Origin: a virus
Lineage: Duplodnaviria; Caudoviricetes
Direction: 5' to 3' (one strand)
IMG/VR virus record: IMGVR_UViG_3300009664_000002
Coordinates: 7,333-71,332 of that record
Length of the DNA stretch: 64,000 nucleotides
Both the position numbers and the translations under genes were made by a program. A model generated the notes under the pieces. It saw only the letters and a list, made by a program, of their open reading frames with translations. It made no database searches and was not told where the DNA came from. This document shows, one piece after another, positions 1 through 64,000 of the stretch. Numbering within the stretch: the stretch's first letter is position 1; each line of letters opens with the position of its first letter.

Positions 1-2
1 TA

Positions 3-2615
3 AACGAAAATCCATACAATCCTACTGATAGTATTTGTAATGATATATTTAAAACATTATTATTAAGATTTTATATATTATCACAAGCAATATTAAATAA
101 TGATTTTTATGGTGCTGATGAAAAAGTTATAAGTGTTTATGTTGATTATTTTTCTGAAGCAGAAGCAATTAACATATCATTAGCATTAAATAAAGAAAAT
201 ATTGATGTGTTGAAAACAAATATTGAAAACATAAAAACCTATAATAATTTTCGTGATAAATATCATGATTTAAAATTTGATGAAAAGAATAACATTTTTA
301 ATTTTCCTAACAATACAATAAATAAAATACCAATTACAAAAACATATGAAATTCCAATTAATAAAAATGATGATTCATATGTTGGATTAAAAATAATAAA
401 TAATCCACCAGAGATTACTGAATTAGATTTAGATTTAATTGTAAATAAATTTAAAAAAAGTAAGTTAAGTAAAAGAAAATCAATACTACCATATTTTAAA
501 TTCACTAAAGAAAATTTAATTTATTTTGAAGATAAGCCTGATAATGATAATGAAACTAAAATTGTTAGAAATATTTGTATGAACACTAGATTTTTATGTC
601 AGTTTAAAAATACATTATATATCAACAATGGTGAATATAAAAACATAGAAATTGATGATTTAATAAATCATGGTAATTTCAAAAGAAATAATAAAAATAT
701 TAAAAATTATTTTTATAATTTTGAAAATATTATAGAAACATTAGCAAGAGATTTATATTACAATGAATCGGTTATAGAAAACGAATTTAATAAGTATGAT
801 AATGATATTATTATATCGCTATTAATTTTATCTAATTTTGGTAACACATTAAGTCCTTTTAATGGTTATCCAAACCAATTAAATAATATACTTTTCAATA
901 ATGTTGGAATTATTGAAGTACCTTCTTTTGTACCATTATATATTGGTTTATTGGTAAAAATAAATAAAGAAATTAATATAAAAAATATTGTAATTAATTA
1001 TTTAACAGGAAACACAACCATAAAAAATTTTTATAATAAATATTATTATATTCTTGCCGATTTACATGATATTGATAAATATTTGTCAGAAAAGGATAAA
1101 GAAGTATTTGAAATAGAATATAACGATTTTGAAAATTTTAGTTTTAATACAATAAAAAATAGTTATTTAAAAATAATAGAAAAAAGAAAAGAAATTTACA
1201 ATAAAACAGATAGAAAACATGGCGATGTGTATAGTTATTTGTTAAATCCATCTTTTGATGGTAAAGATATTGTTGGTTATGATAATAAGGGAGAATTTTT
1301 TGATAATATCATTAAAATATTAATGGAGAGAAAATATATTGTAAATTATTATCAATCAACATTTCAACCAAAAAATTCAAATGATTTTAAAACATATTAT
1401 GAATCATTAGATGTAATTAATAACGATAACAACAAAAAAAGGATAAATATTTTATTTTTTGAAAATTTTTTTAGTAAATTAAAAAGAGAAATTGATGAAA
1501 GAAAAAAAGAATTAGAAAAGGAAGAAAAAAAATATGACGAAATTAGGGGTGATATAGATATAATAACACAAACATATTATTCATTTAAAAACATAAACGA
1601 TAAATGGTTGAGTGGTGGTAATAAAGAACAAAATGGTTATCCTTTCAACCCAAAAGGTAAAAATTTGATTGATTCTTTTGCTTTTGTTGATAGAGCAATG
1701 AATCCAATTGGTGATACTATTATTAATGTTGAAGCACTTATTGATATATTTGATAATCCAGATATTACGGTATTTACTGCATTATCACAATTATTGTCCG
1801 CAAATGGCTTTGAATTTTTTCCGTTACAAAATTTTTTAACTTTTAATACTGAAGATAGTTGGAAAGATTGTTTTAAAATGAAAACTGGTATTATACCCGA
1901 TTCACCATCTACCCATTTTGTTTGTATGTACATTGGTGGGTCATCTAGTTATCCATCAATAAACACTGATTTTTTTAAGACTGATGGTATTGTTGATTTA
2001 GAAAGTAAAGATTTAATTGATTTTAATAGAAAAAAGAATGTTAATGATTTAGATGATATTAATAGAAATATGATGGATTCAAATAAATCGTTTCCTTGGA
2101 ATCAAGTACGTGCTTTTCGTGTTAGATTTGGAGAACAAAACCAATCCATGTTTATTAACATGAAAATTGATAGTAAAGAATATCCTGAAACTAATGAAAG
2201 TATTCAAATACTTTCAAGATTAGTTGGTGATGATAAAAATTCAGCGCCAGTACCTAAAGGTCAAAATTTATATAATTTATATGAAAATAGGGCATATGGT
2301 GCGACTGTTACAATGTTAGGTAATGCAACAATACAACCAACACAATATTTTCAATTAGAAAACATACCATTGTTTAATGGTGCATATGTAATATTAAATG
2401 TTGAACATAAAATAACACCAAATAAAATGATTACTGAATTTTCGGGTACTAAAATTTTAAAATATCCAGTACCTAGAGTAATGACACCTTTAGTATATGC
2501 TGATTTGGGTCTTGATTTAACATTACAATCAAGTGGTGAATTCGTTAAAAATATATTAAATTATGAAAACAATCAATTGAAAATAAATGCTTTATATACA
2601 TTAAAAATGTCTTAA
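3..2615 (+). CDS. Large virion structural protein, 5'-truncated by the window; C-terminus resembles baseplate hub/late control D proteins
   Basis: Frame is open from nt 3 through the track start at 207. C-terminal GATVTMLGNATIQPTQYFQLENIPLFNGAYVILNVEHKIT...TEFSG pattern; directly upstream of a transglycosylase. Confidence 0.5.
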   Translation, partial: NENPYNPTDSICNDIFKTLLLRFYILSQAILNNDFYGADEKVISVYVDYFSEAEAINISLALNKENIDVLKTNIENIKTYNNFRDKYHDLKFDEKNNIFNFPNNTINKIPITKTYEIPINKNDDSYVGLKIINNPPEITELDLDLIVNKFKKSKLSKRKSILPYFKFTKENLIYFEDKPDNDNETKIVRNICMNTRFLCQFKNTLYINNGEYKNIEIDDLINHGNFKRNNKNIKNYFYNFENIIETLARDLYYNESVIENEFNKYDNDIIISLLILSNFGNTLSPFNGYPNQLNNILFNNVGIIEVPSFVPLYIGLLVKINKEINIKNIVINYLTGNTTIKNFYNKYYYILADLHDIDKYLSEKDKEVFEIEYNDFENFSFNTIKNSYLKIIEKRKEIYNKTDRKHGDVYSYLLNPSFDGKDIVGYDNKGEFFDNIIKILMERKYIVNYYQSTFQPKNSNDFKTYYESLDVINNDNNKKRINILFFENFFSKLKREIDERKKELEKEEKKYDEIRGDIDIITQTYYSFKNINDKWLSGGNKEQNGYPFNPKGKNLIDSFAFVDRAMNPIGDTIINVEALIDIFDNPDITVFTALSQLLSANGFEFFPLQNFLTFNTEDSWKDCFKMKTGIIPDSPSTHFVCMYIGGSSSYPSINTDFFKTDGIVDLESKDLIDFNRKKNVNDLDDINRNMMDSNKSFPWNQVRAFRVRFGEQNQSMFINMKIDSKEYPETNESIQILSRLVGDDKNSAPVPKGQNLYNLYENRAYGATVTMLGNATIQPTQYFQLENIPLFNGAYVILNVEHKITPNKMITEFSGTKILKYPVPRVMTPLVYADLGLDLTLQSSGEFVKNILNYENNQLKINALYTLKMS

Positions 2616-2616
2616 T

Positions 2617-3540
2617 ATGAACAATAATGAATTAGAAATAACAATTGGTGGAAAAACTTTCATTGATAATGCCTGTAGTGGAGATAATTCATTACTTAAA
2701 GGAACTAATGGTATATTACCATTTACTGAAGTAAATAAAACATGGGAAGCAAAACCAAAGGATGATAATGGAAATTTAATAAAAACAAACAAAGAATTAT
2801 GTAATTGTTTAATTATTTGGTATAATTATTTTAGTAATGTTTTTAAATTAGATGCTAATATTTTAGCAGCACAAGCATTCCAAGAATCTAAATTTGCATT
2901 ATGGAATTATCCAAAATTAAATAGAAATGGTTACAATAGTACAGCAACAGGAATAAGTCAATTTTTATTATCTACTATTTATGATGTTATTGTAATGAAT
3001 AGATATTCAAATAATAATAATGAATATAAATTTAATAAAAACGAAATTGATTTAATTACTAGTGGTTGTACTGGTGATATTAAATCAATTGATACGTTTA
3101 AAAAAACTGATTTAATAAAAATTAATAGACCAATTATTCATCAAAATGCAATGGACAATCCTAAAATAATGATAAAAGCACAATTTGTATATATGAAGTA
3201 TATATCAACATTATCTAATAATATTGCAAGTATTTGTTTATATGGATATAACAGAGGTCATATTTTAATACCTAAAAATAATATAAGTTATACGAATACA
3301 ATAAATAATACAATAAAACTAAAAGGTGTAGAATATCCAAAAGAAGGAATTGATTATGTTTATAAAATATTTAATTATTTAGGAAATCCAAAACAAGTTA
3401 ATTATACAATAGAAAAAACAAAATTTATTGGTTGTTTTGATTATAATAAACCACCACACAATATTAATTGTGATATTGATAATTTTGATTTAATTAAAGC
3501 ACAAGAAGATGAATCTTTTTTATTATATGGTGATAACTAA
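2617..3540 (+). CDS. Lytic transglycosylase (SLT-like), probably tail/baseplate-associated
   Basis: LAAQAFQESKF (catalytic Glu), STATGISQF, LYGYNRG and YVYKI motifs of the SLT fold. Confidence 0.72.
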   Translation: MNNNELEITIGGKTFIDNACSGDNSLLKGTNGILPFTEVNKTWEAKPKDDNGNLIKTNKELCNCLIIWYNYFSNVFKLDANILAAQAFQESKFALWNYPKLNRNGYNSTATGISQFLLSTIYDVIVMNRYSNNNNEYKFNKNEIDLITSGCTGDIKSIDTFKKTDLIKINRPIIHQNAMDNPKIMIKAQFVYMKYISTLSNNIASICLYGYNRGHILIPKNNISYTNTINNTIKLKGVEYPKEGIDYVYKIFNYLGNPKQVNYTIEKTKFIGCFDYNKPPHNINCDIDNFDLIKAQEDESFLLYGDN

Positions 3541-4305
3541 ATTCTTTTTAAGTTCATAAAGAGTAATAATATTATCATTAATATTATTTGTTGTATTGTT
3601 CATATCATTAATTTTCTTAATTGCTTTATCAATACGTTCGTTTAAAATTTCACTTCTATGATTTTTTAATTCATTTAATGCGTTTGTTTTTATATCATTA
3701 AAAAGATTTATTTTATCTTCATATGAATAATTAATTAATTTTTTTATTAGTTTTTTATCATCATTTTCTAACAAATTATATTTTTTATTAAATAATTTAA
3801 CTGCGATTTCAACAATGTCATTATTTAATTTTAATTTAATTGTTTCATTTACTATTTTAGGTCTTTTTAAATGATTTAAAACTGTAATCAATGATTCATG
3901 AATTAAATCCACATCAATTTCAGAATAATCACAAATTGAATTTATAATTAAATTATTAATTGATTCATATAATTTTATCTTCTTAATTTTTCCTTCGGTT
4001 AATATATTATTATTGTTTAAAAATTTAACTATTTTTTTCCTTTCATTTAAAATTTCATCTATTGTATATATTTCAAATAACTTAATATTATTATCAATAT
4101 AACGATTTGCCAATACATCATTATCAATATATTTATTTTCAATATTATTATATATTTTAAATTCTAATGTAAGAATTGGTGAATTTTTTATTATTTCAAT
4201 GTATTCCGAAATTATTCTTTTTAATTCAATGTTTTCGTTTTCGTTAATTTGATTTATTTTATTAACAATAATTGAATTTGAAATACCAATGTTAAAATTT
4301 TTCAT
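3523..4305 (-). CDS. Hypothetical protein (head module)
   Basis: 260 aa ORF downstream of portal, with TATTTATA motif upstream. Confidence 0.7.
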   Translation of the reverse strand: MKNFNIGISNSIIVNKINQINENENIELKRIISEYIEIIKNSPILTLEFKIYNNIENKYIDNDVLANRYIDNNIKLFEIYTIDEILNERKKIVKFLNNNNILTEGKIKKIKLYESINNLIINSICDYSEIDVDLIHESLITVLNHLKRPKIVNETIKLKLNNDIVEIAVKLFNKKYNLLENDDKKLIKKLINYSYEDKINLFNDIKTNALNELKNHRSEILNERIDKAIKKINDMNNTTNNINDNIITLYELKKNLVITI

Positions 4306-4387
4306 TATTAAAATGTTTAATATAAATAGTTATTTAATTAAATAATTTGATTATATTCATGTTTTTAATCAACGAAATCTTATTTTT

Positions 4388-6394
4388 TTATTCTAATAAT
4401 TCAATATTATCAATATTTACATTTAAAATATCATCATCATTATTATCAATAATTTCTTCTTGTTTATCTAAAAAAACATTAATTTCTTCAATCATATTTT
4501 TTGCTTTTAAATTTAAATTATTGTTTAATTTTGTGTTTTCGGCGATAATTTTTTTCTTTATATTATTATTTTTTTCGTTTTTTTCATCACCATAAACTAA
4601 ATTATTTACATATTTTTCAAATAGGTTTTTATCATATTTGTTTTCCATCATATTCATTCCACCCATATCATTTCCACCCATTGGCATATTACCACCACCC
4701 ATGTCCATTCCACCCATATTACCACCACCCATGTCCATTCCACCCATATTACCACCACCCATGTCCATTCCACCCATATTACCACCACCCATGTCCATTC
4801 CACTCATATCATTTCCACCCATTGACATATTTTCAGTGTTACTAGATGTTGGTGGTAAATTATCCATAGGTTCACCAAATTTTTTATCAATATCTGCAAA
4901 AAGACCAGTTTTTTTAATTAAAACAGATGCGTCTTGTAATTCTTGCATAATAACTCTTTCTAATTTTTGTTGTTTAAGGTCTTCAACAATTTCACTATCA
5001 CTCATATTCCATATTTTTCTTTTTGCGTTTGTATGCGACATTGCAGCAATACCATTTTCACCTCTTGTTAATTCGCTATATGTTTGTGCTTTATCACGTA
5101 ATAATTCTGATTTTAATAATTCTTGTTGTGTACTTGGATTTGTTAATGTTAGAGTGAAAGAATTTAAATCATCACCACTATAACCCATTAAATATAAATG
5201 GATAATTGCCATTTTATTTAATTCTTGAATTATTGCCTGTTGAATTCTATTTATTTTTTTTGCAAATCTAATATCATATTGTGCCATATTTTTACCAGCA
5301 CCCGCAGCATCTTGAAATGATAAAAATGGTTTTGGAATCCCCAATCCCACAAATAAATTATCTCTTAAATATTCAATATCTTGAATTTGGTCAAGATTAG
5401 ATGCTCCTGGTAGGGTTTCAATACCTGTTTGAACATTAGAATTTCTTACAGGTAAAAAATAGTCTTCATCATTTCCAAGTATATTAAAACTATAATCAAT
5501 TTGTCCATCATTTGGATTTACACGTGTCATTTTTTTAAATTTAGTGGCAACTTTATACATATAATCCTCAACATCATTATCATCCATATTACCAACATCA
5601 ATTTTAAACACCTTTTTTTCACCTGCTCTAATTATACGATAAGTTAACATTGCATCTTCAGCCATAACTAATTGTCTGAAAACCCTACGTACTTTATTAA
5701 GAACAGAAGAACCATAAGGCAAATACTTATCGTCACCTAATAATCTAAAGTGTGCAATTTCAAAAATATTAAATTCATCACCAGTTGTTCTTTCTTTAAA
5801 TTTAACAATTGGTTTATTGTTTTGTATTCTATCAAATCGTTCAATGTCATAATTAACTAATTGTTTTATATGTGAAATACCATGTTTACGTTCACCATAT
5901 AGTAAAACAAAATTATCACCATATTTAACTAAATTTCTAACCCAAAATGGCAAGTTTACATTAACATTTACAATATCATAAAAAAATTCATCTAATATTA
6001 ACTTTATTCTTTCTTTATTTGAATATATGTTTAACATTTTTCCGTTTATACCAATTGTTGTTGCTTCTTCCATGAATAAATCCAATGCACTTGAAATTAT
6101 TGGATAATATTCCATACCTTCATAATCTAAATATGCTGGAAGTCTTGCTGCTTCATATTGTAATGCTTTTTGAAATCCCCTTTCAGTTGTTCTAAAAAAT
6201 TTATTTTGTAGTTCTTTTTTTTGTGCAATTTCAAGTCCTTTTCTATGAACATCTGTAGGTGAAGCCCCTTTAATTATTATTTTGGGATTTTTATCAGAGT
6301 TAGATATTTCAGTATTATCAAAACCAAAACCATCAAAATTAAACAACTTGTTTAATTGTTGATATATAGTACCCCTTTCTTTTTTTGAATCCAT
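4388..6394 (-). CDS. Portal protein, T4 gp20 family
   Basis: YPIISSALDLFMEEAT, IAHFRLLGDD, EDAMLTYRIIRAGEKKVFKIDVGNM and DIEYLRDNLFVGLGIP motifs; adjacent to terminase. Confidence 0.92.
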   Translation of the reverse strand: MDSKKERGTIYQQLNKLFNFDGFGFDNTEISNSDKNPKIIIKGASPTDVHRKGLEIAQKKELQNKFFRTTERGFQKALQYEAARLPAYLDYEGMEYYPIISSALDLFMEEATTIGINGKMLNIYSNKERIKLILDEFFYDIVNVNVNLPFWVRNLVKYGDNFVLLYGERKHGISHIKQLVNYDIERFDRIQNNKPIVKFKERTTGDEFNIFEIAHFRLLGDDKYLPYGSSVLNKVRRVFRQLVMAEDAMLTYRIIRAGEKKVFKIDVGNMDDNDVEDYMYKVATKFKKMTRVNPNDGQIDYSFNILGNDEDYFLPVRNSNVQTGIETLPGASNLDQIQDIEYLRDNLFVGLGIPKPFLSFQDAAGAGKNMAQYDIRFAKKINRIQQAIIQELNKMAIIHLYLMGYSGDDLNSFTLTLTNPSTQQELLKSELLRDKAQTYSELTRGENGIAAMSHTNAKRKIWNMSDSEIVEDLKQQKLERVIMQELQDASVLIKKTGLFADIDKKFGEPMDNLPPTSSNTENMSMGGNDMSGMDMGGGNMGGMDMGGGNMGGMDMGGGNMGGMDMGGGNMPMGGNDMGGMNMMENKYDKNLFEKYVNNLVYGDEKNEKNNNIKKKIIAENTKLNNNLNLKAKNMIEEINVFLDKQEEIIDNNDDDILNVNIDNIELLE
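4660..4825 (-). repeat. 30-bp tandem repeat encoding (GGNMGGMDM)n in the portal C-terminal region
   Basis: Unit cacccatattaccaccacccatgtccattc repeated about 3 times exactly, with degenerate flanks. Confidence 0.95.
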
Positions 6395-6474
6395 AAATAT
6401 TTTATAATTAATTATAATTTTTTATAAATACTTTTAAATAATGAAAAAACATTAAATAACATTAATAAATAGTA

Positions 6475-8493
6475 TTATTTTTTTAAATCGGTAAATAACC
6501 AAGAATGTACCAAATAAGGATTTAGTGAAGACGGATTATTGGGAGATATTCTATTTTTATATTTATTTTTCATTAATTCTTCATTTACATCATTACTGGT
6601 TAGTATTGCATTAATCATTTTTTCTGGATTATAATTATTTTGTTTAAATAAAATCATTTCAAAATTTAATACATATAATCCAATGGCTAATCCCATTATA
6701 CTATCATCATGAAAAGTCCTTTTATGGTCAGCAACTCGATTACCCGCAACGGTGATAAATGTTTTTAATTCACTTAATAATCTAATTGATTGTATTTTTA
6801 TATCGCCAAGATGAATTGCTCTTTGTAATTCAAGTAAAACAGAACCTCTATTATTTCCAATAAAAAAACCTGGTATTAAATCTATATTTACAATTCTACC
6901 ATCAAATAATGTTTTTTGTGCTGATTTAATATATCCTTGTAATCTATCACGTGATGGTTTATGTGTTATTTCTGAATAATGAATATTTTCATATCCAAAT
7001 TCAAGTAATTTTTCAACAACTTGTACACCAAGACCACCAGTAATATCAATAACACAATATCCATCATTATATCTTTTTGCATACTGATAAGCAATTTCTG
7101 CTAATGTTTGTGGTTTTACTTTTCCATAATATTCAGCAACTTGAACAAGTTTATTTTTTTTAATTTTTATTTTTTGTGGTTTATTGTTTTTTGTAATAAT
7201 CTTTTCTTCAATAATTTCTTGTTTTTTTAATATGTTTATTGTTGAATAATCATCACCATGACCAGATGATGTATCAATACCAATAAGATAATCTTCACCA
7301 ATTATTGGGTCTTCCCAAATCCACATATTTAAATCAGTATATTCCTGTCTAATTGGTGGTTTAATTTCATTTTCTTCAATTCTTTTTAAATATTCTTCTG
7401 CAATGAAATTATCACCTGACCCAAGAAATGAACACATTAATTCTTGTGCTATTTTTTTCATATCACCATTAGCATCACGAATTTGTTCTTCAAACCAAGG
7501 AGAAGTTGCTTCCCAACCATCATCCATCATCATAATTCTTTTCTTATTATCCCAATTTTCATCAATTAATTGTTTTTCATTTTCTTTTCCTTTATTTTTT
7601 ATCCACATTAAATCTTTATTATATCTTGGGTCATTAAACCACCACAATTCAACTGCTTTAAAATTATTTTCGTTTCTTTTAGCACCCATAAAAGTTTTAT
7701 AAAATACAGCATCCAATCCAAATGGTGTACTAACCATAATAGCAGCACCACCTGTTTGAAGTGTTGGTCTAGCCGATGTCCAAAAAATATCACCCTTTTC
7801 TGTCCATGCCGTTTCATCCCAAAAAATTAAAGTTGGTGTCATTCCACGAAGTCCTTTTGAACTAAAAGCACCTAATCGAGAACCATTATCATATAATTTT
7901 AATTTTTGTGTGTCTTTTAGATTTTTTTCTGTTTGTCTTCCAGTTTTAGGTTTCAACCAATCAGGACAATCCTCAATAAAATTAACAACATCTGACATTA
8001 ATTCATCCTTTGCTGTTTCTAATTTATCAGCAACAATAGCAACTTGTCTATTTTCATTAAACATAATATACCATGCAATGTATGCACAAGTTGTTGTTGA
8101 TACACCAGCCTGACGATATTTATTTGCAATAACAAATTTATTTTGTAAATATATTTCAATTAAATCTTTTTGAAAGTCAAATAATTTAAATGGTATTATT
8201 TCACCATTACCATCATTTTTTGTTTGGTCAAATATTGTTAAATATTTTTCTATAAAATAAATTGGATTTAAAGCACAACGAATAATTTCATCTTCTTGTT
8301 CTGAAAAAGTTAAATCGTTTACCGTTTTTACTTTTCCTTCTTTTGTAGTTATAACAGGAATATATTTGCTTGATTTTTTTCTTAATTCAGATGCCAATCT
8401 TCTTGCATCTAACTTACTCTGTTCAAGTTGATAATTAAATGGTATTTGTGGTTCATGTTCTGGATAATTTATATTGTCTTCTTTATTATTCAT
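6475..8493 (-). CDS. terL: Terminase large subunit, T4 gp17-like
   Basis: Walker A-like NKYRQAGVSTT, Walker B LIFWDE, nuclease motifs IGIDTSSGHGDDYS and HDDSIMG. Confidence 0.95.
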   Translation of the reverse strand: MNNKEDNINYPEHEPQIPFNYQLEQSKLDARRLASELRKKSSKYIPVITTKEGKVKTVNDLTFSEQEDEIIRCALNPIYFIEKYLTIFDQTKNDGNGEIIPFKLFDFQKDLIEIYLQNKFVIANKYRQAGVSTTTCAYIAWYIMFNENRQVAIVADKLETAKDELMSDVVNFIEDCPDWLKPKTGRQTEKNLKDTQKLKLYDNGSRLGAFSSKGLRGMTPTLIFWDETAWTEKGDIFWTSARPTLQTGGAAIMVSTPFGLDAVFYKTFMGAKRNENNFKAVELWWFNDPRYNKDLMWIKNKGKENEKQLIDENWDNKKRIMMMDDGWEATSPWFEEQIRDANGDMKKIAQELMCSFLGSGDNFIAEEYLKRIEENEIKPPIRQEYTDLNMWIWEDPIIGEDYLIGIDTSSGHGDDYSTINILKKQEIIEEKIITKNNKPQKIKIKKNKLVQVAEYYGKVKPQTLAEIAYQYAKRYNDGYCVIDITGGLGVQVVEKLLEFGYENIHYSEITHKPSRDRLQGYIKSAQKTLFDGRIVNIDLIPGFFIGNNRGSVLLELQRAIHLGDIKIQSIRLLSELKTFITVAGNRVADHKRTFHDDSIMGLAIGLYVLNFEMILFKQNNYNPEKMINAILTSNDVNEELMKNKYKNRISPNNPSSLNPYLVHSWLFTDLKK

Positions 8494-8558
8494 AAAATCA
8501 GTTTATTATAAATACTTTTATGAATAAAAAAGATTGAAACGTATTTCAATTGTTTGTT

Positions 8559-9041
8559 TTATATATCAATTGAAGATACTTCAACAAATTCATTGTTTTT
8601 TAAAATTATTTTTCTCGAATTTAATAATTCTTTTATTTTATATAAAGACATTCCATAATGAAAGACTAATAATGGAATATCATCTTCATCTGAAAACATT
8701 TTATCATAATCAGAAAATCCATCTAAATTATCTGGTGGGTTTTCATTTTCGTATGCTAATGCATGTATTGTATGATAACCATGCATATATGGTCTATCTA
8801 CCGCTTCATGTAAACAAATCAAATCAAATGATTTTGTTTTTAAATTAAAAACAGCATCAATATATTCTTCTGTTGGTGGTGTTGCATTATCAACAGCAGG
8901 ACTTAAATCCCAACACCAACCTTCAACATCAATATTTGTTGGATTATTGGAAAAAATAAATTCATATAATCCCTCACCCTTTGTATTATACCCTATTTTA
9001 AGAACATATATTAACTTTAATTTATTTTCATCGTTTTTCAT
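8559..9041 (-). CDS. Hypothetical protein
   Basis: 160 aa ORF, co-oriented with terL. Confidence 0.7.
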   Translation of the reverse strand: MKNDENKLKLIYVLKIGYNTKGEGLYEFIFSNNPTNIDVEGWCWDLSPAVDNATPPTEEYIDAVFNLKTKSFDLICLHEAVDRPYMHGYHTIHALAYENENPPDNLDGFSDYDKMFSDEDDIPLLVFHYGMSLYKIKELLNSRKIILKNNEFVEVSSIDI

Positions 9042-9094
9042 TTGGTATTATTATTGTAATAGGATTATTTTTCCAGAAATTTATTCCTTCATCA

Positions 9095-9295
9095 CTATTG
9101 TTGAAAAATAAAAAAAAAATCACCATGTTGTTTTTTTATTTCATTCATTTTTTTTATATTTTCTTTATTATTTCTAAAATCAACAGTAATATAATTAAGT
9201 GGATATATTATTCCCTTATCATCTTTATATGAATATGTTATTAATCCTTTTGAAAATTCTGAAGTTTCTTTTATTTTTTTATATATTTTTTTCAT
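9095..9295 (-). CDS. Hypothetical protein
   Basis: Small ORF in a co-oriented run. Confidence 0.5.
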   Translation of the reverse strand: MKKIYKKIKETSEFSKGLITYSYKDDKGIIYPLNYITVDFRNNKENIKKMNEIKKQHGDFFFIFQQ

Positions 9296-9301
9296 ATCTT
9301 T

Positions 9302-9520
9302 TTAATTGTTTAATGAATTTATTGGTTTATAATAGGAAAAATTAATTCTTTTTTTATAAATATTTGAATTATTATAACATTTAGGTTTAAAGAAAAAATG
9401 CTTTATTTTTAAAAATAAATTTTTCCATTTATTAGCATACCATACTGTTTCACTATTTACCATAGTTTCAGCAATTTTAAATTCAAATGGTATATAAACG
9501 ATACTATTATTTTTCAACAT
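9302..9520 (-). CDS. Hypothetical protein
   Basis: Small ORF in a co-oriented run. Confidence 0.55.
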   Translation of the reverse strand: MLKNNSIVYIPFEFKIAETMVNSETVWYANKWKNLFLKIKHFFFKPKCYNNSNIYKKRINFSYYKPINSLNN

Positions 9521-9572
9521 ATAATATATTATTTATTATTTAACTGTTTATTGTTTTTATGCAATTATAAAA

Positions 9573-9806
9573 TTATAACTCGCAATCAAGTAATTCATTT
9601 TTAATTTCATTTTTCCAAATTTGTTTCATTCTACTACGAGAATAAAACTTACAAATATTTTCCCACCAATTAATATAACCCTTTTGAGGATTTACATTTC
9701 TTTTCCAACCACCAGAATCTTGTAATTTTTTTTCTTCTTCCTTTATTTTAACAATTTTATTAAAATAGTATGTTCTTATATTTACAATTTTTTTCTTTAA
9801 TGTCAT
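9573..9806 (-). CDS. Hypothetical protein
   Basis: Small ORF in a co-oriented run. Confidence 0.55.
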   Translation of the reverse strand: MTLKKKIVNIRTYYFNKIVKIKEEEKKLQDSGGWKRNVNPQKGYINWWENICKFYSRSRMKQIWKNEIKNELLDCEL

Positions 9807-9851
9807 ATAATAATATCACCAAAAAATTTTTATCACAAATTTCCATTTTCA

Positions 9852-10247
9852 TTAAAAATTATATATTTTATTTACATGATATATTATGGTTGATAATGCC
9901 AAATCATTTGCTATTAATATTCTTGATAATTTTATTTCTGTTTTTCTTTTTAAATACCAAGAAATTAAATATATTACAAAAATAAACAAATTTAAATAAA
10001 AATTAAAAAAATAATTAAATAGTAGAAAAAAATAAAAAATAAAATGGGTTATTATTTTTGTAAATATTGCTCTTGATTCACATACAAGAGTATTATCTTC
10101 CATAAATATTCTGAATAATTTTAAATATTCAACCCAATCAATATCTTCATTGTTTTCACCAAAAATTCTTTTGAATTCCTTCATTTCATTTTTTTTCGAA
10201 CCATTGATATATGTTCTATGTAATTTAAACATAATTTTTATTTTCAT
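9852..10247 (-). CDS. Hypothetical membrane protein
   Basis: Hydrophobic stretch IITHFIFYFFLLFNYFFNFYLNLFIFVIYLISW; TGTAAC-N16-CGTA motif upstream. Confidence 0.6.
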   Translation of the reverse strand: MKIKIMFKLHRTYINGSKKNEMKEFKRIFGENNEDIDWVEYLKLFRIFMEDNTLVCESRAIFTKIITHFIFYFFLLFNYFFNFYLNLFIFVIYLISWYLKRKTEIKLSRILIANDLALSTIIYHVNKIYNF

Positions 10248-10273
10248 ATACGAAAAATTGAAATTATTGTTAC

Positions 10274-10301
10274 AAAAAAAAACCCGAAAAATTTCGGGTT
10301 T
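10274..10301 (-). terminator. Intrinsic terminator after 10326..12545
   Basis: aaacccgaaa/tttcgggttt hairpin with a U9 tail on the minus strand. Confidence 0.85.
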
Positions 10302-10325
10302 AAATAAACAAGAATTTCTATTTTT

Positions 10326-12545
10326 TTAATAACCAGCATTAAATCCTTTACCGCTTAAACTATTTCCTTTAATAAGTGGTGATTTTAAAGTATAAACTAA
10401 TTCACCTGTTTGATTATTTCTTGCAATAGTTCCTTTTTGATTATTATCAAAATATTGTTTTAAAATATTATATCTTTTTTCCCTTGGTGTCAAATTTAAA
10501 GCATTTTTAAATGCACCACTATATGGTGTATTAAATTCTTCTGAAAAAACTTTTTTAAAGAAATCTAAAATAGCATTTTCATCGTTTGGGTCTAATTTAT
10601 AAAAAATTTCTTTTTTTGATTTACCAAAAATTTCATCAATATTATAATTTTCCTCTATATTCTTTTTTTTTAAATCTAAATATAAATTATATTGACTTTC
10701 AATTAGTTTATCTAATTTTTTTAATTTTGATGATTTTTTTGATTCGTTAATATTAACTTTTCTTAAACCAGAAATTTCTTCCAATCTTTTCCTAATATAA
10801 TTTCTTAAAAATTTTTCCGATTCCGATATTTTATTATCGACAGTTATTTTTTTTTTGTAGAAATTATATTGACTTTCAATTAGTTTATCTAATTTTTTCA
10901 ATTTTGATGATTTTTTAGATTCATTTATACTAACTTTTCTTAACCCAGAAATTTCTTCTAATCTTTTTCTAATATAATTTCTTAATTTTTTTTCCGATTC
11001 TGATATTTTATTATCAACATCTGGTAATACTTCAGTATTTGTCATTTCAGAAGAATTTTCCATTTTATATTGCGATAAATCAACATAACTATTTTTACTT
11101 GAAATTTGATTTCTAATTGTACTTAATAAACTAGCAACTTTTATAGGTTCTTGTCCTGCTTTTGCTGCCCCAGCATTTGCTTGTTGTATTAATTCAATTA
11201 ATTCTTTTGCTTTTTCTTGAACTTTATCAAGATAAGCATTTCTTTTTTTAGTTCCCCTTCTAATATCTTGCTTTCTACTTTGAGCAGCAGCACCTTGTTT
11301 TACATTTTCAATACCTTTATTTATTGCAGTTCCAACTTTTTTTGCTTTATCTTTTATTGGGTCAGTAATACCTTTACCAATAGTTTTAAGACCACCCCAA
11401 ATTGCACCACCCAATGCTTCTTGTAATTCAACATCAGATGTGTCTTCTAATGATTTCATTTCTGGTTCTAATTTATTGATATATTCATCACAACCATATT
11501 CATTTTTTAATACATCTATTACTTTTGGCATTAATTTAAGAAATAATGCAACTGTTTTATGGTCATCATCATATTCACCATCTTCACAAGAATTGGCATA
11601 ACCACTTATTAGATTACTCATTTCTTCAACATTACATTCCAATAATGAATCTTTATCATAACCCATTGATTCGGCATAATTAATAAATCCACTATTATTT
11701 AAATTATTTTCTGTGATATTTTCAATATCTTGTGTTGGTTCAGATATAACGTCTTTCTGCAAATCATCAATATTTTTTTCTTTTTGAAGTGCATTAATTT
11801 TTTTAGCCATATCATTAAGTAAACTTTGTTCCATTTTTAGAAAATATTCTTTAAAATAACCTAAAAACATATTTACATATGATTTTACTTGACTATCAGT
11901 TAAACTTGTTTGTTGTATTTTATTACCAATTTTTCCGATATCAGACTTAATACTATCTTTTTTATCGTCTTCATCACCAGTTGGTTCTTCAATATTTTCA
12001 TCATCTAATGATTCATCATCTGATGGTTCTTCAATATTTTCATCATCTAACGGTTCATCATCTGATGGTTCTTCAATATTTTCATCATCTAATGGTTCAT
12101 CAATATTTTCATCATCGGTTGGTTCTTCGATTGGTTCGTTTGCAGCAACATTTGCATCGTCTAATTTTTTTTCTGCTTGTTCAATTTCATCAGATATTTT
12201 ATCTTCATTAAATTTTAAACTAGTAGTTTCATTAATGGTATTTAAAAGCATGTTTCTATTTTTATCTGCTTCTGCCAATGAATTATATTGATACTGTTTT
12301 ATATTACCTAATCCACTAATATAAACAAAATCAGAAACATCTAAATTTTCTTTTAAACCACCTTTTTTTATATAATATTTATGATTTTCTTTTACTATAC
12401 CAAATGCAACACCATCCGAACTTCTTTTATAATCAATTAAAGTTCCAAGATTTCCACCTTTATTTTCATTTGTTGATGTTTTTTTAACTTCTGCCAATTC
12501 TTTTAATCTGTCATAATAGGCTTGTTCTGATATTTTTCTTTTCAT
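10326..12545 (-). CDS. Large acidic protein with internal repeats, possible scaffold/prohead core protein
   Basis: DENIEEPSDDEPL repeats, duplicated ISESEKKLRNYIRKRLEEISGLRK segment, located in head module. Confidence 0.55.
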   Translation of the reverse strand: MKRKISEQAYYDRLKELAEVKKTSTNENKGGNLGTLIDYKRSSDGVAFGIVKENHKYYIKKGGLKENLDVSDFVYISGLGNIKQYQYNSLAEADKNRNMLLNTINETTSLKFNEDKISDEIEQAEKKLDDANVAANEPIEEPTDDENIDEPLDDENIEEPSDDEPLDDENIEEPSDDESLDDENIEEPTGDEDDKKDSIKSDIGKIGNKIQQTSLTDSQVKSYVNMFLGYFKEYFLKMEQSLLNDMAKKINALQKEKNIDDLQKDVISEPTQDIENITENNLNNSGFINYAESMGYDKDSLLECNVEEMSNLISGYANSCEDGEYDDDHKTVALFLKLMPKVIDVLKNEYGCDEYINKLEPEMKSLEDTSDVELQEALGGAIWGGLKTIGKGITDPIKDKAKKVGTAINKGIENVKQGAAAQSRKQDIRRGTKKRNAYLDKVQEKAKELIELIQQANAGAAKAGQEPIKVASLLSTIRNQISSKNSYVDLSQYKMENSSEMTNTEVLPDVDNKISESEKKLRNYIRKRLEEISGLRKVSINESKKSSKLKKLDKLIESQYNFYKKKITVDNKISESEKFLRNYIRKRLEEISGLRKVNINESKKSSKLKKLDKLIESQYNLYLDLKKKNIEENYNIDEIFGKSKKEIFYKLDPNDENAILDFFKKVFSEEFNTPYSGAFKNALNLTPREKRYNILKQYFDNNQKGTIARNNQTGELVYTLKSPLIKGNSLSGKGFNAGY

Positions 12546-12611
12546 ATTGTTGTGTTATTTTAAACTCTTGTTATATTTTTTATAAATACTTATAATTGAA
12601 TAAAAAAATAA

Positions 12612-12863
12612 TCAATAAATAATTTTACGGTTTTTTTTGATTATTTTGTTTTCTATTAATTTGTTTAATATTTTAGAATTTATTAATCCTTTTCTAAAAT
12701 AGTTATCAATAACGGATTGGTTTGCTTTTGTTATTGATATATTTTCTTTTAAAAATTTTTTGTTTTTTTCAATATCTGTTAAAATATTATTATAAATTTT
12801 ATTAGATTTTTTTTCTCTAATAAATTCAATTAATTGTCTTTTTTTTATTTTAAAAATTTTCAT
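12612..12863 (-). CDS. Hypothetical protein
   Basis: Basic 83 aa ORF. Confidence 0.55.
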   Translation of the reverse strand: MKIFKIKKRQLIEFIREKKSNKIYNNILTDIEKNKKFLKENISITKANQSVIDNYFRKGLINSKILNKLIENKIIKKNRKIIY

Positions 12864-12869
12864 CGTTAT

Positions 12870-13652
12870 TTAAATCATAATCTCGTTTAAACTTAATTCA
12901 TTGGTTAAATAATCTTTTTTTGCTTGTGATAATTTTGACAAATAACCATTATTTCTTAATATTTTAAAAACCAAATTTTCTGTTGAAAATTCACCAAAAT
13001 TATTAAGACCAATTTCTCTATAATTTTTTATTTTATTTTTTAAATTATTGTAATTCTTTAAAAAATTTTTTGAATTAATATTATCAACCAAATCGTTTAT
13101 GTTATTAATCAAGTCATTTGTTTTCAATCTAATGTTTTCAACATCAACAAAAATAATTTTTTTTGTTGGTTTCACAATCCATTTATTTTTTAATAATGAA
13201 TATACACCAGACGAATGATGTTTTTGGGAACTATCCTGAAAATACATTTCAACATCACGATTTTTTATTTTAATAGAATAAGTATTAGACCATAATATTT
13301 TTTTTAGGTTAAAAAATTCACCAACAAAATCAATGTTTTCTGATATTTGCTTAAAATCTAAAATTATATGTACATCTAAATCAGAATTATCGGTATAATT
13401 ATAATTTGCCATACTACCAGTTAAAGTAATATCATTAAATTTAATATTTTCAATACCAGAAAACTCAATAAATCTTTTAGCATTTAATAATAACAATTCT
13501 CTAATATTTGAAAATAATTGATTTTCATTTTTCCAAATTTCTGATGAAAGATTATCATGGGTTTTTATAGCAGACATATTAATATCATCTTCACTTATAA
13601 TATTTTCAATTAAATTTGAAAATTCATCATCGTTTTTAAAAAAAATACTCAT
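12870..13652 (-). CDS. Pol beta-superfamily nucleotidyltransferase
   Basis: LTGSMANYNYTDNSDLDVHI (GS...DxD) plus a downstream DVEMY acidic motif. Confidence 0.8.
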   Translation of the reverse strand: MSIFFKNDDEFSNLIENIISEDDINMSAIKTHDNLSSEIWKNENQLFSNIRELLLLNAKRFIEFSGIENIKFNDITLTGSMANYNYTDNSDLDVHIILDFKQISENIDFVGEFFNLKKILWSNTYSIKIKNRDVEMYFQDSSQKHHSSGVYSLLKNKWIVKPTKKIIFVDVENIRLKTNDLINNINDLVDNINSKNFLKNYNNLKNKIKNYREIGLNNFGEFSTENLVFKILRNNGYLSKLSQAKKDYLTNELSLNEIMI

Positions 13653-13759
13653 TTAACAAAAAATTTCAATAAATTATTTTCATTTATCACAACAACAATT
13701 TTTTATAAATACTACTGACCTTTAAAGACTATTAGTATTTATATAAAAAAATTATTGTT

Positions 13760-15508
13760 ATGAATTTAAATTGTTTGAAAAATATAATAACTGACAAACT
13801 ATCGATTAATTTTGATATTTCAAATATAAATTCTTGGGATTTAAACACAGGTTTGACAATAACAAGTTTAAACAAATGGTTTGATGCAAAATCTACTGAT
13901 ATAGAAATAAATGATTTTGGATTAACTGGTTTTGATTTTGGTTTATCTAATAATATGTTAAATTCTTTAAACATAAAATCAAATGATGTTTATTTAAAAT
14001 TAAAAAGGATTGGATTTAATGAGGTTTTAAATCCTGATAATAATAATTATAGTGGAATTACAGCAACAACAAAATATGATTCACATAAAATTAATCCAAT
14101 TACTACTGGAAATACAGGTAATTATTTTATGTTAAACGGTGGTTATTTACATGGTTTTTTTAAATTATTTGGGTATGATTTTGAATTATTTCCATCAAGA
14201 TATAATAATGGTATTACTATAGAAACAATACTTTATTTAACACCAAAATCATATGGAATTTTTTATACAATGGGTGTTCGTTCTGAAGATAAATATAATC
14301 CACATTATCATGGTGAGTTTTATAGTGGTGAAACTATTAATGGTATTACAACATCATATGATAATTATTTAGAATCTTATTTCGAATATAAATCAAAAAA
14401 AACACAAATAAGGTTACCAGAAGATGCATATGATTATAAGCATAGTAAAATAGAACAAATTGAAAATTTGAAAAATAATATTATTGCGTTTGGTTTAAAT
14501 GAAAACAAAAATCTCTATTATAAATATATTGATTCAAATGGTTTAATAAAAACAAATTTATCCAATAAACCATTAACAAATACGGGTTTTACATTAATTT
14601 CAATTACATATAAACCAAATTATATTTTTGATAATAATCAACAATTAAAATGTGGAAAACAACGAATGGGAATTTTATCATTTTATGTAAATGGTCGTTT
14701 ATTTTGGAAATTAAAAGAATTTCCAGAATTTTATTTTAGAGAATTAAAAAATGATAAAGAAAAACAAATTGGTATTCCATATTCAATAAGTTGGGGTGGT
14801 GGTAGTTTTGGATTAAAACATTCATGGCATTATGATTCACAAACATATAATATTTTTACTAACCAGAATGAAGAATTTTTAAAAAACAATTTTTCTATTA
14901 TTGATGAATATGATAACATTAGTAATGATTTGGAAATAAATTTAAGCAATTCAGAAATTTCTATAAATTATATTAGTGGAAATAGCGAATATTATTTTTT
15001 AAAATTTAATAATCCAATTAAAATTTTGTCAAATAGAGATTATAAAATATCTTTTTTATTTAAAAATAATAATTTATTAGAGATAGATAACTATTTATCA
15101 AATTTTTTATTTAGTGAAACAACCGATATCAACATTTATGACGATATTGTTGAAAAATTAGAAGATGATTGGAATAAAAAGACAATTGTTTTTAGAACAG
15201 AAGATAATTCAAAAGAAAATTTTATTTATTGTGGTATTTTAATTAATTCGGAAATATTTAAACAAATAAACGATTTTTATATAAAAGATATTACATATAC
15301 TGGTTCAGATATTTTAGTTCATGATGAAAAGAAATTAAATTTAATTATTGAAAATAATTTTAATAATTCTTTTATTGGTGGAATTCAAAAATTAAGACTT
15401 TATGATAATTGTTTAAAATCTAATGAAATTTTACATAACGCAATAATTGAATCCAAAAACAATGATAATATTATTGTGGATAAAGGTGGTAGAATAATTA
15501 GAATTTAA
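13760..15508 (+). CDS. Virion protein with LamG/ConA-like domain
   Basis: LSFYVNGRL and FIGGIQKLRLYDNCLKSNEI motifs of LamG-like folds. Confidence 0.55.
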   Translation: MNLNCLKNIITDKLSINFDISNINSWDLNTGLTITSLNKWFDAKSTDIEINDFGLTGFDFGLSNNMLNSLNIKSNDVYLKLKRIGFNEVLNPDNNNYSGITATTKYDSHKINPITTGNTGNYFMLNGGYLHGFFKLFGYDFELFPSRYNNGITIETILYLTPKSYGIFYTMGVRSEDKYNPHYHGEFYSGETINGITTSYDNYLESYFEYKSKKTQIRLPEDAYDYKHSKIEQIENLKNNIIAFGLNENKNLYYKYIDSNGLIKTNLSNKPLTNTGFTLISITYKPNYIFDNNQQLKCGKQRMGILSFYVNGRLFWKLKEFPEFYFRELKNDKEKQIGIPYSISWGGGSFGLKHSWHYDSQTYNIFTNQNEEFLKNNFSIIDEYDNISNDLEINLSNSEISINYISGNSEYYFLKFNNPIKILSNRDYKISFLFKNNNLLEIDNYLSNFLFSETTDINIYDDIVEKLEDDWNKKTIVFRTEDNSKENFIYCGILINSEIFKQINDFYIKDITYTGSDILVHDEKKLNLIIENNFNNSFIGGIQKLRLYDNCLKSNEILHNAIIESKNNDNIIVDKGGRIIRI

Positions 15509-16049
15509 TATACTGATAACCAATATTGGTTAAAATAAAATTTTCAAGAAATTCTTTAATAAAAAGTTCTTTGATTTTATTTGGTGCTTCATGAAATCCA
15601 TTAAATTCAATTTCATCGCCATAATAAAATAATCTAACGTCAATATCTAACCAATTAATGTTTGTAATATATTTTGTATAATCTGGTGGCGTATAATAAT
15701 TTCCTTTTGAAGAATCGTCATATAGATTAACATTAATTTTATCACCAGTAAAATCTAGCGTGAGATTTATTGGCTTTTCGTTGCTGTCATAATTATATTC
15801 AAGATTAATAAAATATATAAAAGAAAAATCATAAAAATTATCATATGAATTTTCAGTAAAACTACTATCCTCAAGATTAAATTTTAAATTATTTTTTCTG
15901 TTAAGAATGTCTGAAATTAATTGTTTTTGAAAATCAATATTTTTTATTTTATTTAAAATATTATTCGTTTTTTCTGTTTCACCAATTCCCAAAAAATCAA
16001 AATCACTAATTGTTTCATTAATAATTCTTATGAAATCTTTTCGTAACAT
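15498..16049 (-). CDS. Hypothetical protein with N-terminal IINETI motif
   Basis: 183 aa ORF with TATTTATA upstream. Confidence 0.7.
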   Translation of the reverse strand: MLRKDFIRIINETISDFDFLGIGETEKTNNILNKIKNIDFQKQLISDILNRKNNLKFNLEDSSFTENSYDNFYDFSFIYFINLEYNYDSNEKPINLTLDFTGDKINVNLYDDSSKGNYYTPPDYTKYITNINWLDIDVRLFYYGDEIEFNGFHEAPNKIKELFIKEFLENFILTNIGYQYIKF

Positions 16050-16124
16050 TTTAATTTATTTTTTTTTATAAATACTTATCAAACATCAAACTATTTATAA
16101 TAAAATACAATATAATATAAAAAA

Positions 16125-16412
16125 ATGACTATCAATAAAAAAAGAATGTTTGAAATTAATGATTTTTTGAATTCTAATTCAAGCAAAACCAATGATTTTA
16201 AATTAGGTGATGTAAAATTCATTAATAATTTAAAAACACCAGCACTTTTAAAAGCACAATCAAGAATAAATACACAAGAAGAATTTAAACAAGCATTTGA
16301 AGATTGGTTTGGTAATTTAGGTGTTGCTAATGAATTTAAAGATAATTTTAATTCTACAACAGCAATTAATCATATAAGAGAAATTTTTAAAAATTTTGGA
16401 ATAAAACCATAA
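16125..16412 (+). CDS. Hypothetical protein
   Basis: 95 aa ORF, N-terminal KKRMFE motif. Confidence 0.65.
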   Translation: MTINKKRMFEINDFLNSNSSKTNDFKLGDVKFINNLKTPALLKAQSRINTQEEFKQAFEDWFGNLGVANEFKDNFNSTTAINHIREIFKNFGIKP

Positions 16413-16438
16413 ATTTTTGTATTTATATTTTTAAACTA

Positions 16439-16446
16439 TATATTTG
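16439..16446 (+). promoter_or_regulatory. Bacteroidota-type -7 box TAnnTTTG upstream of leader 1
   Basis: TATATTTG here; the same box occurs at 18413, 19709, 21709, 25792, 30801, 32458 and 43155. Confidence 0.6.
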
Positions 16447-16459
16447 TAAAAAATTTTTT

Positions 16460-16525
16460 ATGATATTAAATGTAAATATACAACAACCCAATTCAAATCA
16501 ACATCCAAATATATTTAGATGGTGA
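16460..16525 (+). CDS. Attenuator leader peptide 1 (MILNVNIQQPNSNQHPNIFRW)
   Basis: 21-codon ORF rich in Gln/Pro/His codons; antiterminator overlaps its stop; precedes Pro/His/Gln tRNAs. Confidence 0.8.
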   Translation: MILNVNIQQPNSNQHPNIFRW

Positions 16526-16561
16526 GGTTTGTTGTATTATTTATATTTGAAAAAATAAATT

Positions 16562-16591
16562 AAACCCCACCAAAAAAAGTGGGGTTTTTTT
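16562..16591 (+). terminator. Attenuator terminator 1
   Basis: aaaccccac/gtggggttt hairpin with U-tract; 5' arm is complementary (10/11) to tggtgaggttt at 16520-16530. Confidence 0.85.
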
Positions 16592-16616
16592 GTAACATTT
16601 TATTTAGAATAACGTA
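16591..16616 (+). promoter_or_regulatory. ECF-sigma-like promoter TGTAAC-N16-CGTA downstream of terminator 1
   Basis: One of at least 15 copies with 16-17 nt spacing. Confidence 0.65.
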
Positions 16617-16628
16617 AAAATAAAAAAT

Positions 16629-16705
16629 AGGGTAGTTGGGGAGTCAGGTCACCCCGCCACATTTGGGATGTGGAGAACTCGTGAGTTCGAATCTCACCTA
16701 CCCTA
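16629..16705 (+). tRNA. tRNA-Pro(TGG)
   Basis: Acceptor agggtag/ctaccct, anticodon arm ccaca-tttggga-tgtgg, T-loop ttcgaat. Confidence 0.9.
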
Positions 16706-16707
16706 CT

Positions 16708-16780
16708 GTGTTAGTGGACTATTGGCTGTCCGTTCAGATTGTGGCTCTGAGTGATGGGGGTTCGATTCCCCTCTAACACC
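16708..16780 (+). tRNA. tRNA-His(GTG), no encoded G-1
   Basis: gtgttag/ctaacac acceptor, C73, tcaga-ttgtggc-tctga; base -1 is T. Confidence 0.93.
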
Positions 16781-16785
16781 AAAAT

Positions 16786-16856
16786 TGCTCTATGGTGTAA
16801 TGGTAACACGTCAGAATTTGACTCTGAAGATTTAGGTTCGATTCCTTATAGAGCAA
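16786..16856 (+). tRNA. tRNA-Gln(TTG)
   Basis: tgctcta/tagagca, tcaga-atttgac-tctga. Confidence 0.92.
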
Positions 16857-16860
16857 CAAA

Positions 16861-16975
16861 ATTATAATCTAAATGAATTCGGGTGAAAAGTAGTAAGTTG
16901 GTTAAATTCCAAGTTCAATTAAAATTATGAGAAATCTAGTAAGGTGGTTCGAATCCATTATATTTGGATTATAAT
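16861..16975 (+). ncRNA. tRNA-like RNA with 15-bp terminal stem and T-arm
   Basis: 16861-16875 pairs with 16961-16975; T-arm ggtgg-ttcgaat-ccatt; central ttgg-ttaaatt-ccaa hairpin. Confidence 0.5.
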
Positions 16976-16981
16976 TTTTAA

Positions 16982-17056
16982 CTAGGTGTTCCGCAGATGG
17001 CTATACGGACATGCATTGGAAGCATGTTTTCGGGAGTTCGAATCTCTCCACCTAGA
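16982..17056 (+). tRNA. tRNA-Pro(TGG), second copy
   Basis: ctaggtg/cacctag (C1:G72, A73), catgc-attggaa-gcatg. Confidence 0.88.
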
Positions 17057-17070
17057 CTAATTTTTTTATT

Positions 17071-17442
17071 ATGAAGTATAATTTATATTTAGATGATTTT
17101 AGAAATCCAAGTGATTCTGCATATTATTTAAAAAATAATATCTATTTGAAATTGGAATGGGTTGTAGTTAGAAATTATAATGAATTTGTAAAATGTATTG
17201 AAAAAAATGGAATTCCTGAAATTATTTCATTTGACCATGATTTAGCAGATATTCATTATGATTATCAAACAGATTTATTTTCAGAAAAAACTGGTTATGA
17301 TTGTGCTAAATGGTTTATTGATTATATTATTGATAATAATTTACAATTACCAAAAAAAATATTAATCCATTCAATGAATCTAGTTGGAAGTAAAAATATT
17401 AAATCTTTATTTGATAGTTATATTAAATCATTAGAAAATTAA
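17071..17442 (+). CDS. Cyclic-phosphate-processing receiver domain protein (RNA repair associated)
   Basis: LYLDDFRNP, WVVVRNYNEF, ISFDHDL, KTGYDCAKW and IHSMN motifs. Confidence 0.78.
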   Translation: MKYNLYLDDFRNPSDSAYYLKNNIYLKLEWVVVRNYNEFVKCIEKNGIPEIISFDHDLADIHYDYQTDLFSEKTGYDCAKWFIDYIIDNNLQLPKKILIHSMNLVGSKNIKSLFDSYIKSLEN

Positions 17443-17476
17443 TAAACTATTTATATTAAAATTTTTAATTGCTATA

Positions 17477-18382
17477 ATGAATTGTTTTAATATAATTACA
17501 GAAGAAATTATTGATTTTTTTGTTAATGAAACATATAATTCAATAAATGAATTAAAAAAATTATCAAATGATATTGTTTTAAAAATAGCAAAAAATAATA
17601 TTGATAATTTTAAAAATATAAAAAAACCATTTAAAATAGAAGGAATTTTATTAAGTGAAATTAATCCTTCAAACTATGTTGAATTATATAATTTTATTAC
17701 AAAATTTGAATTATTCATACAAATAAAACCAACCGATAAATCAAAAAAAGATAAAGGTGCTTATTTTAGAATAGTTCCGTCAAATAAAAATGCATTGAAA
17801 AAGATTGAAATTTATGTTAATGAAAATGATATTCAAGAAATATTTAATGAATTGAATAATACTACAAAAGAAATTAATCATAAAGATTTATATTTTCATC
17901 TATTTCATCTTATATATAAAACATTATTACATGAATTACAACATGCATTTGATGATTTTAGAAGTGATACTAAAATATTTCAAACAAAAAAAACAATTAA
18001 ATATCACGATGATATTGATAAAATAAAAGATAATGTAAAAAATATAATAACAAAAGATTCTATTTTATTCAGTAGATATTTAAACCTTCAACATGAAGTT
18101 TGGGCTAGATTCATTCAAGCAATAAATGATATTGAATTTGTTGACCTTATAATAGATGATGAATTGAGAGATATATTAGTAAAATTAAAACCATTAGAAA
18201 TTGTTGTAAAAAAATTCATTTCAAACTATTATGGATTTAGACCATTAAATAATAAAATAAAAAAGAAATTAATTAATAAAGTTGTACAATTTTGGCATTA
18301 TGAAAAAGAAAAATTCAATAATAATGAATATGTTTCTTATGATGAATATAAACGTCAAAATAAATTAGAAAAAATATTTTAG
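17477..18382 (+). CDS. HExxH zincin-like protein with N-terminal IITEEI motif
   Basis: LLHELQHAFDD plus downstream HEVWAR. Confidence 0.6.
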   Translation: MNCFNIITEEIIDFFVNETYNSINELKKLSNDIVLKIAKNNIDNFKNIKKPFKIEGILLSEINPSNYVELYNFITKFELFIQIKPTDKSKKDKGAYFRIVPSNKNALKKIEIYVNENDIQEIFNELNNTTKEINHKDLYFHLFHLIYKTLLHELQHAFDDFRSDTKIFQTKKTIKYHDDIDKIKDNVKNIITKDSILFSRYLNLQHEVWARFIQAINDIEFVDLIIDDELRDILVKLKPLEIVVKKFISNYYGFRPLNNKIKKKLINKVVQFWHYEKEKFNNNEYVSYDEYKRQNKLEKIF

Positions 18383-18400
18383 TTTTTTTTTTGTAGTTTA

Positions 18401-18427
18401 TGTAACATTTTATATCTTTGTATCGTA
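18401..18427 (+). promoter_or_regulatory. Overlapping ECF-like (TGTAAC-N17-CGTA) and TAnnTTTG promoters for leader 2
   Basis: tgtaacattttatatctttgtatcgta; near-identical to 30789-30815. Confidence 0.7.
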
Positions 18428-18455
18428 TTTATTGAAAATATAACAAATAATTATC

Positions 18456-18554
18456 ATGAAAAATTTACTCGACATACTATCATTAAATTTAGAAAGTGTT
18501 CTATTATGGGCGGTTAACGAAGATGATTTGTTAATTGATGTCGGGTTATATTAA
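18456..18554 (+). CDS. Attenuator leader peptide 2 (MKNLLDILSLNLESVLLWAVNEDDLLIDVGLY)
   Basis: 21 of 32 residues are L/D/E/V/A/W, matching the downstream tRNAs. Confidence 0.82.
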   Translation: MKNLLDILSLNLESVLLWAVNEDDLLIDVGLY

Positions 18555-18574
18555 AAATTTAATATATAAAAATG

Positions 18575-18606
18575 AAAAAACCCCGACAATGAAGTTGGGG
18601 TTTTTT
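18575..18606 (+). terminator. Attenuator terminator 2
   Basis: aaccccgac/gttggggtt hairpin with U-tract; 5' arm can pair with gtcgggtt at 18540-18547. Confidence 0.85.
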
Positions 18607-18616
18607 GTTCTTTGAA
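18607..18616 (+). promoter_or_regulatory. boxA-like GTTCTTTGAA
   Basis: Identical 10-mer at 19721 (before tmRNA) and 31030 (before tRNA cluster 4). Confidence 0.6.
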
Positions 18617-18636
18617 TGTTTGTAAATTTTTTATTG

Positions 18637-18708
18637 GGTCTTTGTAGTGTAATGGTTAGCATACCACACTGTCGATGTGGTGGCGGGGTTCGAATCCCAC
18701 AAAGACCG
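18637..18708 (+). tRNA. tRNA-Asp(GTC)
   Basis: ggtcttt/aaagacc, G73, ccaca-ctgtcga-tgtgg. Confidence 0.93.
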
Positions 18709-18715
18709 CAAATAT

Positions 18716-18787
18716 GTTCCCATCTTCTAAGGGTTAGGATATCACCCCTTCAAGGTGAAGATATGGGTTCAAATCCCATTGGGAATA
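18716..18787 (+). tRNA. tRNA-Glu(TTC), C at position 33
   Basis: gttccca/tgggaat, tcacc-ccttcaa-ggtga. Confidence 0.88.
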
Positions 18788-18794
18788 CAAACAT

Positions 18795-18865
18795 AGGAAA
18801 TTGGTGTAATGGTAGCGCATTTGGCTTACATCCAAAAAGAAATGGTTCGATTCCATTATTTCCTA
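18795..18865 (+). tRNA. tRNA-Val(TAC)
   Basis: aggaaat/atttcct, tttgg-cttacat-ccaaa. Confidence 0.9.
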
Positions 18866-18877
18866 CAATAAAAAAAA

Positions 18878-18965
18878 CCTCTTGTGGTGAAACTGGAATA
18901 CACGGTAGTCTTAGGAACTACTGCGAAGTAATAGTAGCATGTCGGTTCGAATCCGACCAAGAGGA
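18878..18965 (+). tRNA. tRNA-Leu(TAG)
   Basis: cctcttg/caagagg, gtagt-cttagga-actac, long variable arm. Confidence 0.92.
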
Positions 18966-18975
18966 CTGAATAAAT

Positions 18976-19049
18976 GGGGGTGCATGTACCAAGGCTGGCG
19001 AGAAACACTTGCAATGTTTCTGTGGTGGGTTCGTTTCCCATCATCTCCA
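18976..19049 (+). tRNA. tRNA-Ala(TGC)
   Basis: G3:U70 in gggggtg/catctcc, aaaca-cttgcaa-tgttt. Confidence 0.9.
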
Positions 19050-19082
19050 CAAAAATTATTACTATTTATTATAAAAAAAGAA

Positions 19083-19577
19083 ATGGAATATTTAAAATAT
19101 TTTTGGGGTTTTATGTTATTTGTTTTTATATCATATATTTCATTTGTTTGGATTAAATATGGTATACAACGTAGCATTTCTGATAGTTACTACAAATTAT
19201 CAAAAAAATTACAACCATTATTTGTCTTTTTTTGTTGGGGATTTGCATTTCCTGCAATAGTAATAGGTGTTACATTAACTGATAATTTTTTAATGTTTTT
19301 AGCGGGTACGGGTATTTGTTTCGTTGGTGCAGCAGCAGCATTTAAAGAAAATTTAACAAAAATTGTTCATATGATTGGTGCTTATGGTGGTGTGTTCTTT
19401 AGTCAATTATCAATTGCGTTAGATTTTAAAATGTTTTATGTTAATATTATTTTCATTACTATTGCAATAATATTTGAGATTTTATCCTATATGAAAAAAA
19501 TGAATAATAAAATTTGGTGGCAAGAAATTTTAGCATTTTTATCAATAGTCTTTGTTTTTTATTGTAATTTATTTTAA
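19083..19577 (+). CDS. Multi-pass membrane protein
   Basis: ATG at 19083 (MEYLKYFWG...); several hydrophobic helices; the longer track ORF overlaps tRNAs. Confidence 0.8.
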   Translation: MEYLKYFWGFMLFVFISYISFVWIKYGIQRSISDSYYKLSKKLQPLFVFFCWGFAFPAIVIGVTLTDNFLMFLAGTGICFVGAAAAFKENLTKIVHMIGAYGGVFFSQLSIALDFKMFYVNIIFITIAIIFEILSYMKKMNNKIWWQEILAFLSIVFVFYCNLF

Positions 19578-19584
19578 ACAAAAT

Positions 19585-19655
19585 ACGTCTTTGGTGTAAT
19601 GGTAGCATAAATCTCTCCAAAAGATTTGGTACTTGTTCGAATCGAGTAAGGCGTG
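19585..19655 (+). tRNA. tRNA-Trp(CCA)
   Basis: acgtctt/aaggcgt, G73, aatct-ctccaaa-agatt. Confidence 0.9.
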
Positions 19656-19742
19656 CAAAAAAAAATAAAAAATTTGTAACATTTTTTGGTTATTTACGTA
19701 AAAAGATATATATTTGAAAGGTTCTTTGAATTAATAGTATAT

Positions 19743-20096
19743 GGGGCATACAGGTTTTGATTATAAATTTGAGTAATGTGTAAGCAAGTAGTGATTGAAT
19801 TCTCACTAAAATAAGGTTCAAAACAATAAATGCAGAAGACTTAATGTCATTTCCAACTTCCATTACAATGGGAAGAAACACAATTGTAGAGAATATTGAA
19901 CTCGCAATTGCTGGTTAGGAAGCAGTAAATCAATAAAATCAATCAACTCATTCAAAGTTTGTCTATTCTTAAGAAATGTAAGATTGTAAAATTAGAATGT
20001 AAAAAATAGTCTATTTGTTGGTAAAAAAAACCAAATAAACTTGTAGAAAGCACAAAATTCTTTTATAAGACTTGGGTTCGATTCCCAAATGCTCCA
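19743..20096 (+). ncRNA. ssrA: tmRNA
   Basis: ggggcat...atgctcc-A acceptor with G3:U70, T-arm ttggg-ttcgatt-cccaa, resume context ataaat-GCA, tag ORF 19832-19918. Confidence 0.9.
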
Positions 20097-20121
20097 CTAA
20101 ATATTTAAAAAATAAAAAAAG

Positions 20122-20535
20122 ATGTCAGATTTTGAAAACTATAAAATAGATTTTGAAAACAATAAAATTCAAGAATTTATAAAAGAAATGAGAAAAAACG
20201 ATGGAATTTTAGAAAATCGTTTTTTTAAATTTGAAAAATATCTTGAAAATAATAGTTTTGATGATTTAATGCTTCGAATTATTGAAGAACACAATGATAA
20301 TTGGATTAATAATTGTTATTTGAAAAATTGTAAACCATATCCTAATAACAAACTATCATTTATTTTAGAATATGTTGAAAGAAAAGGTGAAAAAGTGATT
20401 GTTAATGAAATTAAATCAAATTTTGTAAATGAAATTTTTGAATTTAAAGGATATTATTTTCAATATATTTATGGTCAAGGTGTTTTAATAAAAATATATT
20501 TAAAAAAGAATTTAAAATTATTGTTATCTTTATAG
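20122..20535 (+). CDS. Hypothetical protein
   Basis: 137 aa ORF between tmRNA and tRNA-Leu. Confidence 0.7.
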   Translation: MSDFENYKIDFENNKIQEFIKEMRKNDGILENRFFKFEKYLENNSFDDLMLRIIEEHNDNWINNCYLKNCKPYPNNKLSFILEYVERKGEKVIVNEIKSNFVNEIFEFKGYYFQYIYGQGVLIKIYLKKNLKLLLSL

Positions 20536-20539
20536 ATAT

Positions 20540-20626
20540 GGCGAAGTGACGTAATTGGTAGCCGTGTTGGACTTAAAATCCAATGGTCAGTAATAGACCG
20601 TGTGGGTTCGAATCCCACCTTCGCTA
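20540..20626 (+). tRNA. tRNA-Leu(TAA)
   Basis: ggcgaag/cttcgct, ttgga-cttaaaa-tccaa, long variable arm. Confidence 0.93.
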
Positions 20627-20660
20627 CTTGGGTTCATCTTTCATTCGAAAGAAGGAAATA

Positions 20661-20698
20661 AAAAAAACGCAAACCAAAATGTTTAGCGTTTTTTTTTA
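20661..20698 (+). terminator. Intrinsic terminator after tRNA-Leu
   Basis: aaaacgcaaac...gtttagcgttttttt. Confidence 0.7.
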
Positions 20699-20718
20699 TT
20701 ATTTATTATAAAATTTTT

Positions 20719-20931
20719 ATGTTTGTGGAATTATTAGATTTAAAATATGGTGATGTAATAATGTTTTTATCATCAGATAAAACCAATCCAACGTTGGTTA
20801 TAAAAATATTTAGTATTGATGAAAACAAAATTATTGACTTTAATTCTAAGGAATATTTAACTATGGAAATAAAAGATAAGTATAATAAAGCATATATTTT
20901 AAACAGATGTAATGATGAATCAAAAGAATAA
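20719..20931 (+). CDS. Hypothetical protein
   Basis: 70 aa ORF. Confidence 0.55.
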   Translation: MFVELLDLKYGDVIMFLSSDKTNPTLVIKIFSIDENKIIDFNSKEYLTMEIKDKYNKAYILNRCNDESKE

Positions 20932-21229
20932 TATAAAAACAACCACAAATCGTAGTGAATTTAATAGAAAATACAAAAAATTTTTAGCAGATAGTGGTAA
21001 AATTAAATGTCGTTATTGTAAATATAATCAGGGTGAAAATAATAAAAATAAGTGGTATGGTGGAATAATAAAAAATATATTAGATTTATCTAACATAAAA
21101 TATCCAAATTGGAAATTGGTTTCTAAAAATCGTAAACAATGGATGAATAAAAAAACAAAATTTATTTTTAATAGAACAAAATTTGGTGATTTTTATTATG
21201 AAATAAAATTCAATAAAAAATATTTTTAA
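20912..21229 (+). CDS. Hypothetical basic protein with CxxC
   Basis: 105 aa ORF, IKCRYCKY. Confidence 0.6.
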   Translation: MMNQKNNIKTTTNRSEFNRKYKKFLADSGKIKCRYCKYNQGENNKNKWYGGIIKNILDLSNIKYPNWKLVSKNRKQWMNKKTKFIFNRTKFGDFYYEIKFNKKYF

Positions 21230-21660
21230 AAAATAATATAACAAACATTGGTTTTAAAATCAAATTCTAATTCTTGGATATAAATCGAATCATTAATTTT
21301 AAAATTATTATCTTCATTAATATGAAATTTCCAATCAATATCACTAATATTTTTTTTGTTTTCTTGTTCTAATTCATCTGTTTGTCTGTTGTAATATTCA
21401 AGCAAATAATAACCATTAATGTTTTTTATATCTATTCCAATATTTTCAATACCCATTCTATTAATCCAAAAATTAATACCCCAATTTATATTTATGTCAT
21501 ATTCATTAATATAAACATCAAAATCGGAAGTAAAACTACTATAATTATAAAATGAACATTTTGGTATTTTTTGGGTAAAATTAAATCTATCATCTGATAT
21601 TTCTAAACCTTCGTTTAAAAAATTTAAAATTTCACAATTGATTAATTTTTTAAATTTCAT
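21226..21660 (-). CDS. Hypothetical protein with N-terminal LINCEILNFLNE motif
   Basis: 144 aa ORF. Confidence 0.7.
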   Translation of the reverse strand: MKFKKLINCEILNFLNEGLEISDDRFNFTQKIPKCSFYNYSSFTSDFDVYINEYDININWGINFWINRMGIENIGIDIKNINGYYLLEYYNRQTDELEQENKKNISDIDWKFHINEDNNFKINDSIYIQELEFDFKTNVCYIIF

Positions 21661-21737
21661 AAATTCATATTTTTATAATAAATAGTTTGATTTTTATTGA
21701 AAATAAAATATCTTTGTTATTTAAATTTTTATAAAAA

Positions 21738-22241
21738 ATGCAAGAATATACATCAAAAAATTCTTCTATTAAACAAATACCATTTGGTTTTAAAATAGTT
21801 GATAAATATTTTGGTTGGAAACCAAATTCAATCAATTTAGACATTGGTGGTGGTAAATATGACTTATTTACAAATAAATTAAAAGAAAAAAGAGTAACAA
21901 ATTTAATTTATGACCCATTTAATAGAACAAAAGATTTTAATGAAAATTCATTAAATTATGCAACAAAATTTGGTGTTGATACTGTTACTATATTTAATGT
22001 TTTAAATGTAATTAAAGAATATGATATTCAAATAAGTATAATAAAATTAGGTTTTGATGTTTTAAAAAATAATGGAATGATTTTTATTCGTTCAACATAT
22101 AAAAACCCTAAAGGATATTCAACCGAAACAAAACCAGATGTCTTTCAACATTATTTAACAATGAATGATTATTTAAATATAACAAAAACAATATTTCCCA
22201 ACGCAATTTTAAAATACGGAATTATATATGGAATTAAATAA
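21738..22241 (+). CDS. Class I SAM-dependent methyltransferase
   Basis: NLDIGGGKYD motif I, IYDPFN, DTVTIFNVLNVI. Confidence 0.75.
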   Translation: MQEYTSKNSSIKQIPFGFKIVDKYFGWKPNSINLDIGGGKYDLFTNKLKEKRVTNLIYDPFNRTKDFNENSLNYATKFGVDTVTIFNVLNVIKEYDIQISIIKLGFDVLKNNGMIFIRSTYKNPKGYSTETKPDVFQHYLTMNDYLNITKTIFPNAILKYGIIYGIK

Positions 22242-23256
22242 AAATACTAATATTTTTGTTAATAAAAAATATTGGAAAAACATGAATGATAATGAAATTG
22301 AAAATTTTGTTAATGAAATTTTTATATATTATAGAAAAAATGGTTTTCCATATTATTCAACAACTGATGAATATAGAAAATCGGAATTTTCAAAGTTAAT
22401 AAATTTTAATTATGAAAATTTATGGTATGAAGACATTATTGGACAATCAATGCATGGTTTGGGACTGGCATGGTCATATTTTCCACATTCTTTTAATGTA
22501 AAATGTAATAATAAGATAACACCATATGAAGCATTTTTTGATGATAAAATTTTTAAAGATGTTATTCGTAAAAGATTAAAAATTGGTACTTATATTTCAG
22601 ATTCTGGAATCAGAAAAATGTTAAAAATTCATACTGGTGTTCAAGGTGTGTCTAATTTTAGACCAACTGCTGCTGCATGTATATATAAAAAATATGGAAA
22701 TGGTGGTACTGTTTGGGATATGTCAAGTGGGTGGGGTGGTCGTTTACTTGGTGCAATAATTAGTAATAATGTTAGTAAATACATTGGAACAGAACCATCA
22801 AAAAAAACATATGATGGATTATTTGAATTAGCAAAAGATTTTAGTGGTAATATGAAATATGAATTAAATTTATGTGGTAGTGAAGAATATATTCCACATA
22901 AAAATAGTTTAGATTTATGTTTTACATCACCACCATATTTTAATTTAGAAAAATATTCAAACGAACATACTCAAAGTTATTTAAAATACCCATTATTAGA
23001 TGATTGGATTGAAAATTTTTTAAAAAAAACAATAATAAATTGTTATCATGGATTGAAAAAAAATGGTTTTTTAATCATCAATATTTCAGATAATCCCAAA
23101 AATAATTTAAATCTTGAATTGAATACAATACAAATTGCAAATTTTATTGGTTTTAAACATATTGAAACAATAAAATTAACATTATCTAATGTTAATTTAC
23201 GTAATAAAAATAGTAAATATAAATATGAACCAATATTTGTTTTTAAAAAAAATTGA
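22228..23256 (+). CDS. Amino (N4-C/N6-A) DNA methyltransferase
   Basis: WDMSSGWGGRLLG SAM-binding motif and FTSPPYFNLEKY catalytic motif. Confidence 0.85.
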   Translation: MELNKNTNIFVNKKYWKNMNDNEIENFVNEIFIYYRKNGFPYYSTTDEYRKSEFSKLINFNYENLWYEDIIGQSMHGLGLAWSYFPHSFNVKCNNKITPYEAFFDDKIFKDVIRKRLKIGTYISDSGIRKMLKIHTGVQGVSNFRPTAAACIYKKYGNGGTVWDMSSGWGGRLLGAIISNNVSKYIGTEPSKKTYDGLFELAKDFSGNMKYELNLCGSEEYIPHKNSLDLCFTSPPYFNLEKYSNEHTQSYLKYPLLDDWIENFLKKTIINCYHGLKKNGFLIINISDNPKNNLNLELNTIQIANFIGFKHIETIKLTLSNVNLRNKNSKYKYEPIFVFKKN

Positions 23257-23308
23257 TTTTTTTGTAACAAAGTTTTAATATTTTCGTATTAAAAAAATAA
23301 AAAAGGAA

Positions 23309-24409
23309 ATGGATTATTTAAAAAAAATAGATTGGAATGTTTTAAATAATTATATTAATGATGGTTTAATTACAAAAAACAAGCATCCTGAATATGACAT
23401 TTGGGTATTAAATTATTCACCAAAAACTCAAGCAAAAGGTTTGTGGGATTTATATACATTATCGTGTAGAGGACTAATTATTGATATTGATGGTAATATA
23501 TTGGCAAGACCATTTCAAAAATTTAAAAATATTGAAGAACATGATGAATCAGAATTTGATTTAACACAAGATTTTGATATTTTTGAAAAATTAGATGGTT
23601 CTTTAATCATATTATTTTATTATAAATCACAAATGAAATGGATTGTTGCATCAAGAGGTTCTTTTATTTCTGAACAGTCAATTGAAGCAAAAAAAATGTT
23701 ATATAAAGATTTAAATTTATTTAAAAAACTTAATAAAAAATGTACTTATTTGTTTGAAATCATATATAAAAAAAATCGTATTGTTGTTGATTATGGTGAT
23801 ATGTATGATTTAATATTGTTGTCAAGAATTGAAACCAATACAAATTTTGAATTGTTTTATGATGACTTAGTTGATAAATATTCTAAAATATTTACTATTG
23901 TAAATAAAATAAATATTAAAATTAATAATATATATGAATTAAAACAATTAAATGAAAAAAATAAAGAAGGGTTTGTTGTTAGATTTTTTAATGGATTTAG
24001 AGTAAAAATAAAATTTGAAGAATACGTTAGATTACATGGTATTTTAACTAATGTTTCCAATATAATAATATGGGAACATTTAAAAAATAATTATGATTTT
24101 AATAAAATCTTTGATAAAATACCAGACGAATTTTATAATTGGATTGTAAAAACAAAAAAAGAAATAATTTCTGAATATAATGAAATCGAAAGAAACGCAT
24201 TAAAAGAATTTATAAAAATATTTCATATTAATAATATTAAAGAACGTAAATCATTTGCTTTAGAATCTTTAAAAACAAACTATTCTTCAATATTATTTAA
24301 ATTGTATGATAAAAAAGAATATAATTATATTATTTGGGATATGATTAAACCAAAATATTCAAAACCGTTTAATAATAATGATAATATTAATGATTTGAAT
24401 TTATTGTAG
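23309..24409 (+). CDS. RNA ligase, T4 Rnl1 (RnlA) family
   Basis: EKLDGSL adenylation motif I, CRGLI...ARPFQKF, EGFVV, VKIK. Confidence 0.88.
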   Translation: MDYLKKIDWNVLNNYINDGLITKNKHPEYDIWVLNYSPKTQAKGLWDLYTLSCRGLIIDIDGNILARPFQKFKNIEEHDESEFDLTQDFDIFEKLDGSLIILFYYKSQMKWIVASRGSFISEQSIEAKKMLYKDLNLFKKLNKKCTYLFEIIYKKNRIVVDYGDMYDLILLSRIETNTNFELFYDDLVDKYSKIFTIVNKINIKINNIYELKQLNEKNKEGFVVRFFNGFRVKIKFEEYVRLHGILTNVSNIIIWEHLKNNYDFNKIFDKIPDEFYNWIVKTKKEIISEYNEIERNALKEFIKIFHINNIKERKSFALESLKTNYSSILFKLYDKKEYNYIIWDMIKPKYSKPFNNNDNINDLNLL

Positions 24410-24450
24410 TTATATTTTAAACATTGAACACGTTTTAAAAAAAGAGAAAT

Positions 24451-24729
24451 ATGTTTGATATAGAAAATAGAAAATTAACGAATGAAGATATTAATGGTTT
24501 ATTAATTGATACCGAAAAAACAATAAATTTTTTAATTTATAGTTTAATTCATAAACCAACATTTAATGATGATGGATTTAAAGCAATTGTAAACATATTT
24601 AAATCAATGATTATAAATAATGCACTAAAAAACAATAAATTAATAATTAAAAACAAAGACGAATTTCTTGAAAATATTAAAACTGAAATTAATAAAATTG
24701 TAAAAATATATACTAATATTGAATTATAA
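24451..24729 (+). CDS. Small paralogous family protein (copy 1)
   Basis: Similar to 24719, 25172 and 25467. Confidence 0.7.
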   Translation: MFDIENRKLTNEDINGLLIDTEKTINFLIYSLIHKPTFNDDGFKAIVNIFKSMIINNALKNNKLIIKNKDEFLENIKTEINKIVKIYTNIEL

Positions 24730-25030
24730 TAAAATGGAAGAACTGACAAATGATATTATAAATCAATTTTTAATTCAAATTGAAAATGAAATTAATAATT
24801 TTGAAAAAAATAATGGATTTGAATTAGAGTTTAATGAAAATTCTATTTATGCAATAACGTCATTATTTACAATGGCAATTGTAGATAAATTACAAAAACT
24901 ACAAAAAGAAGAAAAACTTTCAATGGAAGATACTATAAATATGGCATCATCAGTTGGTGGTGAAATAAATAAGATTATGAAAAAATATGTTAACATTGAA
25001 AATATTAACGATAATACTAATGAAAAATAA
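24719..25030 (+). CDS. Small paralogous family protein (copy 2)
   Basis: LIQIENEINN...LFTMAIVDKLQ. Confidence 0.7.
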   Translation: MNYNKMEELTNDIINQFLIQIENEINNFEKNNGFELEFNENSIYAITSLFTMAIVDKLQKLQKEEKLSMEDTINMASSVGGEINKIMKKYVNIENINDNTNEK

Positions 25031-25035
25031 ATAAA

Positions 25036-25167
25036 ATGGATGGTATAATAAATAAAAAATTTGAAAAGATTTATGAATTATTAATAGATATGGAAAACAA
25101 TTTTGTTGAAAACATTGAAGCAGAATTTAATAAAACTATAAAAATATATACAAATATTAAATTATAA
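25036..25167 (+). CDS. Short/truncated member of the paralog family
   Basis: MDGIINKKFEK...KTIKIYTNIKL shares its C-terminus with copy 1. Confidence 0.5.
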   Translation: MDGIINKKFEKIYELLIDMENNFVENIEAEFNKTIKIYTNIKL

Positions 25168-25171
25168 CATC

Positions 25172-25459
25172 ATGGAAAATTTAATAAATAAAACGTTAAA
25201 TCAAAATTTAATTCAAATTGAAAATGAAATCAATAATTTAAAAAATAATAATAAATTTAAATTGTATTTTAATGATGATTGTGTAATTTCCATAATATCT
25301 TTATTTACAATTGCACTTATTGATAAAATACAAGAATTACAAGAAAATGAAAATCTTTCCATTGAAGATACAAAAAATATGGTCTTATCTATATCTATGG
25401 GTGAAAAAATAAAAGATATTATAAAAAAATATTTTTATAATATAAACATTAATAATTAA
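25172..25459 (+). CDS. Small paralogous family protein (copy 3)
   Basis: LIQIENEINN...LFTIALIDKIQ. Confidence 0.7.
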   Translation: MENLINKTLNQNLIQIENEINNLKNNNKFKLYFNDDCVISIISLFTIALIDKIQELQENENLSIEDTKNMVLSISMGEKIKDIIKKYFYNININN

Positions 25460-25466
25460 ATAAAAA

Positions 25467-25751
25467 ATGATTGGTAAATTATTAAATTCACAATTAATTG
25501 AAATTGAGAATCAAATTTGGGATTTTGAATCCAAAAATGGTGGAAAACCAGAATATTCAATGGAAGGTTTTAGGGCAATTATTAAAATATTTAGTTCTGG
25601 TATTCTTGATAAAATGTGGGAATTCCAAGAAAATAAAAACATGAATTTAATTGAAAAAAGAAAAATGATTCTTAATTTTTCTAATGAATTGAATGATATA
25701 ATAAAAAAATATACTGATATTGAAACAAAAAAATTGTATGAAAAATTTTAA
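25467..25751 (+). CDS. Small paralogous family protein (copy 4)
   Basis: LIEIENQIWDFE...GFRAIIKIFS. Confidence 0.7.
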   Translation: MIGKLLNSQLIEIENQIWDFESKNGGKPEYSMEGFRAIIKIFSSGILDKMWEFQENKNMNLIEKRKMILNFSNELNDIIKKYTDIETKKLYEKF

Positions 25752-25806
25752 TATTTTTGTAACAAATTTTTGTTTTATTCGTATTTATAACTACATTTGT
25801 AAAATT

Positions 25807-25884
25807 ATGATTAGAAATAACAAATATTACCACAGCATTAAATTCTATAAGAAGATTCTTATGGTAATGGGAATTCTATGTTGA
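25807..25884 (+). CDS. Attenuator leader peptide 3 (MIRNNKYYHSIKFYKKILMVMGILC)
   Basis: 7 Lys/Tyr among residues 6-16; precedes tRNA-Lys and tRNA-Tyr. Confidence 0.8.
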   Translation: MIRNNKYYHSIKFYKKILMVMGILC

Positions 25885-25911
25885 TATTTGTTAAATATTT
25901 TAAAAAATATT

Positions 25912-25947
25912 AAAACCCGATTCCCAATAAATGAATCGGGTTTTTTT
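25912..25947 (+). terminator. Attenuator terminator 3
   Basis: aaaacccgattc/gaatcgggtttt hairpin with U-tract; tgggaat (25868-74) can pair with attccca (25920-26). Confidence 0.85.
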
Positions 25948-26020
25948 GTGTTCGTAACTCAATTGGTAGAGTACCACACTTTTAATGTGGGAGTTATGGG
26001 TTCAAATCCCATCGGACACA
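25948..26020 (+). tRNA. tRNA-Lys(TTT)
   Basis: gtgttcg/cggacac, ccaca-cttttaa-tgtgg. Confidence 0.93.
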
Positions 26021-26023
26021 CTT

Positions 26024-26117
26024 GGATGTCTAACGGCAGCAGACTGTAAATCTGCCCCACTTGAAAAAATTGTCGTATTGGTGTAGTGGTAGGGGGGTTC
26101 AAATCCCTCGGCATCCA
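26024..26117 (+). tRNA. tRNA-Tyr(GTA), non-canonical (D-arm relocated)
   Basis: ggatgtc/ggcatcc, gcaga-ctgtaaa-tctgc, T-arm; 8-nt 5' linker and 37-nt post-anticodon segment. Confidence 0.75.
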
Positions 26118-26202
26118 CAAATTTTTATTTTATTTTTTTGATTTTTTATTTATTATTATTATTTTTGTCTAAAAATAACAACTATTAATAATAAAGTTAA
26201 TT

Positions 26203-26916
26203 ATGGCAAAAAAGAAAAAAACAATCAAAAAAACAATTATTAAAGAAATAATTGAAACCAACGAAAAAACTCATATTATTTCTATTTTAGATAGAAGTGG
26301 TTCAATGGCGAATATTATTTCAGATAGTATTGGTGGATTTAATACTTTTTTAAAACAACAAAAAGAATTACCTGATGATGCAACAATAACAATTGTATTA
26401 TTTGATGATGAATATGAAGTTTTATATAGTAATGTTAATATTAAAAATGTTGATTTACTTACTGATAAAATTTGGACACCACGTGGTACTACAGCATTAT
26501 ATGATGCAATTGGTAAAACTATTAATAGTGAAAAAATAAAACTTAATAAATTAAAAGATGAAGCACCAGATAAAGTTTTGGTTTGTATTGTTACTGATGG
26601 AATGGAAAATGCTAGTCGGGAATTTAGATTGGATGATATAAAAAAAATGATTAAAGATTGTGAAAATGATAATTGGAATTTTATTTATTTAGCAGCAAAT
26701 CAAGATGCATTTAGTGTAGGACGTTCATTTGGTATTAGTGGTGGAAACACATTTACATATACAGCCGACATTGATGGTGTTAAAAATGTCATGGATTTAT
26801 TGGGTCAGACTACTTCGTTATATAGAAGTATGAGTAGTACATCAACATCATTTCAAGCAGATTCGAAAAATTTGATAACTAATGATTTTGAAGAATCGGA
26901 TGAAAATGATGAATAA
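26203..26916 (+). CDS. vWA domain protein
   Basis: MIDAS ILDRSGSM, GTTALYDAIG, IVTDGMEN. Confidence 0.88.
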   Translation: MAKKKKTIKKTIIKEIIETNEKTHIISILDRSGSMANIISDSIGGFNTFLKQQKELPDDATITIVLFDDEYEVLYSNVNIKNVDLLTDKIWTPRGTTALYDAIGKTINSEKIKLNKLKDEAPDKVLVCIVTDGMENASREFRLDDIKKMIKDCENDNWNFIYLAANQDAFSVGRSFGISGGNTFTYTADIDGVKNVMDLLGQTTSLYRSMSSTSTSFQADSKNLITNDFEESDENDE

Positions 26917-26933
26917 TTTTTTTTAAAGAAAGA

Positions 26934-26965
26934 AAAGTGGGCATTTATTTGCCCTTTTTTTTTTC
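26934..26965 (+). terminator. Probable terminator after the vWA gene
   Basis: gggca...tgccc hairpin followed by a long T-run. Confidence 0.55.
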
Positions 26966-27090
26966 TAAAAATTTAAAAATCAAGAAATAAATTTTTATTT
27001 TTATTTTGTTGGGATACATTTCTAAAGTCTTCTATTTATTGATAGAATAGAAAAATTAATAAAGAAAAAAAACGTAAAATTTTAAAAATT

Positions 27091-35556: not shown

Positions 35557-35905
35557 TATTGATTTAAATAATACGTATTGGGATAGAATAACTGGATATG
35601 TTTCTGAATTACGTATTGATGCACGGTGGATTTTACGTAATAATGATGATAATAAACCATATGGTTCACTTAGAATTGTATCACATCCTGATTTACCACC
35701 AGGTTATCTTAGAGCCTTTTTCACATATATTTCATCAATAAAAAAGAAAACGGATGAAGAAAAAATTCAAACAATTGAAGATTATATGATTACTGAAAGT
35801 GAATTAGAAATATATTCAATAGATAATTCAATTGATACAGAAACTCAAAAATTTGAAGCACCCCATAAAGAATTAGAAAAAATGTTTGGGGTTAAAATAT
35901 TTTAA
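35549..35905 (+). CDS. Hypothetical protein
   Basis: 118 aa ORF. Confidence 0.7.
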   Translation: MNNIDLNNTYWDRITGYVSELRIDARWILRNNDDNKPYGSLRIVSHPDLPPGYLRAFFTYISSIKKKTDEEKIQTIEDYMITESELEIYSIDNSIDTETQKFEAPHKELEKMFGVKIF

Positions 35906-35928
35906 TATTATTACTAACAAAAAAAAAC

Positions 35929-36780
35929 ATGAAAGAAAATTCTGATTTTTTAACAAATAAGGGTAATGCTATTCGTTATAATCAAAATAAATTAAGATAT
36001 GATTTAGTTGAACCTAATGCTTTTAAAGATTTTGTTGAGGTATTAACTGATGGGGCAAAAAAATATTATGACCGTAATTGGGAAAAGGGATTTAGTTGGA
36101 CATCTGTTTTAGCATCATTAAAAAGACATATAGCAGCATTTGAATTGGGTGAAGATTATGACCCAGAATCTGGAAGATTACATGTTGCCCATGCTGCATG
36201 TAATATACATTTTTTAAATGCATTTTATCATATTTTTCCTCAAGGTGATGATAGACCAAAAAAATTTTTAAAAATACCTAAAATTGGTTTGGATATTGAT
36301 GGTGTTCTTGCCGATTTTAGTGGTGCATGGTCAAAAAAATACCCTGAAATATCAAAACATCCAAATTCTTGGTTTTCTGACAGAAAAATGATTGAAAGAT
36401 TTAATGAAATGAAAAAAAATAACGAATTGGATGATTTTTATTTAAATATTGAACCATTAATACTACCAAATGAACTTTTGTTTGAACCACATTGTTATAT
36501 TACATCAAGACCTGTTGATAATAAAATTACTGAAAAATGGTTAGATAAATATAAATTTCCAGCAAAACCCGTTTATACTGTTGATGTTAGAATAAGTAAA
36601 GTTGAAATAGCAAAATCATCTGGTGTTGAAATTTTTATAGATGATTCATACGATAATTTTGTAGATTTAAATAATAATGGTATTTTTACATACTTATTTA
36701 CTGGTTCATGGAATATTAAATATGATGTTGGTCATATGAGAATTAATTCATTGAACGAATTACCATTCTTTAAAAAATAA
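35929..36780 (+). CDS. DUF5664 dATP/dGTP diphosphohydrolase domain fused to a HAD 5'(3')-deoxyribonucleotidase
   Basis: KLRYDL, GAKKY..RNWEKG, DPESGRLHVAHAACN; C-terminal IGLDIDGVLADF, ITSR, IFIDD. Confidence 0.82.
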   Translation: MKENSDFLTNKGNAIRYNQNKLRYDLVEPNAFKDFVEVLTDGAKKYYDRNWEKGFSWTSVLASLKRHIAAFELGEDYDPESGRLHVAHAACNIHFLNAFYHIFPQGDDRPKKFLKIPKIGLDIDGVLADFSGAWSKKYPEISKHPNSWFSDRKMIERFNEMKKNNELDDFYLNIEPLILPNELLFEPHCYITSRPVDNKITEKWLDKYKFPAKPVYTVDVRISKVEIAKSSGVEIFIDDSYDNFVDLNNNGIFTYLFTGSWNIKYDVGHMRINSLNELPFFKK

Positions 36781-36849
36781 AAAAAATATTAACTGTTTTT
36801 TATTTATTAATTTATTCAAAAACTATTTATAGTTATTAATAATAGTGGT

Positions 36850-37185
36850 ATGGGTAATATAATAGAAGATATTTTTGAGGACGTTGATATTAAACCAAAA
36901 AAATCTAAAGTTGTTATAAAATGGATTATTAGAATTTCTATTTTTTTAATAACAACAGCATTTATTGTTGGTAAACTTACTATTAAACATCAAAATAGAT
37001 TGAATATAATTGAAAAAAAAATAGAAAACAATAAATTTGAAATTGAAAACAATAAGAAAGAAATAATAAAAACAAACGAAAAAATGGAATGTAATTTTGA
37101 TAAATTAAATAATAAATATGATAAATTAAATAATAGATTCGATAATTTTTTAATTTTTCAAAATTATGAAAACAAAAAAAAATAA
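36850..37185 (+). CDS. Membrane-anchored coiled-coil protein
   Basis: TM segment WIIRISIFLITTAFIVG followed by a heptad-rich region. Confidence 0.6.
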   Translation: MGNIIEDIFEDVDIKPKKSKVVIKWIIRISIFLITTAFIVGKLTIKHQNRLNIIEKKIENNKFEIENNKKEIIKTNEKMECNFDKLNNKYDKLNNRFDNFLIFQNYENKKK

Positions 37186-37190
37186 AAAAT

Positions 37191-37520
37191 ATGAAAATAT
37201 GTCCCGAACAATATACAAAATTAAATTTTATTGAACTATTAAAAAATTCCAATGTTGATGAAATAATTATAAAAAAAATGAATAAATTACCAGAAACAAT
37301 TAATGTTAATGGTAATGAATTTAATATATATATTAATGTCACAAAATATGGTATTGAAAACCCAAAATTTAATTATGAATTAAATTATTATTCAGAAGAT
37401 ATAATTGAATTTCTTTTCTATTCAAAAGTTTTTAATGATATTGAATTAAGTCTTAATAATTTGCTTTGTAATTTAGTGAATATTAAAGTATTAAATATTG
37501 AAGAATTAATTGATGAATAA
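37191..37520 (+). CDS. Hypothetical protein
   Basis: 109 aa ORF. Confidence 0.65.
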   Translation: MKICPEQYTKLNFIELLKNSNVDEIIIKKMNKLPETINVNGNEFNIYINVTKYGIENPKFNYELNYYSEDIIEFLFYSKVFNDIELSLNNLLCNLVNIKVLNIEELIDE

Positions 37521-38184
37521 AACAACAATTTGTGTAATTAGTGATACACATTCTAAGCATAATCAAATTAAATATTTACCCGATGCAGATGTTATAATTC
37601 ATTGTGGGGATATTACAACAATGGGTTATGAACATGAAATTCGTAATTTTTTTAATTGGTATTCAAATTTATATCAATATGAATATAAAATATGTATTGC
37701 AGGAAATCATGATTGGCTATTTGAATCTAATAGAATGATTGTAAAAGAATTATTACCAGATAATATTATTTATTTAGAAGATTCTGAAATTATCATTAAT
37801 GATTTAAAATTTTATGGTACACCCGTTTCGAAAATGTTTTTTAATTGGGCATTTAATCGTCATGAAAATAAATTGAAACAACATTGGTCAAATATTCCTG
37901 ATGATACTGATATTCTAATAACACACGAATTACCATTTGGAATTCTTGATTATAGTAAAAAAATTAACGAAAATATTGGTTCTAAATCATTATATAAACA
38001 AGTAAGTAAAAAAATTAAACCATTAGTACATACATTTGGACATAATCATAATGGACATGGTATTTTATTTGAAAATAATATAACATATATTAATGCATCT
38101 ATTTTAAACGATAACTATACAATTCAAAATAAACCAATACTTTTTGAAATTGAAAATAATAAAGTTAATATTCTTAAATATTAA
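37510..38184 (+). CDS. Calcineurin-like metallophosphoesterase
   Basis: VISDTH, IHCGD, IAGNHD, LITH, FGHNH motifs. Confidence 0.9.
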   Translation: MMNKTTICVISDTHSKHNQIKYLPDADVIIHCGDITTMGYEHEIRNFFNWYSNLYQYEYKICIAGNHDWLFESNRMIVKELLPDNIIYLEDSEIIINDLKFYGTPVSKMFFNWAFNRHENKLKQHWSNIPDDTDILITHELPFGILDYSKKINENIGSKSLYKQVSKKIKPLVHTFGHNHNGHGILFENNITYINASILNDNYTIQNKPILFEIENNKVNILKY

Positions 38185-38293
38185 TAATTAAACCTGTTTT
38201 ATTTACTTTCTTTCAAATAAACATTTATAAACTTCGTATTTATAAAAAAAAATAAAGGTTTTTATAAAACCATTTTATTAAATACGATTTATA

Positions 38294-41200
38294 ATGTACG
38301 TAATTAATTCAAAAAGATTTAAAAAGAAAATATTACCAGAAATACCAAAAGGTTGTGCATTTGCAACAAAAATACATCCAAGATGGAACAAAAATAATAC
38401 TTATTATGGAACAAACAATTTTAAATTGGATTTTAGACCAAGTGGTTGTTTAGCAAGAATAACAATTTTTGAATCTTCTGAGTATTAGAACTATTCATAT
38501 TTAGGAAGTGAATTTGATATTTGGTTAAGAGGTACTTGGAATAATGCGAATGCACAAACACTTTGGAATAGTAATCTCTGGTTTTTTAAATGGGTTGGTA
38601 GTGGTGGTGGTGTTACTACATCATTTGCAACAAAAAATTGTGCATATTCAATTAGAGCATGTAAAACATATGAGGGTGAAGACGTTCCAGATGGAACTAT
38701 ATTTTCAAATGCATACACGGATGGGGATGGAAATAATTATAATGCCGTTAAAATAGGAACACAACTTTGGATAACAGAAAATTTAAAAACCACTAAATTT
38801 CAAGACGGAACACCTATTACTTTGGGTACTAGTGTTTCTGATTTTCAATATAATGATACAACACCATTATATACTTTTTATGAATATAATACCAAAGGTA
38901 CTACATATAAAGATGCTTATGGTGGTTTATATAATTGGTATTGTGTTAATAATAATATTGTTAGTGGTGATAGTTGGAATGTGTGTAGTGGAAATGATTT
39001 AAATACTTTAAAAGAATATTTAATAAACACTAAATGGCGTGATGAAGTAATAACAACCAATAACATTGGAAGATATGTTAGGTCTTGTAGACAAGTTGAC
39101 CATCCGTTAGACATATATTTTAAAACTACATGGAATATACCAAGTAGTGGTTATAGTTTTACATATCCCGTAGCATCATATGAAGATGGTAATTATAACT
39201 ATTCAATTGATTGGGGTGATAATACAGAAGTTGAAGATTATTATGATGATACACCACCAACTCACATATATGAAAAAGCGGGTAATTATACAATCAAAGT
39301 AAGTGGTTCTTTACCTAGATTTGCCATTGCTAATGGTAGCATGAAATCACTATTGCTTGGTGTAGAAAATTGGGGCGATGTTGGATTCAAATCAATGGCA
39401 TACATGTTCCAAGGTGTTACAAATAATATAGAAATACCCAATACCCTGACTGGACATAAAGATGTAACTAGTATGGAAGGTATGTTTTTTAGTGCAACTA
39501 CTTTTAATGGGGATATATCTAATTGGGATGTTAGTAATATAACTAATATGAAATATATGTTTAGAAATTCATCATTCAATCAGGATATTGGTAGTTGGAA
39601 TGTTAGCAAAGTAACTAACATGGATGCTATGTTTTATGGAACACCTTTTAATCAAGATATTGGTAATTGGAATGTAAGTAAAGTAACTAACATGAGTAAT
39701 ATGTTTTATAATGCATCTAATTTTAATCAAGATATTGGCAATTGGAATGTTGGTAATGTTACAAATATGACTTGTATGTTTATGTATTCTTATGAATTTA
39801 ATCAAGACATTGGTAATTGGAATGTAAGTAAAGTAACTAACATGAGTAATATGTTTTATAATGCATCTAATTTTAATCAAGATATTGGCAATTGGAATGT
39901 TAGTAATGTAACTAATATGGCTCAAACTTTTCGTCTTGCTCAAAGTTTCAATCAAGATATTGGTAATTGGAATGTAAGTAAAGTAACTAACATGAGTAAT
40001 ATGTTTTATAATGCATCTAATTTTAATCAAGATATTGGCAATTGGAATGTTAGTAATGTAACTAATATGAGTTATATGTTTCGTTACGCTACTAATTTTA
40101 ATCAAAATATTGGCAATTGGAATGTTGGTAATGTTACTAATATGACAGCAATGTTTTATAAAGCAAACAAATTCAATCAAGATTTATCATTTTGGTGTGT
40201 AAGTAATATTGCAACCAAACCAACAGATTTTGATGGTCTTGCAAGTTCTTGGACATTACCTAATTCACGTCCTATTTGGGGTACATGTCCTGATAAAAAT
40301 GATTTTGTTACTAAATGGAAAATACCTAACAGTGAATATACATTTACATTCCCAGCAGCACAATATGAAGGTGGTGTTTATGATTATTGGATTAATTGGG
40401 GGGATGGTACTGAAATTGAACACATAACAGGAAATACAGCACCAACGCATGTATATGCATATTCTGGTAATTGTTATATTAGAGTAAGTGGTTCTTTGCC
40501 AAGATTTGCTATTGATAATGGTAGTATGAAATCATTGCTACTTGGTGTTATTACTTGGGGTAACGTTGGATTTAAATCAATGGCAAACATGTTCCGAGGT
40601 ATTACCAATAATATAACCATACCCAATGAATTAACTGGTCATGAAGATGTTACTGATATGACTAATATGTTTTCTTCCGCTATTATTTTTAATCGGGATA
40701 TTAGTGGTTGGGATGTTAGTAATGTTACTAATATGAGTGGTATGTTTAGTTTTACTGTTGATTTTAACCAAGATATTAGTGGTTGGGATGTTAGTAATGT
40801 AACAGGAATGTCTTATATGTTTTATGAAGCAGAAGATTTTAATCAAGATTTATATTGGTGGTGTGTAAAAAAAATATCATCAAAACCTGGTGGTTTTGAT
40901 GATATTGCAACTTCTTGGATTTTACCACGACCACAATGGGGTACTTGTCCAAGTAAAAAAGATTTGTTTATTACTTCTTGGAGTTTACCAACATCACCAC
41001 CATATGATAATTCAATAGCATTTCCAGTTAAATCATATTTTGGTGGAAATTACGATTATTGGATTGATTGGGGGGATGGTACAATAGAATATTTTGATGA
41101 TGATACACAACCAACACATACATATAGTATTATAAACGATTATCAAATAACTATAAGAGGTAGTTTACCACATATTCGTAACTTATCTGACCCAAGATTT

Positions 41201-42115
41201 CTTGGTGTTGATAATTGGGGTGATATAAAATTACAAACAATGGAAGGGATGTTTGCTGAAAATATAGGAAGTAATTTTTATTTACCTAAAACATTAACAG
41301 GTCATCAGGATGTTACAGATATGAGTTATATGTTTGTAGAATGTTATGAGTTTAATCAAGATATTGGTAATTGGGATGTTAGTAATGTTACTAATATGGA
41401 TGGAATGTTTGCTAAGTGTGAAAGTTTCAATCAGGATTTATCTTGGTGGTGTGTAACTAATATTTCTACAAAACCTCTTGATTTTGATTATGGTTGTATT
41501 TCTTGGATATTACCTCAACCTGATTGGGGTAATTGTCCAGAAGAAAATGTTTTTAAAACAACATGGAATATTCCAACCAATAAATTTAATTTAACTTTTC
41601 CTATAGTATCTCGTGGTAGATATGATTATTATATTAATTGGGGGGATGGTAGTCCTGATGAATATTATAATGATGATACACCACCAGAACATGGTTATCA
41701 TGATTTAGGTATATATACAATTCGTGTTTGGGGTAAGTTAACTGATATTGTTGCCGATGAATATTCTCAAGGTGATTTATTACTTGGGGTTGATAATTGG
41801 GGTGATGTTGATTTTAGAACTATGAAATTTATGTTCAAAAATACGGGTGATATATATTTACCCAATAATTTAACGGGTCATGATAGGGTAGAAAGTATGG
41901 AAGGTATGTTTTTAAATTCTGAATTTAATGCTGATATTTCTAATTGGGATGTAAGTAATATAACTAATATGGATTTTATGTTTAGTGGTGCTACTAATTT
42001 CAATCAAGATTTATCTGGTTGGTGTGTAGAAAATATTACAAGAGAACCAAGGGATTTTTATAATGGTTCAATTTGGCATCCTAGTTTACAACCACAATGG
42101 GGTGAACCTTGTTAG
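38294..42115 (+). CDS. FISUMP + PKD-like + DUF285/BspA repeat protein; one reading frame interrupted by a single TAG at 38486-38488
   Basis: 38294 and 38822 are in frame. DGDGNNYNAVKIGTQLWITENL and YGGLYNWY (FISUMP) lie between or near them; IDWGDG PKD-like modules and FNQDIGNWNVSKVTNM repeats follow. Confidence 0.8.
39500..40190 (+). repeat. 78-bp (26-aa) DUF285/BspA leucine-rich tandem repeats
   Basis: aatcaagatattggcaattggaatgt...aatatg units, several exactly duplicated. Confidence 0.92.
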
Positions 42116-42145
42116 TAAAAAAAATAATAAAAAAATATTTTTAAT

Positions 42146-42763
42146 ATGTTAAATATTATTACTATTATTAAAGAAGAAATCAATAAATTTCTTAAAGAAA
42201 GTGAAGAAGAAATTGATTATGATTTGTATTATTTATATTTTGAAACAATAAATAATATATTATCTGATTTTTTAGAACACAAAAAAATGGGCATAAAAGA
42301 ACAGCCTTGGGTTGTTATACCATTTCCAAGATTAAAAAAAATATGGGAAGATTTTATGCGAAATGGTTTTGTTAGGGATATTAGAGGTTTGGAAATGATT
42401 GAAAATATTGTTCAAAACAATATAATTAAATTATATGCCAACACTGTATTATGTGGTCATACTAGTATAAATCCAGATGATGAATTTGAAGAATTTGGTT
42501 TTACTGAAGAAGACCGTGATGATTTTTATGATTATATTGATAAAATAAGTGATTATGCTTTTTCTGATTTTGGTGGTAGAAGACTTGGTTTATTAACATT
42601 ACTTAAACAATTAAGAAAAGCAAAAACACCCGAAGAAAAAATAGTAATAATTGACCAAATTTTAAATGTTGCACATCAAAGGTCTGATTTAGCATCTTGG
42701 TTTATTGAAGGTGGTAGTTATTCTTTAAGCAAATTAAGTGGTGATATTTCAAATAATAATTAA
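42146..42763 (+). CDS. Hypothetical protein with N-terminal IIKEEINKFLKE motif
   Basis: 205 aa ORF. Confidence 0.72.
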   Translation: MLNIITIIKEEINKFLKESEEEIDYDLYYLYFETINNILSDFLEHKKMGIKEQPWVVIPFPRLKKIWEDFMRNGFVRDIRGLEMIENIVQNNIIKLYANTVLCGHTSINPDDEFEEFGFTEEDRDDFYDYIDKISDYAFSDFGGRRLGLLTLLKQLRKAKTPEEKIVIIDQILNVAHQRSDLASWFIEGGSYSLSKLSGDISNNN

Positions 42764-42790
42764 AAATAAAAAAAATAAAACTTATGATTT

Positions 42791-43120
42791 ATGTCTATTG
42801 ATGAACTATTTAAAAAATTAAAAGAAGAATTTGGTTCGGAAGAATATGGTGAATTTATTTTAAATAACAATAGTATAATTTGGGAATTTGAAATAACAAA
42901 TTATGACAATAATTTAGATTCAGAAAATGAAGAAATGGATGATGATTATTATTATGAAAGCAGTTCATATTCTAACGAAGATTCTTATGAAGATTTTAAT
43001 GATATTAAAAAACGTATTGAATTTTTTTTAGATGATTTGAATGTATTTGAAGAATTTTCAATATTAGAACCTAAATTTATTGGTAATTATAAATTTATTT
43101 TCAAAATAATTAAAAATTAA
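42791..43120 (+). CDS. Hypothetical acidic protein
   Basis: 109 aa ORF. Confidence 0.65.
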   Translation: MSIDELFKKLKEEFGSEEYGEFILNNNSIIWEFEITNYDNNLDSENEEMDDDYYYESSSYSNEDSYEDFNDIKKRIEFFLDDLNVFEEFSILEPKFIGNYKFIFKIIKN

Positions 43121-43202
43121 CGTAACAAAATATTATTAATTTCGTAATTAAATTTATATTTGCATATAATAATAATTATAATTTTAATAATATTTTAATG
43201 AT

Positions 43203-44216
43203 ATGGGTGGTAAAGCGTTAAACAAATTTGGTGTTTATACTGAAAGAAAAAATAGTAAAGAATTTAGAAAAATTAGAAATGAAATTCAAAATATTCTTAA
43301 TACTAAACTTCAGTTAATATCAAAAAGTGTATTATTTTATAAGACCAAATCAAATCATGGTGATTTGGATTTGTTAATAAAAATTCCAAAGGGTTTTCAT
43401 ATTAAATGGTATGATTTCATAAAAAAAACATTCCAACCCAATGGAATTTATTCAAACGGTAATGTTTATTCTTTTGATTACGATAATTTTCAAATAGATT
43501 TTATTTTAATAAAAGAAGAATATTGGGAAATTGCTCAAATTTATTTTGCATATGACCCATTAGGAAATATTATGGGTAAAACATTTCATAAATTTGGTTT
43601 ATCGTATGGATGGAAAGGACTATATTATAAATATAGAAATCATGATGGAATCAACATAAAAGATATTCTAATCACAAGAAATCCACAAAAAATTTTTGAA
43701 TTTGGTGGGTATGATTTTGAAAGATTTATTGTTTCAGGTTTTGATTATCTTGAAGAAATTTTTGAATATTGTATTAATAGTAAATATTTTAGTTCGGATA
43801 TTTTTCAATTTAATAATTTAAAAACAATTGATAAAAAAAGAAATAGAAAAAGAAATTCATATAAAAAGTTTTTAGAATATATTAATAATAAAAATATTAA
43901 TAAATTATATTCTTTTAATAAAGATAAAAATTTTTATATTGAAATGATTAATGATTTTTTCCCTGAATCAAATTTAATTGATATTTTAAAAATTTTGGAT
44001 TTAGAGTGCGAAAAAAAGAAAACCATTTCCAATAAATTTAATGGTAATATTGTAATGGAATGGTTGCCCGAATTAAAGGGTGTTGAACTTGGTAGAATTA
44101 TTTCATTATTTAAAAAATCATTTATTGAATCATATGATGATTACATTTTAAAAACAGAAATTAGTAAAATAAAAGAAGATTTTTTTAAAATTTATGACAA
44201 AAATAAAAGAAAATAA
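43203..44216 (+). CDS. Nucleotidyltransferase-like protein
   Basis: HGDLDLL (GDxD) and FQIDFI acidic motifs; C-terminal GNIVMEWLPELKGVELG. Confidence 0.62.
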   Translation: MGGKALNKFGVYTERKNSKEFRKIRNEIQNILNTKLQLISKSVLFYKTKSNHGDLDLLIKIPKGFHIKWYDFIKKTFQPNGIYSNGNVYSFDYDNFQIDFILIKEEYWEIAQIYFAYDPLGNIMGKTFHKFGLSYGWKGLYYKYRNHDGINIKDILITRNPQKIFEFGGYDFERFIVSGFDYLEEIFEYCINSKYFSSDIFQFNNLKTIDKKRNRKRNSYKKFLEYINNKNINKLYSFNKDKNFYIEMINDFFPESNLIDILKILDLECEKKKTISNKFNGNIVMEWLPELKGVELGRIISLFKKSFIESYDDYILKTEISKIKEDFFKIYDKNKRK

Positions 44217-45069
44217 TAATACATTAACATTAGGAAGTAATCAACTAAATGTTGAAAATTGGAATGTTTATCATCCAAATGGTAAACATATGTTTACTTG
44301 TGGTGAAAATAGGGCTAATTGGTATTTAAAAAGAAATCTTGCAATAATTTTTGATAAAAATAAGATAAAATTAACATTTACCCCTAAAGGATATGGTTTT
44401 TCTGATAATGAAATGTTTGGTAGAACTAATAGGGAAATAAAGTGTGTTGTTTCTGGGAAAACAGAAGAACTCCAAAGACATCATATTGTTCCATATTGTT
44501 TTAGAAAGCATTTTCCCGATAAATTTAAGTCAAAAAATCATCATGATGTTGTTTTAATTAATCGTGAGATTCATAATGAATACGAAAAACATGCAGATGA
44601 ATTTAAAAATAAAATAATAAATGATTTTAAATTAAAGACAATTAAAACATTTAATAATGAATATACAAAAAAACTAAAAGAAGAAACTAAAGATTCTTTT
44701 ATTATTTTAAATAATATACAATCAATTCTAAAGAGAAATGTAAATATGCCAAATAATCTTAAAATAAATAAACTAAAATTAATTTCAAATAAAATAGGAA
44801 TTGGTTTTGATTTTTTGGTTAAATTAAATTACATTCAATTTTTAAAACTTTATCTTCTTATAAAAAAATACCATACAGAAAAAATTAAAAATTTTAAAAA
44901 AAGAAATAAAAACAAATATGATTATGGTTTTCATGTTATAAATAAACTTAAAACAGATAGTGATATTATGAATTTTATAAAAAAATGGAGAATTCACTTT
45001 CTTGAAACTATGAAACCCAAATACATGCCAAAAGGTTGGTCTGTTGATTTTAGAATAAAAACCAAATAA
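44194..45069 (+). CDS. HNH-like protein resembling the EXD2 C-terminal domain
   Basis: CVVSG...RHHIVPYCFRKHFP...NHHDVVL...H. Confidence 0.7.
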   Translation: MTKIKENNNTLTLGSNQLNVENWNVYHPNGKHMFTCGENRANWYLKRNLAIIFDKNKIKLTFTPKGYGFSDNEMFGRTNREIKCVVSGKTEELQRHHIVPYCFRKHFPDKFKSKNHHDVVLINREIHNEYEKHADEFKNKIINDFKLKTIKTFNNEYTKKLKEETKDSFIILNNIQSILKRNVNMPNNLKINKLKLISNKIGIGFDFLVKLNYIQFLKLYLLIKKYHTEKIKNFKKRNKNKYDYGFHVINKLKTDSDIMNFIKKWRIHFLETMKPKYMPKGWSVDFRIKTK

Positions 45070-45334
45070 TTTGTTTAATTTGAATTATTGAATTAAATTT
45101 GTAATTATTTTTTTATTTTTAAATATGATAAAATATTTATATTTGTTGGGTTTTATTAAATTTAAAACTATGTATTCAAATTCTAATAAAGAATATAAAA
45201 TTATTATAAATAATAAAAAAAGAAATTACTTAAATTTTTCATTACATAAAATTTTTGATACAATAAGCACTTATATTATTTATAAGAAAACAATCTTTTT
45301 TTAAGAAAAAAATAACAATTAAATATGTAAAACT

Positions 45335-46396
45335 ATGATTAATCATTCAGCACTTTTAGATTTTGACGATATTCTTATTGTTCCTAAAACAAAAACATCA
45401 ATTGAAAGTAGATATTCTGGTATTTCACTACCATCCAAATTACCATTATTCACTGCACCAATGGACACGGTTGTTGATTTAAATAACATGGAAGTTTTCG
45501 AAAAAAATAAAATTAATGTTGTTTTACCTAGAACCATAAATTATACCCAATATATAAATCATAGGGCATTTAAAACAACCTCAAACGTTTTTATTAGTAT
45601 GGGTTTTGATGATTTAAATTCTTTTGAAGAAAAAGAATTTAACATACTTCCAAATAATCCATATATTCTAATTGATGTAGCAAATGGACATATGGAAAAA
45701 ATAGTAAAATATGCAAAAACAATAAAAAAACAAAAACCCAATGCAATAATTATGGTTGGGAATATTGCAAATCCTGAAACATATAAATGGTATTTTGAAA
45801 GTAATTGTGTTGATTATATTCGTTTAGGAATTGGAAATGGAAATGGGTGTTTAACAACTAAACAATCTGGTATTGGATATCCAATGGCATCATTAATTCA
45901 TAACACATATAAAATAAAAAAAGATTTAATGAAAAAAGAACCAAATATTAATCCACCAAAAATAGTTGCAGATGGTGGAATGAAAAATTATTCTGATATT
46001 GTTAAAGCATTAGCATTAGGTGCTGATTATGTTATGCTTGGTAGTATTTTTAATAAAGCACTTGAAAGTTGTGGTAATAATTATCTTTATAATATTAAAA
46101 TAAATAAAAATACTGCAAAAAGACTTTTTCATTTAGGTTTTCCTGTAAAAAAATATTTTAGAGGAATGAGTACAAAAGAAGCACAAAAAGCAATGGGAAA
46201 ATCAAACTTAAAAACATCTGAAGGTGTTGTTAGATATAGAAAAATTGAATACCTTTTAAATACTTGGGTTGAAAATTTTGAACATTATTTAAGAAATGCC
46301 ATGAGTTATTCAAATGCTAAAACATTAGATGATTTTATTGGTAAAGCAGAAATATCCATAATTACAGAAAATGCATATAAAAGATTTAATAAATAA
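45335..46396 (+). CDS. GMP reductase/IMPDH family protein
   Basis: LDFDDIL, TAPMDTV, IDVANGH, GIGNGNGCLTT, ADGG, FRGMST, SEG. Confidence 0.88.
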   Translation: MINHSALLDFDDILIVPKTKTSIESRYSGISLPSKLPLFTAPMDTVVDLNNMEVFEKNKINVVLPRTINYTQYINHRAFKTTSNVFISMGFDDLNSFEEKEFNILPNNPYILIDVANGHMEKIVKYAKTIKKQKPNAIIMVGNIANPETYKWYFESNCVDYIRLGIGNGNGCLTTKQSGIGYPMASLIHNTYKIKKDLMKKEPNINPPKIVADGGMKNYSDIVKALALGADYVMLGSIFNKALESCGNNYLYNIKINKNTAKRLFHLGFPVKKYFRGMSTKEAQKAMGKSNLKTSEGVVRYRKIEYLLNTWVENFEHYLRNAMSYSNAKTLDDFIGKAEISIITENAYKRFNK

Positions 46397-46408
46397 AAAA
46401 GAATAACC

Positions 46409-47239
46409 ATGAAATTTGAAACAATTGCCGATTGGTGCAAATGGCTAGAAAAAAATTTCAGTAATGAAATTATGATACCAACATTACCTGTTATTATTAG
46501 ATTAGATGGTAATAATTTTCATAATTGGACTAAAGGATTAGAAAGACCTTTTGATTTAAAATTAATTGAATTAATGACTGAAACAACCAAATTTTTAGTT
46601 CAGGAAACAAATGCCGTTGTTGGTTATACACAAAGTGATGAAATTACATTAATTTTATATTCAAACGATAAAAATTCTTTAATTTATAACGATGGTAAAA
46701 AACAAAAAATAGTTTCAAAACTTACTGCAAAATGTGTTAATTTTTTTAATGAAAAAAGAAAAGAATTATTACCAAAACATAATAAAACAGCAATTTTTGA
46801 TTGTAGAATTTATCAAACAGCAACATTACATGATGCTTGTATTCAATTACTTTGGCGTGAAAATGATGCGATTAGAAACAGTATTTCAATGTTAGCACAA
46901 AGTTTATTTTCACACAAAGAGTTACAAAATTTAAATACAACTGAAATTCAAAATAAAATGATGTTAGAAAAGGGTGTAAATTGGTCTAATTTAAACAGTA
47001 AGTTAAAAAGGGGTACGTATGTTAAACGAATTAAAACATCTAAACCTTTTACTAAAGAAGAATTAAAAAACTTACCACCGTTGCATCAAGCCCATAAAAA
47101 TCCAGATTTGGTTATTGAACGTTCAGTTATTAAAGAAATTGAATATCCAATATTCAATACAATAAAAAATAAAATAGATGTTATTTTCTTTGATAAAGAA
47201 CCATTAACTGAAATTATTCATATGGATTTATGTAAATAA
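46409..47239 (+). CDS. thg1: tRNA-His guanylyltransferase (Thg1/TLP family 3'-5' polymerase)
   Basis: IIRLDGNNFH, YTQSDEITL, FDCR, WRENDAIRNS, FSHKELQN, KRG motifs. Confidence 0.92.
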   Translation: MKFETIADWCKWLEKNFSNEIMIPTLPVIIRLDGNNFHNWTKGLERPFDLKLIELMTETTKFLVQETNAVVGYTQSDEITLILYSNDKNSLIYNDGKKQKIVSKLTAKCVNFFNEKRKELLPKHNKTAIFDCRIYQTATLHDACIQLLWRENDAIRNSISMLAQSLFSHKELQNLNTTEIQNKMMLEKGVNWSNLNSKLKRGTYVKRIKTSKPFTKEELKNLPPLHQAHKNPDLVIERSVIKEIEYPIFNTIKNKIDVIFFDKEPLTEIIHMDLCK

Positions 47240-47248
47240 AAAAATATT

Positions 47249-47482
47249 ATGCATATAATCAAAATAAATGGAAACTATAGGATAAAAAACAGACAACATA
47301 TAACAGAATTAAATCAAACAAATTTTTCTGGTTTAACAATTGTTGTTATTTTAAGAGAAAAGGATTTTTTGGATTTAAATAAAATACAAAAAAAACTTAT
47401 TGGATATCGTATTGAAAAAATTTATATTCCTTTTGAATATTTTCGTTCTTATGATGAAAAAGAAATTATTAAAAATTTCTAA
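47249..47482 (+). CDS. Hypothetical protein
   Basis: 77 aa ORF. Confidence 0.55.
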   Translation: MHIIKINGNYRIKNRQHITELNQTNFSGLTIVVILREKDFLDLNKIQKKLIGYRIEKIYIPFEYFRSYDEKEIIKNF

Positions 47483-47594
47483 ATATATTTTGATAAAGGA
47501 ATGGTTAATATTTCATATTATTAAAAAATAATTTAATATTATAATAATTTTTTATTTATTTAAAATTTTATTATTTTTGTAAAAAAAAAATATC

Positions 47595-47801
47595 ATGGAT
47601 AAATTTATAAAATATAAAAGGGTTGAAAAAACCTTTAAAAAAGATGCGAATGAAAATGAATATAATACACAAGATTTTTTTGATGATGTTATTAAAGAAG
47701 GTTTTGAAGTAATTTATTATAGAGAAGAAGAAAAAGAAAATAATATACTGAAAATTGTTCTTTTTTTAGGAAAAAGAGGTAGATATTCAACAATACTTTA
47801 A
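47595..47801 (+). CDS. Hypothetical protein
   Basis: 68 aa ORF. Confidence 0.6.
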   Translation: MDKFIKYKRVEKTFKKDANENEYNTQDFFDDVIKEGFEVIYYREEEKENNILKIVLFLGKRGRYSTIL

Positions 47802-47830
47802 AAATAATATTGATTTAATATTATATTAAT

Positions 47831-48268
47831 ATGAATAACAATGATATATTAAGAATTAATAATACGTATTTAGTTAAAAGATTTTCTAACATTAGTTCTG
47901 TTACAATAATAAATATAACCAATAAAGCATATAAAATTTTATGGAATGCTGATTTAAATAAAGAAAAAAATAATTTCACTTGGGAATTAATTAATGAATT
48001 TCATAGAGATTATGATATTCTTGAAAATATTTCTGATTTTATATCAGTAAACACACAAAAAGAAAATTTTTTAAATATTGAAATTGAATTAATTCCATGT
48101 CCAACATGTAATGGTAGTGGTAGTGTTTTTGATTTTACATCAACAACTGGTTCAAAAACATGTCCAAATTGTTTTGGGGAAAAAATGATTCTTAATAAAA
48201 AGAAAATATCAAAAAAAAATGATGATAATACGAATATCGATTTTCTTGATTTAAATTTAATTTGTTAA
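47831..48268 (+). CDS. Protein with DnaJ-like zinc finger
   Basis: CPTCNGSG and CPNCFGEK. Confidence 0.7.
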   Translation: MNNNDILRINNTYLVKRFSNISSVTIINITNKAYKILWNADLNKEKNNFTWELINEFHRDYDILENISDFISVNTQKENFLNIEIELIPCPTCNGSGSVFDFTSTTGSKTCPNCFGEKMILNKKKISKKNDDNTNIDFLDLNLIC

Positions 48269-48298
48269 CAAAATAAACTATTTATTAGTAAAAAACTA

Positions 48299-48850
48299 AT
48301 GAATAGTAAAATAAATCCAAAAAAAATAATTAATGAAGAAATACGTTTATTGTTTGAAATTTATAATACTTGGGATAATGATGAACCGAGTATTGCCGAT
48401 AAATTATATTCAAAAATTGGAATTTCACCATCAGAACCAAAAAAAATAAATATTGATGCAGAATTAATTGGATTTGTTGATAAATTGTGGGACAAACCCA
48501 TAGAACCAATTCCAATATATAAAAATCCCAAAAATTTAGTTGGTTTTAATTCTAATACAAGAGGAATTTTATTAAATAATGGTGATTTATATTTAGGACA
48601 AAGCCCTAAAGCATTACACGAAAATATGTTAGAACTATTAGCCAAAAAAAATATTATTCCATTTACATCAATAAAAGATTATAATTATAACTATCCCAAT
48701 GAATTTATTGCTGTGGTTAGAATTGAAAACACTAACAATTTTGGTGAATCTACTGCTTATTATTTTTTTCCTAAACATTACCTTCAAATATTTAATATTG
48801 CAAACAAAAAACAACCATATATTTTTAAAAATTGGAATGATGTACTATAA
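48299..48850 (+). CDS. Hypothetical protein with N-terminal IINEEI motif
   Basis: 183 aa ORF. Confidence 0.7.
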   Translation: MNSKINPKKIINEEIRLLFEIYNTWDNDEPSIADKLYSKIGISPSEPKKINIDAELIGFVDKLWDKPIEPIPIYKNPKNLVGFNSNTRGILLNNGDLYLGQSPKALHENMLELLAKKNIIPFTSIKDYNYNYPNEFIAVVRIENTNNFGESTAYYFFPKHYLQIFNIANKKQPYIFKNWNDVL

Positions 48851-48881
48851 TAGAAAAAGTATTTATAAAAAAAAATAATTA

Positions 48882-49784
48882 ATGGAAAATTTTTATAGCG
48901 CACTTATTAAAAAAAATGGTGAAATTATACATAATCCATTTTCAACATCATATGATGATTTAAAATATAAATATTTGTCTGAAAAAGAAATTGAAAATAA
49001 TGAATATATTAGAATTAAATATTGTCCACAAAATAAAAATGTTTTATATGATATAAATTCATACTATTTTACAATTCAAGAAACATCAATTCCTGATTGG
49101 TTTACTTCTAAATTACGTAATAAATGTATTGACGAATTAAAAAAAATCATATCCTCAATGATTGTAAATTCATATAAACCACTATTACTTAATGAAGGTG
49201 CTATTTTAATAAAAAATAGTTTTGTTAACGAAATTAAACATTCTATTGTTTTTGGTATGTATGATGATGCGAAAATAAAAACATTAGATAATAATAGTGA
49301 AATATATTATATGACCAATAATTCTAAGATTATTAATGCTAAAGATGGTGTGAAAATTCATGAAATGTATGAAAATTCAACAATTGTTACAATGTATGAT
49401 ACAAGTAGAGTATTAAATATGTACGATAATTCAATAATAAAAATAATGAGAAATAATTCAAGAATTGTTAGTCTTAAAGGTGGTGCAAATATTAATGAAA
49501 TGTATGATAAAACAAAAGCAAATAGATTAAAACATACATCAAGAGTAAATGAAATGCATGAAAATTCAATTATTGAAGAATTATGGGATTGGAGTGTTGT
49601 CGATATTATGTTTGATAACGCCAAAATTAATAAAATGAATCATGAATCTAAAGTATTAGAAATGTACGGAAATTCAACAGTTGATAGTATGTATGGAAAT
49701 TCAATTGTTGAAAGACTTTATGAAAATTCATTGGTGAAAAAACTAAACGATAAAGCACAAGTATTAATGAAAAATTTAAACTAA
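48882..49784 (+). CDS. Protein with MYxNSxI beta-helix-like repeats
   Basis: About 9-aa periodic MYDNS/MYENS units in the C-terminal half. Confidence 0.7.
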   Translation: MENFYSALIKKNGEIIHNPFSTSYDDLKYKYLSEKEIENNEYIRIKYCPQNKNVLYDINSYYFTIQETSIPDWFTSKLRNKCIDELKKIISSMIVNSYKPLLLNEGAILIKNSFVNEIKHSIVFGMYDDAKIKTLDNNSEIYYMTNNSKIINAKDGVKIHEMYENSTIVTMYDTSRVLNMYDNSIIKIMRNNSRIVSLKGGANINEMYDKTKANRLKHTSRVNEMHENSIIEELWDWSVVDIMFDNAKINKMNHESKVLEMYGNSTVDSMYGNSIVERLYENSLVKKLNDKAQVLMKNLN

Positions 49785-50209
49785 AATATTTTGTCTGATA
49801 GTGTATGAATAGTATTACCTAATTCTAATCCCATAAATGATATGATTAAATATCGAATTGGTATTAATTCTGTTAGAATATTAAGGTTTTTATAAAAATA
49901 AAAAAATAAAAACGGTAATATTCCAATATATATTAATCTAATGATAGTACCAATTATTATTCCATGTGTAAAAATACTTCGATGATTAAACATTAATTGA
50001 TATGGAATCCAAATCATCTTAAAAACCCACCAACGATTATATGGTTTACTGTTTGTATCTAAATCACCATTAAACATAAATGATGAAAATAGATAAAATA
50101 TGGATATAATACATATATCCATAAAATTTTTTAGAAAAATAAAACTAAGTAAAATTACTAAAGGTAATATAATTAACGTAATCTTATCGTGTGTTCTACC
50201 ATTAGGCAT
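49781..50209 (-). CDS. DUF2227-like metal-binding membrane protein
   Basis: MPNGRTHD, DLD, HRSIFTHG motifs and hydrophobic helices. Confidence 0.75.
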   Translation of the reverse strand: MPNGRTHDKITLIILPLVILLSFIFLKNFMDICIISIFYLFSSFMFNGDLDTNSKPYNRWWVFKMIWIPYQLMFNHRSIFTHGIIIGTIIRLIYIGILPFLFFYFYKNLNILTELIPIRYLIISFMGLELGNTIHTLSDKIF

Positions 50210-50315
50210 CTTTTATATATTTTTTATGGTTAAACATTTAAATAATATTACGAATATTCTTTTGAATTGTTACAAAATTATTATATTTTTGAAAAAAAAT
50301 AAAACGAAATTAAAT

Positions 50316-50516
50316 ATGAAAACAGAAAAAAAAGATATTTTATCTGGAACAATAAAAACACCCAAAAGAAAAAAACTTATGGGTAGATTTGATAATGATA
50401 AACCATTTCAAATATCAACAATTTTAGATGATGGTGAATTTGTTTTAAGATTAAAAGATAATAAATTTATATTTAAAAATAATGATAAATCTTTTGAAAT
50501 TTATATAGAAAAATAA
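50316..50516 (+). CDS. Hypothetical protein
   Basis: MKTEKK start inside track ORF 50100..50516. Confidence 0.55.
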   Translation: MKTEKKDILSGTIKTPKRKKLMGRFDNDKPFQISTILDDGEFVLRLKDNKFIFKNNDKSFEIYIEK

Positions 50517-50545
50517 AAAAACCACACTTTATTTGTGTGGTTTAT
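50517..50545. terminator. Bidirectional terminator between convergent genes
   Basis: aaaccacac/gtgtggttt hairpin. Confidence 0.7.
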
Positions 50546-50562
50546 TATATTAAACTTATTTT

Positions 50563-50961
50563 TTAAAATGATAAATATTGTTGGGCATTATTTTTATTAT
50601 CCCACCAATAAACTTCACCGTTTTCTTGTAATTCATTCAATTCTTCCACACCAATTATAAAAAAATGTCCTTTTGTTCCTATTGTTGCTTCAGGCATATC
50701 ACCAATAAATTCAAATTCATTATCATTTATTTTTTTTATTTCTCTAGGTATAAAAGTCATTGAATATACTTCATGAGAACCATAACGCATTTTTTCACCA
50801 ATAAAACTAGAAGCATTATAATAACCATTTAATGTTAAATTAGGGTCTGTATTACCATATTGAAAATCATCATCAGCGTTATCATCAGAACTATAATCAT
50901 ATTTACCATAATAATCACCTAAATTTTCATTCAATGGCATTCCACCCACCTTATGCATCAT
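50563..50961 (-). CDS. Hypothetical protein with FEMMHKVGGMPLNE leader (possible upstream ATG at 51004, +1 frameshift)
   Basis: Leader motif extends upstream of the track start across an A9 run. Confidence 0.7.
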   Translation of the reverse strand: MMHKVGGMPLNENLGDYYGKYDYSSDDNADDDFQYGNTDPNLTLNGYYNASSFIGEKMRYGSHEVYSMTFIPREIKKINDNEFEFIGDMPEATIGTKGHFFIIGVEELNELQENGEVYWWDNKNNAQQYLSF

Positions 50962-51005
50962 TTCAAATAGTTTTTGTTTAGTATTTTTTTTTATCTTTTT
51001 TCATT

Positions 51006-51728
51006 TTATTTACTAATTTTATTAATATAATTTTTTATTTTATCATCTAAAGCATTGTTAAATTCTTTAGTGTCTATATATTCTAAATACCCCATTTCTT
51101 CTTCAAATTTTGGATATGAATTTAAAATTTTATTTCTAATTGTTTTAATTCTATCATATTCAAATTCATTCCCCAATGTAGGATTTAAGTATTTACCAAT
51201 ATTTTCAATATTTTCATTATACCAATTAAACAAATCCTTTACTTCATCCAAAATATATTCATATTCATCATTTTGACGAGATAATTCATCTGCCATATCT
51301 CCTAAATGAGCAGAATCTTCAAGTTCAGATGGGTCAATGCCTAATTGTCTGGCAATTTCTTCACGATTTTCATTCATATCATAATTTTTATTTTGATAAA
51401 ATTTATCAACAGCATGTTCATATTCATCAATAGCAAATTTTGGTAATGATGGATGGGCATTATCATCATTCATCCATTTCATTAATTGTTTTCTAAATAC
51501 GGATAATTCATTTTCCCAAAAATTTATACCGTATTTTTCTATTATAGAATCAACACCTTTTAAATATATGTCATTATCCTTTTTTTTATTTATCAACATA
51601 TTCAACAAATCATCAATTCTATTAGAATAATATTCATCATGTTGTTGATAGTTTTCATTCAATGGCATTCCACCCACCTTATGCATCATTTCAAATAACC
51701 TTTGTTTATTATTGTTCATATTTTTCAT
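51006..51728 (-). CDS. Hypothetical protein with KQRLFEMMHKVGGMPLNE leader
   Basis: 240 aa ORF. Confidence 0.75.
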   Translation of the reverse strand: MKNMNNNKQRLFEMMHKVGGMPLNENYQQHDEYYSNRIDDLLNMLINKKKDNDIYLKGVDSIIEKYGINFWENELSVFRKQLMKWMNDDNAHPSLPKFAIDEYEHAVDKFYQNKNYDMNENREEIARQLGIDPSELEDSAHLGDMADELSRQNDEYEYILDEVKDLFNWYNENIENIGKYLNPTLGNEFEYDRIKTIRNKILNSYPKFEEEMGYLEYIDTKEFNNALDDKIKNYINKISK

Positions 51729-52869
51729 CTTCTTCTATTGATATTTTTATGTATTTAGCAATATATTCTTTTAATTGATTGATATTAATTTTAAAATCTT
51801 CTAAAATATCCAAATTATCATTATAAAAATAAAGCGGTTTCTTTTCACCTGTTTTAGCATCCGTTGGTGTTGCAGTTATAAATGCCAATTTTTCTGGAAA
51901 AAATTGTGTTGAAAAATATTTTCCTGTAATTTCTTTCATTTCTTCAACAAATTTTGCTTCTTCATCATCCATCTTTTCAATAGATTTATCACTTGGGTCA
52001 CCCAAATAATATCTAAAAAAATTAACAAAATTTTCATGGACTTTAATCATATTACCATCTTCTTCAACAAAGAAATAATCTTTTGATTTATTTTTAAATC
52101 CTGTTGATATATTCTGCCTCATAACATATTTTTGACGACCAGTTTTTGGGTCAATTTCTCTATTTCCTTTATCATCAACAGCACCAAAAAATGGTAAATT
52201 ACCCAAAGGTTCTTTATATTTTGAACCACTAGGACTACCAGTAATATCAGGATAAATACCCAAACCATGATATTTTGGTCTTTTAAATCTATTCAATTTA
52301 CGTCTCCAATCGTCTTCGGGATAATTTTCTTCACCTTTACCAAATCCATATTTTTGCCTTAATTTAACAATTTGGTCTGTTTGACCAGAAAAATTTTTTG
52401 CCAATTCTTCTCTGTCTTGAAAATTAAATTGATATCTAGCAAATCTTACTATTTTAAGATATTTGGGATTAATATCGAAGTAAGGTTTGGGAGTATTTTT
52501 TTTAGCACCAGATTTATATAATATTTCTCCTGATTTTGTTTTTACCCAATCATCAGAATTAATAAAATCACTAATTAGTTGTACTTCAACATCAGATAAA
52601 CCATAATCTTTACCACGTTCAATTAATTTTCTTGCATATTCTTCATTTTTATCTGTTGGATATATTTTTTTATTTATTTCTACAGTATTAGCATAACCAA
52701 TACCAATTAATCTTCTTATACTAAAATCATTTTCCATGAATACTTTAAATAAATCACGATATACCACACGTTCTGGTGATTTACCTTCATTTAATAAAAA
52801 TATGTTTTTAAATGTTGGGTCTAACTTTCCCATTATTTCAAATAACCTTTGTTTATTATTGTTTTTCAT
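51709..52869 (-). CDS. Hypothetical protein with KQRLFE leader
   Basis: 386 aa ORF. Confidence 0.75.
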   Translation of the reverse strand: MKNNNKQRLFEIMGKLDPTFKNIFLLNEGKSPERVVYRDLFKVFMENDFSIRRLIGIGYANTVEINKKIYPTDKNEEYARKLIERGKDYGLSDVEVQLISDFINSDDWVKTKSGEILYKSGAKKNTPKPYFDINPKYLKIVRFARYQFNFQDREELAKNFSGQTDQIVKLRQKYGFGKGEENYPEDDWRRKLNRFKRPKYHGLGIYPDITGSPSGSKYKEPLGNLPFFGAVDDKGNREIDPKTGRQKYVMRQNISTGFKNKSKDYFFVEEDGNMIKVHENFVNFFRYYLGDPSDKSIEKMDDEEAKFVEEMKEITGKYFSTQFFPEKLAFITATPTDAKTGEKKPLYFYNDNLDILEDFKININQLKEYIAKYIKISIEEDEKYEQ

Positions 52870-52932
52870 AATTAATTATTATTTTTTTTATATAAATAGT
52901 TGATTGTTTTTAAATAACAAACATATAAAATT

Positions 52933-53940
52933 TTATTTTTTTAAACCGAGTTTAATTCTAAAATAATCGTTTAAATTTTTAGCACCAATTTTTTTTATAT
53001 CAAAAATAAGAATATTTAATAATTCTCTAATATATTTATTCGGATTACCCCTTTCATTATGAATTTCTGCTTTTGCTACATGAAAAATATCATCATAATA
53101 AAATGGAATTTCTTTTACTTTATTTTCAATTTTATTTAATATTTCAATATATTCATCATTAACATTATATTCATTAACAATTTTTTTTAATAAATTTTCA
53201 ATTTTATTTTTCATATTTCCATTTTTATATATTAATATTGGTGAAATTTTAATAAAAAATTCTTTAATATAAGATACTAAACGTTTTTTTATATTTTCAT
53301 CGGTATAGTATTCACTAAATTCAGATTCATATTTATCGGGTAATTCTAATAATTCGGGTGATATTGATTTTGATTTATCTTGTAATTGAAACGATTTTTC
53401 TTCTTTATAAAAATAAATTGGAATTTTTGTGTTCTTTATTATATTATTTATAACTTCCTTATTAAAATATCTTTTATTATTGAAATTTACTAAAATATGA
53501 ATTTCCATTATATAATCTTTTGCATTATCAATATATGGTTTGTTTGTTATAATTCTATCTTCAAGTTCTAATGATTTTAACGCATTTATATATTCACTAT
53601 CACTATAATAATCACTCCTTTTTTTTGAATAATTCCAATAATCAACTGGAATTGCTTTATATCTTTGATTTAATTTATCACCATTTAAAACTAAAACAAC
53701 ATTACCATGCCTATTCCCATAACCACTACTACCTTTTGCTCTTGATGTGGAAAAAAAATAAAATTTATTACCACTTTTTATTTCATCCCAACTAGACCCT
53801 AAATTACTAGATGTTACAAATTTATTCATTTCTAATATACTTATTAGATGTGATATATATGTATAATGATAAACAATTTTTGATAATCCTTCAGTTAAAT
53901 AATTTTTAATTTCTTCTTTAATTATTTTAAAATAATTCAT
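52933..53940 (-). CDS. Putative ADP-ribosyltransferase-fold protein with head-leader motif
   Basis: VYHYT, FFSTSR, ELEDRI pattern. Confidence 0.5.
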   Translation of the reverse strand: MNYFKIIKEEIKNYLTEGLSKIVYHYTYISHLISILEMNKFVTSSNLGSSWDEIKSGNKFYFFSTSRAKGSSGYGNRHGNVVLVLNGDKLNQRYKAIPVDYWNYSKKRSDYYSDSEYINALKSLELEDRIITNKPYIDNAKDYIMEIHILVNFNNKRYFNKEVINNIIKNTKIPIYFYKEEKSFQLQDKSKSISPELLELPDKYESEFSEYYTDENIKKRLVSYIKEFFIKISPILIYKNGNMKNKIENLLKKIVNEYNVNDEYIEILNKIENKVKEIPFYYDDIFHVAKAEIHNERGNPNKYIRELLNILIFDIKKIGAKNLNDYFRIKLGLKK

Positions 53941-54001
53941 ATTTTTAAATCTTATTTATTATAAATACTGAATGTTAATTATTCATTATTAATATTAAAC
54001 A

Positions 54002-54583
54002 TTAATTATCACCAACAATTGCAATAATTGGTTTTTCTAATTCTTTTTCGTTAATTGCAATTATTTTAACATTAGCACCTTTATTTAAAGCACATTCCCA
54101 TTGGTCTTCACCGTACCAAATAAACGAATGAAAACCATATTCCCAATCAATATTTTTAGGATTAATATTACCTTCTAATATATAAGGTCTTCCTGTTTTC
54201 ATCATACCTTTATTTGGATGTTGTTCACCGTATGCACCAACACCATTTTTTTCAAATGACCAATGTTTTCCAATATTATTAATATCCAAATCCTTCAATG
54301 AATTTAACTTTATTAAACGATATATCGTAACACTAGTTTCATTTTTTAATTCATTATACTTATCAACATATTGGTCAATTAAATCAATATATTTTTCTCT
54401 TGCATATGAAGCATATACATTATCAGGATTTTTTTTATATTCATCAAATGCTTCAGCAACTTCATCAATATTATCATACGCATATTTTATTGCAATATCA
54501 AAATTAGATAAAAAAGAATCGTTTTCATTATATTCTTTTAAAAATTCTTTAATTGTGGTTTCTATTATTTTATTAATATTCAT
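54002..54583 (-). CDS. Hypothetical protein (possible ART-like) with head-leader motif
   Basis: TIYRL, GKHWSF, EDQWE. Confidence 0.45.
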   Translation of the reverse strand: MNINKIIETTIKEFLKEYNENDSFLSNFDIAIKYAYDNIDEVAEAFDEYKKNPDNVYASYAREKYIDLIDQYVDKYNELKNETSVTIYRLIKLNSLKDLDINNIGKHWSFEKNGVGAYGEQHPNKGMMKTGRPYILEGNINPKNIDWEYGFHSFIWYGEDQWECALNKGANVKIIAINEKELEKPIIAIVGDN

Positions 54584-54636
54584 ATTTATAATATTTAATT
54601 ATAAATACAAATTATATTCTATTTATAATAAAATTA

Positions 54637-55149
54637 GTGAGAATGAAAAATATTATTAATATCATTAACGAAACAATATTAAAATATTTAAACGAAAACA
54701 ATATTTCTAATAATAAAATTATTGCTTATCATGGAACTGATAATAAATTTAATGTTTTTGATGATAGTAAAGTAATATTTTTTGTTGATAATATTGATGT
54801 GGCAAAAACATATGGAAAATATATAATTAAAGCAAATTTAATAATAAATAATCCAATTATTTTAGATTTTAATGAAAATTCAACATACTATTTTTATGAT
54901 AAATGGTATCTACCATCAGATTTAGCAAACAAAATAAAAGAAATTAGTGATGATATAAAAAATGGTTATAGCATAGATGATGAATTAAAAGAATATTTAG
55001 AAGAATTAAATTTTAATGATTTGTATGGTGATTTGGATGGAATTATTATGCTTAATATTAATGATAATATGGATGATATCTTTTCAAACCACAAACCAGT
55101 AACTAATTATGTTGTTTTTAATAAAAATCAAATTAAATTTGTGAAATAA
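54637..55149 (+). CDS. ART-PolyVal-like ADP-ribosyltransferase-fold protein
   Basis: AYHGT...FNVFD, IFFVDNIDVAKTYG, ANLIINNP, YVVFNKNQIK. Confidence 0.62.
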   Translation: MRMKNIINIINETILKYLNENNISNNKIIAYHGTDNKFNVFDDSKVIFFVDNIDVAKTYGKYIIKANLIINNPIILDFNENSTYYFYDKWYLPSDLANKIKEISDDIKNGYSIDDELKEYLEELNFNDLYGDLDGIIMLNINDNMDDIFSNHKPVTNYVVFNKNQIKFVK

Positions 55150-55248
55150 TAAATTAATTTTACTTTTTTAAATTATTATCATCATATAAAAATATATAAT
55201 CACATTTCACCTAAATTAAGTGACCTAGAATTAAAATTAATTAAATAT

Positions 55249-56370
55249 ATGCCTAAAGAAAATGGTAGTTGGCGTGATTTACCCGAATCAATAATAAAAC
55301 TTTCTAAACGTCTGAAAAATGTTAAAGAAAAAAATAATTGGGGTACATATTATAGTAGACTTAATTTTAATAAACCAAGTTACACTATTACCACACATTT
55401 TCATAGATTACCAAATAGTGCAAACTTACACCCATACCAAAACAGAATGATTTCAATTAGAGAAGGTGCTAGATTACAATCATTTAAAGATAATTATATT
55501 TTTTATGGTAGTAAAACATCACAATATAAACAAATTGGAAATGCAGTACCACCATTATTGGCAAGAGCAATTGCTGAAAAAATAAAACCCTATTTAAATA
55601 ATTATAATTTTATTGATTTATTCGCAGGTGCTGGTGGAATGTCAAATGGTTTTATTGATGAAAATTATAATTTAATTGCTGCCAATGAAATTGATAAAAA
55701 TCTATTCGAAACATATATGAAAAATCATGCAAAATATAATAAAAATAATAATTTAATACTTGGTGATATTACAAAAAAAGAAATAAAAAATAAAATAATT
55801 AATATCGGTCTAAATAATAATGTTGGAATTATAATGGGTGGAATTCCATGTCAAGGATTTTCATCTGCGGGTCTTAGAAATCCAAATGACCATAGAAATA
55901 AATTATATTTGGAATTTCTTGATATAGTAAAAACAATAAAACCCGAAATATTCATTATAGAAAATGTAATTGGATTATTATCAATGGAAAAGGGAAAAAT
56001 TATAAAAAAAATAATTAAATCTTTTGAAGATATTGGATATTATGTTAATAAACCATTTAAATTGAATGCTGAAGAATATGGTGTTCCACAATTACGTAGA
56101 AGAATATTTATTATTGGTTCTTTAAATAAAATTGAAATTAAACCACCTGAAATACTTTTTTCTTTAACAAATAATAATTTACCCAATCCAATTACTAGCG
56201 GTGAAGCAATTAAAAGTTTACCCAAATTAAAAACAAATGATGGTATATTCGAAATGGAATATAATTATACACCAATCACATTATACGATAAATTAATGAA
56301 TAATGAAATTACATTTAAAGAATTTTACTTTTTAAAAATCAATGAAATCTTAAAAATTAATAATCTATAA
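55249..56370 (+). CDS. Circularly permuted C5 cytosine DNA methyltransferase (frame open from 55153)
   Basis: Motifs IX (SIREGARLQSF) and X (QIGNAVPP) precede I (DLFAGAGG), IV (GIPCQGFS), VI (ENV) and VIII (PQLRRR). Confidence 0.9.
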   Translation: MPKENGSWRDLPESIIKLSKRLKNVKEKNNWGTYYSRLNFNKPSYTITTHFHRLPNSANLHPYQNRMISIREGARLQSFKDNYIFYGSKTSQYKQIGNAVPPLLARAIAEKIKPYLNNYNFIDLFAGAGGMSNGFIDENYNLIAANEIDKNLFETYMKNHAKYNKNNNLILGDITKKEIKNKIINIGLNNNVGIIMGGIPCQGFSSAGLRNPNDHRNKLYLEFLDIVKTIKPEIFIIENVIGLLSMEKGKIIKKIIKSFEDIGYYVNKPFKLNAEEYGVPQLRRRIFIIGSLNKIEIKPPEILFSLTNNNLPNPITSGEAIKSLPKLKTNDGIFEMEYNYTPITLYDKLMNNEITFKEFYFLKINEILKINNL

Positions 56371-56713
56371 ACTATCAAAATATTTCTTTTCTTCTTTAGA
56401 AGAATCATTTTTGTCAATAATTTCTAACCCCTTTTTATCAAAATAATTAACATAACTATTTTTAACTCCAGAATATGTCGTATAATTTACAATTAAAACT
56501 GCCCTTCCATCATTAAATATATTTAACTTACCCTTAAATTTGGGTTTATCTTCTTTATTGGTAATTAAATAACTTTATATTTGGATTTATCTGATTCAAT
56601 TTTTTCTGAATTATAATTCCTTTCATATTGAGAATGATTTAAAAAGAGGTTGGAGTAGTTGGACTTTTGGTAACTATGGATTTCATGGAACAAAAGAAGA
56701 ATTAAAAAAAGCA

Positions 56714-57010
56714 ATGCAAACAGCAATTGATAATAATCATGAATTTTCAATATCAGGATTTGACCTTTGGGGTGATGATATTAAAAAAGCAGATATTCGT
56801 GAATTATATCCCAACTATTGGGTGTTGGTCGATAATGTAAATGCTAAAAATGGACTGTCGTTTATACCATTAAAATCAACAAATCTAAAAGATGCTATTA
56901 TTGAAGCAAAAAATGAAATATATTCAGGTGAGGGAGTTTCTTACCACCCAAGTGAAGTTAAACTAGTGTATAGTATTGATAATCTAATTCATATTTTTGA
57001 AGTTATCTAA
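56714..57010 (+). CDS. Hypothetical protein (frame open further upstream)
   Basis: 98 aa ORF. Confidence 0.55.
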   Translation: MQTAIDNNHEFSISGFDLWGDDIKKADIRELYPNYWVLVDNVNAKNGLSFIPLKSTNLKDAIIEAKNEIYSGEGVSYHPSEVKLVYSIDNLIHIFEVI

Positions 57011-57028
57011 AAAATAAATTTTAATATT

Positions 57029-58135
57029 ATGAAAAATATAATGAATAACAATACCTTAATATCCGAAAACCCACAATCCGATATTAAATATAATAACGAA
57101 GCGAAAAGAATATTCCATAAAATAAAAAAGAATATAAATAATATAAAATTAGAACCAACAAATCCTGATTTAGAATTCGTATATGATACAAAAGGAAACA
57201 AACGTCCATTATATGGTGTTAAATTTAATCTAAACCAAATAGATAAAAAATATAACCTAAATATTATATTTGCACATCAAATAGGTAATAATATAGCATT
57301 CTTTGACCGAAATAATAATAGAATGGTATTCCTAATTATATCACAAACTGATAAAAACTCATTCGAAAATAATGAATACTATGCAAAATTAAGATTTAAA
57401 TTTTGGATTGCTGAAGATACTTTTATTCACGAATTTATTCATTACCTAGATTCAATTAGATATAAAAATACATATAAACCAACAATGAATAAAAATAGTA
57501 AAGAAGAATATTACAACTCACCCGAAGAATTTAATGCGTATATGCATGGAATAATTACATATGCATTAAAAAATAAGTATAGATTGAAAAATCTACCATT
57601 TAAAACATTCCTAAATAGAATAATAAAAAACTATATAAAAGAAAACTTTGGATTTATAAAAAATATTAATGATGATAATAAAAAAAAGTTAATAAAAAGA
57701 ATGTATAAAACATATACAGAATTTAATAAACCTATTCTTGTAAAAGAAGAAAATTTAAACACTAACCAAAATAATATTCTAACAGAAAAGGAGTTTAACA
57801 AAATATACGTAGCACAACATAAAGATATTAGAGGTAAAATGAATAATACCCTTGAACAAAATAAAAAAAGTATTCTAAAAAATGGATTCCATAAAAGTAC
57901 CAGTGTAAACCTACTACCCATATTTAACGGATATATATTCAGTATTATTGATAGAAAATATGGAAACCATAAAGATGATATGGTTTATATTATAAGAAAA
58001 GAAGGTGTTAATGAAAAAAATGGTAATTATAATATAAAAACAGGATATAAACCAACAGAAAATGAAGTCTTTAAAATAGAATATGACTACCAACCAACAT
58101 ATGAAGCATATGTTAATGCTATGCTAAATAAATAA
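57029..58135 (+). CDS. HExxH zincin-like protein
   Basis: FIHEFIHYLD plus downstream PEEFNAY. Confidence 0.6.
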   Translation: MKNIMNNNTLISENPQSDIKYNNEAKRIFHKIKKNINNIKLEPTNPDLEFVYDTKGNKRPLYGVKFNLNQIDKKYNLNIIFAHQIGNNIAFFDRNNNRMVFLIISQTDKNSFENNEYYAKLRFKFWIAEDTFIHEFIHYLDSIRYKNTYKPTMNKNSKEEYYNSPEEFNAYMHGIITYALKNKYRLKNLPFKTFLNRIIKNYIKENFGFIKNINDDNKKKLIKRMYKTYTEFNKPILVKEENLNTNQNNILTEKEFNKIYVAQHKDIRGKMNNTLEQNKKSILKNGFHKSTSVNLLPIFNGYIFSIIDRKYGNHKDDMVYIIRKEGVNEKNGNYNIKTGYKPTENEVFKIEYDYQPTYEAYVNAMLNK

Positions 58136-58502
58136 AAAATAAATATTTATACTTCTGATAAAATACTTAAATATATCCTAAAATAATTTTATGTTTCATT
58201 AGATTTATTAATATATATAAAATAAAATATAATGGTTTTTGAAATATTACTTGATAAAGATTTATATAATTCAATATCTCTTAAAACAAAAATAATTAAT
58301 TTTTTTAGAACACGGTCTTTTGTTTTATATGGAAGTTTAAAAAATTGGAATATGACAATTATTGGTAAAAAAATAAGAGAATAATATTTTTGATTTAATA
58401 AATTAATATTATATTTTTTTATAAATTATTATAAAAGATAATTTCTATTTTCTAAAAATTTTTTGGGAAATTTTTTGTTACATTTAGAAGTTATTCGTGT
58501 AG

Positions 58503-58578
58503 CACCCCCCCCTGTTTTTCGTCCCCCTGTGGTGGGGATATATAGGGGGGGGATACGGTAAATAAGGGAGTAGGGGGA
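58503..58578. other. G/C homopolymer island in AT-rich DNA
   Basis: C8, C5, G4, G8, G3 and G5 runs within 76 nt. Confidence 0.8.
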
Positions 58579-58595
58579 TAAATAATATTTACATA

Positions 58596-58828
58596 TTCTT
58601 ATACGTATTTTAAATTAAAAAGTTTCAATCTTATTTAAAAATTTATATCTTTTTTTAATTTAGAATAATTCTAAATAGGGTTATTTATTTTAAATTTGGT
58701 TTATTACAATTAGTTTATTTTAATGTAATGGCAATTAATATTTAATATAAGACGTTTATTTGTTTGTTTAGTATAGAGTATTGACAAAAAAAAACGGGCT
58801 TAAATTAGCCCGTTTTTTAGTGTTTAAG
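58596..58828 (-). repeat. About 230-bp intergenic promoter/terminator module, copy A
   Basis: Near-identical to 59412-59650; partial copy at 60586-60670. Confidence 0.88.
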
Positions 58829-58833
58829 AAAAA

Positions 58834-59358
58834 CTATATTAATTCGTATGTAGTTTTTCTAAATTTCACTCTTACAATATTGTCAATTGAAAGTTCTCTA
58901 TGATGAATTTCCTTACCCTCACTAACACCCTGATTTTTAGGAGTATTGTCAGGAAGATAGGGTTTTATAATTTTGTTAGGTATTAGTACCATATTTTTGT
59001 CAAAGTAAAACGACCTAAAAGTTTGTTGGTGTTTGTAGGTTAAATAAAAAGTACCTTTTTCTTTGTGCATGGACAAAGCAGTGGATATTCGTATTCCTTT
59101 GCCATTCCATAATGGTTTAGCAATAAAATTTTTTGTAAGATTTTCTCTTTCTCTTTCGTTATTTACACTATTTTCGTAAATATAACCAATCATGCAACCA
59201 ATATTTGCAATTTTCATAATATCACCAAAGAGTATTTTACCATCTTTGGTCAATTTGGGGGTTGTAATATATTGGATTGAAGCGGGTTGTGCCCCAAAAT
59301 TCCAATTTTTCAACATTTCGATTAGTTGGTCTTTCGATACTCTTACTGTATTTTTCAT
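58834..59358 (-). CDS. Hypothetical protein
   Basis: MKNTVRVSK start inside track ORF 58834..59382. Confidence 0.72.
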   Translation of the reverse strand: MKNTVRVSKDQLIEMLKNWNFGAQPASIQYITTPKLTKDGKILFGDIMKIANIGCMIGYIYENSVNNERERENLTKNFIAKPLWNGKGIRISTALSMHKEKGTFYLTYKHQQTFRSFYFDKNMVLIPNKIIKPYLPDNTPKNQGVSEGKEIHHRELSIDNIVRVKFRKTTYELI

Positions 59359-59411
59359 GGTAAAAAAATTTAGATTAAACAATAAAAAAATTAATTAATT
59401 AATTACAATTA

Positions 59412-59650
59412 ATGTTACGTATTTTAAATTAAAAAGTTTCAATCTTATTTAAAAATTTATATCTTTTTTTTAATTTAGAATAGTTTTAAATAGGGTTATT
59501 TATTTTAAAATATATGTGGTTTATTACTATTAGTTTATTTTAATATAACAATGATTTATTTTTTATTTTAGACGTTTATTTATTATTTAGGTATGGATAT
59601 TGACAAAAAAAAAAAACGGGCTTAAATTTGCCCGTTTTTTAGTGTTTATT
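59412..59650 (-). repeat. About 230-bp intergenic promoter/terminator module, copy B
   Basis: Contains acgggc/gcccgt terminator, palindrome and TGAAAC-N16-CGTA. Confidence 0.88.
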
Positions 59651-59661
59651 TACTTTGCTTT

Positions 59662-60537
59662 TTAAGCATTGGCAATTAAATACTCTAATACTGCAATATC
59701 TTTGTCTTTTCTTTTTTCAGGACTTGCAATGTTGAGTTCGTCATCATTAATATATTGGTTTATCCCATTATAGATAAGCCAATCACTTATTTTTCCTGCA
59801 TATCCCAAAGTAGGATTATCGGACTCAACTCTAATTTTGTCAATGATATTAGTAACAGTATTAAATTTTTTGTTGTCAATAGCAGTAATACCAACAGCAC
59901 CTAAAACTTCCTTGATTCTATCTTCAACTTTATATACCATACGGTCTGATAGTTGTGAATAGACATTTTTAACACTTGTTACAATTTCCTTTCCATTTTT
60001 TGCAATCATTTTGAGAAGATTGTCAAACTGAATAAGCGATTCTAAAATACTTGGGGTATGTTTGCCAGAAATTTGTAAATTATAATCTTTCATTTGCTTT
60101 ACAGGTACAGTCAAACCATTTTTACAAACAAGCCTATAAAAACCTGCAATACCTTTGTATTTCCATAACCCATTGTAACTATGTTGGAATACAAAGGAAA
60201 ATTTAATATCATCCTTTGTGTTTGGCATAATAAAAGCATATGCAGGGTCTTCAATGATATAGTAAGCATAAAACATGGCATGTTTTAGCATACTGTATTT
60301 AACAGTGAAATTCACGTTATTCTGCTTAAAAATTTCCTCAATTTTAGGAAAAATTTCACTATTAGGGACTAATTGATAACGGGGAGAACAATAGTTGAGG
60401 TCAATTTCGCCCGTATCAATATGACCCACAACTACTTTTGAATATTCCTGATTAGTGTTACGTGGGTTATCCCTTAGTTCAACAGGGAAAAGCATTTCAT
60501 TAAGAGTGCAAGGCATTAAAAATGATGGTGTTTTCAT
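59662..60537 (-). CDS. DUF932/DUF945-like protein
   Basis: YQLVPNSE, HSYNG, FYRLVCKNGL motifs. Confidence 0.72.
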   Translation of the reverse strand: MKTPSFLMPCTLNEMLFPVELRDNPRNTNQEYSKVVVGHIDTGEIDLNYCSPRYQLVPNSEIFPKIEEIFKQNNVNFTVKYSMLKHAMFYAYYIIEDPAYAFIMPNTKDDIKFSFVFQHSYNGLWKYKGIAGFYRLVCKNGLTVPVKQMKDYNLQISGKHTPSILESLIQFDNLLKMIAKNGKEIVTSVKNVYSQLSDRMVYKVEDRIKEVLGAVGITAIDNKKFNTVTNIIDKIRVESDNPTLGYAGKISDWLIYNGINQYINDDELNIASPEKRKDKDIAVLEYLIANA

Positions 60538-60861
60538 AATTGATAAGATTTTAATTAAACAATAGTTGTTATTTGTATTTGTTTATTCGTATTTTAATTA
60601 AAAAAGTTACATTTTTTTAATTAAAAATGATAAAATTGTATTAATTTAGAATGATTTTAAATAAGGGTATTGATATAACTTTTTGTTTATTATGGCGTAT
60701 ATTAATTGATATTGAATAAAAATCGTATGATTATTTTTAAATAAAAATAATTATATTTTTTTATTAATTAATATTAATTTTTTTTTGATAAAAGAATAAA
60801 ACTTATTATTAGTTAATAACAATAAGTTTTATTTAAAATGAAATATTAATATAATTATTTA

Positions 60862-61116
60862 TTATTCTACATGTATAATAGTATAATTAATAACTACATT
60901 ATATTTGGCAATATAATATCCCTTTGAAATTAATTTTTCTTTAGTTAGTTCATTGGTTTCAATGAATCCAAATTCTTTACAAAGGTTAATAAAATATTTT
61001 TTGGTAAAATCAATAACATTATTTGATGTTTCTTTATTAGAAATATCAAAGGAATCAATGGTTTCAACAATACCGTTTTTTGTAACAATAATTGATATAA
61101 TTATCATGGCATTCAA
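60862..61116 (-). CDS. Hypothetical protein
   Basis: 84 aa ORF with ECF-like motif upstream. Confidence 0.5.
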   Translation of the reverse strand: MNAMIIISIIVTKNGIVETIDSFDISNKETSNNVIDFTKKYFINLCKEFGFIETNELTKEKLISKGYYIAKYNVVINYTIIHVE

Positions 61117-61304
61117 TTTTATTGATTAATGCTATTTGAATATACGGAATGAATAAAAAATAGTTTCATTTCTATATAAAAAAACATTGTTCGATTAATA
61201 GTTATTAATTAAAACATAAATATTTTATATTTTTTGAAACTTTTATTTTTATATTACGTATTATTAAATATAATTACATTTTGTTTAACTAAAATTTTTG
61301 AATT

Positions 61305-61784
61305 ATGGCAACTAAAATGACGAATCGTGAAGCATCTTTTTTTGTAGATTTAGTTAATGGTAAAACCATTAAAGAAATACAGGAATCTATAATTAAAAGA
61401 ATTAGTAATTATCAATGGCGTACAAAAGTAAGTGATGAAGTTATTGTGAATGAAAAGCAATATGAGTTTAACAAATTAATGGAAGTAAAAGAGTTTTTTG
61501 ATAAGGTTAAATTGTTTGAAGAAAAAGAAACATATTCAGTTATGGGTTGGGGGTATGGACAAACCAACTATGAAAATTTTATGGTTGTTGGTCAAATTGG
61601 TGGTTCAATGGTTTGTATTTTGGATTGTGGGAATTATGTTTTTACTGTATCAAAAGCCAAATATTTAAAAAAAGAATTTGCATGGTTGGATAATAGTAAA
61701 GTAAGGGCAACTAAATGGGATGAACCTTTTACAAAGGAAGAAATAATGGAACAAAACCAATACAACGCATATTACGGGCATTAA
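61305..61784 (+). CDS. Hypothetical protein
   Basis: TGAAAC-N16-CGTA at 61235; acgggc/gcccgt terminator at its end. Confidence 0.75.
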   Translation: MATKMTNREASFFVDLVNGKTIKEIQESIIKRISNYQWRTKVSDEVIVNEKQYEFNKLMEVKEFFDKVKLFEEKETYSVMGWGYGQTNYENFMVVGQIGGSMVCILDCGNYVFTVSKAKYLKKEFAWLDNSKVRATKWDEPFTKEEIMEQNQYNAYYGH

Positions 61785-61934
61785 AGCCCGTTTTTTTTTG
61801 TTTTTATTATTAGTTTGTTATTAATTAAACATTGTTCGATGTTAATTATTTTAAATTAAAACATAAATATTTTATATTTTTTTGAAACTTAATTATTTTA
61901 TTTACGTATAATCAAATAGTATAAACCAAAACAT

Positions 61935-62303
61935 TTGTTAATTATGAATAAGTCAATTGAATTAATTAAAAAAGGTTTTGAAAGCAGTTCTGAAACAACA
62001 CCAGAATTTTTGGAATTTTACAGAACCTTTAAATCGGAATTTAGAAAAGAATTAAAATCTATTGGTGCAACAAATATTGTATTCAGTAGAGGTCATTTTT
62101 ACGTTTCAGGTTTTTTCACTTTGAATGGACAAGGGTGGTATTTTTCAATTCCTGATGTTAGGCATATGAATTTATATACCCGTGATTCTCATTTTTCGGA
62201 TTTACTTTATAGGAAAGTAAAACACTATGAAGATTATACTGGTGAATATAACAGGTATGTTAATATTGAAATAGGAATGGCAAAGAATATGGATTTCGAT
62301 TGA
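61935..62303 (+). CDS. Hypothetical protein
   Basis: TGAAAC-N16-CGTA at 61883. Confidence 0.72.
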   Translation: MLIMNKSIELIKKGFESSSETTPEFLEFYRTFKSEFRKELKSIGATNIVFSRGHFYVSGFFTLNGQGWYFSIPDVRHMNLYTRDSHFSDLLYRKVKHYEDYTGEYNRYVNIEIGMAKNMDFD

Positions 62304-62394
62304 AATTGAATTGTTTTTAAATTGTTAATGAATATCCCTTTGGTTTAAATATCAAAGGGATTATTTTTTTATTAAGTGTTTAGATAAGATTTAT

Positions 62395-62540
62395 TAATTA
62401 AACAATGTTCGATGTGATTATTAATAAAAACATTGTTCAAAATTTATTAATTAATCAATGTTCAGTTGTTGGTTTATTAATTAAACAATGTTCGATATGA
62501 TTATTAATAAAAACATTGTTCAAAATTTATTAATTAAAAT
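62395..62540. repeat. Tandem array of AACAWTGTT palindromic boxes
   Basis: Two approx. 60-bp near-identical units, each with aacaatgttcg and aacattgttc. Confidence 0.85.
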
Positions 62541-62691
62541 ATTATTTATTTTTTAAATAAAGAATGTTCATATTAATATAAAAGGAAACAACCCATTGCA
62601 CTCTTATTGGAACAACGGGTTGTTTTTTAAAAATTATTTATAATGATGGAGCGTAAAACCCACAAATCTTTAGTTTGTGGGATGTAAGCGA

Positions 62692-63105
62692 CTAACCTTG
62701 AGTGAGAATATACTGACGAATGGTATCTGGTGAAGCCTCACCAATAGAGCAAACGAAGTAACCATCTGACCAAAAGGTTCTTTCCTTCCAAAAGTGATTG
62801 AATAGAAATGAACGATGAGCAGAGTGCCAAATGTGATATGTAGATTCTTGCTTTAACTTACGGACAATAGATGTGATAGAAAGACGAGGAATATAGCGAA
62901 TGAGAAAGTGGATATGGTCTAAATCTGATTCAAAGACTTCAATTTCAAAATCTGAATTAGAAGTAATATTTAAGATAATGGAACGCATATCTTCTTTTAA
63001 CTGACCAACAAGCAACTTTTTACGGTACTTGCAAACAAAGATAAGATGGCACTTGAGGTAGTGTTTTGAACGATTTGTTGAGATGTACTGTGATTTTTTA
63101 GACAT
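62692..63105 (-). CDS. tnpA: IS200/IS605 Y1 (HUH) transposase
   Basis: HLIFVCKYR, DHIHFL (HUH), KLKQ, FWSDGYF, YILTQ. Confidence 0.95.
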   Translation of the reverse strand: MSKKSQYISTNRSKHYLKCHLIFVCKYRKKLLVGQLKEDMRSIILNITSNSDFEIEVFESDLDHIHFLIRYIPRLSITSIVRKLKQESTYHIWHSAHRSFLFNHFWKERTFWSDGYFVCSIGEASPDTIRQYILTQG

Positions 63106-63200
63106 AGTGGAGAATTTTTTGTGAAAGTTTTTTACCCGAAGACGGAAACTTTTACAAAAAATTCGTAACTTTGCATAAATTCAGACTATTTAATAATATA

Positions 63201-64000
63201 GTGAAAACAATACATAGGACATATCGCTTTGAATTAAGACCAACACAAGACCAAAAAGTGTTGCTGGATAAACATTTCGGATGCGTTAGGTTCGTGTATA
63301 ATCACTTTCTGAATGAACGTAAAGAACAGTATCAAGCAAACAAGAAGTCTGATAACTACTACGCTCAAGCAAAAACTTTGACTGAATTAAAAAAGCAAGA
63401 GGAAACTGTTTGGCTTAAAGAAGTAAACAGTCAAACCCTGCAATTTGCTTTAAGGTCTTTGGATACTGCATACCTTAACTTCTTTCGTGGAAATGCCAAG
63501 TTTCCAAGATTTAAGTCAAAGAAAAGAAAGAACGGATTCACAGTACCACAACACACAAAATTGGTTGATGGTAGAATTTACGTTCCAAAATTCAAAGAAG
63601 GTATTAAATGTATTGTTCACCGTGAAATAAAGGGCGATGTTGGCAAAATGACCTTTACTAAAACACCGACTGGAAGATACTATGTTTCAATTTTAACCGA
63701 AGAACAGTATCAACCAAAAGAAAAAACTGGTGCTGTTTGTGGTGTGGATTTAGGATTGAAAGATTTTGCTATTACTTCTGATGGAATCAAATTCAAGAAT
63801 AACCGATATACCAAGAAATATGAAAGAGATTTAGCGAAAGCACAAAAACACCTTTCTCGTAAACAAAAAGGCAGTAGTTCGTTTGAAAGACAAAAACGAA
63901 AAGTTGCCAAAATACACGAGAAAATATCCAACACAAGACAAGATGTATTGCACAAGGTATCGCATCAACTTGTTTCTGATTATGACATAATTGCTTTGGA
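63201..64000 (+). CDS. tnpB: TnpB RNA-guided endonuclease (partial)
   Basis: GTG start; RTYRFELRPT, FGCVRFVYN, WLKEVNSQTLQ, FPRFKSK, RuvC-I GVDLGLK; no stop before the window end. Confidence 0.93.
   Translation, partial: MKTIHRTYRFELRPTQDQKVLLDKHFGCVRFVYNHFLNERKEQYQANKKSDNYYAQAKTLTELKKQEETVWLKEVNSQTLQFALRSLDTAYLNFFRGNAKFPRFKSKKRKNGFTVPQHTKLVDGRIYVPKFKEGIKCIVHREIKGDVGKMTFTKTPTGRYYVSILTEEQYQPKEKTGAVCGVDLGLKDFAITSDGIKFKNNRYTKKYERDLAKAQKHLSRKQKGSSSFERQKRKVAKIHEKISNTRQDVLHKVSHQLVSDYDIIAL

What the first reader, a model, noticed from the sequence alone, without database searches (positions are those of the whole stretch)
16460..17056. Attenuator unit 1: Gln/Pro/His leader over Pro, His, Gln, Pro tRNAs
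Residues 8-16 of the leader are QQPNSNQHP (6 of 9 are Q/P/H). tggtgaggttt spans the last codon and stop and matches the terminator 5' arm aaaccccacca at 10/11 positions. An ECF-like promoter at 16591, downstream of the terminator, could bypass attenuation at another infection stage.
Basis: partly seen in the sequence, partly recalled or inferred. Interest (0 to 1): 0.82.

Follow-up and report, generated by a model that had tools for sequence, protein, structure and literature searches.

The report
Leader-peptide attenuator before phage tRNA genes
A 21-codon mini-gene rich in Gln, Pro and His codons, wired to a stop/anti-stop RNA switch, sits in front of this giant phage's Pro, His and Gln tRNA genes and is conserved in at least 25 related phages, so the phage probably makes these tRNAs when ribosomes read those codons slowly, a control I could not find described for tRNA genes.

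Summary
The leader ORF is at 16460-16525 and 6 of residues 8-16 are Q/P/H. Segment 16520-16530 is complementary at 10 of 11 positions to the terminator 5' arm (16562-16572). Four tRNA genes follow (Pro, His, Gln, Pro).

Related giant-phage contigs carry the same module in front of the same tRNAs, with a purer core (QPQPQQHPQ). Variation in that core falls almost only on third codon positions. In most relatives the terminator lies 14-27 nt from the first tRNA, leaving no room for a separate promoter.

Three sister modules in the window, and their relatives, match leader composition to their own tRNA sets: D/E/V/L/A/W, K/Y and T/C/I/S/N/F/G/R. Constrained folding of unit 1 reproduces trp-type logic.

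Two caveats apply to unit 1. Its leader is the most degenerate family member. A GTAACA-N15-CGTA promoter-like motif (16592-16616) lies between terminator and tRNA and may bypass the switch.

Nothing is tested experimentally. Eight literature searches found no description. Earlier notes of this scan report the same design in other phages. I class it as a new variant of leader-peptide attenuation.

The parts
16416..16446 (+). Bacteroidota-type housekeeping promoter: -33 TTTG (16416-16419), 19-nt spacer, -7 box TAnnTTTG (16439-16446). It would give a 5' UTR of only a few nucleotides.
   Evidence: TTTG-N18-20-TAnnTTTG occurs 12 times in the window against 2.1 expected and precedes all four leaders. 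The same element is conserved upstream of the family-A leader in G003, G004, G005 and G007. The consensus itself is taken from established knowledge of Bacteroidetes promoters.
16460..16525 (+). Leader ORF, 21 codons plus the TGA stop
   Evidence: Homologous ORFs of 22-25 codons are present in 24 further contigs. dN/dS is 0.46.
16481..16507 (+). Regulatory codons 8-16: Gln CAA x3, Pro CCC and CCA, His CAT, interrupted by Asn-Ser-Asn
   Evidence: In relatives this stretch is QPQPQQHPQ, with variation at third codon positions only.
16466..16489 (+). Region 1: 5' strand of the long leader hairpin (anti-antiterminator)
   Evidence: MFE fold of 16440-16600, z = -5.3.
16519..16550 (+). Region 2: holds the antiterminator strand (16520-16530, over the last codon and stop) and the strand that pairs with region 1 (about 16526-16550)
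16562..16590 (+). Regions 3 and 4: intrinsic terminator, 9-bp stem with 5 G-C pairs, 8-nt A-rich loop and a T tract
   Evidence: Hairpin energy -13.2 kcal/mol.
16592..16616 (+). GTAACA-N15-CGTA promoter-like motif (ECF-sigma-like) between terminator and first tRNA
   Evidence: The GTAACA-N14-18-CGTA pattern has 10 sites in the window against 0.15 expected, all intergenic and T-rich upstream. It sits at the same position in L008 and L069. The complete relative G002 encodes two Sigma70_r2 proteins.
16629..16706 (+). tRNA-Pro (UGG)
16708..16780 (+). tRNA-His (GUG)
16786..16857 (+). tRNA-Gln (UUG)
16858..16981 (+). 124-nt spacer closed by a long helix of about 19 bp, with a T-arm-like GGTTCGAATCC. 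It is not called as a tRNA and may be a decayed or aberrant tRNA.
   Evidence: z = -2.65. Relaxed ARAGORN gives only a weak, implausible call. No Rfam hit.
16982..17057 (+). Second tRNA-Pro (UGG)

Best explanation
Unit 1 is a ribosome-mediated (leader-peptide) transcription attenuator that gates a phage tRNA operon.

Proposed sequence of events:
1. Transcription starts at the Bacteroidota-type promoter (16416-16446), and the near-leaderless 21-codon ORF is translated at once.
2. If Gln, Pro and perhaps His codons (16481-16507) are decoded quickly, the ribosome runs onto the last codon and stop. There it covers the antiterminator strand (16520-16530), the terminator (16562-16590) forms, and transcription ends before the tRNAs.
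3. If decoding of those codons is slow, the ribosome stalls on region 1. This could happen because host tRNA-Gln/Pro/His are scarce, damaged or uncharged. Stalling melts the region 1:2 hairpin and leaves 16520-16530 free to pair with the terminator 5' arm. RNA polymerase then reads through into tRNA-Pro, His, Gln and Pro.
4. The new tRNAs relieve the stall, which closes a negative feedback loop.

Without any ribosome, the region 1:2 hairpin and the terminator form together, so the switch is off by default.

Shown: the sequence anatomy, its conservation, the codon-level selection and the predicted alternative structures. Inferred: translation of the leader, coupling of translation to transcription in the unknown (probably Bacteroidota) host, and the regulatory outcome.

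In this phage a second, phage-type promoter-like motif (16592-16616) may also express the tRNAs independently of the switch.
For: 1. Anatomy confirmed.

2. Conservation with the same tRNAs. Five syntenic relatives (RNA ligase 56-64% identical) have the same ORF-terminator module before Pro/His/Gln tRNAs. A search of IMG/VR with the leader core alone gave 25 contigs. Every one with downstream DNA shows a hairpin plus T tract and then tRNA-Pro/His/Gln.

3. Selection on the encoded residues. In 18 relatives the nine core codons vary in 2/9, 0/9 and 7/9 columns at codon positions 1, 2 and 3, with minor-allele counts 3/0/23. dN/dS is 0.46.

4. Read-through is obligatory in relatives, where terminator and first tRNA are mostly 14-27 nt apart.

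5. Antiterminator.
- The leader-to-5'-arm duplex is -13.1 kcal/mol against -5.3 +/- 1.6 for shuffles, 0 of 300 reaching it. Similar segments lie in the 3' part of the ORF in nearly all 34 units examined.
- Where the terminator arms differ (window unit 1; L008 Lys/Tyr unit), the ORF segment differs in a matching way.

6. Co-transcriptional constrained folds of unit 1:
- free RNA: the 5' arm is unpaired;
- ribosome A site at codons 2-14: the arm is sequestered;
- A site at codon 15 through the stop: the arm is free.

7. RNAalifold on 19 sequences recovers the terminator, a region 1:2 pairing (Pro codon with the antiterminator) and a spacer hairpin with 4 compensatory pairs.

8. Three sister units in the window and their families match leader composition to their own tRNA sets. 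The composition matrix is diagonal. Own-set enrichment in families A, B and D gives p of about 1e-3 to 5e-8 per leader. Family C (Lys/Tyr) is weaker, at about 0.03 to 6e-4 per leader. No family-B leader has a single P, H or Q.

9. All four leaders have the same host-type promoter, and no ORF in the window has a Shine-Dalgarno core (0 of 49). Short A/U-rich 5' UTRs therefore fit the host's mode of initiation.
Against: - No expression data exist.
- The window's leader is the weakest family member: 6 of 9 cognate residues, broken by Asn-Ser-Asn, and as a single ORF only p of about 0.02-0.04 against small ORFs.
- In my folds, stalls at His15 and Pro16 do not give antitermination, so His sensing in this copy is doubtful.
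- At equilibrium the terminator wins in nearly every ribosome state, so control would have to be kinetic, as in trp.
- A promoter-like motif lies downstream of the terminator (16592-16616) and could make the switch irrelevant for this operon.
- Antiterminator and 5' arm are nearly invariant among relatives, so classical column-wise covariation is absent. The window's version is shifted by 3 nt.
- Transcription-translation coupling has not been studied in the presumed host group.
Confidence: 0.7

Rival explanations
1. In this particular phage the attenuator is vestigial or minor. The tRNAs of unit 1 are transcribed mainly from the GTAACA-N15-CGTA promoter at 16592-16616. The leader plus terminator is then a short dead-end transcript inherited from an ancestor in which it was a working attenuator.
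For: - The motif belongs to an over-represented intergenic class.
- The same arrangement of terminator followed at once by this motif precedes a protein gene at 10273 on the minus strand.
- The window's leader core is degenerate compared with relatives.
- The window lacks the GTTCTTTGA box seen before other tRNA units.
Against: - The ORF, its stop, the region 1:2 hairpin, the antiterminator and the terminator are all intact. The antiterminator has changed together with the terminator arm, which implies continuing selection on the switch.
- L008 and L069 carry the same internal motif yet keep a perfect Q/P/H core.
- A promoter role for the motif is itself unproven.
Confidence: 0.15
2. The small ORF encodes a functional micropeptide, and the hairpin is its ordinary terminator. 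The match to the downstream tRNAs reflects conserved gene order only.
For: The ORF is conserved with dN/dS below 1, and the C-terminal E-W-G motif is conserved.
Against: - Four unrelated peptide families each mirror their own tRNA set.
- Conserved non-core residues coincide with RNA-pairing segments. E-W-G is the antiterminator strand.
- Terminators abut the tRNAs with no room for a promoter.
- Within families, substitutions shuffle residues inside the cognate set rather than keeping positions.
Confidence: 0.05
3. The element is an RNA-only or protein-dependent switch, for example direct binding of uncharged tRNA in T-box fashion, or a phage antitermination protein. The ORF would be incidental.
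For: The alternative structures exist regardless of translation. A conserved spacer hairpin with compensatory changes has no assigned role.
Against: - There is no Rfam T-box or other riboswitch hit.
- The leader is too short for a T-box.
- Third-position periodicity of variation in the core is a signature of coding, not of RNA structure.
- A conserved ATG and an in-frame stop are placed next to the antiterminator in every member.
Confidence: 0.05

Closest known systems
Classical leader-peptide transcription attenuators of amino-acid operons (trpL, hisL, pheL, leuL; multivalent thrL and ilvL) of enterobacteria
   Same: A short translated ORF with a cluster of regulatory codons. Mutually exclusive 1:2, 2:3 (antiterminator) and 3:4 (terminator) pairings. 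A ribosome at the stop codon masks region 2. The default without translation is termination. As in thr and ilv, one leader monitors several amino acids.
   Different: The regulated genes are tRNA genes, not biosynthetic enzymes, so the product acts directly on the sensed step. The element is in a virus. There is no match to the Rfam leader models. The antiterminator strand lies inside the ORF end rather than after the stop. The promoter type and the lack of Shine-Dalgarno point to a Bacteroidota host.
pheST (pheM leader) attenuation in E. coli
   Same: Leader-peptide attenuation applied to a component of the translation apparatus that serves the same amino acid as the regulatory codons (textbook knowledge).
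   Different: It controls a synthetase, for one amino acid, in a cellular genome. Here tRNA genes for three amino acids are controlled.
T-box riboswitches
   Same: They sense tRNA status and control read-through of a terminator through an antiterminator.
   Different: A T-box binds uncharged tRNA directly through a specifier codon and the T-box sequence, needs no translation, and is about 200-300 nt long. No T-box hit was found, and the coding periodicity here argues for a ribosome sensor.
Bacteroid-trp motif (Rfam RF01692; listed in PMC2864571)
   Same: A cis-regulatory leader upstream of trp genes in Bacteroidetes. This shows that leader elements of this general kind occur in the presumed host phylum. 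That it is a peptide leader is my recollection and was not checked here.
   Different: It has a different sequence, a single amino acid, biosynthetic targets and a cellular origin. It did not match the window.

Membership tests
Leader-peptide transcription attenuator (mechanistic class) | Short ORF with start and stop immediately upstream of the regulated genes, conserved as an ORF | tested here: met
   The ORF is at 16460-16525. ORFs of 22-25 codons are present in all relatives.
Leader-peptide transcription attenuator (mechanistic class) | Cluster of regulatory codons cognate to what the operon supplies | tested here: met
   6 of 9 residues are Q/P/H in the window and 9 of 9 in most relatives, before Pro/His/Gln tRNAs. 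Variation is confined to third positions.
Leader-peptide transcription attenuator (mechanistic class) | Intrinsic terminator between the leader and the regulated genes | tested here: met
   The terminator is at 16562-16590 and is conserved, with GNRA-type loops in relatives.
Leader-peptide transcription attenuator (mechanistic class) | Antiterminator pairing that excludes the terminator and is masked by a ribosome at the stop codon | tested here: met
   16520-16530 pairs with 16562-16572 at -13.1 kcal/mol, with 0 of 300 shuffles reaching this value. State-dependent folds agree. This is prediction only.
Leader-peptide transcription attenuator (mechanistic class) | Region 1:2 pairing that gives termination when the leader is not translated | tested here: met
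   A long hairpin spans 16466-16550, z = -5.3. A 4-bp 1:2 pairing appears in the consensus of relatives. In snapshots of some relatives the free RNA prefers the antiterminator.
Leader-peptide transcription attenuator (mechanistic class) | Leader translated, and read-through responds to supply of the cognate charged tRNA | not testable with these tools
   No RNA data could be obtained and there is no close cultured relative.
Curated Rfam leader families (Trp_leader, His_leader, Thr_leader, Leu_leader, Bacteroid-trp and others) | Score at or above the family gathering threshold | tested here: not met
   No leader family matches unit 1 at E <= 1. Only a sub-threshold Thr_leader hit (28 bits against 55) falls on the unit at 30972-31032.
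T-box riboswitch | T-box covariance model, specifier loop and T-box sequence | tested here: not met
   There is no hit, and the leader RNA is only about 130 nt.
ECF-type promoter (for the motif at 16592-16616) | -35 'AAC' element and -10 'CGT' element about 16 nt apart, with a cognate sigma factor in the genome | tested here: inconclusive
   The motif class is over-represented and intergenic. The complete relative G002 encodes two Sigma70_r2 proteins of 220 and 280 aa. None lies in this 71-kb fragment, and no transcription start data exist.

The most novel reading that the evidence does not exclude
Four codon-matched attenuators together monitor decoding of nearly all amino acids: P/H/Q, D/E/V/L/A/W, K/Y and T/C/I/S/N/F/G/R. 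Each switches on its own block of phage tRNA genes only when those codons are read slowly. This would be a demand-driven tRNA supply circuit. It would also work as a built-in alarm for host tRNA depletion or for cleavage by anticodon nucleases, and the phage also carries tRNA repair genes (cREC_REC, Rnl1-type ligase). In unit 1, a host-type promoter feeding the switch and a phage-type promoter behind it would give stage-specific control.
Probability: 0.55. Interest if true: 0.9.

Novelty: new variant of a known kind. Interest (0 to 1): 0.8.

Why it matters
Leader-peptide attenuation is a textbook mechanism, but it is known for amino-acid biosynthesis genes and a few synthetase genes. Applied to tRNA genes, it would let a virus measure ribosome speed on chosen codons and top up exactly the tRNAs that are limiting.

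This would help explain three things:
- how large phages regulate their big tRNA sets;
- why their tRNAs are grouped by amino acid in a conserved order;
- how they might respond to host shut-off or to tRNA-cleaving defence systems.

The hypothesis is directly testable with a short synthetic construct. The design also gives ready-made sensors for decoding speed at chosen codons.

Tried and rejected
- The search for related loci with the neighbouring 301-aa ORF found no relatives.
- An exact search for the long promoter string found nothing.
- blastn of the region against cultured phages matched only tRNAs.
- Equilibrium folding with a ribosome mask does not discriminate between states, because the terminator is always favoured. 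I therefore used snapshots made before the 3' arm is transcribed.
- Column-wise covariation of the antiterminator is not informative. It is invariant in relatives and shifted by 3 nt in the window.
- The distant RNA-ligase relatives L021-L023 (39-41% identity) lack the units. L022's tRNA array follows an ordinary protein gene. The design is therefore clade-specific here.
- Relaxed ARAGORN on the 124-nt spacer and on other uncalled tRNA-like stretches gave unreliable calls.
- Chance was rejected as an explanation: the joint small-ORF probabilities for the four units multiply to about 1e-7, and the modules are conserved.

Full report
**What the window is**

The window is part of a 71-kb IMG/VR virus record that CheckV rates 24% complete. 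It is therefore a fragment of a phage of about 300 kb.
- It encodes a T4-type portal and large terminase, a ribonucleotide reductase with an intein, an Rnl1-type RNA ligase and a cREC_REC domain protein.
- It carries 22 tRNA genes and a tmRNA, all on the plus strand.
- None of 49 long ORFs has a Shine-Dalgarno core.
- The Bacteroidetes-type promoter TTTG-N18-20-TAnnTTTG occurs 12 times against 2.1 expected.
- The nearest cultured terminase is from a Flavobacterium phage, at 29% identity.

A Bacteroidota host is likely, but this is an inference.

**Observation**

All stated features are present at the stated coordinates.
- A 21-codon ORF runs from 16460 to 16525, and residues 8-16 contain 6 Q/P/H.
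- An 11-nt segment over the last codon and stop (16520-16530) is complementary at 10 of 11 positions to the terminator 5' arm (16562-16572).
- A 9-bp G+C-rich hairpin with a T tract spans 16562-16590.
- tRNA-Pro, His, Gln and Pro lie between 16629 and 17057.

Taken alone, the ORF's composition is only moderately unusual: binomial p = 1.7e-3, and 7 of 438 small ORFs do as well. The complementarity is stronger, at -13.1 kcal/mol against -5.3 +/- 1.6 for shuffles, with 0 of 300 reaching it. The whole leader folds far better than shuffles, z = -5.3.

**Relatives**

The RNA ligase recovered 21 loci at 39-67% identity with the same order of tRNA groups. I extended ten of these records.
- Five relatives reach the Pro/His/Gln block. 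All five have a 22-24 codon ORF, then a terminator, then Pro/His/Gln tRNAs. Their core is QPQPQQHPQ or a close variant.
- Searching IMG/VR with that core alone gave 25 contigs. Wherever downstream DNA was held, a hairpin plus T tract and then tRNA-Pro (with His and Gln) followed.
- The terminator lay mostly 15-27 nt before the tRNA. That is too short for an independent promoter, so these tRNAs can only be made by reading through the terminator.

**Evidence for translation**

In an alignment of 19 members, the nine core codons of the 18 relatives vary in 2, 0 and 7 of 9 columns at codon positions 1, 2 and 3. Minor-allele counts are 3, 0 and 23. All the third-position changes but one (a single CAC, His, at codon 8) are CAA/CAG or CCA/CCG. 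dN/dS is 0.46. This periodicity is what selection on the decoded amino acids predicts, not selection on RNA sequence.

**The switch**

In relatives an 8-nt segment in the E-W-G codons (GAATGGGG) is a perfect complement of the terminator 5' arm (CCCCATTC). The true 3' arm pairs with one G-U.

In the window both the arm and the upstream segment have different sequences that still match each other, in a register shifted by 3 nt.

RNAalifold recovers three elements:
- the terminator;
- a pairing between the Pro codon and the antiterminator (region 1:2);
- a spacer hairpin over the stop codon with four compensatory pairs.

With the full terminator present, the terminator is the equilibrium winner in almost every state, as in trp. 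Control must therefore be kinetic. I took snapshots ending before the 3' arm is transcribed. For unit 1 they show:
- free RNA: the 5' arm is unpaired, because the long 1:2 hairpin holds the antiterminator;
- ribosome A site on codons 2-14: the arm is sequestered;
- A site on codon 15 through the stop: the arm is free.

This is the classical logic. The caveat is that stalls at His15 and Pro16 would not antiterminate in this model.

**Sister units**

The window has three more modules with the same layout:
- leader 18456-18554, before Asp/Glu/Val/Leu tRNAs;
- leader 25807-25884, before Lys, with a probable Tyr tRNA;
- leader 30857-30970, before Cys/Ser/Phe/Arg/Gly/Met/Asn/Thr tRNAs.

Each has 8-10 homologues in relatives. 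The composition matrix is diagonal.
- D/E/V/L/A/W make up 58-75% of family-B leaders, and these leaders contain no P, H or Q at all.
- K/Y make up 30-41% of family-C leaders.
- T/C/I/S/N/F/G/R make up 70-87% of family-D leaders.

Antiterminator segments lie in the 3' part of the ORF in nearly all 34 units. In most, few or none of 300 shuffles reach the observed energy, although seven units have 10-23 and one (G008, family D) has 115. In L008's Lys/Tyr unit the terminator arms are completely different, and the ORF segment has changed to match. All four leaders carry the host-type promoter.

**The downstream promoter-like motif**

The GTAACA-N14-18-CGTA pattern has 10 sites against 0.15 expected. 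All are intergenic, follow a T run and lie before genes, including the tmRNA and the RNA ligase gene. A second class, GAAACT-N15-CGTA, occurs at 58-62 kb. The pattern resembles ECF-sigma promoters (my knowledge), and the complete relative G002 encodes two Sigma70_r2 proteins.

In units 2-4 the motif overlaps the host-type promoter upstream of the leader. In unit 1 it lies between terminator and tRNA, as it does in L008 and L069. It is absent from most relatives. A bypass of the attenuator in this phage is therefore plausible, and it is the main reason for not rating unit 1 higher.

**Comparison with known systems**

The element works like trp, his, thr and ilv leader-peptide attenuators and like pheST. 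It is not a member of any curated Rfam leader family or of the T-box family. The differences are the target (tRNA genes), the viral setting and the multivalent, tRNA-set-matched leaders.

Eight full-text searches found no description of such control. The library lacks many subscription journals, so prior publication cannot be excluded.

Earlier notes of this scan describe the same design in other phages: phiCbK-like Caulobacter phages, a phage of about 330 kb and a marine Bacteroidota phage. They also describe it on this window. Those are unchecked AI notes. I tested the claims for this window and its relatives myself.

**Verdict**

The main rival, at about 0.15, is that the internal promoter makes the switch minor in this genome. 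The element is a new variant of a known mechanism and of high interest.

Noticed in passing
window 18607-18615, 19721-19729, 31030-31038: A GTTCTTTGA box occurs 4 times against 0.59 expected. Three copies lie 20-30 nt upstream of the first tRNA-Asp, the tmRNA and tRNA-Cys. The same box (often GTTCTTTGACATGTTGGAAA) precedes the first tRNA of most units in relatives. It may be a processing or pause signal. It is absent from unit 1 and the Lys unit of the window.
   Followed up: partly
window 16858-16981: A 124-nt spacer between tRNA-Gln and the second tRNA-Pro folds into a closing helix of about 19 bp and contains a T-arm-like GGTTCGAATCC. ARAGORN and Rfam do not call it. It may be a decayed or aberrant tRNA.
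   Followed up: partly
window 58626, 59440, 61167 (minus strand); 61236, 61884 (plus strand): A second promoter-like class, T-run then GAACT-like GAAACT-N15-CGTAT, is repeated five times in intergenic DNA with near-identical upstream flanks. Together with the GTAACA class, this suggests two phage sigma specificities.
   Followed up: no
window 17071-17442 and 23309-24409: A cREC_REC (cyclic-phosphate processing receiver) domain protein lies directly after unit 1, and an Rnl1-type RNA ligase has its own GTAACA-CGTA motif at 23264. These are tRNA repair functions embedded in the tRNA region.
   Followed up: partly
window 18975-19054: This stretch matches tRNA-Ala genes of other phages by blastn and gives a weak tRNA-Ala(UGC) call with a mismatched acceptor stem under relaxed ARAGORN. 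The default run does not call it. Relatives have tRNA-Ala at this position.
   Followed up: partly
window 26022-26117: A tRNA-Tyr-like sequence with a GTA anticodon context follows tRNA-Lys. Relatives have tRNA-Tyr at this position. ARAGORN and Rfam do not call it.
   Followed up: partly
alignment A2, columns 74-109 (relatives of unit 1): A conserved hairpin spans the last codon and stop of the leader and the spacer, with four pairs showing compensatory changes. Its role in the switch is unassigned.
   Followed up: partly
window 10273-10249 (minus strand): A GC hairpin with a T tract is followed at once by a GTAACA-N15-CGTA motif and a protein gene. This is the same terminator-then-motif arrangement as in unit 1.
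   Followed up: no
window 27091-30417: The ribonucleotide reductase large subunit is interrupted by an intein splicing domain.
   Followed up: no

What the first reader, a model, noticed from the sequence alone, without database searches (positions are those of the whole stretch)
16708..47239. tRNA-His lacks G-1 while the same genome encodes Thg1
tRNA-His starts G1-T2-G3 with T at -1 and C73, so the HisRS identity element G-1 is not encoded. A clear Thg1-family gene lies at 46409-47239. Established: bacterial Thg1-like proteins add G-1 opposite C73 by 3'-5' templated polymerization and can repair 5'-truncated tRNAs. Inference: a matched phage enzyme-substrate pair.
Basis: partly seen in the sequence, partly recalled or inferred. 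Interest (0 to 1): 0.7.

Follow-up and report, generated by a model that had tools for sequence, protein, structure and literature searches.

The report
Phage tRNA-His without G-1, plus TLP
A large uncultured phage carries a histidine tRNA gene that lacks the extra 5' G needed for charging and, 30 kb away, an enzyme that could add it, but across phages the two features do not travel together, so the enzyme is best read as a general tRNA-end repair enzyme that may also finish this tRNA.

Summary
Both observations are real. tRNA-His (16708-16780) has a 7-bp acceptor stem, T at -1 and C73, so G-1 is not encoded. ORF 46409-47239 is a bacterial-type Thg1-like protein (TLP) with intact catalytic residues.

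The "matched pair" reading is only partly supported. The chemistry fits: the B. thuringiensis TLP adds G-1 opposite C73. The comparative evidence shows no coupling.
- Close TLP homologues (65-83% identity) occur in phage contigs that encode G-1, and in complete phages with no tRNA-His.
- They also occur in Bacteroidota chromosomes whose tRNA-His encodes G-1.
- In two unbiased IMG/VR samples, about a quarter to a third of phage tRNA-His genes lack G-1.
- Thg1 was present in 3/16 contigs with a C73, G-1-less tRNA-His and in 7/55 of the rest (p = 0.68).
- Four complete 166-373-kb phages carry such a tRNA but no Thg1.

The window's tRNA-His belongs to a conserved lineage seen in 12 contigs. It shows compensatory changes and always abuts tRNA-Pro.

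The window also encodes a T4 Rnl1-like RNA ligase. This fits a general tRNA 5'-end repair role for the TLP, with G-1 addition to this tRNA as a likely but unproven extra.

The scan reached the same verdict before on another phage (e1-5327234).

The parts
16629..16706 (+). tRNA-Pro(TGG), including its encoded C74. It abuts tRNA-His with a single T (16707) between them.
   Evidence: ARAGORN; Rfam 53.2 bits. The same Pro-then-His junction with a 'CT' spacer occurs in 11 related contigs.
16708..16780 (+). tRNA-His(GTG) with a 7-bp acceptor stem, C73, T at -1 and no encoded G-1.
   Evidence: It belongs to a conserved lineage in which 4 of 5 anticodon-stem pairs show compensatory changes.
46409..47239 (+). 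Thg1-like protein (bacterial TLP type), 276 aa, a predicted 3'-5' nucleotidyltransferase.
   Evidence: Pfam PF04446 at 88.6 bits. BtTLP 4KGK at E 2.8e-35, against about 1e-7 for eukaryal Thg1. D33, D77 and E78 are invariant in 30 homologues.
23309..24409 (+). T4 Rnl1-like RNA ligase lying between tRNA clusters. It gives context for an RNA-repair reading of the TLP.
   Evidence: Pfam PF09511 at 70 bits.

Best explanation
The window is a fragment of a T4-like jumbo phage (23.6% GC). It carries a set of about 22 tRNAs, a tmRNA, an Rnl1-type RNA ligase and a bacterial-type Thg1-like protein. Its tRNA-His belongs to a conserved phage lineage that directly follows tRNA-Pro and does not encode G-1. 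With U at -1 and no -1:73 pair, host RNase P should cut at -1/+1 and leave a 5'-monophosphate G+1 (inferred). The TLP has an intact active site and is most likely a general tRNA 5'-end repair and maintenance enzyme: it activates a 5'-monophosphate end with ATP or GTP and adds Watson-Crick templated nucleotides in the 3'-5' direction. Because this tRNA has C73, the same chemistry can add G-1 and so create the HisRS identity element. That step is plausible here, but it is a side use of the enzyme. It is not the reason the gene is kept, and the two genes are not a co-evolved pair.
For: The tRNA register is agreed by ARAGORN and Infernal. The TLP is assigned by Pfam, by its match to the solved BtTLP, by invariant D33/D77/E78 and by a BtTLP-like 'NSISM' in place of the eukaryal HINNLYN motif (D30/D75 of BtTLP in PMC3701042). 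BtTLP adds G-1 to C73 tRNA-His but prefers 5'-truncated tRNAs of any kind (PMC3061083). TLP homologues at 65-83% identity lie in 26 phage contigs with unrelated flanks. Those contigs have mixed tRNA-His states: no G-1 in G000, G015b and G007, and encoded G-1 in G015a, G013, G018 and G008. Complete G016 and G017 have no tRNA-His. Thirteen of 13 bacterial MAGs (mostly Bacteroidota) with a 67-82% identical TLP have a tRNA-His with encoded G-1/C73. Two that I checked hold the TLP in a housekeeping context. Viral and bacterial TLPs are intermixed in the tree. In the census, Thg1 was found in 3/16 contigs with a C73 G-1-less tRNA-His and in 7/55 others (p = 0.68). 16 of 22 window tRNAs have T at -1. 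G-1-encoding phage genes instead show 'ATG' just before G+1, which puts U just 5' of the expected RNase P site in both classes (U-2 rule in PMC3245924). The window also encodes an RNA ligase.
Against: Nothing here measures activity or the mature 5' end. The record is only 24% complete, so a second, canonical tRNA-His may exist elsewhere in the genome, as it does in relatives. All 22 window tRNAs have fully paired acceptor stems, so no built-in need for 5' repair is visible. What damages tRNA 5' ends during infection is unknown. When Thg1-selected contigs are added, a weak excess of C73 G-1-less tRNA-His appears in Thg1+ lineages (7/24 against 4-5 of 36-37, p = 0.10-0.19), so a mild link is not excluded.
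Confidence: 0.6

Rival explanations
1. Dedicated matched pair: the phage keeps the TLP mainly to add G-1 opposite C73 of its own tRNA-His, which would otherwise be uncharged.
For: Both parts lie in one genome, C73 allows templated addition, and no phage HisRS was found. Complete phages G015 and G007 also combine a G-1-less C73 tRNA-His with Thg1, as does a second lineage (L121/L164/L172). Every G-1-less tRNA-His seen in the close-TLP contigs and in the unbiased samples' Thg1+ contigs has C73. The TLP is rare in Bacteroidota genomes (1 of 300 sampled), so a host-supplied enzyme is unlikely.
Against: No statistical association was found (p = 0.68-1.0). Thg1 is present in phages with only G-1-encoding tRNA-His or with none. 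Complete genomes G066, G074, G460, G463 and the DTR-bounded G091 carry a C73 G-1-less tRNA-His without Thg1. One member of the same tRNA lineage (L243) has G at -1. The Thg1+ contigs G402 and G409 hold G-1-less tRNA-His genes with U73 and A73.
Confidence: 0.15
2. The tRNA-His works, or is tolerated, without G-1 and the TLP never acts on it. The host HisRS would rely on C73 and the anticodon, or the tRNA would be a weakly charged supplement.
For: G-1-less C73 tRNA-His genes are frequent in phages that have no Thg1, including four complete 166-373-kb genomes. Some route without a phage TLP must therefore exist, or the loss is tolerated. Bacteria and eukaryotes with G-1-independent HisRS are known (PMC3245924, PMC4338351).
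Against: The known G-1-independent bacterial systems use A73, not C73 (PMC3245924). BtTLP adds G-1 to C73 tRNA-His as efficiently as yeast Thg1 does, so an active TLP in the same cell would be expected to modify it.
Confidence: 0.2
3. The tRNA-His gene is decaying or a decoy, or the register is wrong and G16708 is really G-1.
For: It has the second-lowest Rfam tRNA score in the window (37.6 bits) and a 3-bp D stem. It is the only window tRNA without an encoded C74.
Against: Nine lineage members keep the cloverleaf, with double compensatory changes in 4 of 5 anticodon-stem pairs. The shifted register breaks U8, the 7:66 pair and the T stem. The G015 orthologue has C73-C74 in the ARAGORN register.
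Confidence: 0.05

Closest known systems
Bacillus thuringiensis Thg1-like protein (BtTLP; PDB 4KGK/4KGM; PMC3701042, PMC3061083)
   Same: Best solved relative (E 2.8e-35 over residues 10-205). It shares the catalytic Asp/Asp/Glu and the NSISM motif. Close chromosomal homologues of the phage TLP, like BtTLP, sit in bacteria that already encode G-1.
   Different: The phage protein has a roughly 70-residue C-terminal part that does not align to BtTLP. It is phage-borne and belongs to a tight subfamily shared with sporadic Bacteroidota. Its activity is untested.
Archaeal TLPs in species whose tRNA-His gene lacks G-1, and Dictyostelium DdiTLP2 on mitochondrial tRNA-His (PMC3245924, PMC5041481)
   Same: A G-1-less tRNA-His gene and a TLP in one genome. 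For the archaeal C73 cases, G-1 is added by templated 3'-5' addition after normal RNase P cleavage.
   Different: In archaea the presence of Thg1 tracks the absence of encoded G-1 (PMC3245924). In phages I found no such tracking.
Annotated phage Thg1 genes (201phi2-1, XacN1, Bc431v3, Caulobacter and Erwinia jumbo phages; PMC7824862, PMC5852040, PMC3601020)
   Same: Thg1/TLP genes in large, often tRNA-rich phages, 158 GenBank phage records in all. They are discussed as tRNA 5'-end restoration within RNA-repair toolkits.
   Different: They are only 32-47% identical to this protein. None of the three papers I read links the enzyme to a G-1-less phage tRNA-His.
Alphaproteobacterial G-1-less tRNA-His (Caulobacter type)
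   Same: G-1 is not encoded.
   Different: That type has A73 and a co-evolved HisRS. This tRNA has C73 and no phage HisRS was found.

Membership tests
Thg1/TLP 3'-5' nucleotidyltransferase superfamily (Pfam PF04446) | Thg1 palm domain above the curated threshold | tested here: met
   88.6 bits against a cut-off of 29.2, residues 18-136; 90.3 bits in the genome search.
Thg1/TLP 3'-5' nucleotidyltransferase superfamily (Pfam PF04446) | Two metal-binding Asp plus the adjacent Glu (BtTLP D30, D75, E76) | tested here: met
   D33, D77 and E78 align to these residues and are invariant in 30 homologues. The BtTLP residues come from PMC3701042.
Bacterial/archaeal TLP subgroup (as against eukaryal Thg1) | Closer to TLPs than to eukaryal Thg1, and lacking the eukaryal HINNLYN motif | tested here: met
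   BtTLP E 2.8e-35 against Candida, yeast and human Thg1 at 5e-8 to 6e-6. The query has RNSISM where Candida Thg1 has HINNLYN and BtTLP has KNSISM.
Bacterial/archaeal TLP subgroup (as against eukaryal Thg1) | Templated 3'-5' addition, with G-1 added opposite C73 | not testable with these tools
   Needs enzyme assays. Known for BtTLP.
Canonical bacterial tRNA-His | Genomically encoded G-1 paired with C73 (8-bp acceptor helix), with U at -2 | tested here: not met
   T at -1 (16707), which cannot pair with C73.
Canonical bacterial tRNA-His | GUG anticodon and C73 discriminator | tested here: met
Post-transcriptional G-1 system (G-1-less tRNA-His dependent on a genome-encoded Thg1/TLP, as in some archaea) | Both components present in one genome | tested here: met
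   the two genes lie 29.6 kb apart on the same strand.
Post-transcriptional G-1 system (G-1-less tRNA-His dependent on a genome-encoded Thg1/TLP, as in some archaea) | Thg1 presence tracks the absence of encoded G-1 across related genomes | tested here: not met
   3/16 against 7/55 contigs, p = 0.68. In complete genomes 1/5 against 4/25, p = 1.0. States are mixed among the close-TLP contigs.
Alphaproteobacterial-type G-1-less tRNA-His | A73 discriminator with an adapted HisRS | tested here: not met
   C73. No HisRS in G000 or in four relatives.

The most novel reading that the evidence does not exclude
G-1-less, C73 tRNA-His genes form a distinct and widespread class of phage tRNA, roughly 10-15% of phage tRNA-His genes. 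They are often kept beside a canonical G-1-encoding paralogue and are built with U-1 for RNase P cleavage at +1. Under this reading their maturation or charging follows a route not yet described. It would be TLP-dependent where the phage has one. Elsewhere it would be an unknown enzyme, a G-1-independent use, or a conditional tRNA that works only in the infected cell.
Probability: 0.15. Interest if true: 0.6.

Novelty: new member of a known kind. Interest (0 to 1): 0.3.

Why it matters
G-1 is the main identity element of tRNA-His, and bacteria are said to encode it almost without exception. This phage tRNA, and many others, break that rule while keeping C73. That raises a concrete and testable question: how are such tRNAs charged? 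For this window the practical message is caution. A Thg1 annotation next to a G-1-less tRNA-His looks like a neat self-contained system, but comparative data do not show that the two genes depend on each other. The TLP subfamily is notable in its own right, because it is highly conserved and moves between jumbo phages and a few Bacteroidota chromosomes.

Tried and rejected
- **BLAST of the tRNA-His against 30 Thg1-bearing contigs** found only one orthologue. I therefore built a covariance model. MAFFT alignments of diverse tRNA-His genes were mis-registered, so the model rests on three sequences with a hand-given structure.
- **Shifted registers** that would make G16708 a G-1, or read C72-C73-A74 as CCA, were rejected. 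They break U8, the 7:66 pair and the T stem.
- **A mitochondrial-style 5'-editing role** was rejected, because all 22 tRNAs have paired 1:72 to 3:70.
- **A phage HisRS adapted to G-1-less tRNA** was not found in G000 or in four relatives.
- **A CCA-adding enzyme** was not found in the 71-kb record.
- **A host-supplied TLP as a general explanation** is weakened, since only 1 of 300 sampled Bacteroidota genomes has Thg1.
- **Gene neighbourhood** was uninformative. The flanks of Thg1 are not conserved among 26 contigs, and the neighbours in the window have no tRNA-related Pfam hits.
- **Ten contigs sharing the orthologous tRNA-His** lack Thg1, but nine are only 6-27% complete and so say little.
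- **The Rnl1/Thg1 co-occurrence** (p = 0.03) disappears when restricted to genomes of at least 200 kb (p = 0.41).
Full report
**What the window is.** The window is 64 kb of a 71-kb IMG/VR virus record that CheckV rates 24% complete. It has 23.6% GC. It encodes a T4-like portal, a large terminase, a ribonucleotide reductase with an intein, and a T4 Rnl1-like RNA ligase. It also holds 22 ARAGORN tRNAs and a tmRNA (Rfam confirms 21 tRNAs and the tmRNA at 73.1 bits). It is a fragment of a large, tRNA-rich phage.

**Observation: the tRNA.** tRNA-His(GTG) lies at 16708-16780.
- ARAGORN and the Rfam tRNA model agree on the register: G1-C72 through G7-C66, U8, A14, GTG at 34-36 and C73 at 16780.
- Position -1 (16707) is T. 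It is the only base between this gene and the C74 of the preceding tRNA-Pro.
- A register that makes G16708 a G-1 would need a U:U pair at 7:66, a 4-bp T stem and no U8, so I reject it.
- No second tRNA-His exists in the record.

**Observation: the enzyme.** ORF 46409-47239 matches Pfam Thg1 at 88.6 bits.
- Its best solved relative is the B. thuringiensis Thg1-like protein (4KGK, E 2.8e-35). Eukaryal Thg1 enzymes score only 5e-8 to 6e-6.
- D33, D77 and E78 align with the catalytic D30, D75 and E76 of BtTLP (PMC3701042). They are invariant in 30 homologues.
- The eukaryal HINNLYN motif is replaced by the BtTLP-like NSISM.
- Both halves of the observation are therefore confirmed, and the enzyme is a bacterial-type TLP.

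**Is the background chemistry right?** Yes. BtTLP adds G-1 to C73 tRNA-His with kcat/KM 5500 M-1 s-1, equal to yeast Thg1. It repairs 5'-truncated tRNAs of any identity 5- to 160-fold better (PMC3061083).

**Relatives of the TLP.**
- More than 120 protein clusters are 75-83% identical to it.
- IMG/VR holds 25 contigs with 65-83% identical copies. None of the genes flanking Thg1 in the window is detectable beside them, apart from a distant IMPDH-like gene in four. The gene therefore moves among otherwise dissimilar phages.
- Copies at 67-82% identity occur in 13 GTDB MAGs, mostly Bacteroidota. In Raineya the gene lies between ValRS and SurA-like genes, and in Sediminibacterium beside arginine-synthesis genes.
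- In a maximum-likelihood tree the viral and MAG copies are intermixed, with at least four switches forced by well-supported branches. One complete 340-kb phage copy is sister to the Raineya chromosomal copy.
- The family is nevertheless rare in the phylum: 1 of 300 sampled Bacteroidota genomes has it.

**tRNA-His state where this TLP occurs.**
- All 13 MAGs have a tRNA-His with G at -1 and C73.
- Among the phage contigs with the close TLP, G-1 is missing in the window, in one of two genes of complete G015 (82% identical to the window's tRNA), and in complete G007.
- G-1 is encoded in the other G015 gene and in G013 (two genes), G018 and G008. It is also encoded in more distant Thg1+ contigs G024-G026 and G030.
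- G016 (91% complete) and G017 (100% complete) have Thg1 and only three tRNAs each, none of them His.
- In a further 41 diverse Thg1+ contigs, 12 had a detectable tRNA-His. Three held a C73 G-1-less copy, each beside a canonical one, and six had only G-1-encoding copies. The other three were G-1-less with U73 (G402), G-1-less with A73 (G409), and of ambiguous register (G420).

**The window's tRNA-His lineage.**
- Pattern scans found 11 more contigs with the same acceptor and T arm.
- In every one the gene directly follows tRNA-Pro in a Pro-His-Gln array. It has T at -1 after a 'CT' spacer in 10 of the 11.
- In L243 the identical tRNA follows 'ATATG', so G-1 is encoded there.
- At least six contigs (G015, L236, L239, L242, L244, L245) also carry a canonical G-1-encoding tRNA-His paralogue.
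- Nine members keep the cloverleaf, and 4 of 5 anticodon-stem pairs show double compensatory changes. These are working tRNAs, not debris.
- None of the ten new contigs has Thg1, but nine are only 6-27% complete. The exception is G091, which is 41 kb with terminal repeats and lacks Thg1.

**Unbiased census.** I drew two samples of phage tRNA-His genes from IMG/VR using anticodon-loop plus T-loop patterns that ignore position -1.

| Class (ARAGORN calls) | Sample 1 | Sample 2 |
|---|---|---|
| G-1 / C73 | 42 | 50 |
| G-1 / A73 | 4 | 2 |
| No G-1, C73 (mis-registered calls removed) | 9 | 10 |
| No G-1, A73 or T73 | about 16 | 9 |

Many of the canonical calls in sample 2 are host genes at provirus ends. 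I then searched contigs of at least 40 kb for PF04446. Thg1+ fractions and Fisher tests are below.

| Comparison | Group 1 | Group 2 | p |
|---|---|---|---|
| C73 G-1-less contigs vs all others | 3/16 | 7/55 | 0.68 |
| Any G-1-less vs G-1-encoding | 3/25 | 7/46 | 1.0 |
| Same as row 1, genomes at least 90% complete | 1/5 | 4/25 | 1.0 |

- Complete phages G066 (166 kb), G074 (167 kb), G460 (361 kb) and G463 (373 kb) have a C73 G-1-less tRNA-His and no Thg1.
- Adding the Thg1-selected contigs gives a weak, non-significant excess: 7/24 against 4-5 of 36-37, p = 0.10-0.19. That comparison is biased, because all tRNA-His genes of the large Thg1+ contigs were inspected.

**How it most likely works.**
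- 16 of the 22 window tRNAs have T at -1. G-1-encoding phage genes typically show 'ATG' before G+1, while G-1-less C73 genes show 'CT'. In both classes U therefore lies just 5' of the expected RNase P site, which matches the known positive determinant (PMC3245924).
- I infer that RNase P leaves this tRNA with a 5'-monophosphate G+1.
- The TLP can then activate that end and add G opposite C73. The host HisRS would use the result, since no phage HisRS was found.
- That step is chemically expected but not shown.
- The distribution of the gene argues that selection keeps it for a broader job. The proposed role of bacterial TLPs is repair or quality control of tRNA 5' ends, which includes restoring G-1 after mis-cleavage (PMC3061083, PMC3245924).
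- This fits the Rnl1-type ligase in the window. It also fits Rnl1 being present in 11/24 complete Thg1+ phages against 4/25 Thg1- phages, although genome size confounds that contrast.

**Comparison with what is known, and novelty.**
- Phage Thg1 genes are widely annotated: 158 GenBank phage records and papers PMC7824862, PMC5852040 and PMC3601020.
- I found no paper that ties them to a G-1-less phage tRNA-His.
- This scan reached the same verdict earlier on a soil phage (e1-5327234).
- The item is therefore a new member of a known kind.
- The more interesting residue is general. A sizeable share of phage tRNA-His genes lack G-1 while keeping C73, mostly without any phage TLP, and how they are charged is unexplained.

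**Caveats.**
- Most contigs are fragments, so 'no Thg1' is firm only for complete genomes.
- Lineage counts were made by eye from the tRNA sequences.
- The tRNA-His covariance model was built from three sequences and may miss divergent genes.
- The host is unknown. Bacteroidota is an inference from the TLP relatives.

Noticed in passing
window 16629-32375 (all tRNA genes): Twenty-one of 22 tRNAs have N73 followed by an encoded C74 and then A or T, never a full CCA. This is in a 23.6% GC genome, where C is rare. tRNA-His is the only exception (C73 followed by AAAA). It may be a shared 3'-processing signal.
   Followed up: partly
IMG/VR samples L120-L199 and L386-L465: About a quarter to a third of phage tRNA-His genes lack G at -1. 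One group has C73 and G1 and usually abuts an upstream tRNA with a 'CT' spacer. Another has A73 with encoded CCA, resembling the alphaproteobacterial type. G-1-encoding genes are nearly always preceded by 'ATG'.
   Followed up: partly
L236, L239, L240, L242-L245 (related phage contigs): The tRNA arrays are doubled isoacceptor by isoacceptor (Pro-His-Pro-His-Gln-Gln-Gln-Asp-Asp-Glu-Glu-Val-Val...). One tRNA-His copy is canonical and the other is divergent and G-1-less. The window keeps a single-copy version of the array, with only the divergent tRNA-His.
   Followed up: partly
window 23309-24409 (+): A T4 Rnl1-like RNA ligase (PF09511, 70 bits) lies between tRNA clusters. No PNK or CCA-adding enzyme was seen in the parts I scanned.
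   Followed up: partly
window 35929-36780 (+) and 45335-46396 (+): The first ORF has the N-terminal domain of dATP/dGTP diphosphohydrolase (PF18909, 100 bits); from memory this is the MazZ type linked to modified-purine phage genomes. An IMPDH/GMP-reductase-family gene sits directly upstream of the TLP. Together they may indicate purine-pool remodelling.
   Followed up: no
window 27091-30417 (+): The ribonucleotide reductase large subunit is interrupted by an intein (PF14890).
   Followed up: no
window 19743-20099 (+): A phage-encoded tmRNA (Rfam RF00023, 73.1 bits; ARAGORN predicts a tag peptide) lies inside the tRNA region.
   Followed up: partly
window 38822-42115 (+): A 1097-aa protein with six DUF285 repeats (540 bits) and a PKD domain; possibly a surface or host-binding protein.
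   Followed up: no
L044:2195-2278 (-) in complete phage G007: A tRNA-His with a class II-like long variable arm, T at -1 and C73, in a Thg1+ phage.
   Followed up: no
L070 (G042:C33, Lutibacter MAG): A tRNA-His with T at -1 and encoded C73-CCA sits in a MAG that also has a canonical tRNA-His (L096) and low-coverage Thg1 contigs. It is probably a phage contig binned with the MAG.
   Followed up: no
L034/L037 (G015), L045 (G013), L107 (G027), L173, L192: Suppressor-like tRNAs (anticodons TTA and CTA) occur in the tRNA arrays of several related jumbo phages, which hints at stop-codon recoding in some of them. None is present in the window.
   Followed up: no

What the first reader, a model, noticed from the sequence alone, without database searches (positions are those of the whole stretch)
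18401..19655. Attenuator unit 2: L/D/E/V/A/W leader over Asp, Glu, Val, Leu, Ala (and Trp) tRNAs
The leader has L10, D4, V3, E2, A1, W1 (21 of 32), with core VLLWAVNEDDLLIDV. Its single Trp codon matches tRNA-Trp located after the membrane gene, suggesting one transcript to at least 19655. gtcgggtt near the leader end can pair with terminator arm aaccccgac (one bulge).
Basis: partly seen in the sequence, partly recalled or inferred. Interest (0 to 1): 0.85.

Follow-up and report, generated by a model that had tools for sequence, protein, structure and literature searches.

The report
Leader-peptide attenuator gating phage tRNA genes
A giant phage of Bacteroidota places a block of tRNA genes behind a 32-codon test gene written mostly in the codons those tRNAs read and wired to a switchable transcription stop, so it probably makes these tRNAs only when those codons are decoded slowly; I found no published account of such control for tRNA genes.

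Summary
The layout at 18390-19656 is: promoter, 32-codon ORF, intrinsic terminator, boxA-like element, then tRNA-Asp, Glu, Val, Leu(TAG), Ala(TGC), a conserved membrane ORF and tRNA-Trp.

- **Codon match:** 21 of 32 leader residues are L, D, V, E, A or W.
- **Switch:** the last codons (GTCGGG) repeat the terminator's 3' arm and can pair with its 5' arm as an antiterminator.
- **Sister units:** three more units with the same layout lie in the window.
- **Relatives:** in IMG/VR contigs I found 51 such units in about 23 leader families.
  - Leader composition follows the tRNA content of its own array (0 of 200,000 permutations reach the observed score).
  - 157 of 159 tRNA isotypes in an array have a codon in their leader.
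  - The enrichment appears only in the ORF frame.
  - The leader's 3' end covaries with its own terminator arm.
- **Promoters:** no promoter motif lies between the terminator and the tRNAs of this unit.

Best reading (about 0.78): trp/ilv-type ribosome-mediated attenuation applied to tRNA genes, giving demand-driven feedback. There is no experimental evidence. Six literature searches found no report. This scan has noted the same system before on other phage genomes. It is a new variant of a known kind.

The parts
18390..18427 (+). Promoter. Bacteroidota sigma-A type: TTTG (18390-93), 19-nt spacer, TATCTTTG (18413-20). It overlaps an ECF-like TGTAAC-N17-CGTA motif (18401-27).
   Evidence: The 19-mer GTAACATTTTATATCTTTG recurs at 30790 and in 20 IMG/VR loci ahead of homologous leaders. 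The consensus TTTG/TAnnTTTG is taken from the literature (e.g. PMC6847099, listed).
18456..18554 (+). Leader ORF, 32 codons plus TAA: MKNLLDILSLNLESVLLWAVNEDDLLIDVGLY.
   Evidence: Homologous ORFs are kept open in 17 relatives.
18467..18475 (+). Region 1 (ACTCGACAT), a possible protector strand that pairs with region 2.
   Evidence: It pairs with 18537-45 in the MFE and centroid folds. The TCGAC core is invariant in 18 homologues and 99% of cells are paired, but there is no covariation, so this is consistent rather than proven.
18537..18547 (+). Region 2 (ATGTCGGGTT), the antiterminator 5' strand. It lies inside the last codons of the leader, 5-15 nt before the stop codon.
   Evidence: It pairs with 18581-87 once the terminator 3' arm is left out. 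In the family, this helix is 85.5% paired with 16 double-change cells, matched by 0 of 500 shuffles.
18547..18566 (+). Small AT hairpin in the spacer that spans the stop codon. It shortens the loop of the 2:3 helix.
   Evidence: Relatives carry an analogous GTAAT...ATTAC hairpin at the same place.
18575..18606 (+). Intrinsic terminator: region 3 at 18575-87 (AAAAAACCCCGAC), loop, region 4 at 18594-18606 (GTTGGGG plus T-run).
   Evidence: 13 pairs; -14.5 kcal/mol; family helix 90% paired, 4 pairs with changes on both sides.
18607..18620 (+). boxA-like element GTTCTTTGAATGTT, directly after the T-run and 17 nt before tRNA-Asp.
   Evidence: In relatives, GTTCTTTGACATGTTGG precedes tRNA arrays at 53 of 96 distinct sites. 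The same motif family lies at the three boxA positions of a Chryseobacterium rrn operon and before the 23S gene of Pontibacter.
18637..18966 (+). tRNA-Asp(GTC), Glu(TTC), Val(TAC), Leu(TAG).
18980..19050 (+). Divergent tRNA-Ala(TGC).
   Evidence: searches (relaxed ARAGORN; aligns to the tRNA-Ala of L035; weak tRNA-clan hit), and synteny.
19083..19577 (+). 164-aa hydrophobic ORF embedded in the array, with no family match.
   Evidence: no Pfam or PHROG match; 42-51% identical homologues in six loci, lying just upstream of tRNA-Trp in the five whose arrays I mapped (L062, L071, L004, L057, L085).
19585..19656 (+). tRNA-Trp(CCA), the last tRNA of the unit.
   Evidence: No promoter motif or terminator lies between 18607 and 19585.
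20540..20627 (+). tRNA-Leu(TAA). It reads the 7 TTA/TTG codons of the leader. It lies inside the homologous arrays in relatives, but here it follows the tmRNA gene.
   Evidence: Whether it belongs to the same transcript is not shown.
16416..16594 (+). Sister unit 1: promoter, leader MILNVNIQQPNSNQHPNIFRW, terminator. It precedes tRNA-Pro, His and Gln.
   Evidence: 6 of 20 cognate codons against 1.4 expected.
25758..25947 (+). Sister unit (Lys/Tyr): leader MIRNNKYYHSIKFYKKILMVMGILC, terminator. It precedes tRNA-Lys and a Tyr-like tRNA.
   Evidence: 7 of 24 against 3.8 expected; weak on its own.
30778..31041 (+). Sister unit 4: same promoter 19-mer, a 37-codon leader, terminator and boxA-like element. 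It precedes 12 tRNAs.
   Evidence: 28 of 36 cognate codons against 16 expected, P=5e-5.

Best explanation
This is a ribosome-mediated (leader-peptide) transcription attenuator that controls a phage tRNA operon.

Transcription starts at the promoter at 18390-18427. The 32-codon leader is translated while RNA polymerase moves on.

- **Fast decoding:** if the leader's Leu, Asp, Glu, Val, Ala and Trp codons are read quickly, the ribosome reaches the last codons and the stop. There it covers region 2 (GTCGGG, 18540-45). Regions 3 and 4 then form the terminator (18575-18606) and transcription ends before the tRNAs.
- **Slow decoding:** if any of these codons is read slowly because its aminoacyl-tRNA is scarce, the ribosome stalls upstream. 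Region 2 stays free and pairs with region 3 as soon as region 3 is made. The terminator cannot form. Polymerase reads through into the boxA-like element and the genes for tRNA-Asp, Glu, Val, Leu, Ala, the membrane ORF and tRNA-Trp.

The products relieve the stall, so the circuit is a negative feedback on decoding capacity.

Shown from sequence and comparison: the layout, the codon match, the alternative pairings and their covariation, and the lack of another promoter motif.

Inferred: translation of the leader, stalling, readthrough, co-transcription as far as tRNA-Trp, and the biological trigger (host tRNA shortage, a codon-usage mismatch, or tRNA cleavage by host defences).
For: (1) Layout. 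Promoter, ORF, terminator, boxA-like element and tRNAs occur four times in the window and in 51 units from IMG/VR contigs. The stop-to-terminator distance is 16-37 nt in all of them.

(2) Codon match, tested three ways.
- Own-array z-score averages 2.93 against 0.03 +/- 0.29 for permuted pairings over 23 leader families (0 of 200,000).
- An isotype present in the array has a codon in the leader in 157 of 159 cases. An isotype absent from the array appears in 148 of 278 cases (Fisher P=2e-29).
- Only the ORF frame shows the enrichment (z 2.94; the other five frames are about 0).

(3) Position. Cognate residues make up 73-82% of the middle deciles of leaders and 40-50% at the ends. This is the placement needed for a stall to leave region 2 free.

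(4) Antiterminator. The leader's 3' end pairs with its own terminator 5' arm at -10.4 kcal/mol, against -6.0 for the arms of other families (0 of 100,000). Within the unit-2 family there are compensatory changes such as ATTG/CAAT, GTAG/CTAC, ACAG/CTGT and the GTCGAG/CTCGAC switch in L017.

(5) Folds. The full leader folds as 1:2 plus terminator. Without the 3' arm it folds as 2:3.

(6) Promoters. No promoter motif lies between the terminator and tRNA-Asp, and the T-run abuts the boxA-like element. Readthrough therefore looks like the only route to the tRNAs.

(7) Change within the family. L052 has no tRNA-Val in its array, and its leader has no Val codon apart from the structural GTC of region 2.

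(8) Rare codons. CTC, CTA and GAC (0.9, 5.3 and 6.7 per 1000 in the phage's long ORFs) are used in the leader.
Against: - There are no transcript, ribosome-profiling or reporter data. The phage is uncultured and its record is about 24% complete.
- 10 of the 31 codons after the start codon are non-cognate (K, N x3, I x2, S x2, G, Y). A stall at any of them would also cause readthrough.
- In this window, seven of the ten Leu codons are TTA/TTG. They are read by tRNA-Leu(TAA), which lies about 0.9 kb beyond tRNA-Trp, after the tmRNA gene.
- The 2:3 helix of this particular unit is short (6-7 pairs with one bulge, about -10.5 kcal/mol).
- The 1:2 helix has no covariation support.
- Unit 1 of the window, and several relatives, have a promoter-like motif after the terminator. 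Attenuation is therefore not the only input everywhere.
- Whether transcription and translation are coupled closely enough in Bacteroidota has not been tested here.
Confidence: 0.78

Rival explanations
1. The attenuator is real but reports general translation capacity (ribosome availability, host shut-off, overall amino-acid starvation). It would not report the supply of the specific tRNAs behind it.
For: Any slow codon stalls the ribosome, and about a third of the leader's codons are non-cognate. The four units of the window share promoter motifs, so they may be switched on together.
Against: A general sensor has no need for isotype-specific leaders. Yet 157 of 159 array isotypes are represented in their own leader, and leaders rank their own array first or second in 17 of 23 families. 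Leaders are also depleted in the codons of the other arrays in the same genome.
Confidence: 0.12
2. The small ORF is an ordinary gene for a short peptide with its own terminator. The tRNAs would be made by constitutive leakage or from a promoter that my patterns miss, and the codon match would be coincidental or a by-product.
For: The unit-2 peptides are well conserved as sequences (MKNLLDIL...VLLW...ED..L..VG) and look amphipathic. Promoters of phage-specific sigma factors could escape my two patterns.
Against: About 23 unrelated leader families each mirror their own array. The C-terminal residues are dictated by the terminator arm and change with it. In this unit the T-run, the boxA-like element and the tRNA leave no room for a promoter. 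None of the four proteins around this unit that I scanned against PHROGs gave an informative family match; the leader itself was not scanned.
Confidence: 0.05
3. The hairpins are RNA-processing or stability elements of a constitutive precursor (for example RNase III or RNase E sites that detach the 5' leader from the pre-tRNA). They would not form a regulated terminator.
For: In relatives, a further helix joins sequences before and after the terminator, in different registers in different contigs (TACACACT/AGTGTGTA, TCCTTTCT/AGAAAGGA, ACCTCC/GGAGGT). This recalls the processing stems of rRNA operons, and a boxA-like element follows.
Against: This does not explain the translated, codon-matched ORF. 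It also does not explain why the ORF's 3' end copies the 3' arm of the hairpin. The hairpins have the GC stem plus T-run of intrinsic terminators. Processing and attenuation could coexist.
Confidence: 0.05

Closest known systems
Multivalent leader-peptide attenuators of enterobacterial amino-acid operons (ilvGMEDA leader: Ile/Leu/Val; thr leader: Thr/Ile; also trpL, hisL, leuL, pheL)
   Same: A short translated leader rich in regulatory codons. Regions 1 to 4 give the alternative pairings 1:2, 2:3 and 3:4. The 3:4 helix is an intrinsic terminator. The position of the ribosome selects the fold. One leader can sense several amino acids.
   Different: The regulated genes here are tRNAs, not biosynthetic enzymes, so the product acts directly on the stall. 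One leader covers 6 isotypes here and up to 17 in relatives. The regulatory codons are mixed rather than arranged in runs. The element belongs to a phage and to Bacteroidota-type promoters. No sequence homology exists: Rfam gives only a chance-level Thr_leader hit on a sister unit (E=0.12).
pheST (pheM leader) attenuator of E. coli phenylalanyl-tRNA synthetase
   Same: Leader-peptide attenuation applied to a gene of the translation apparatus, which closes a loop on the supply of aminoacyl-tRNA.
   Different: It controls a synthetase, senses one amino acid and is a cellular gene. This comparison is from memory and was not tested here.
T-box riboswitches
   Same: A terminator/antiterminator switch upstream of translation-related genes that reads out the state of a specific tRNA.
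   Different: A T-box binds uncharged tRNA directly through a specifier loop and the T-box sequence, and has no translated ORF. No T-box hit was found in the window. One tRNA is sensed per element.
rrn boxA antitermination elements (NusB/NusE sites of rRNA operons and lambda nut)
   Same: The motif GTTCTTTGA(A/C)(A/T)... after the terminator matches the motif found before the 16S gene, after the 16S gene and before the 23S gene in a Chryseobacterium rrn operon. It also resembles the E. coli boxA sequence GCTCTTTAACAA (from memory).
   Different: Here it heads phage tRNA arrays and lies downstream of a regulated terminator. Binding of Nus factors has not been tested.

Membership tests
Leader-peptide (ribosome-mediated) transcription attenuator | Short ORF close to the promoter, upstream of the regulated genes and on the same strand | tested here: met
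   The ORF at 18456-18554 starts about 30 nt after the -7 box. It is kept open in 18 homologues, and 51 units carry such an ORF.
Leader-peptide (ribosome-mediated) transcription attenuator | Leader enriched in codons tied to the regulated product | tested here: met
   21 of 31 codons against 9.2 expected. Family-wide permutation gave 0 of 200,000. Isotype coverage is 157 of 159. The enrichment is frame-specific.
Leader-peptide (ribosome-mediated) transcription attenuator | Intrinsic terminator between the leader and the regulated genes | tested here: met
   The hairpin plus T-run at 18575-18606. The helix is conserved with compensatory changes.
Leader-peptide (ribosome-mediated) transcription attenuator | An alternative antiterminator helix that uses the terminator's 5' arm | tested here: met
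   Region 2 (18540-46) pairs with 18581-87. There are 16 double-change cells, matched by 0 of 500 shuffles. Covariation across families gave 0 of 100,000.
Leader-peptide (ribosome-mediated) transcription attenuator | The antiterminator 5' strand lies where a ribosome at the end of the leader would cover it, and the regulatory codons lie upstream of it | tested here: met
   Region 2 ends 8 nt before the end of the stop codon. In most families it ends between -16 and -1 nt. Cognate codons peak in deciles 3-7 of the leader. The size of the ribosome footprint is taken from general knowledge.
Leader-peptide (ribosome-mediated) transcription attenuator | A protector helix (1:2) that favours termination when the leader is not being translated | tested here: inconclusive
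   The helix 18467-75 with 18537-45 is present in the MFE and centroid folds. It is 99% paired in the family, but its columns do not vary.
Leader-peptide (ribosome-mediated) transcription attenuator | Readthrough rises when the cognate aminoacyl-tRNA is limiting | not testable with these tools
   This needs reporters, term-seq or coupled in vitro transcription-translation.
rrn-type boxA element | Match to the boxA consensus, and presence at boxA positions in host rrn operons | tested here: met
   GTTCTTTGAATG lies at 18607-18. The motif family occurs about 70 nt before the 16S gene, just after the 16S gene and about 40 nt before the 23S gene in Chryseobacterium (L194), and before the 23S gene in Pontibacter (L160).
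rrn-type boxA element | Binds NusB/NusE and makes RNA polymerase resistant to termination | not testable with these tools
   This is a biochemical property.
T-box riboswitch | Specifier loop and conserved T-box sequence that pair with the tRNA anticodon and acceptor end | tested here: not met
   No T-box family hit in 14000-34000 at E<=1. The element is a translated ORF instead.

The most novel reading that the evidence does not exclude
Phages of Bacteroidota, and perhaps other phages, run a demand-driven tRNA supply. Each tRNA array is gated by a translated test gene that samples every codon family the array serves, so the array is transcribed only when one of those codons is decoded slowly. 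This would let the phage sense and repair holes in the host tRNA pool. Such holes could come from codon-usage mismatch, host shut-off or anticodon nucleases used in defence. The window also encodes a tmRNA and an Rnl1-type RNA ligase behind the same TGTAAC-N16/17-CGTA motif.
Probability: 0.65. Interest if true: 0.9.

Novelty: new variant of a known kind. Interest (0 to 1): 0.85.

Why it matters
Leader-peptide attenuation is a textbook mechanism known for amino-acid biosynthesis operons and one synthetase operon. I found no report of it for tRNA genes. tRNA genes are usually thought to be controlled at the promoter, through growth rate and the stringent response.

If this reading is right:

- Phage tRNA arrays are feedback-regulated organs that measure decoding capacity codon by codon, not constitutive codon-usage patches.
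- The leaders would predict which tRNAs share an operon. They helped here to identify a divergent tRNA-Ala and to link a distant tRNA-Trp to the array.
- The circuit would be a compact natural sensor of tRNA supply with up to 17 inputs, which may be useful for synthetic biology.
- It would give a new angle on the contest between tRNA-cleaving defence systems and phage tRNAs.

The sequence evidence is unusually strong for a purely computational case, and the experiments that would test it are simple.

Tried and rejected
- **Chance ORF.** Rejected. The ORF is kept open in 18 homologues, and the codon match exists only in its frame.
- **Terminator of the upstream gene only.** The gene ends at 18382, and a promoter lies between it and the leader. 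The terminator's 5' arm also covaries with the leader's 3' end.
- **Own promoter for the tRNAs.** No TTTG-N19-TAnnTTTG or TGTAAC-N16/17-CGTA motif lies between 18428 and 19674. The sigma-70 scan is uninformative in this AT-rich DNA (196 found against 179 expected).
- **Known RNA family.** Rfam gave only tRNAs, the tmRNA and chance-level hits.
- **Cultured relatives.** blastn of 18385-18640 and tblastn of a relative's leader found nothing in 50,697 GenBank phage records. A wider blastn hit only tRNA genes.
- **Literature.** Six full-text searches found no description of attenuators in front of tRNA genes and no citable boxA consensus for Bacteroidota. One search gave sources for the TAnnTTTG promoter consensus.
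- **Neighbouring proteins.** Pfam and PHROGs gave nothing for the embedded membrane ORF.
- A first codon matrix used leader coordinates shifted by 1-2 bases for two sister units; one search is the corrected version. My terminator finder missed some units, so 51 is a lower bound.
Full report
**What the window is.** The window is 64 kb of a 71-kb IMG/VR virus record estimated to be about 24% complete, so it comes from a phage of roughly 300 kb. It is AT-rich. It carries 22 tRNA genes that ARAGORN calls at default settings plus a tmRNA gene. It also encodes an Rnl1-type RNA ligase, a cREC_REC protein and an intein-bearing ribonucleotide reductase. No close relative exists among GenBank phages.

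**The observation.**
- The ORF at 18456-18554 encodes MKNLLDILSLNLESVLLWAVNEDDLLIDVGLY, with L10, D4, V3, E2, A1 and W1 (21 of 32).
- It is followed by a strong terminator at 18575-18606 (13 pairs plus a T-run; -14.5 kcal/mol).
- tRNA-Asp, Glu, Val and Leu(TAG) follow.
It is called tRNA-Ala(TGC) at about 18980-19050 with a relaxed threshold, aligns closely with a normal tRNA-Ala of relative L035, and sits where relatives carry tRNA-Ala.
- tRNA-Trp lies at 19585-19656, after a 164-aa hydrophobic ORF.
- GTCGGGTT (18540-47) is complementary to AACCCCGAC (18580-88) with one bulge.

**Promoter and what follows the terminator.** Upstream of the ORF is a Bacteroidota-type promoter, TTTG-N19-TATCTTTG (18390-18420). 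Twelve such motifs occur in the window against 4.9 expected. It overlaps a TGTAAC-N17-CGTA motif, of which the window has nine against 0.1 expected. Neither motif occurs between 18428 and 19674, and no + strand terminator is predicted there. The T-run of the terminator runs straight into GTTCTTTGAATG, and tRNA-Asp starts 17 nt later. The only recognisable route to these tRNAs is therefore readthrough of the terminator.

**The same layout recurs in the window.**
- Unit 1 (16416-16594): leader MILNVNIQQPNSNQHPNIFRW, before tRNA-Pro, His and Gln.
- Lys/Tyr unit (25758-25947): leader with K4 and Y3.
- Unit 4 (30778-31041): a 37-codon leader before Cys, Ile, Ser, Ser, Phe, Arg, Gly, Met, Asn, Thr, Arg and Gly.

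I scored the four leaders against the four arrays at codon level, using the anticodons and simple wobble rules against the phage's own codon usage. The matrix is enriched on the diagonal and depleted elsewhere.

| Leader | Own array (observed / expected) | Other arrays |
|---|---|---|
| Unit 1 | 6 of 20 / 1.4 | not enriched |
| Unit 2 | 14 of 31 / 7.2; 21 of 31 / 9.2 with tRNA-Leu(TAA) at 20540, P=1e-5 | 0 codons of the Pro/His/Gln set; 7 of the unit-4 set against 13.8 expected |
| Lys/Tyr | 7 of 24 / 3.8 | not enriched |
| Unit 4 | 28 of 36 / 16.0 | depleted |

Unit 2 also uses CTC, CTA and GAC, which are rare in the phage's long ORFs.

**Relatives.** The promoter 19-mer found 20 IMG/VR loci. 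The motif GTTCTTTGACATGTTGG, which follows the terminators in those loci, found more than 117. I used one fixed rule: take the best hairpin plus T-run upstream of the motif, then the longest ATG-ORF ending 0-100 nt before it. This gave 51 units, with stop-to-terminator distances of 16-37 nt. They fall into about 23 leader families that differ in sequence, and each mirrors its own array:

| Array | Leader |
|---|---|
| Pro Gln Tyr Thr Gly Lys | MRTTGTTYQPKQYTQGGKP... |
| Ser Arg Trp | ...NWSSSRWSSR... |
| Asp Ala Met Gly Leu Thr Glu | MKNLNIILLGGTEADTLTRTAMV |
| Ser Arg Pro Ile Met Leu | MKTILNILPSILRPSIRRS |
| Pro His Gln | MSNIINIQPQPQHHPQGC |

**Statistics on the codon match.**
- With one representative per family, the mean z-score of a leader against its own array is 2.93. 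Permuted pairings give 0.03 +/- 0.29, and none of 200,000 permutations reaches the observed value. 17 of 23 leaders rank their own array first or second.
- An isotype present in an array has at least one codon in its leader in 157 of 159 cases. Isotypes absent from the array appear in 148 of 278 cases (Fisher P=2e-29).
- The enrichment exists only in the ORF frame (z 2.94). The other two frames and the three antisense frames give about 0.
- Cognate residues make up 73-82% of the middle of leaders, against 36% expected and 40-50% at either end.

**The switch.** Across 22 families, the last ten codons plus stop pair with their own terminator 5' arm at a mean of -10.4 kcal/mol. With the arms of other families the mean is -6.0, and 0 of 100,000 permutations reach the observed value. 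The paired words differ widely between families: ACCTAGGGC/GCCCTAGG, GGTTTCCCGCT/AGCGGGAACC, AGATGGG/CCCATCT, TTTGGGCTTT/AAAGCCTAAA.

In the 18-member alignment of the unit-2 family (A1):
- The 2:3 helix is 85.5% paired, with four pairs changed on both sides and 16 double-change cells (0 of 500 shuffles). The flanks change as ATTG/CAAT, GTAG/CTAC and ACAG/CTGT. In several sequences region 4 does not follow these changes, so this is more than a copy of the terminator's 3' arm.
- L017 has switched all three strands from CGGG to CGAG.
- The 3:4 helix is 90% paired.

For the window's unit, the full leader folds (z=-5.25) into three elements: a 1:2 helix (18467-75 with 18537-45), a small spacer hairpin, and the terminator. 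When the 3' arm is withheld, region 2 pairs with region 3 instead. The 1:2 helix is 99% paired in the family but invariant, so it stays unproven. Region 2 ends 8 nt before the end of the stop codon. A ribosome at the end of the leader would therefore cover it, given the usual footprint size (general knowledge).

**Extent of the unit.**
- TGG is invariant in all 18 unit-2 leaders.
- The homologous arrays run Asp, Glu, Val, Leu, Ala, (Leu-TAA), Trp.
- The embedded membrane ORF has 42-51% identical homologues in six loci. In the five whose arrays I mapped (L062, L071, L004, L057, L085) it lies just upstream of tRNA-Trp.

In relative L052 the array has no tRNA-Val, and the leader has no Val codon except the structural GTC of region 2. 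That is an instance of leader and array changing together within one family.

**The element after the terminator.** GTTCTTTGA(A/C)... is mostly found in Bacteroidota genomes.
- In a Chryseobacterium rrn operon, members of this motif family lie about 70 nt before the 16S gene, just after the 16S gene (as GTTCTTTAACAA) and about 40 nt before the 23S gene.
- In Pontibacter the motif lies before the 23S gene.

These are the classical boxA positions, and the motif resembles E. coli boxA (from memory). I read it as a boxA-like antitermination signal that protects the untranslated tRNA transcript once the attenuator has been passed. It also points to Bacteroidota as the host, as do the promoters.

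**Mechanism and rivals.** The best reading (0.78) is trp/ilv-type attenuation with tRNAs as the product. Fast decoding of the leader carries the ribosome over region 2, and the terminator forms. Slow decoding of any sampled codon leaves region 2 free, the antiterminator forms, and the array is transcribed, which relieves the shortage.

The rivals are:
- a general translation-capacity sensor (0.12), which does not explain the isotype-specific leaders;
- an ordinary small-peptide gene (0.05);
- a pure processing element (0.05).

Weak points:
- there are no expression data;
- 10 of the 31 codons after the start codon are non-cognate;
- in this window seven of the ten Leu codons depend on tRNA-Leu(TAA), which lies beyond the tmRNA gene;
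- this unit's 2:3 helix is short;
- some units, including unit 1, have a second promoter-like motif after the terminator.

**Novelty.** The mechanism class is known. Its use on tRNA genes, the number of inputs per leader, and the phage setting are not described in anything I could find. Earlier notes of this scan report the same system on other phage genomes, also without a published precedent. Those notes are unchecked AI notes and I did not count them as evidence. I class the finding as a new variant of a known kind.

Noticed in passing
window 10249-10274(-), 16591-16616, 18401-18427, 19675-19700, 23263-23288, 25758-25783, 30789-30815, 34077-34102, 50249-50274(-): The motif TGTAAC-N16/17-CGTA, which resembles ECF sigma-factor promoters, occurs 9 times against 0.1 expected. 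It precedes the leaders of three tRNA units, the tRNAs of unit 1 (after that unit's terminator), the tmRNA gene and the RNA ligase gene. It may mark a phage promoter class for translation-repair functions.
   Followed up: partly
window 18607-18620 and 31030-31043; relatives L024-L129: A boxA-like element (GTTCTTTGA...) heads phage tRNA arrays and also occurs inside them. The same motif family occupies the boxA positions of Bacteroidota rrn operons (L160, L194).
   Followed up: yes
window 19083-19577: A 164-aa ORF predicted to span the membrane several times is embedded between tRNA genes. It is 42-51% identical to ORFs in six related loci, and it lies just upstream of tRNA-Trp in the five whose arrays I mapped. 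It has no Pfam or PHROG match.
   Followed up: partly
relatives, e.g. L006:7647-7816, L051:1200-1380, L062:1711-1869: Between the leader stop and the terminator, most unit-2 relatives carry (A)CCTCCTTTCTTAA, which is identical to the 3' tail (anti-Shine-Dalgarno) of Bacteroidota 16S rRNA as I recall it. Sequences before and after the terminator form an outer helix in different registers (TACACACT/AGTGTGTA, TCCTTTCT/AGAAAGGA, ACCTCC/GGAGGT). The window's own unit lacks the motif. The purpose is unknown; a processing stem is one guess.
   Followed up: partly
window 18980-19050, 31145-31222, 26024-26117, 16860-16980: ARAGORN misses several divergent tRNA-like genes at default settings. These are Ala(TGC), an Ile(GAT)-like gene at the position where relatives carry tRNA-Ile, a Tyr(GTA)-like gene after tRNA-Lys, and an unassigned 120-nt stretch ending in a T-arm between tRNA-Gln and the second tRNA-Pro.
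   Followed up: partly
window 19743-20097: A phage-encoded tmRNA (Rfam 73 bits) with the tag AEDLMSFPTSITMGRNTIVENIELAIAG lies directly after the unit's tRNA-Trp, behind its own TGTAAC-N16-CGTA motif.
   Followed up: no
L052:3003-3154 and its downstream array: This relative's array lacks tRNA-Val, and its leader has lost all Val codons except the GTC that forms part of the antiterminator. Its array continues into Arg, Pro, His and Gln, and the leader has gained a His codon.
   Followed up: partly
window 27091-30417: The large subunit of ribonucleotide reductase is interrupted by an intein (Pfam Intein_splicing, residues 327-541).
   Followed up: no
window 30972-31032: Rfam's Thr_leader model gives a sub-threshold hit (28 bits, E=0.12) on the stop-to-terminator part of sister unit 4. 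It is at chance level and probably reflects only the terminator shape.
   Followed up: no

What the first reader, a model, noticed from the sequence alone, without database searches (positions are those of the whole stretch)
25758..26117. Attenuator unit 3: Lys/Tyr leader over tRNA-Lys and tRNA-Tyr
Leader residues 6-16 are KYYHSIKFYKK (7 of 11 K/Y), using both AAA/AAG and TAT/TAC. tgggaat near the end pairs with attccca overlapping the terminator 5' arm and loop. tRNA-Lys begins immediately after the U-tract. tRNA-Lys(UUU) is the known target of PrrC and PARIS, so this unit could act as a tRNase alarm.
Basis: partly seen in the sequence, partly recalled or inferred. Interest (0 to 1): 0.85.

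Follow-up and report, generated by a model that had tools for sequence, protein, structure and literature searches.

The report
Leader-peptide attenuator gating phage tRNA-Lys/Tyr
A huge uncultured phage puts a tiny Lys/Tyr-rich test reading frame and a switchable transcription stop directly in front of its tRNA-Lys and tRNA-Tyr genes, so it probably makes these tRNAs only when ribosomes read Lys/Tyr codons slowly; I found no published description of such control for tRNA genes.

Summary
A promoter-like block is followed by a 25-codon ORF (25807-25884) with 7 Lys/Tyr in 11 residues. An 8-nt segment near the ORF's end is complementary to the terminator's 5' arm and loop. The hairpin and U7 tract end one base before tRNA-Lys(UUU).

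Alone the unit is only moderately significant. Comparison settles it:
- The same build precedes all four tRNA clusters here and in five related 130-365 kb IMG/VR phages.
- 22 further distinct Lys/Tyr leader-plus-terminator variants exist in IMG/VR.
- In the distant 635-kb phage LR745206.1 the tRNAs are grouped differently and the leaders follow the new groupings (own assignment ranks 1 of 5040 permutations).
- Antiterminator segments change together with their own terminator arms.

Best reading: classical ribosome-mediated attenuation, wired to tRNA genes as a demand-driven supply loop.

The PrrC/PARIS "alarm" idea is possible but not specific, because all clusters share the design and Lys and Tyr are separated in LR745206.1.

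The "tRNA-Tyr" is non-canonical: ARAGORN and Rfam miss it. It belongs to a conserved family whose fold is supported by covariation.

No expression data could be obtained. This scan has noted the same system on other genomes. I found no paper describing it.

The parts
25757..25799 (+). Promoter-like block: TTGTAAC...CGTATTTA (25757-25787), and TTTG (25769-25772), 19 nt, TAcaTTTG (25792-25799), matching the Bacteroidota -33/-7 consensus
   Evidence: The same block lies upstream of the other attenuator units and of the relatives' Lys/Tyr leaders. The transcription start was not determined.
25807..25884 (+). Leader ORF, 25 codons plus TGA
   Evidence: Homologous ORFs with the same Lys/Tyr block occur in 27 aligned relatives (A2). 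The frame downstream of the Lys/Tyr block is not conserved as peptide: the window and L003 are shifted by one base. Yet the ORF always runs through the antiterminator segment.
25822..25854 (+). Regulatory codon block, codons 6-16: 4 Lys (AAA x2, AAG x2) and 3 Tyr (TAT x2, TAC)
   Evidence: The last Lys codon starts 16 nt before the antiterminator segment, just beyond a ribosome footprint.
25818..25829 (+). Predicted segment 1, overlapping codons 5-8. In the full-length minimum-energy fold it pairs with 25882-25893 (stop codon region).
   Evidence: MFE -36.7 kcal/mol, z -4.75. Relatives show an equivalent 1:2 hairpin, but its outer helix is only 74% paired across A2.
25868..25875 (+). Segment 2, the 5' strand of the antiterminator (TGGGAATT), inside codons 21-23
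   Evidence: It binds its own terminator arm better than the arms of the other three units (-10.2 against -8.5, -5.5 and -7.1 kcal/mol).
25881..25913 (+). Middle hairpin enclosing or following the stop codon. It is enclosed by the antiterminator helix.
   Evidence: Relatives have a hairpin at the same place with changed but still complementary arms (seen in the sequences).
25912..25947 (+). Intrinsic terminator: 12-bp stem (5 G-C), 9-nt loop, U7. Bases 25919-25926 are also the 3' strand of the antiterminator.
   Evidence: hairpin -14.6 kcal/mol. Terminator-like sites are enriched in the region, 13 found against 2.9 +/- 1.6 expected.
25948..26021 (+). tRNA-Lys(UUU)
   Evidence: ARAGORN; Rfam RF00005 at 72.2 bits.
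26024..26117 (+). Non-canonical tRNA-Tyr-like gene (anticodon GUA). It has a 7-bp acceptor stem, no D arm at the usual place, a linker 26033-26038 that pairs with 26071-26076 behind the anticodon arm, an extra stem, and a T arm.
   Evidence: Not called. The family was found in 25 IMG/VR contigs. In alignment A3, 97.8% of cells are paired and 17 of 27 pairs show two-sided changes, against 0 of 500 shuffles.

Best explanation
Unit 3 is a ribosome-mediated (leader-peptide) transcription attenuator that gates a phage tRNA-Lys / tRNA-Tyr operon. Transcription starts at the promoter-like block. A ribosome translates the 25-codon leader while RNA polymerase proceeds. If Lys and Tyr codons are decoded fast, the ribosome runs on to the stop codon. 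There it covers TGGGAATT (25868-25875), so the terminator hairpin forms and transcription stops in the U7 tract, one base before tRNA-Lys. If charged tRNA-Lys or tRNA-Tyr is scarce, the ribosome stalls on codons 6-16. That stall also melts the segment 1 hairpin. TGGGAATT stays free and pairs with GATTCCCA (25919-25926) as soon as it is made. The terminator cannot form, and the polymerase reads into tRNA-Lys, the tRNA-Tyr-like gene and probably the vWA gene at 26203. More tRNA then restores decoding and shuts the unit again: a demand-driven negative feedback on tRNA supply. Shown: the anatomy, its conservation, the match of leaders to downstream tRNAs, and the complementarity with compensatory changes. 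Inferred: translation of the leader, termination, the kinetic switch and the physiological trigger.
For: (1) All parts are present in the right order and spacing. There is no room for a promoter between the U-tract and the tRNA. (2) The same build precedes all four tRNA clusters of this phage and of five related IMG/VR phages. In every phage the own leader-to-cluster assignment ranks first among all permutations of amino-acid match. (3) A coding pattern taken from the Lys/Tyr leader hits 49 IMG/VR stretches. In 33 of them the next tRNA is Lys or Tyr. They give 22 distinct leader-plus-terminator variants. (4) Independent test: in LR745206.1 (635 kb) the tRNAs are grouped differently and seven leaders follow the new groupings. 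The His/Phe/Trp/Lys/Ser cluster has a leader rich in those residues, Glu/Tyr has a Y/E leader, Arg/Ser an S/R leader, and three Gln tRNAs a leader with 7 Gln in 15. The own assignment ranks 1 of 5040. (5) In 20 of 21 units a segment in the last codons of the ORF is complementary to the terminator's 5' arm (z -2.4 to -6.8). Own arms bind better than arms of other units (-13.7 against -9.6 kcal/mol, Mann-Whitney p=2.7e-6). Within the Lys/Tyr family the segment changes with the arm: GAATCGGG with CCCGATTC, GATTCGGG with CCCGAAT, AAGACTGG with CCGGTCTT, and TGGGAATT with GATTCCCA here. The antiterminator is 95% paired across A2, against 7-63% for slid controls. (6) The peptide downstream of the Lys/Tyr block is not conserved and two reading frames are used. 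Yet the ORF always covers segment 2, as expected if translation rather than the peptide matters. (7) The leader folds far better than shuffles (z -4.75; relatives z -3 to -5). On the nascent transcript the antiterminator conformer is the minimum-energy fold.
Against: The window's own Lys/Tyr enrichment over the whole leader is weak (P=0.06). Its antiterminator is short: 8 bp at -10.2, against -14.6 kcal/mol for the terminator. At equilibrium the terminator wins under every simulated ribosome position, so the switch has to be kinetic, which cannot be tested here. The transcription start is unknown. If the TAnnTTTG box is the -7 element, the mRNA is almost leaderless. One of 21 units lacks significant complementarity. 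One relative (L002) has a weakened hairpin and a tRNA-Tyr but no Lys/Tyr leader. The 1:2 helix is poorly conserved (74% paired). The Bacteroidota host is inferred only, from the promoter motif, from RNR relatives and from the host prediction for the 634-kb phage in PMC7162821.
Confidence: 0.8

Rival explanations
1. Dedicated tRNase alarm. The unit exists mainly to detect cleavage of host tRNA-Lys or tRNA-Tyr by anticodon nucleases of the PrrC, PARIS or retron PtuAB type, and to switch on replacement phage tRNAs. This is a special case of the attenuator mechanism.
For: tRNA-Lys is the target of PrrC and PARIS, and tRNA-Tyr of retron-Eco7 PtuAB. Phage tRNA-Lys and tRNA-Tyr rescue infection (PMC11464382; PMC11555353; PMC10264068). 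The phage encodes a T4 Rnl1-type RNA ligase 1.4 kb upstream (23309-24409), a cyclic-phosphate-processing cREC protein (17071-17442) and Thg1. The tRNA-Tyr is structurally rewired, which could in principle evade a nuclease.
Against: The identical design gates every cluster, covering about 18-20 amino acids. The Lys+Tyr grouping is not conserved in LR745206.1. The sensor cannot tell nuclease damage from codon demand, host shutoff or starvation. No host or host defence system is known.
Confidence: 0.12
2. Unregulated arrangement. The short ORF is an independent micro-gene, or is not translated. The hairpin is a constitutive terminator, insulator or processing and stability element, and the tRNAs are made by basal readthrough.
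For: No expression data exist. The terminator is thermodynamically dominant. Some relatives carry a 140-nt repeat-rich insert between terminator and tRNAs that might hold extra promoters. Transcripts from the upstream gene (ends 25751) can also enter the unit.
Against: It does not explain why leader composition follows the downstream tRNA set even after the clusters are regrouped. It does not explain why a segment in the ORF's last codons changes together with the terminator's 5' arm. A promoter immediately followed by a constitutive terminator would be futile. The peptide is not conserved beyond the regulatory codons.
Confidence: 0.05
3. RNA-only switch. The leader RNA senses tRNA or a protein directly, in the manner of a T-box or a protein-mediated attenuator, without translation.
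For: The terminator/antiterminator logic is the same. No Shine-Dalgarno sequence is visible.
Against: No T-box or other Rfam family matches, even at E up to 10. All regulatory triplets lie in one frame that starts with a conserved ATG and ends at a stop placed after segment 2, in all 27 aligned relatives. Insertions and deletions inside the Lys/Tyr block come in threes. Leaders that sense many amino acids are hard to reconcile with direct tRNA binding.
Confidence: 0.03

Closest known systems
Leader-peptide attenuators of enterobacterial amino-acid operons (trpL, hisL, pheL, leuL; multivalent thrL and ilvL)
   Same: A short ORF carries clustered regulatory codons. Hairpins 1:2, 2:3 and 3:4 are mutually exclusive. 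An intrinsic terminator precedes the regulated genes. Ribosome position decides the outcome, and more than one amino acid can be sensed, as in thr and ilv (background: PMC1183508).
   Different: The regulated genes are the tRNAs that read the regulatory codons, not biosynthetic enzymes, so the loop closes on tRNA supply. The unit lies in a phage genome of a probable Bacteroidota host. There is no sequence relationship: Rfam Trp_leader scores 19.8 bits against a cut-off of 41, and Thr_leader 17.5 against 55.
pheM leader attenuator of pheST (phenylalanyl-tRNA synthetase) and the His-leader of hisS paralogs in bacilli (PMC2965389)
   Same: Leader-peptide attenuation controls a component of the translation apparatus in response to the cognate charged tRNA.
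   Different: Those units control synthetases. Here the output is tRNA genes. The pheM case is cited from my own knowledge and was not checked here.
T-box riboswitches
   Same: They sense tRNA status and choose between terminator and antiterminator upstream of translation-related genes.
   Different: T-boxes bind uncharged tRNA directly and have no ORF. No T-box match was found.
Phage tRNAs that neutralise tRNA-targeting defences (T5 tRNA-Lys against PARIS, T5 tRNA-Tyr against retron-Eco7, tRNA-Lys against PrrC)
   Same: Phage-encoded tRNA-Lys and tRNA-Tyr compensate for a loss of host tRNA (PMC11464382, PMC11555353, PMC10264068).
   Different: Per the section heading of PMC11555353, T5 overexpresses its tRNA-Tyr from a strong promoter. 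I did not read the bodies of these papers, and my library searches found no report of demand-sensing control of phage tRNA genes.

Membership tests
Ribosome-mediated (leader-peptide) transcription attenuator | Short ORF with start and stop codons between the promoter and the terminator | tested here: met
   ORF 25807-25884. The ATG is conserved in all 27 aligned relatives.
Ribosome-mediated (leader-peptide) transcription attenuator | Regulatory codons cognate to the regulated product are concentrated in the ORF | tested here: met
   7 Lys/Tyr in 11 codons, scan P=0.003. At family level the own assignment ranks first in 6 of 6 phages and 1 of 5040 in LR745206.1.
Ribosome-mediated (leader-peptide) transcription attenuator | Intrinsic terminator between the ORF and the regulated genes | tested here: met
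   12-bp stem plus U7 at 25912-25947, with the tRNA starting at 25948. Sequence level only.
Ribosome-mediated (leader-peptide) transcription attenuator | Antiterminator pairing that uses the terminator's 5' arm and is placed where ribosome position decides | tested here: met
   The segment starts 16 nt after the last Lys codon and ends 7 nt before the stop codon.
Ribosome-mediated (leader-peptide) transcription attenuator | Anti-antiterminator (1:2) pairing that overlaps the regulatory codons | tested here: inconclusive
   It is predicted in the minimum-energy folds, but the outer helix is only 74% paired with little covariation.
Ribosome-mediated (leader-peptide) transcription attenuator | Readthrough rises when the cognate charged tRNA is limiting and depends on translation of the leader | not testable with these tools
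Rfam amino-acid operon leaders (Trp_leader RF00513, Thr_leader RF00506, trpB motif RF04312) | Covariance-model score at or above the gathering threshold | tested here: not met
   19.8 against 41, 17.5 against 55 and 21.7 against 59 bits. The matches rest on the terminator hairpin.
T-box riboswitch | Match to the T-box covariance model (Stem I specifier, T-box sequence) | tested here: not met
   No T-box hit at E up to 10 in 25700-26250.
Canonical tRNA (RF00005 / ARAGORN) | Cloverleaf recognised by standard models | tested here: met
   tRNA-Lys 25948-26021: 72.2 bits, and called by ARAGORN.
Canonical tRNA (RF00005 / ARAGORN) | Cloverleaf recognised by standard models (the Tyr element 26024-26117) | tested here: not met
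   Not called. It has its own rearranged fold, supported by covariation.
Counter-defence tRNA against anticodon nucleases | The phage tRNA resists the nuclease or replaces the cleaved host tRNA, and the host carries such a nuclease | not testable with these tools
   The host is unknown. Only circumstantial RNA-repair genes were seen.

The most novel reading that the evidence does not exclude
The four attenuators form a phage-encoded, closed-loop tRNA homeostat. Each tRNA operon is gated by a 'test strip' ORF that measures the decoding speed of exactly the codons its tRNAs read. Unit 3 in addition serves as the trigger of a counter-defence. When a host anticodon nuclease depletes tRNA-Lys or tRNA-Tyr, stalling on the leader switches on phage replacements, among them a tRNA-Tyr whose rearranged D arm lets it escape the nuclease.
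Probability: 0.15. Interest if true: 0.9.

Novelty: new variant of a known kind. Interest (0 to 1): 0.8.

Why it matters
Why phages carry tRNAs has been debated for decades: codon compensation, replacement after host shutoff, or escape from tRNA-cleaving defences (PMC10264068). An attenuator whose sensor codons are those read by the gated tRNAs is the phage's own statement of when these tRNAs are needed. They are needed when decoding of those codons becomes slow. That makes the question directly testable with reporter fusions. It would be the first case I know of in which leader-peptide attenuation controls tRNA genes. It would also extend this mechanism to phages of Bacteroidota and provide compact sensors for single or multiple codons. 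The design recurs in published huge-phage genomes such as LR745206.1, whose description does not mention it: 'attenuat' and 'leader' each occur 0 times in PMC7162821.

Tried and rejected
- Megablast of the tRNA region against GenBank phages found no match.
- Blastn of a typical Lys/Tyr leader against GenBank phages found no match, so close relatives are only in IMG/VR.
- A DNA search with a relative's tRNA-Lys in LR745206.1 and LR756500.1 found nothing. I replaced it with an RF00005 search.
- Weak Rfam matches to Trp_leader, Thr_leader, the trpB motif and several sRNAs all rest on the terminator hairpin and lie below threshold. I rejected them.
I rejected this, because the GUA anticodon arm and the covarying fold fit better.
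- Blastn-short of the Tyr element against the fetched loci found only the phage's own copy. A pattern scan then found the family.
- Equilibrium folding with simulated ribosome footprints never lets the antiterminator beat the terminator. It therefore gives no thermodynamic proof of switching.
- My automatic locator of segment 2 failed for about half of the A2 sequences because of trailing U-runs. I used only the rows where it found the known segment.
- My first two rules for picking the leader ORF crashed or picked promoter-overlapping ORFs.
- Literature searches for attenuation of tRNA genes found nothing relevant.

Full report
WHAT IS THERE. The window belongs to a 71-kb IMG/VR phage record that CheckV rates 24% complete. 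It has a T4-like portal and terminase. Its RNR is closest to uncultured huge phages and then to Bacteroides phages. Between 16.6 and 32.4 kb it holds 22 tRNAs and a tmRNA, all on the + strand.

- A promoter-like block lies at 25757-25799. It contains TTGTAAC...CGTATTTA, and TTTG, 19 nt, TAnnTTTG.
- An ORF runs from ATG 25807 to TGA 25884. Its codons 6-16 hold four Lys (AAA and AAG) and three Tyr (TAT and TAC).
- TGGGAATT (25868-25875) is complementary to GATTCCCA (25919-25926). That target spans the end of the terminator's 5' arm and the start of its loop.
- A 12-bp hairpin with U7 (25912-25947) follows, and tRNA-Lys(UUU) starts at 25948.

IS IT MORE THAN CHANCE? Taken alone, only moderately.
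- K+Y over the whole leader gives P=0.06. A density of 7 in 11 gives a simulated P=0.003. None of 290 other sORFs of the record reaches it.
- The 8-bp complementarity has z -2.8.
- The whole leader folds much better than shuffles (z -4.75).

The case rests on comparison.

THE SAME DEVICE ON EVERY CLUSTER. Terminator-like hairpins are enriched in the region: 13 found against 2.9 expected. One sits just upstream of the first tRNA of each of four clusters. Each is preceded by the promoter block and a 21-37-codon ORF. tRNA-Trp, the tmRNA and tRNA-Leu(UAA) have none.

I fetched the tRNA regions of five related phages (129-365 kb, two with terminal repeats). The cluster order is conserved, and each cluster has promoter, sORF and terminator. 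I picked leaders with a mechanical rule and scored their residues against the amino acids of each downstream cluster. The true assignment ranks first among all permutations in all six phages.

THE LYS/TYR UNIT IN RELATIVES. Homologues of the downstream vWA-like gene (26203-26916) led to loci with Lys/Tyr tRNA clusters. These loci carry Lys/Tyr-rich leaders and terminators.

A degenerate coding pattern from that leader hits 49 IMG/VR stretches. In 33 of them the next tRNA is Lys or Tyr. They give 22 distinct leader-plus-terminator variants (alignment A2).

The ATG is invariant. Insertions and deletions in the Lys/Tyr block come in threes. Behind the block the peptide is not conserved: the window and L003 use another frame there. 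The nucleotides of segment 2 are conserved, and the ORF always runs through them. This is the signature of a frame that must be translated but whose product does not matter.

ANTITERMINATOR.
- In 20 of 21 units a segment in the last codons of the ORF is complementary to the terminator's 5' arm.
- Own arms are bound better than the arms of other units in the same phage (-13.7 against -9.6 kcal/mol, p=2.7e-6). For every Lys/Tyr leader its own arm is the best partner.
- Within the Lys/Tyr family the segment and the arm change together. There are four variants, including the window's shifted register.
- Across A2 the antiterminator is 95% paired, against 7-63% for slid controls. It varies little, so covariation inside the family is weak.
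- Relatives and the window also show a 1:2-type hairpin over the Tyr/Lys codons and a middle hairpin at the stop codon. The outer 1:2 helix is only 74% paired.
- On the nascent transcript (to 25928) the antiterminator conformer is the minimum-energy fold. On the complete leader the terminator always wins. The switch must therefore be kinetic, as in classical attenuators.

INDEPENDENT TEST. LR745206.1 is the 635-kb genome of Al-Shayeb et al. The five genomes longer than 634 kb in that study are predicted to replicate in Bacteroidetes (PMC7162821). This phage groups its tRNAs differently, yet seven units with the same build are present and the leaders follow the new groupings. Lys is sensed together with His/Phe/Trp/Ser, Tyr with Glu, Arg with Ser, and three Gln tRNAs sit behind a leader with 7 Gln in 15 residues. 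The true assignment ranks 1 of 5040. This is hard to explain except by selection for leaders that report on the tRNAs they gate.

MECHANISM. The best reading is classical ribosome-mediated attenuation (confidence 0.8).
- Fast decoding of the Lys/Tyr codons brings the ribosome over segment 2. The terminator then forms and transcription stops before tRNA-Lys.
- Stalling on codons 6-16 leaves segment 2 free. It starts 16 nt after the last Lys codon, just outside a ribosome footprint; this is inferred from the standard toeprint distance. The antiterminator then forms and the tRNAs are transcribed.

The output feeds back on the input, so the unit is a supply-on-demand loop. Translation, termination and switching are inferred, not shown.

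THE ALARM IDEA. tRNA-Lys (PrrC, PARIS) and tRNA-Tyr (retron-Eco7) are real defence targets (PMC11464382; PMC11555353). The phage carries a T4 Rnl1-type ligase, a cREC protein and Thg1. A nuclease attack would indeed trip the switch. But the device is generic to all clusters, and the Lys+Tyr pairing is not conserved. I therefore rate a dedicated alarm at about 0.12-0.15.

THE tRNA-TYR. Bases 26024-26117 are missed by ARAGORN and Rfam. Compared with canonical relatives the element lacks the D arm and has about 23 extra bases behind the anticodon arm (A1).

A pattern scan found the same architecture in 25 IMG/VR contigs. In 12 aligned sequences, 97.8% of cells are paired and 17 of 27 pairs show compensatory changes. 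The fold has an acceptor stem, an anticodon arm, a T arm and an extra stem. It also has a helix between the short linker before the anticodon arm and a segment behind it.

It is a conserved non-canonical GUA tRNA-like gene, not a pseudogene. Its function as a tRNA is untested.

NOVELTY. Searches of the paper library found no description of attenuation of tRNA genes, in phages or elsewhere. Earlier notes of this scan report the same system on this window and on several other phage genomes. They agree with what I tested here. I class it as a new variant of a known kind.

Noticed in passing
window 26024-26117; L084-L106: A conserved family of rearranged tRNA-Tyr(GUA)-like genes. There is no D arm at the usual site. 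A 6-nt linker before the anticodon arm pairs with a segment behind it, and an extra stem crosses this helix. The fold is supported by covariation.
   Followed up: yes
window 31145-31222: An element with a GAT (Ile) anticodon arm, a 7-nt linker and a 24-nt post-anticodon segment looks like the same rearranged architecture. ARAGORN does not call it.
   Followed up: no
window 16860-16980: The 120-nt gap between tRNA-Gln and the second tRNA-Pro contains a T-loop-like GGTTCGAATCC and complementary ends. It may be another undetected tRNA-like gene.
   Followed up: no
L030, L034, L041, L042, L059, L068, L072, L074 (between the Lys/Tyr terminator and the first tRNA): A ~140-nt insert carries 5-6 repeats of a motif such as ATGAAAAAC or GCATAAAAAC. 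It may hold extra promoters or protein-binding sites that bypass the attenuator.
   Followed up: no
window 23309-24409, 17071-17442, 46409-47239, 37510-38184: Genes of RNA-repair type lie among the tRNA clusters: a T4 Rnl1-type RNA ligase, a cyclic-phosphate-processing cREC domain protein, Thg1 and a calcineurin-like phosphoesterase.
   Followed up: partly
window 27091-30417: The ribonucleotide reductase large subunit is interrupted by an intein (Intein_splicing domain, residues 327-541).
   Followed up: no
window 26203-26916 and L001-L012: A vWA-like 237-aa gene lies downstream of the Lys/Tyr tRNA cluster in 9 of the 12 related loci found through it. There is no terminator between it and the tRNAs, and the next hairpin is at 26939-26954. 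It may be co-transcribed under the same attenuator.
   Followed up: partly
G001, G003, L001, L006, L009, L010: Many tRNAs of normally short type (Lys, Gln, Glu, Val) are 83-90 nt long in the relatives. G001 also has a CTA-anticodon (amber suppressor) tRNA, which hints at TAG recoding there.
   Followed up: no
L002 2380-2795: One relative has a tRNA-Tyr behind a hairpin with a C-A mismatch and no Lys/Tyr leader. It looks like a decayed unit.
   Followed up: no
L047, L057 (300 nt after the terminator): A tRNA-like sequence with a normal D arm and T arm but an enlarged anticodon region lies between the terminator and the first called tRNA-Lys.
   Followed up: no
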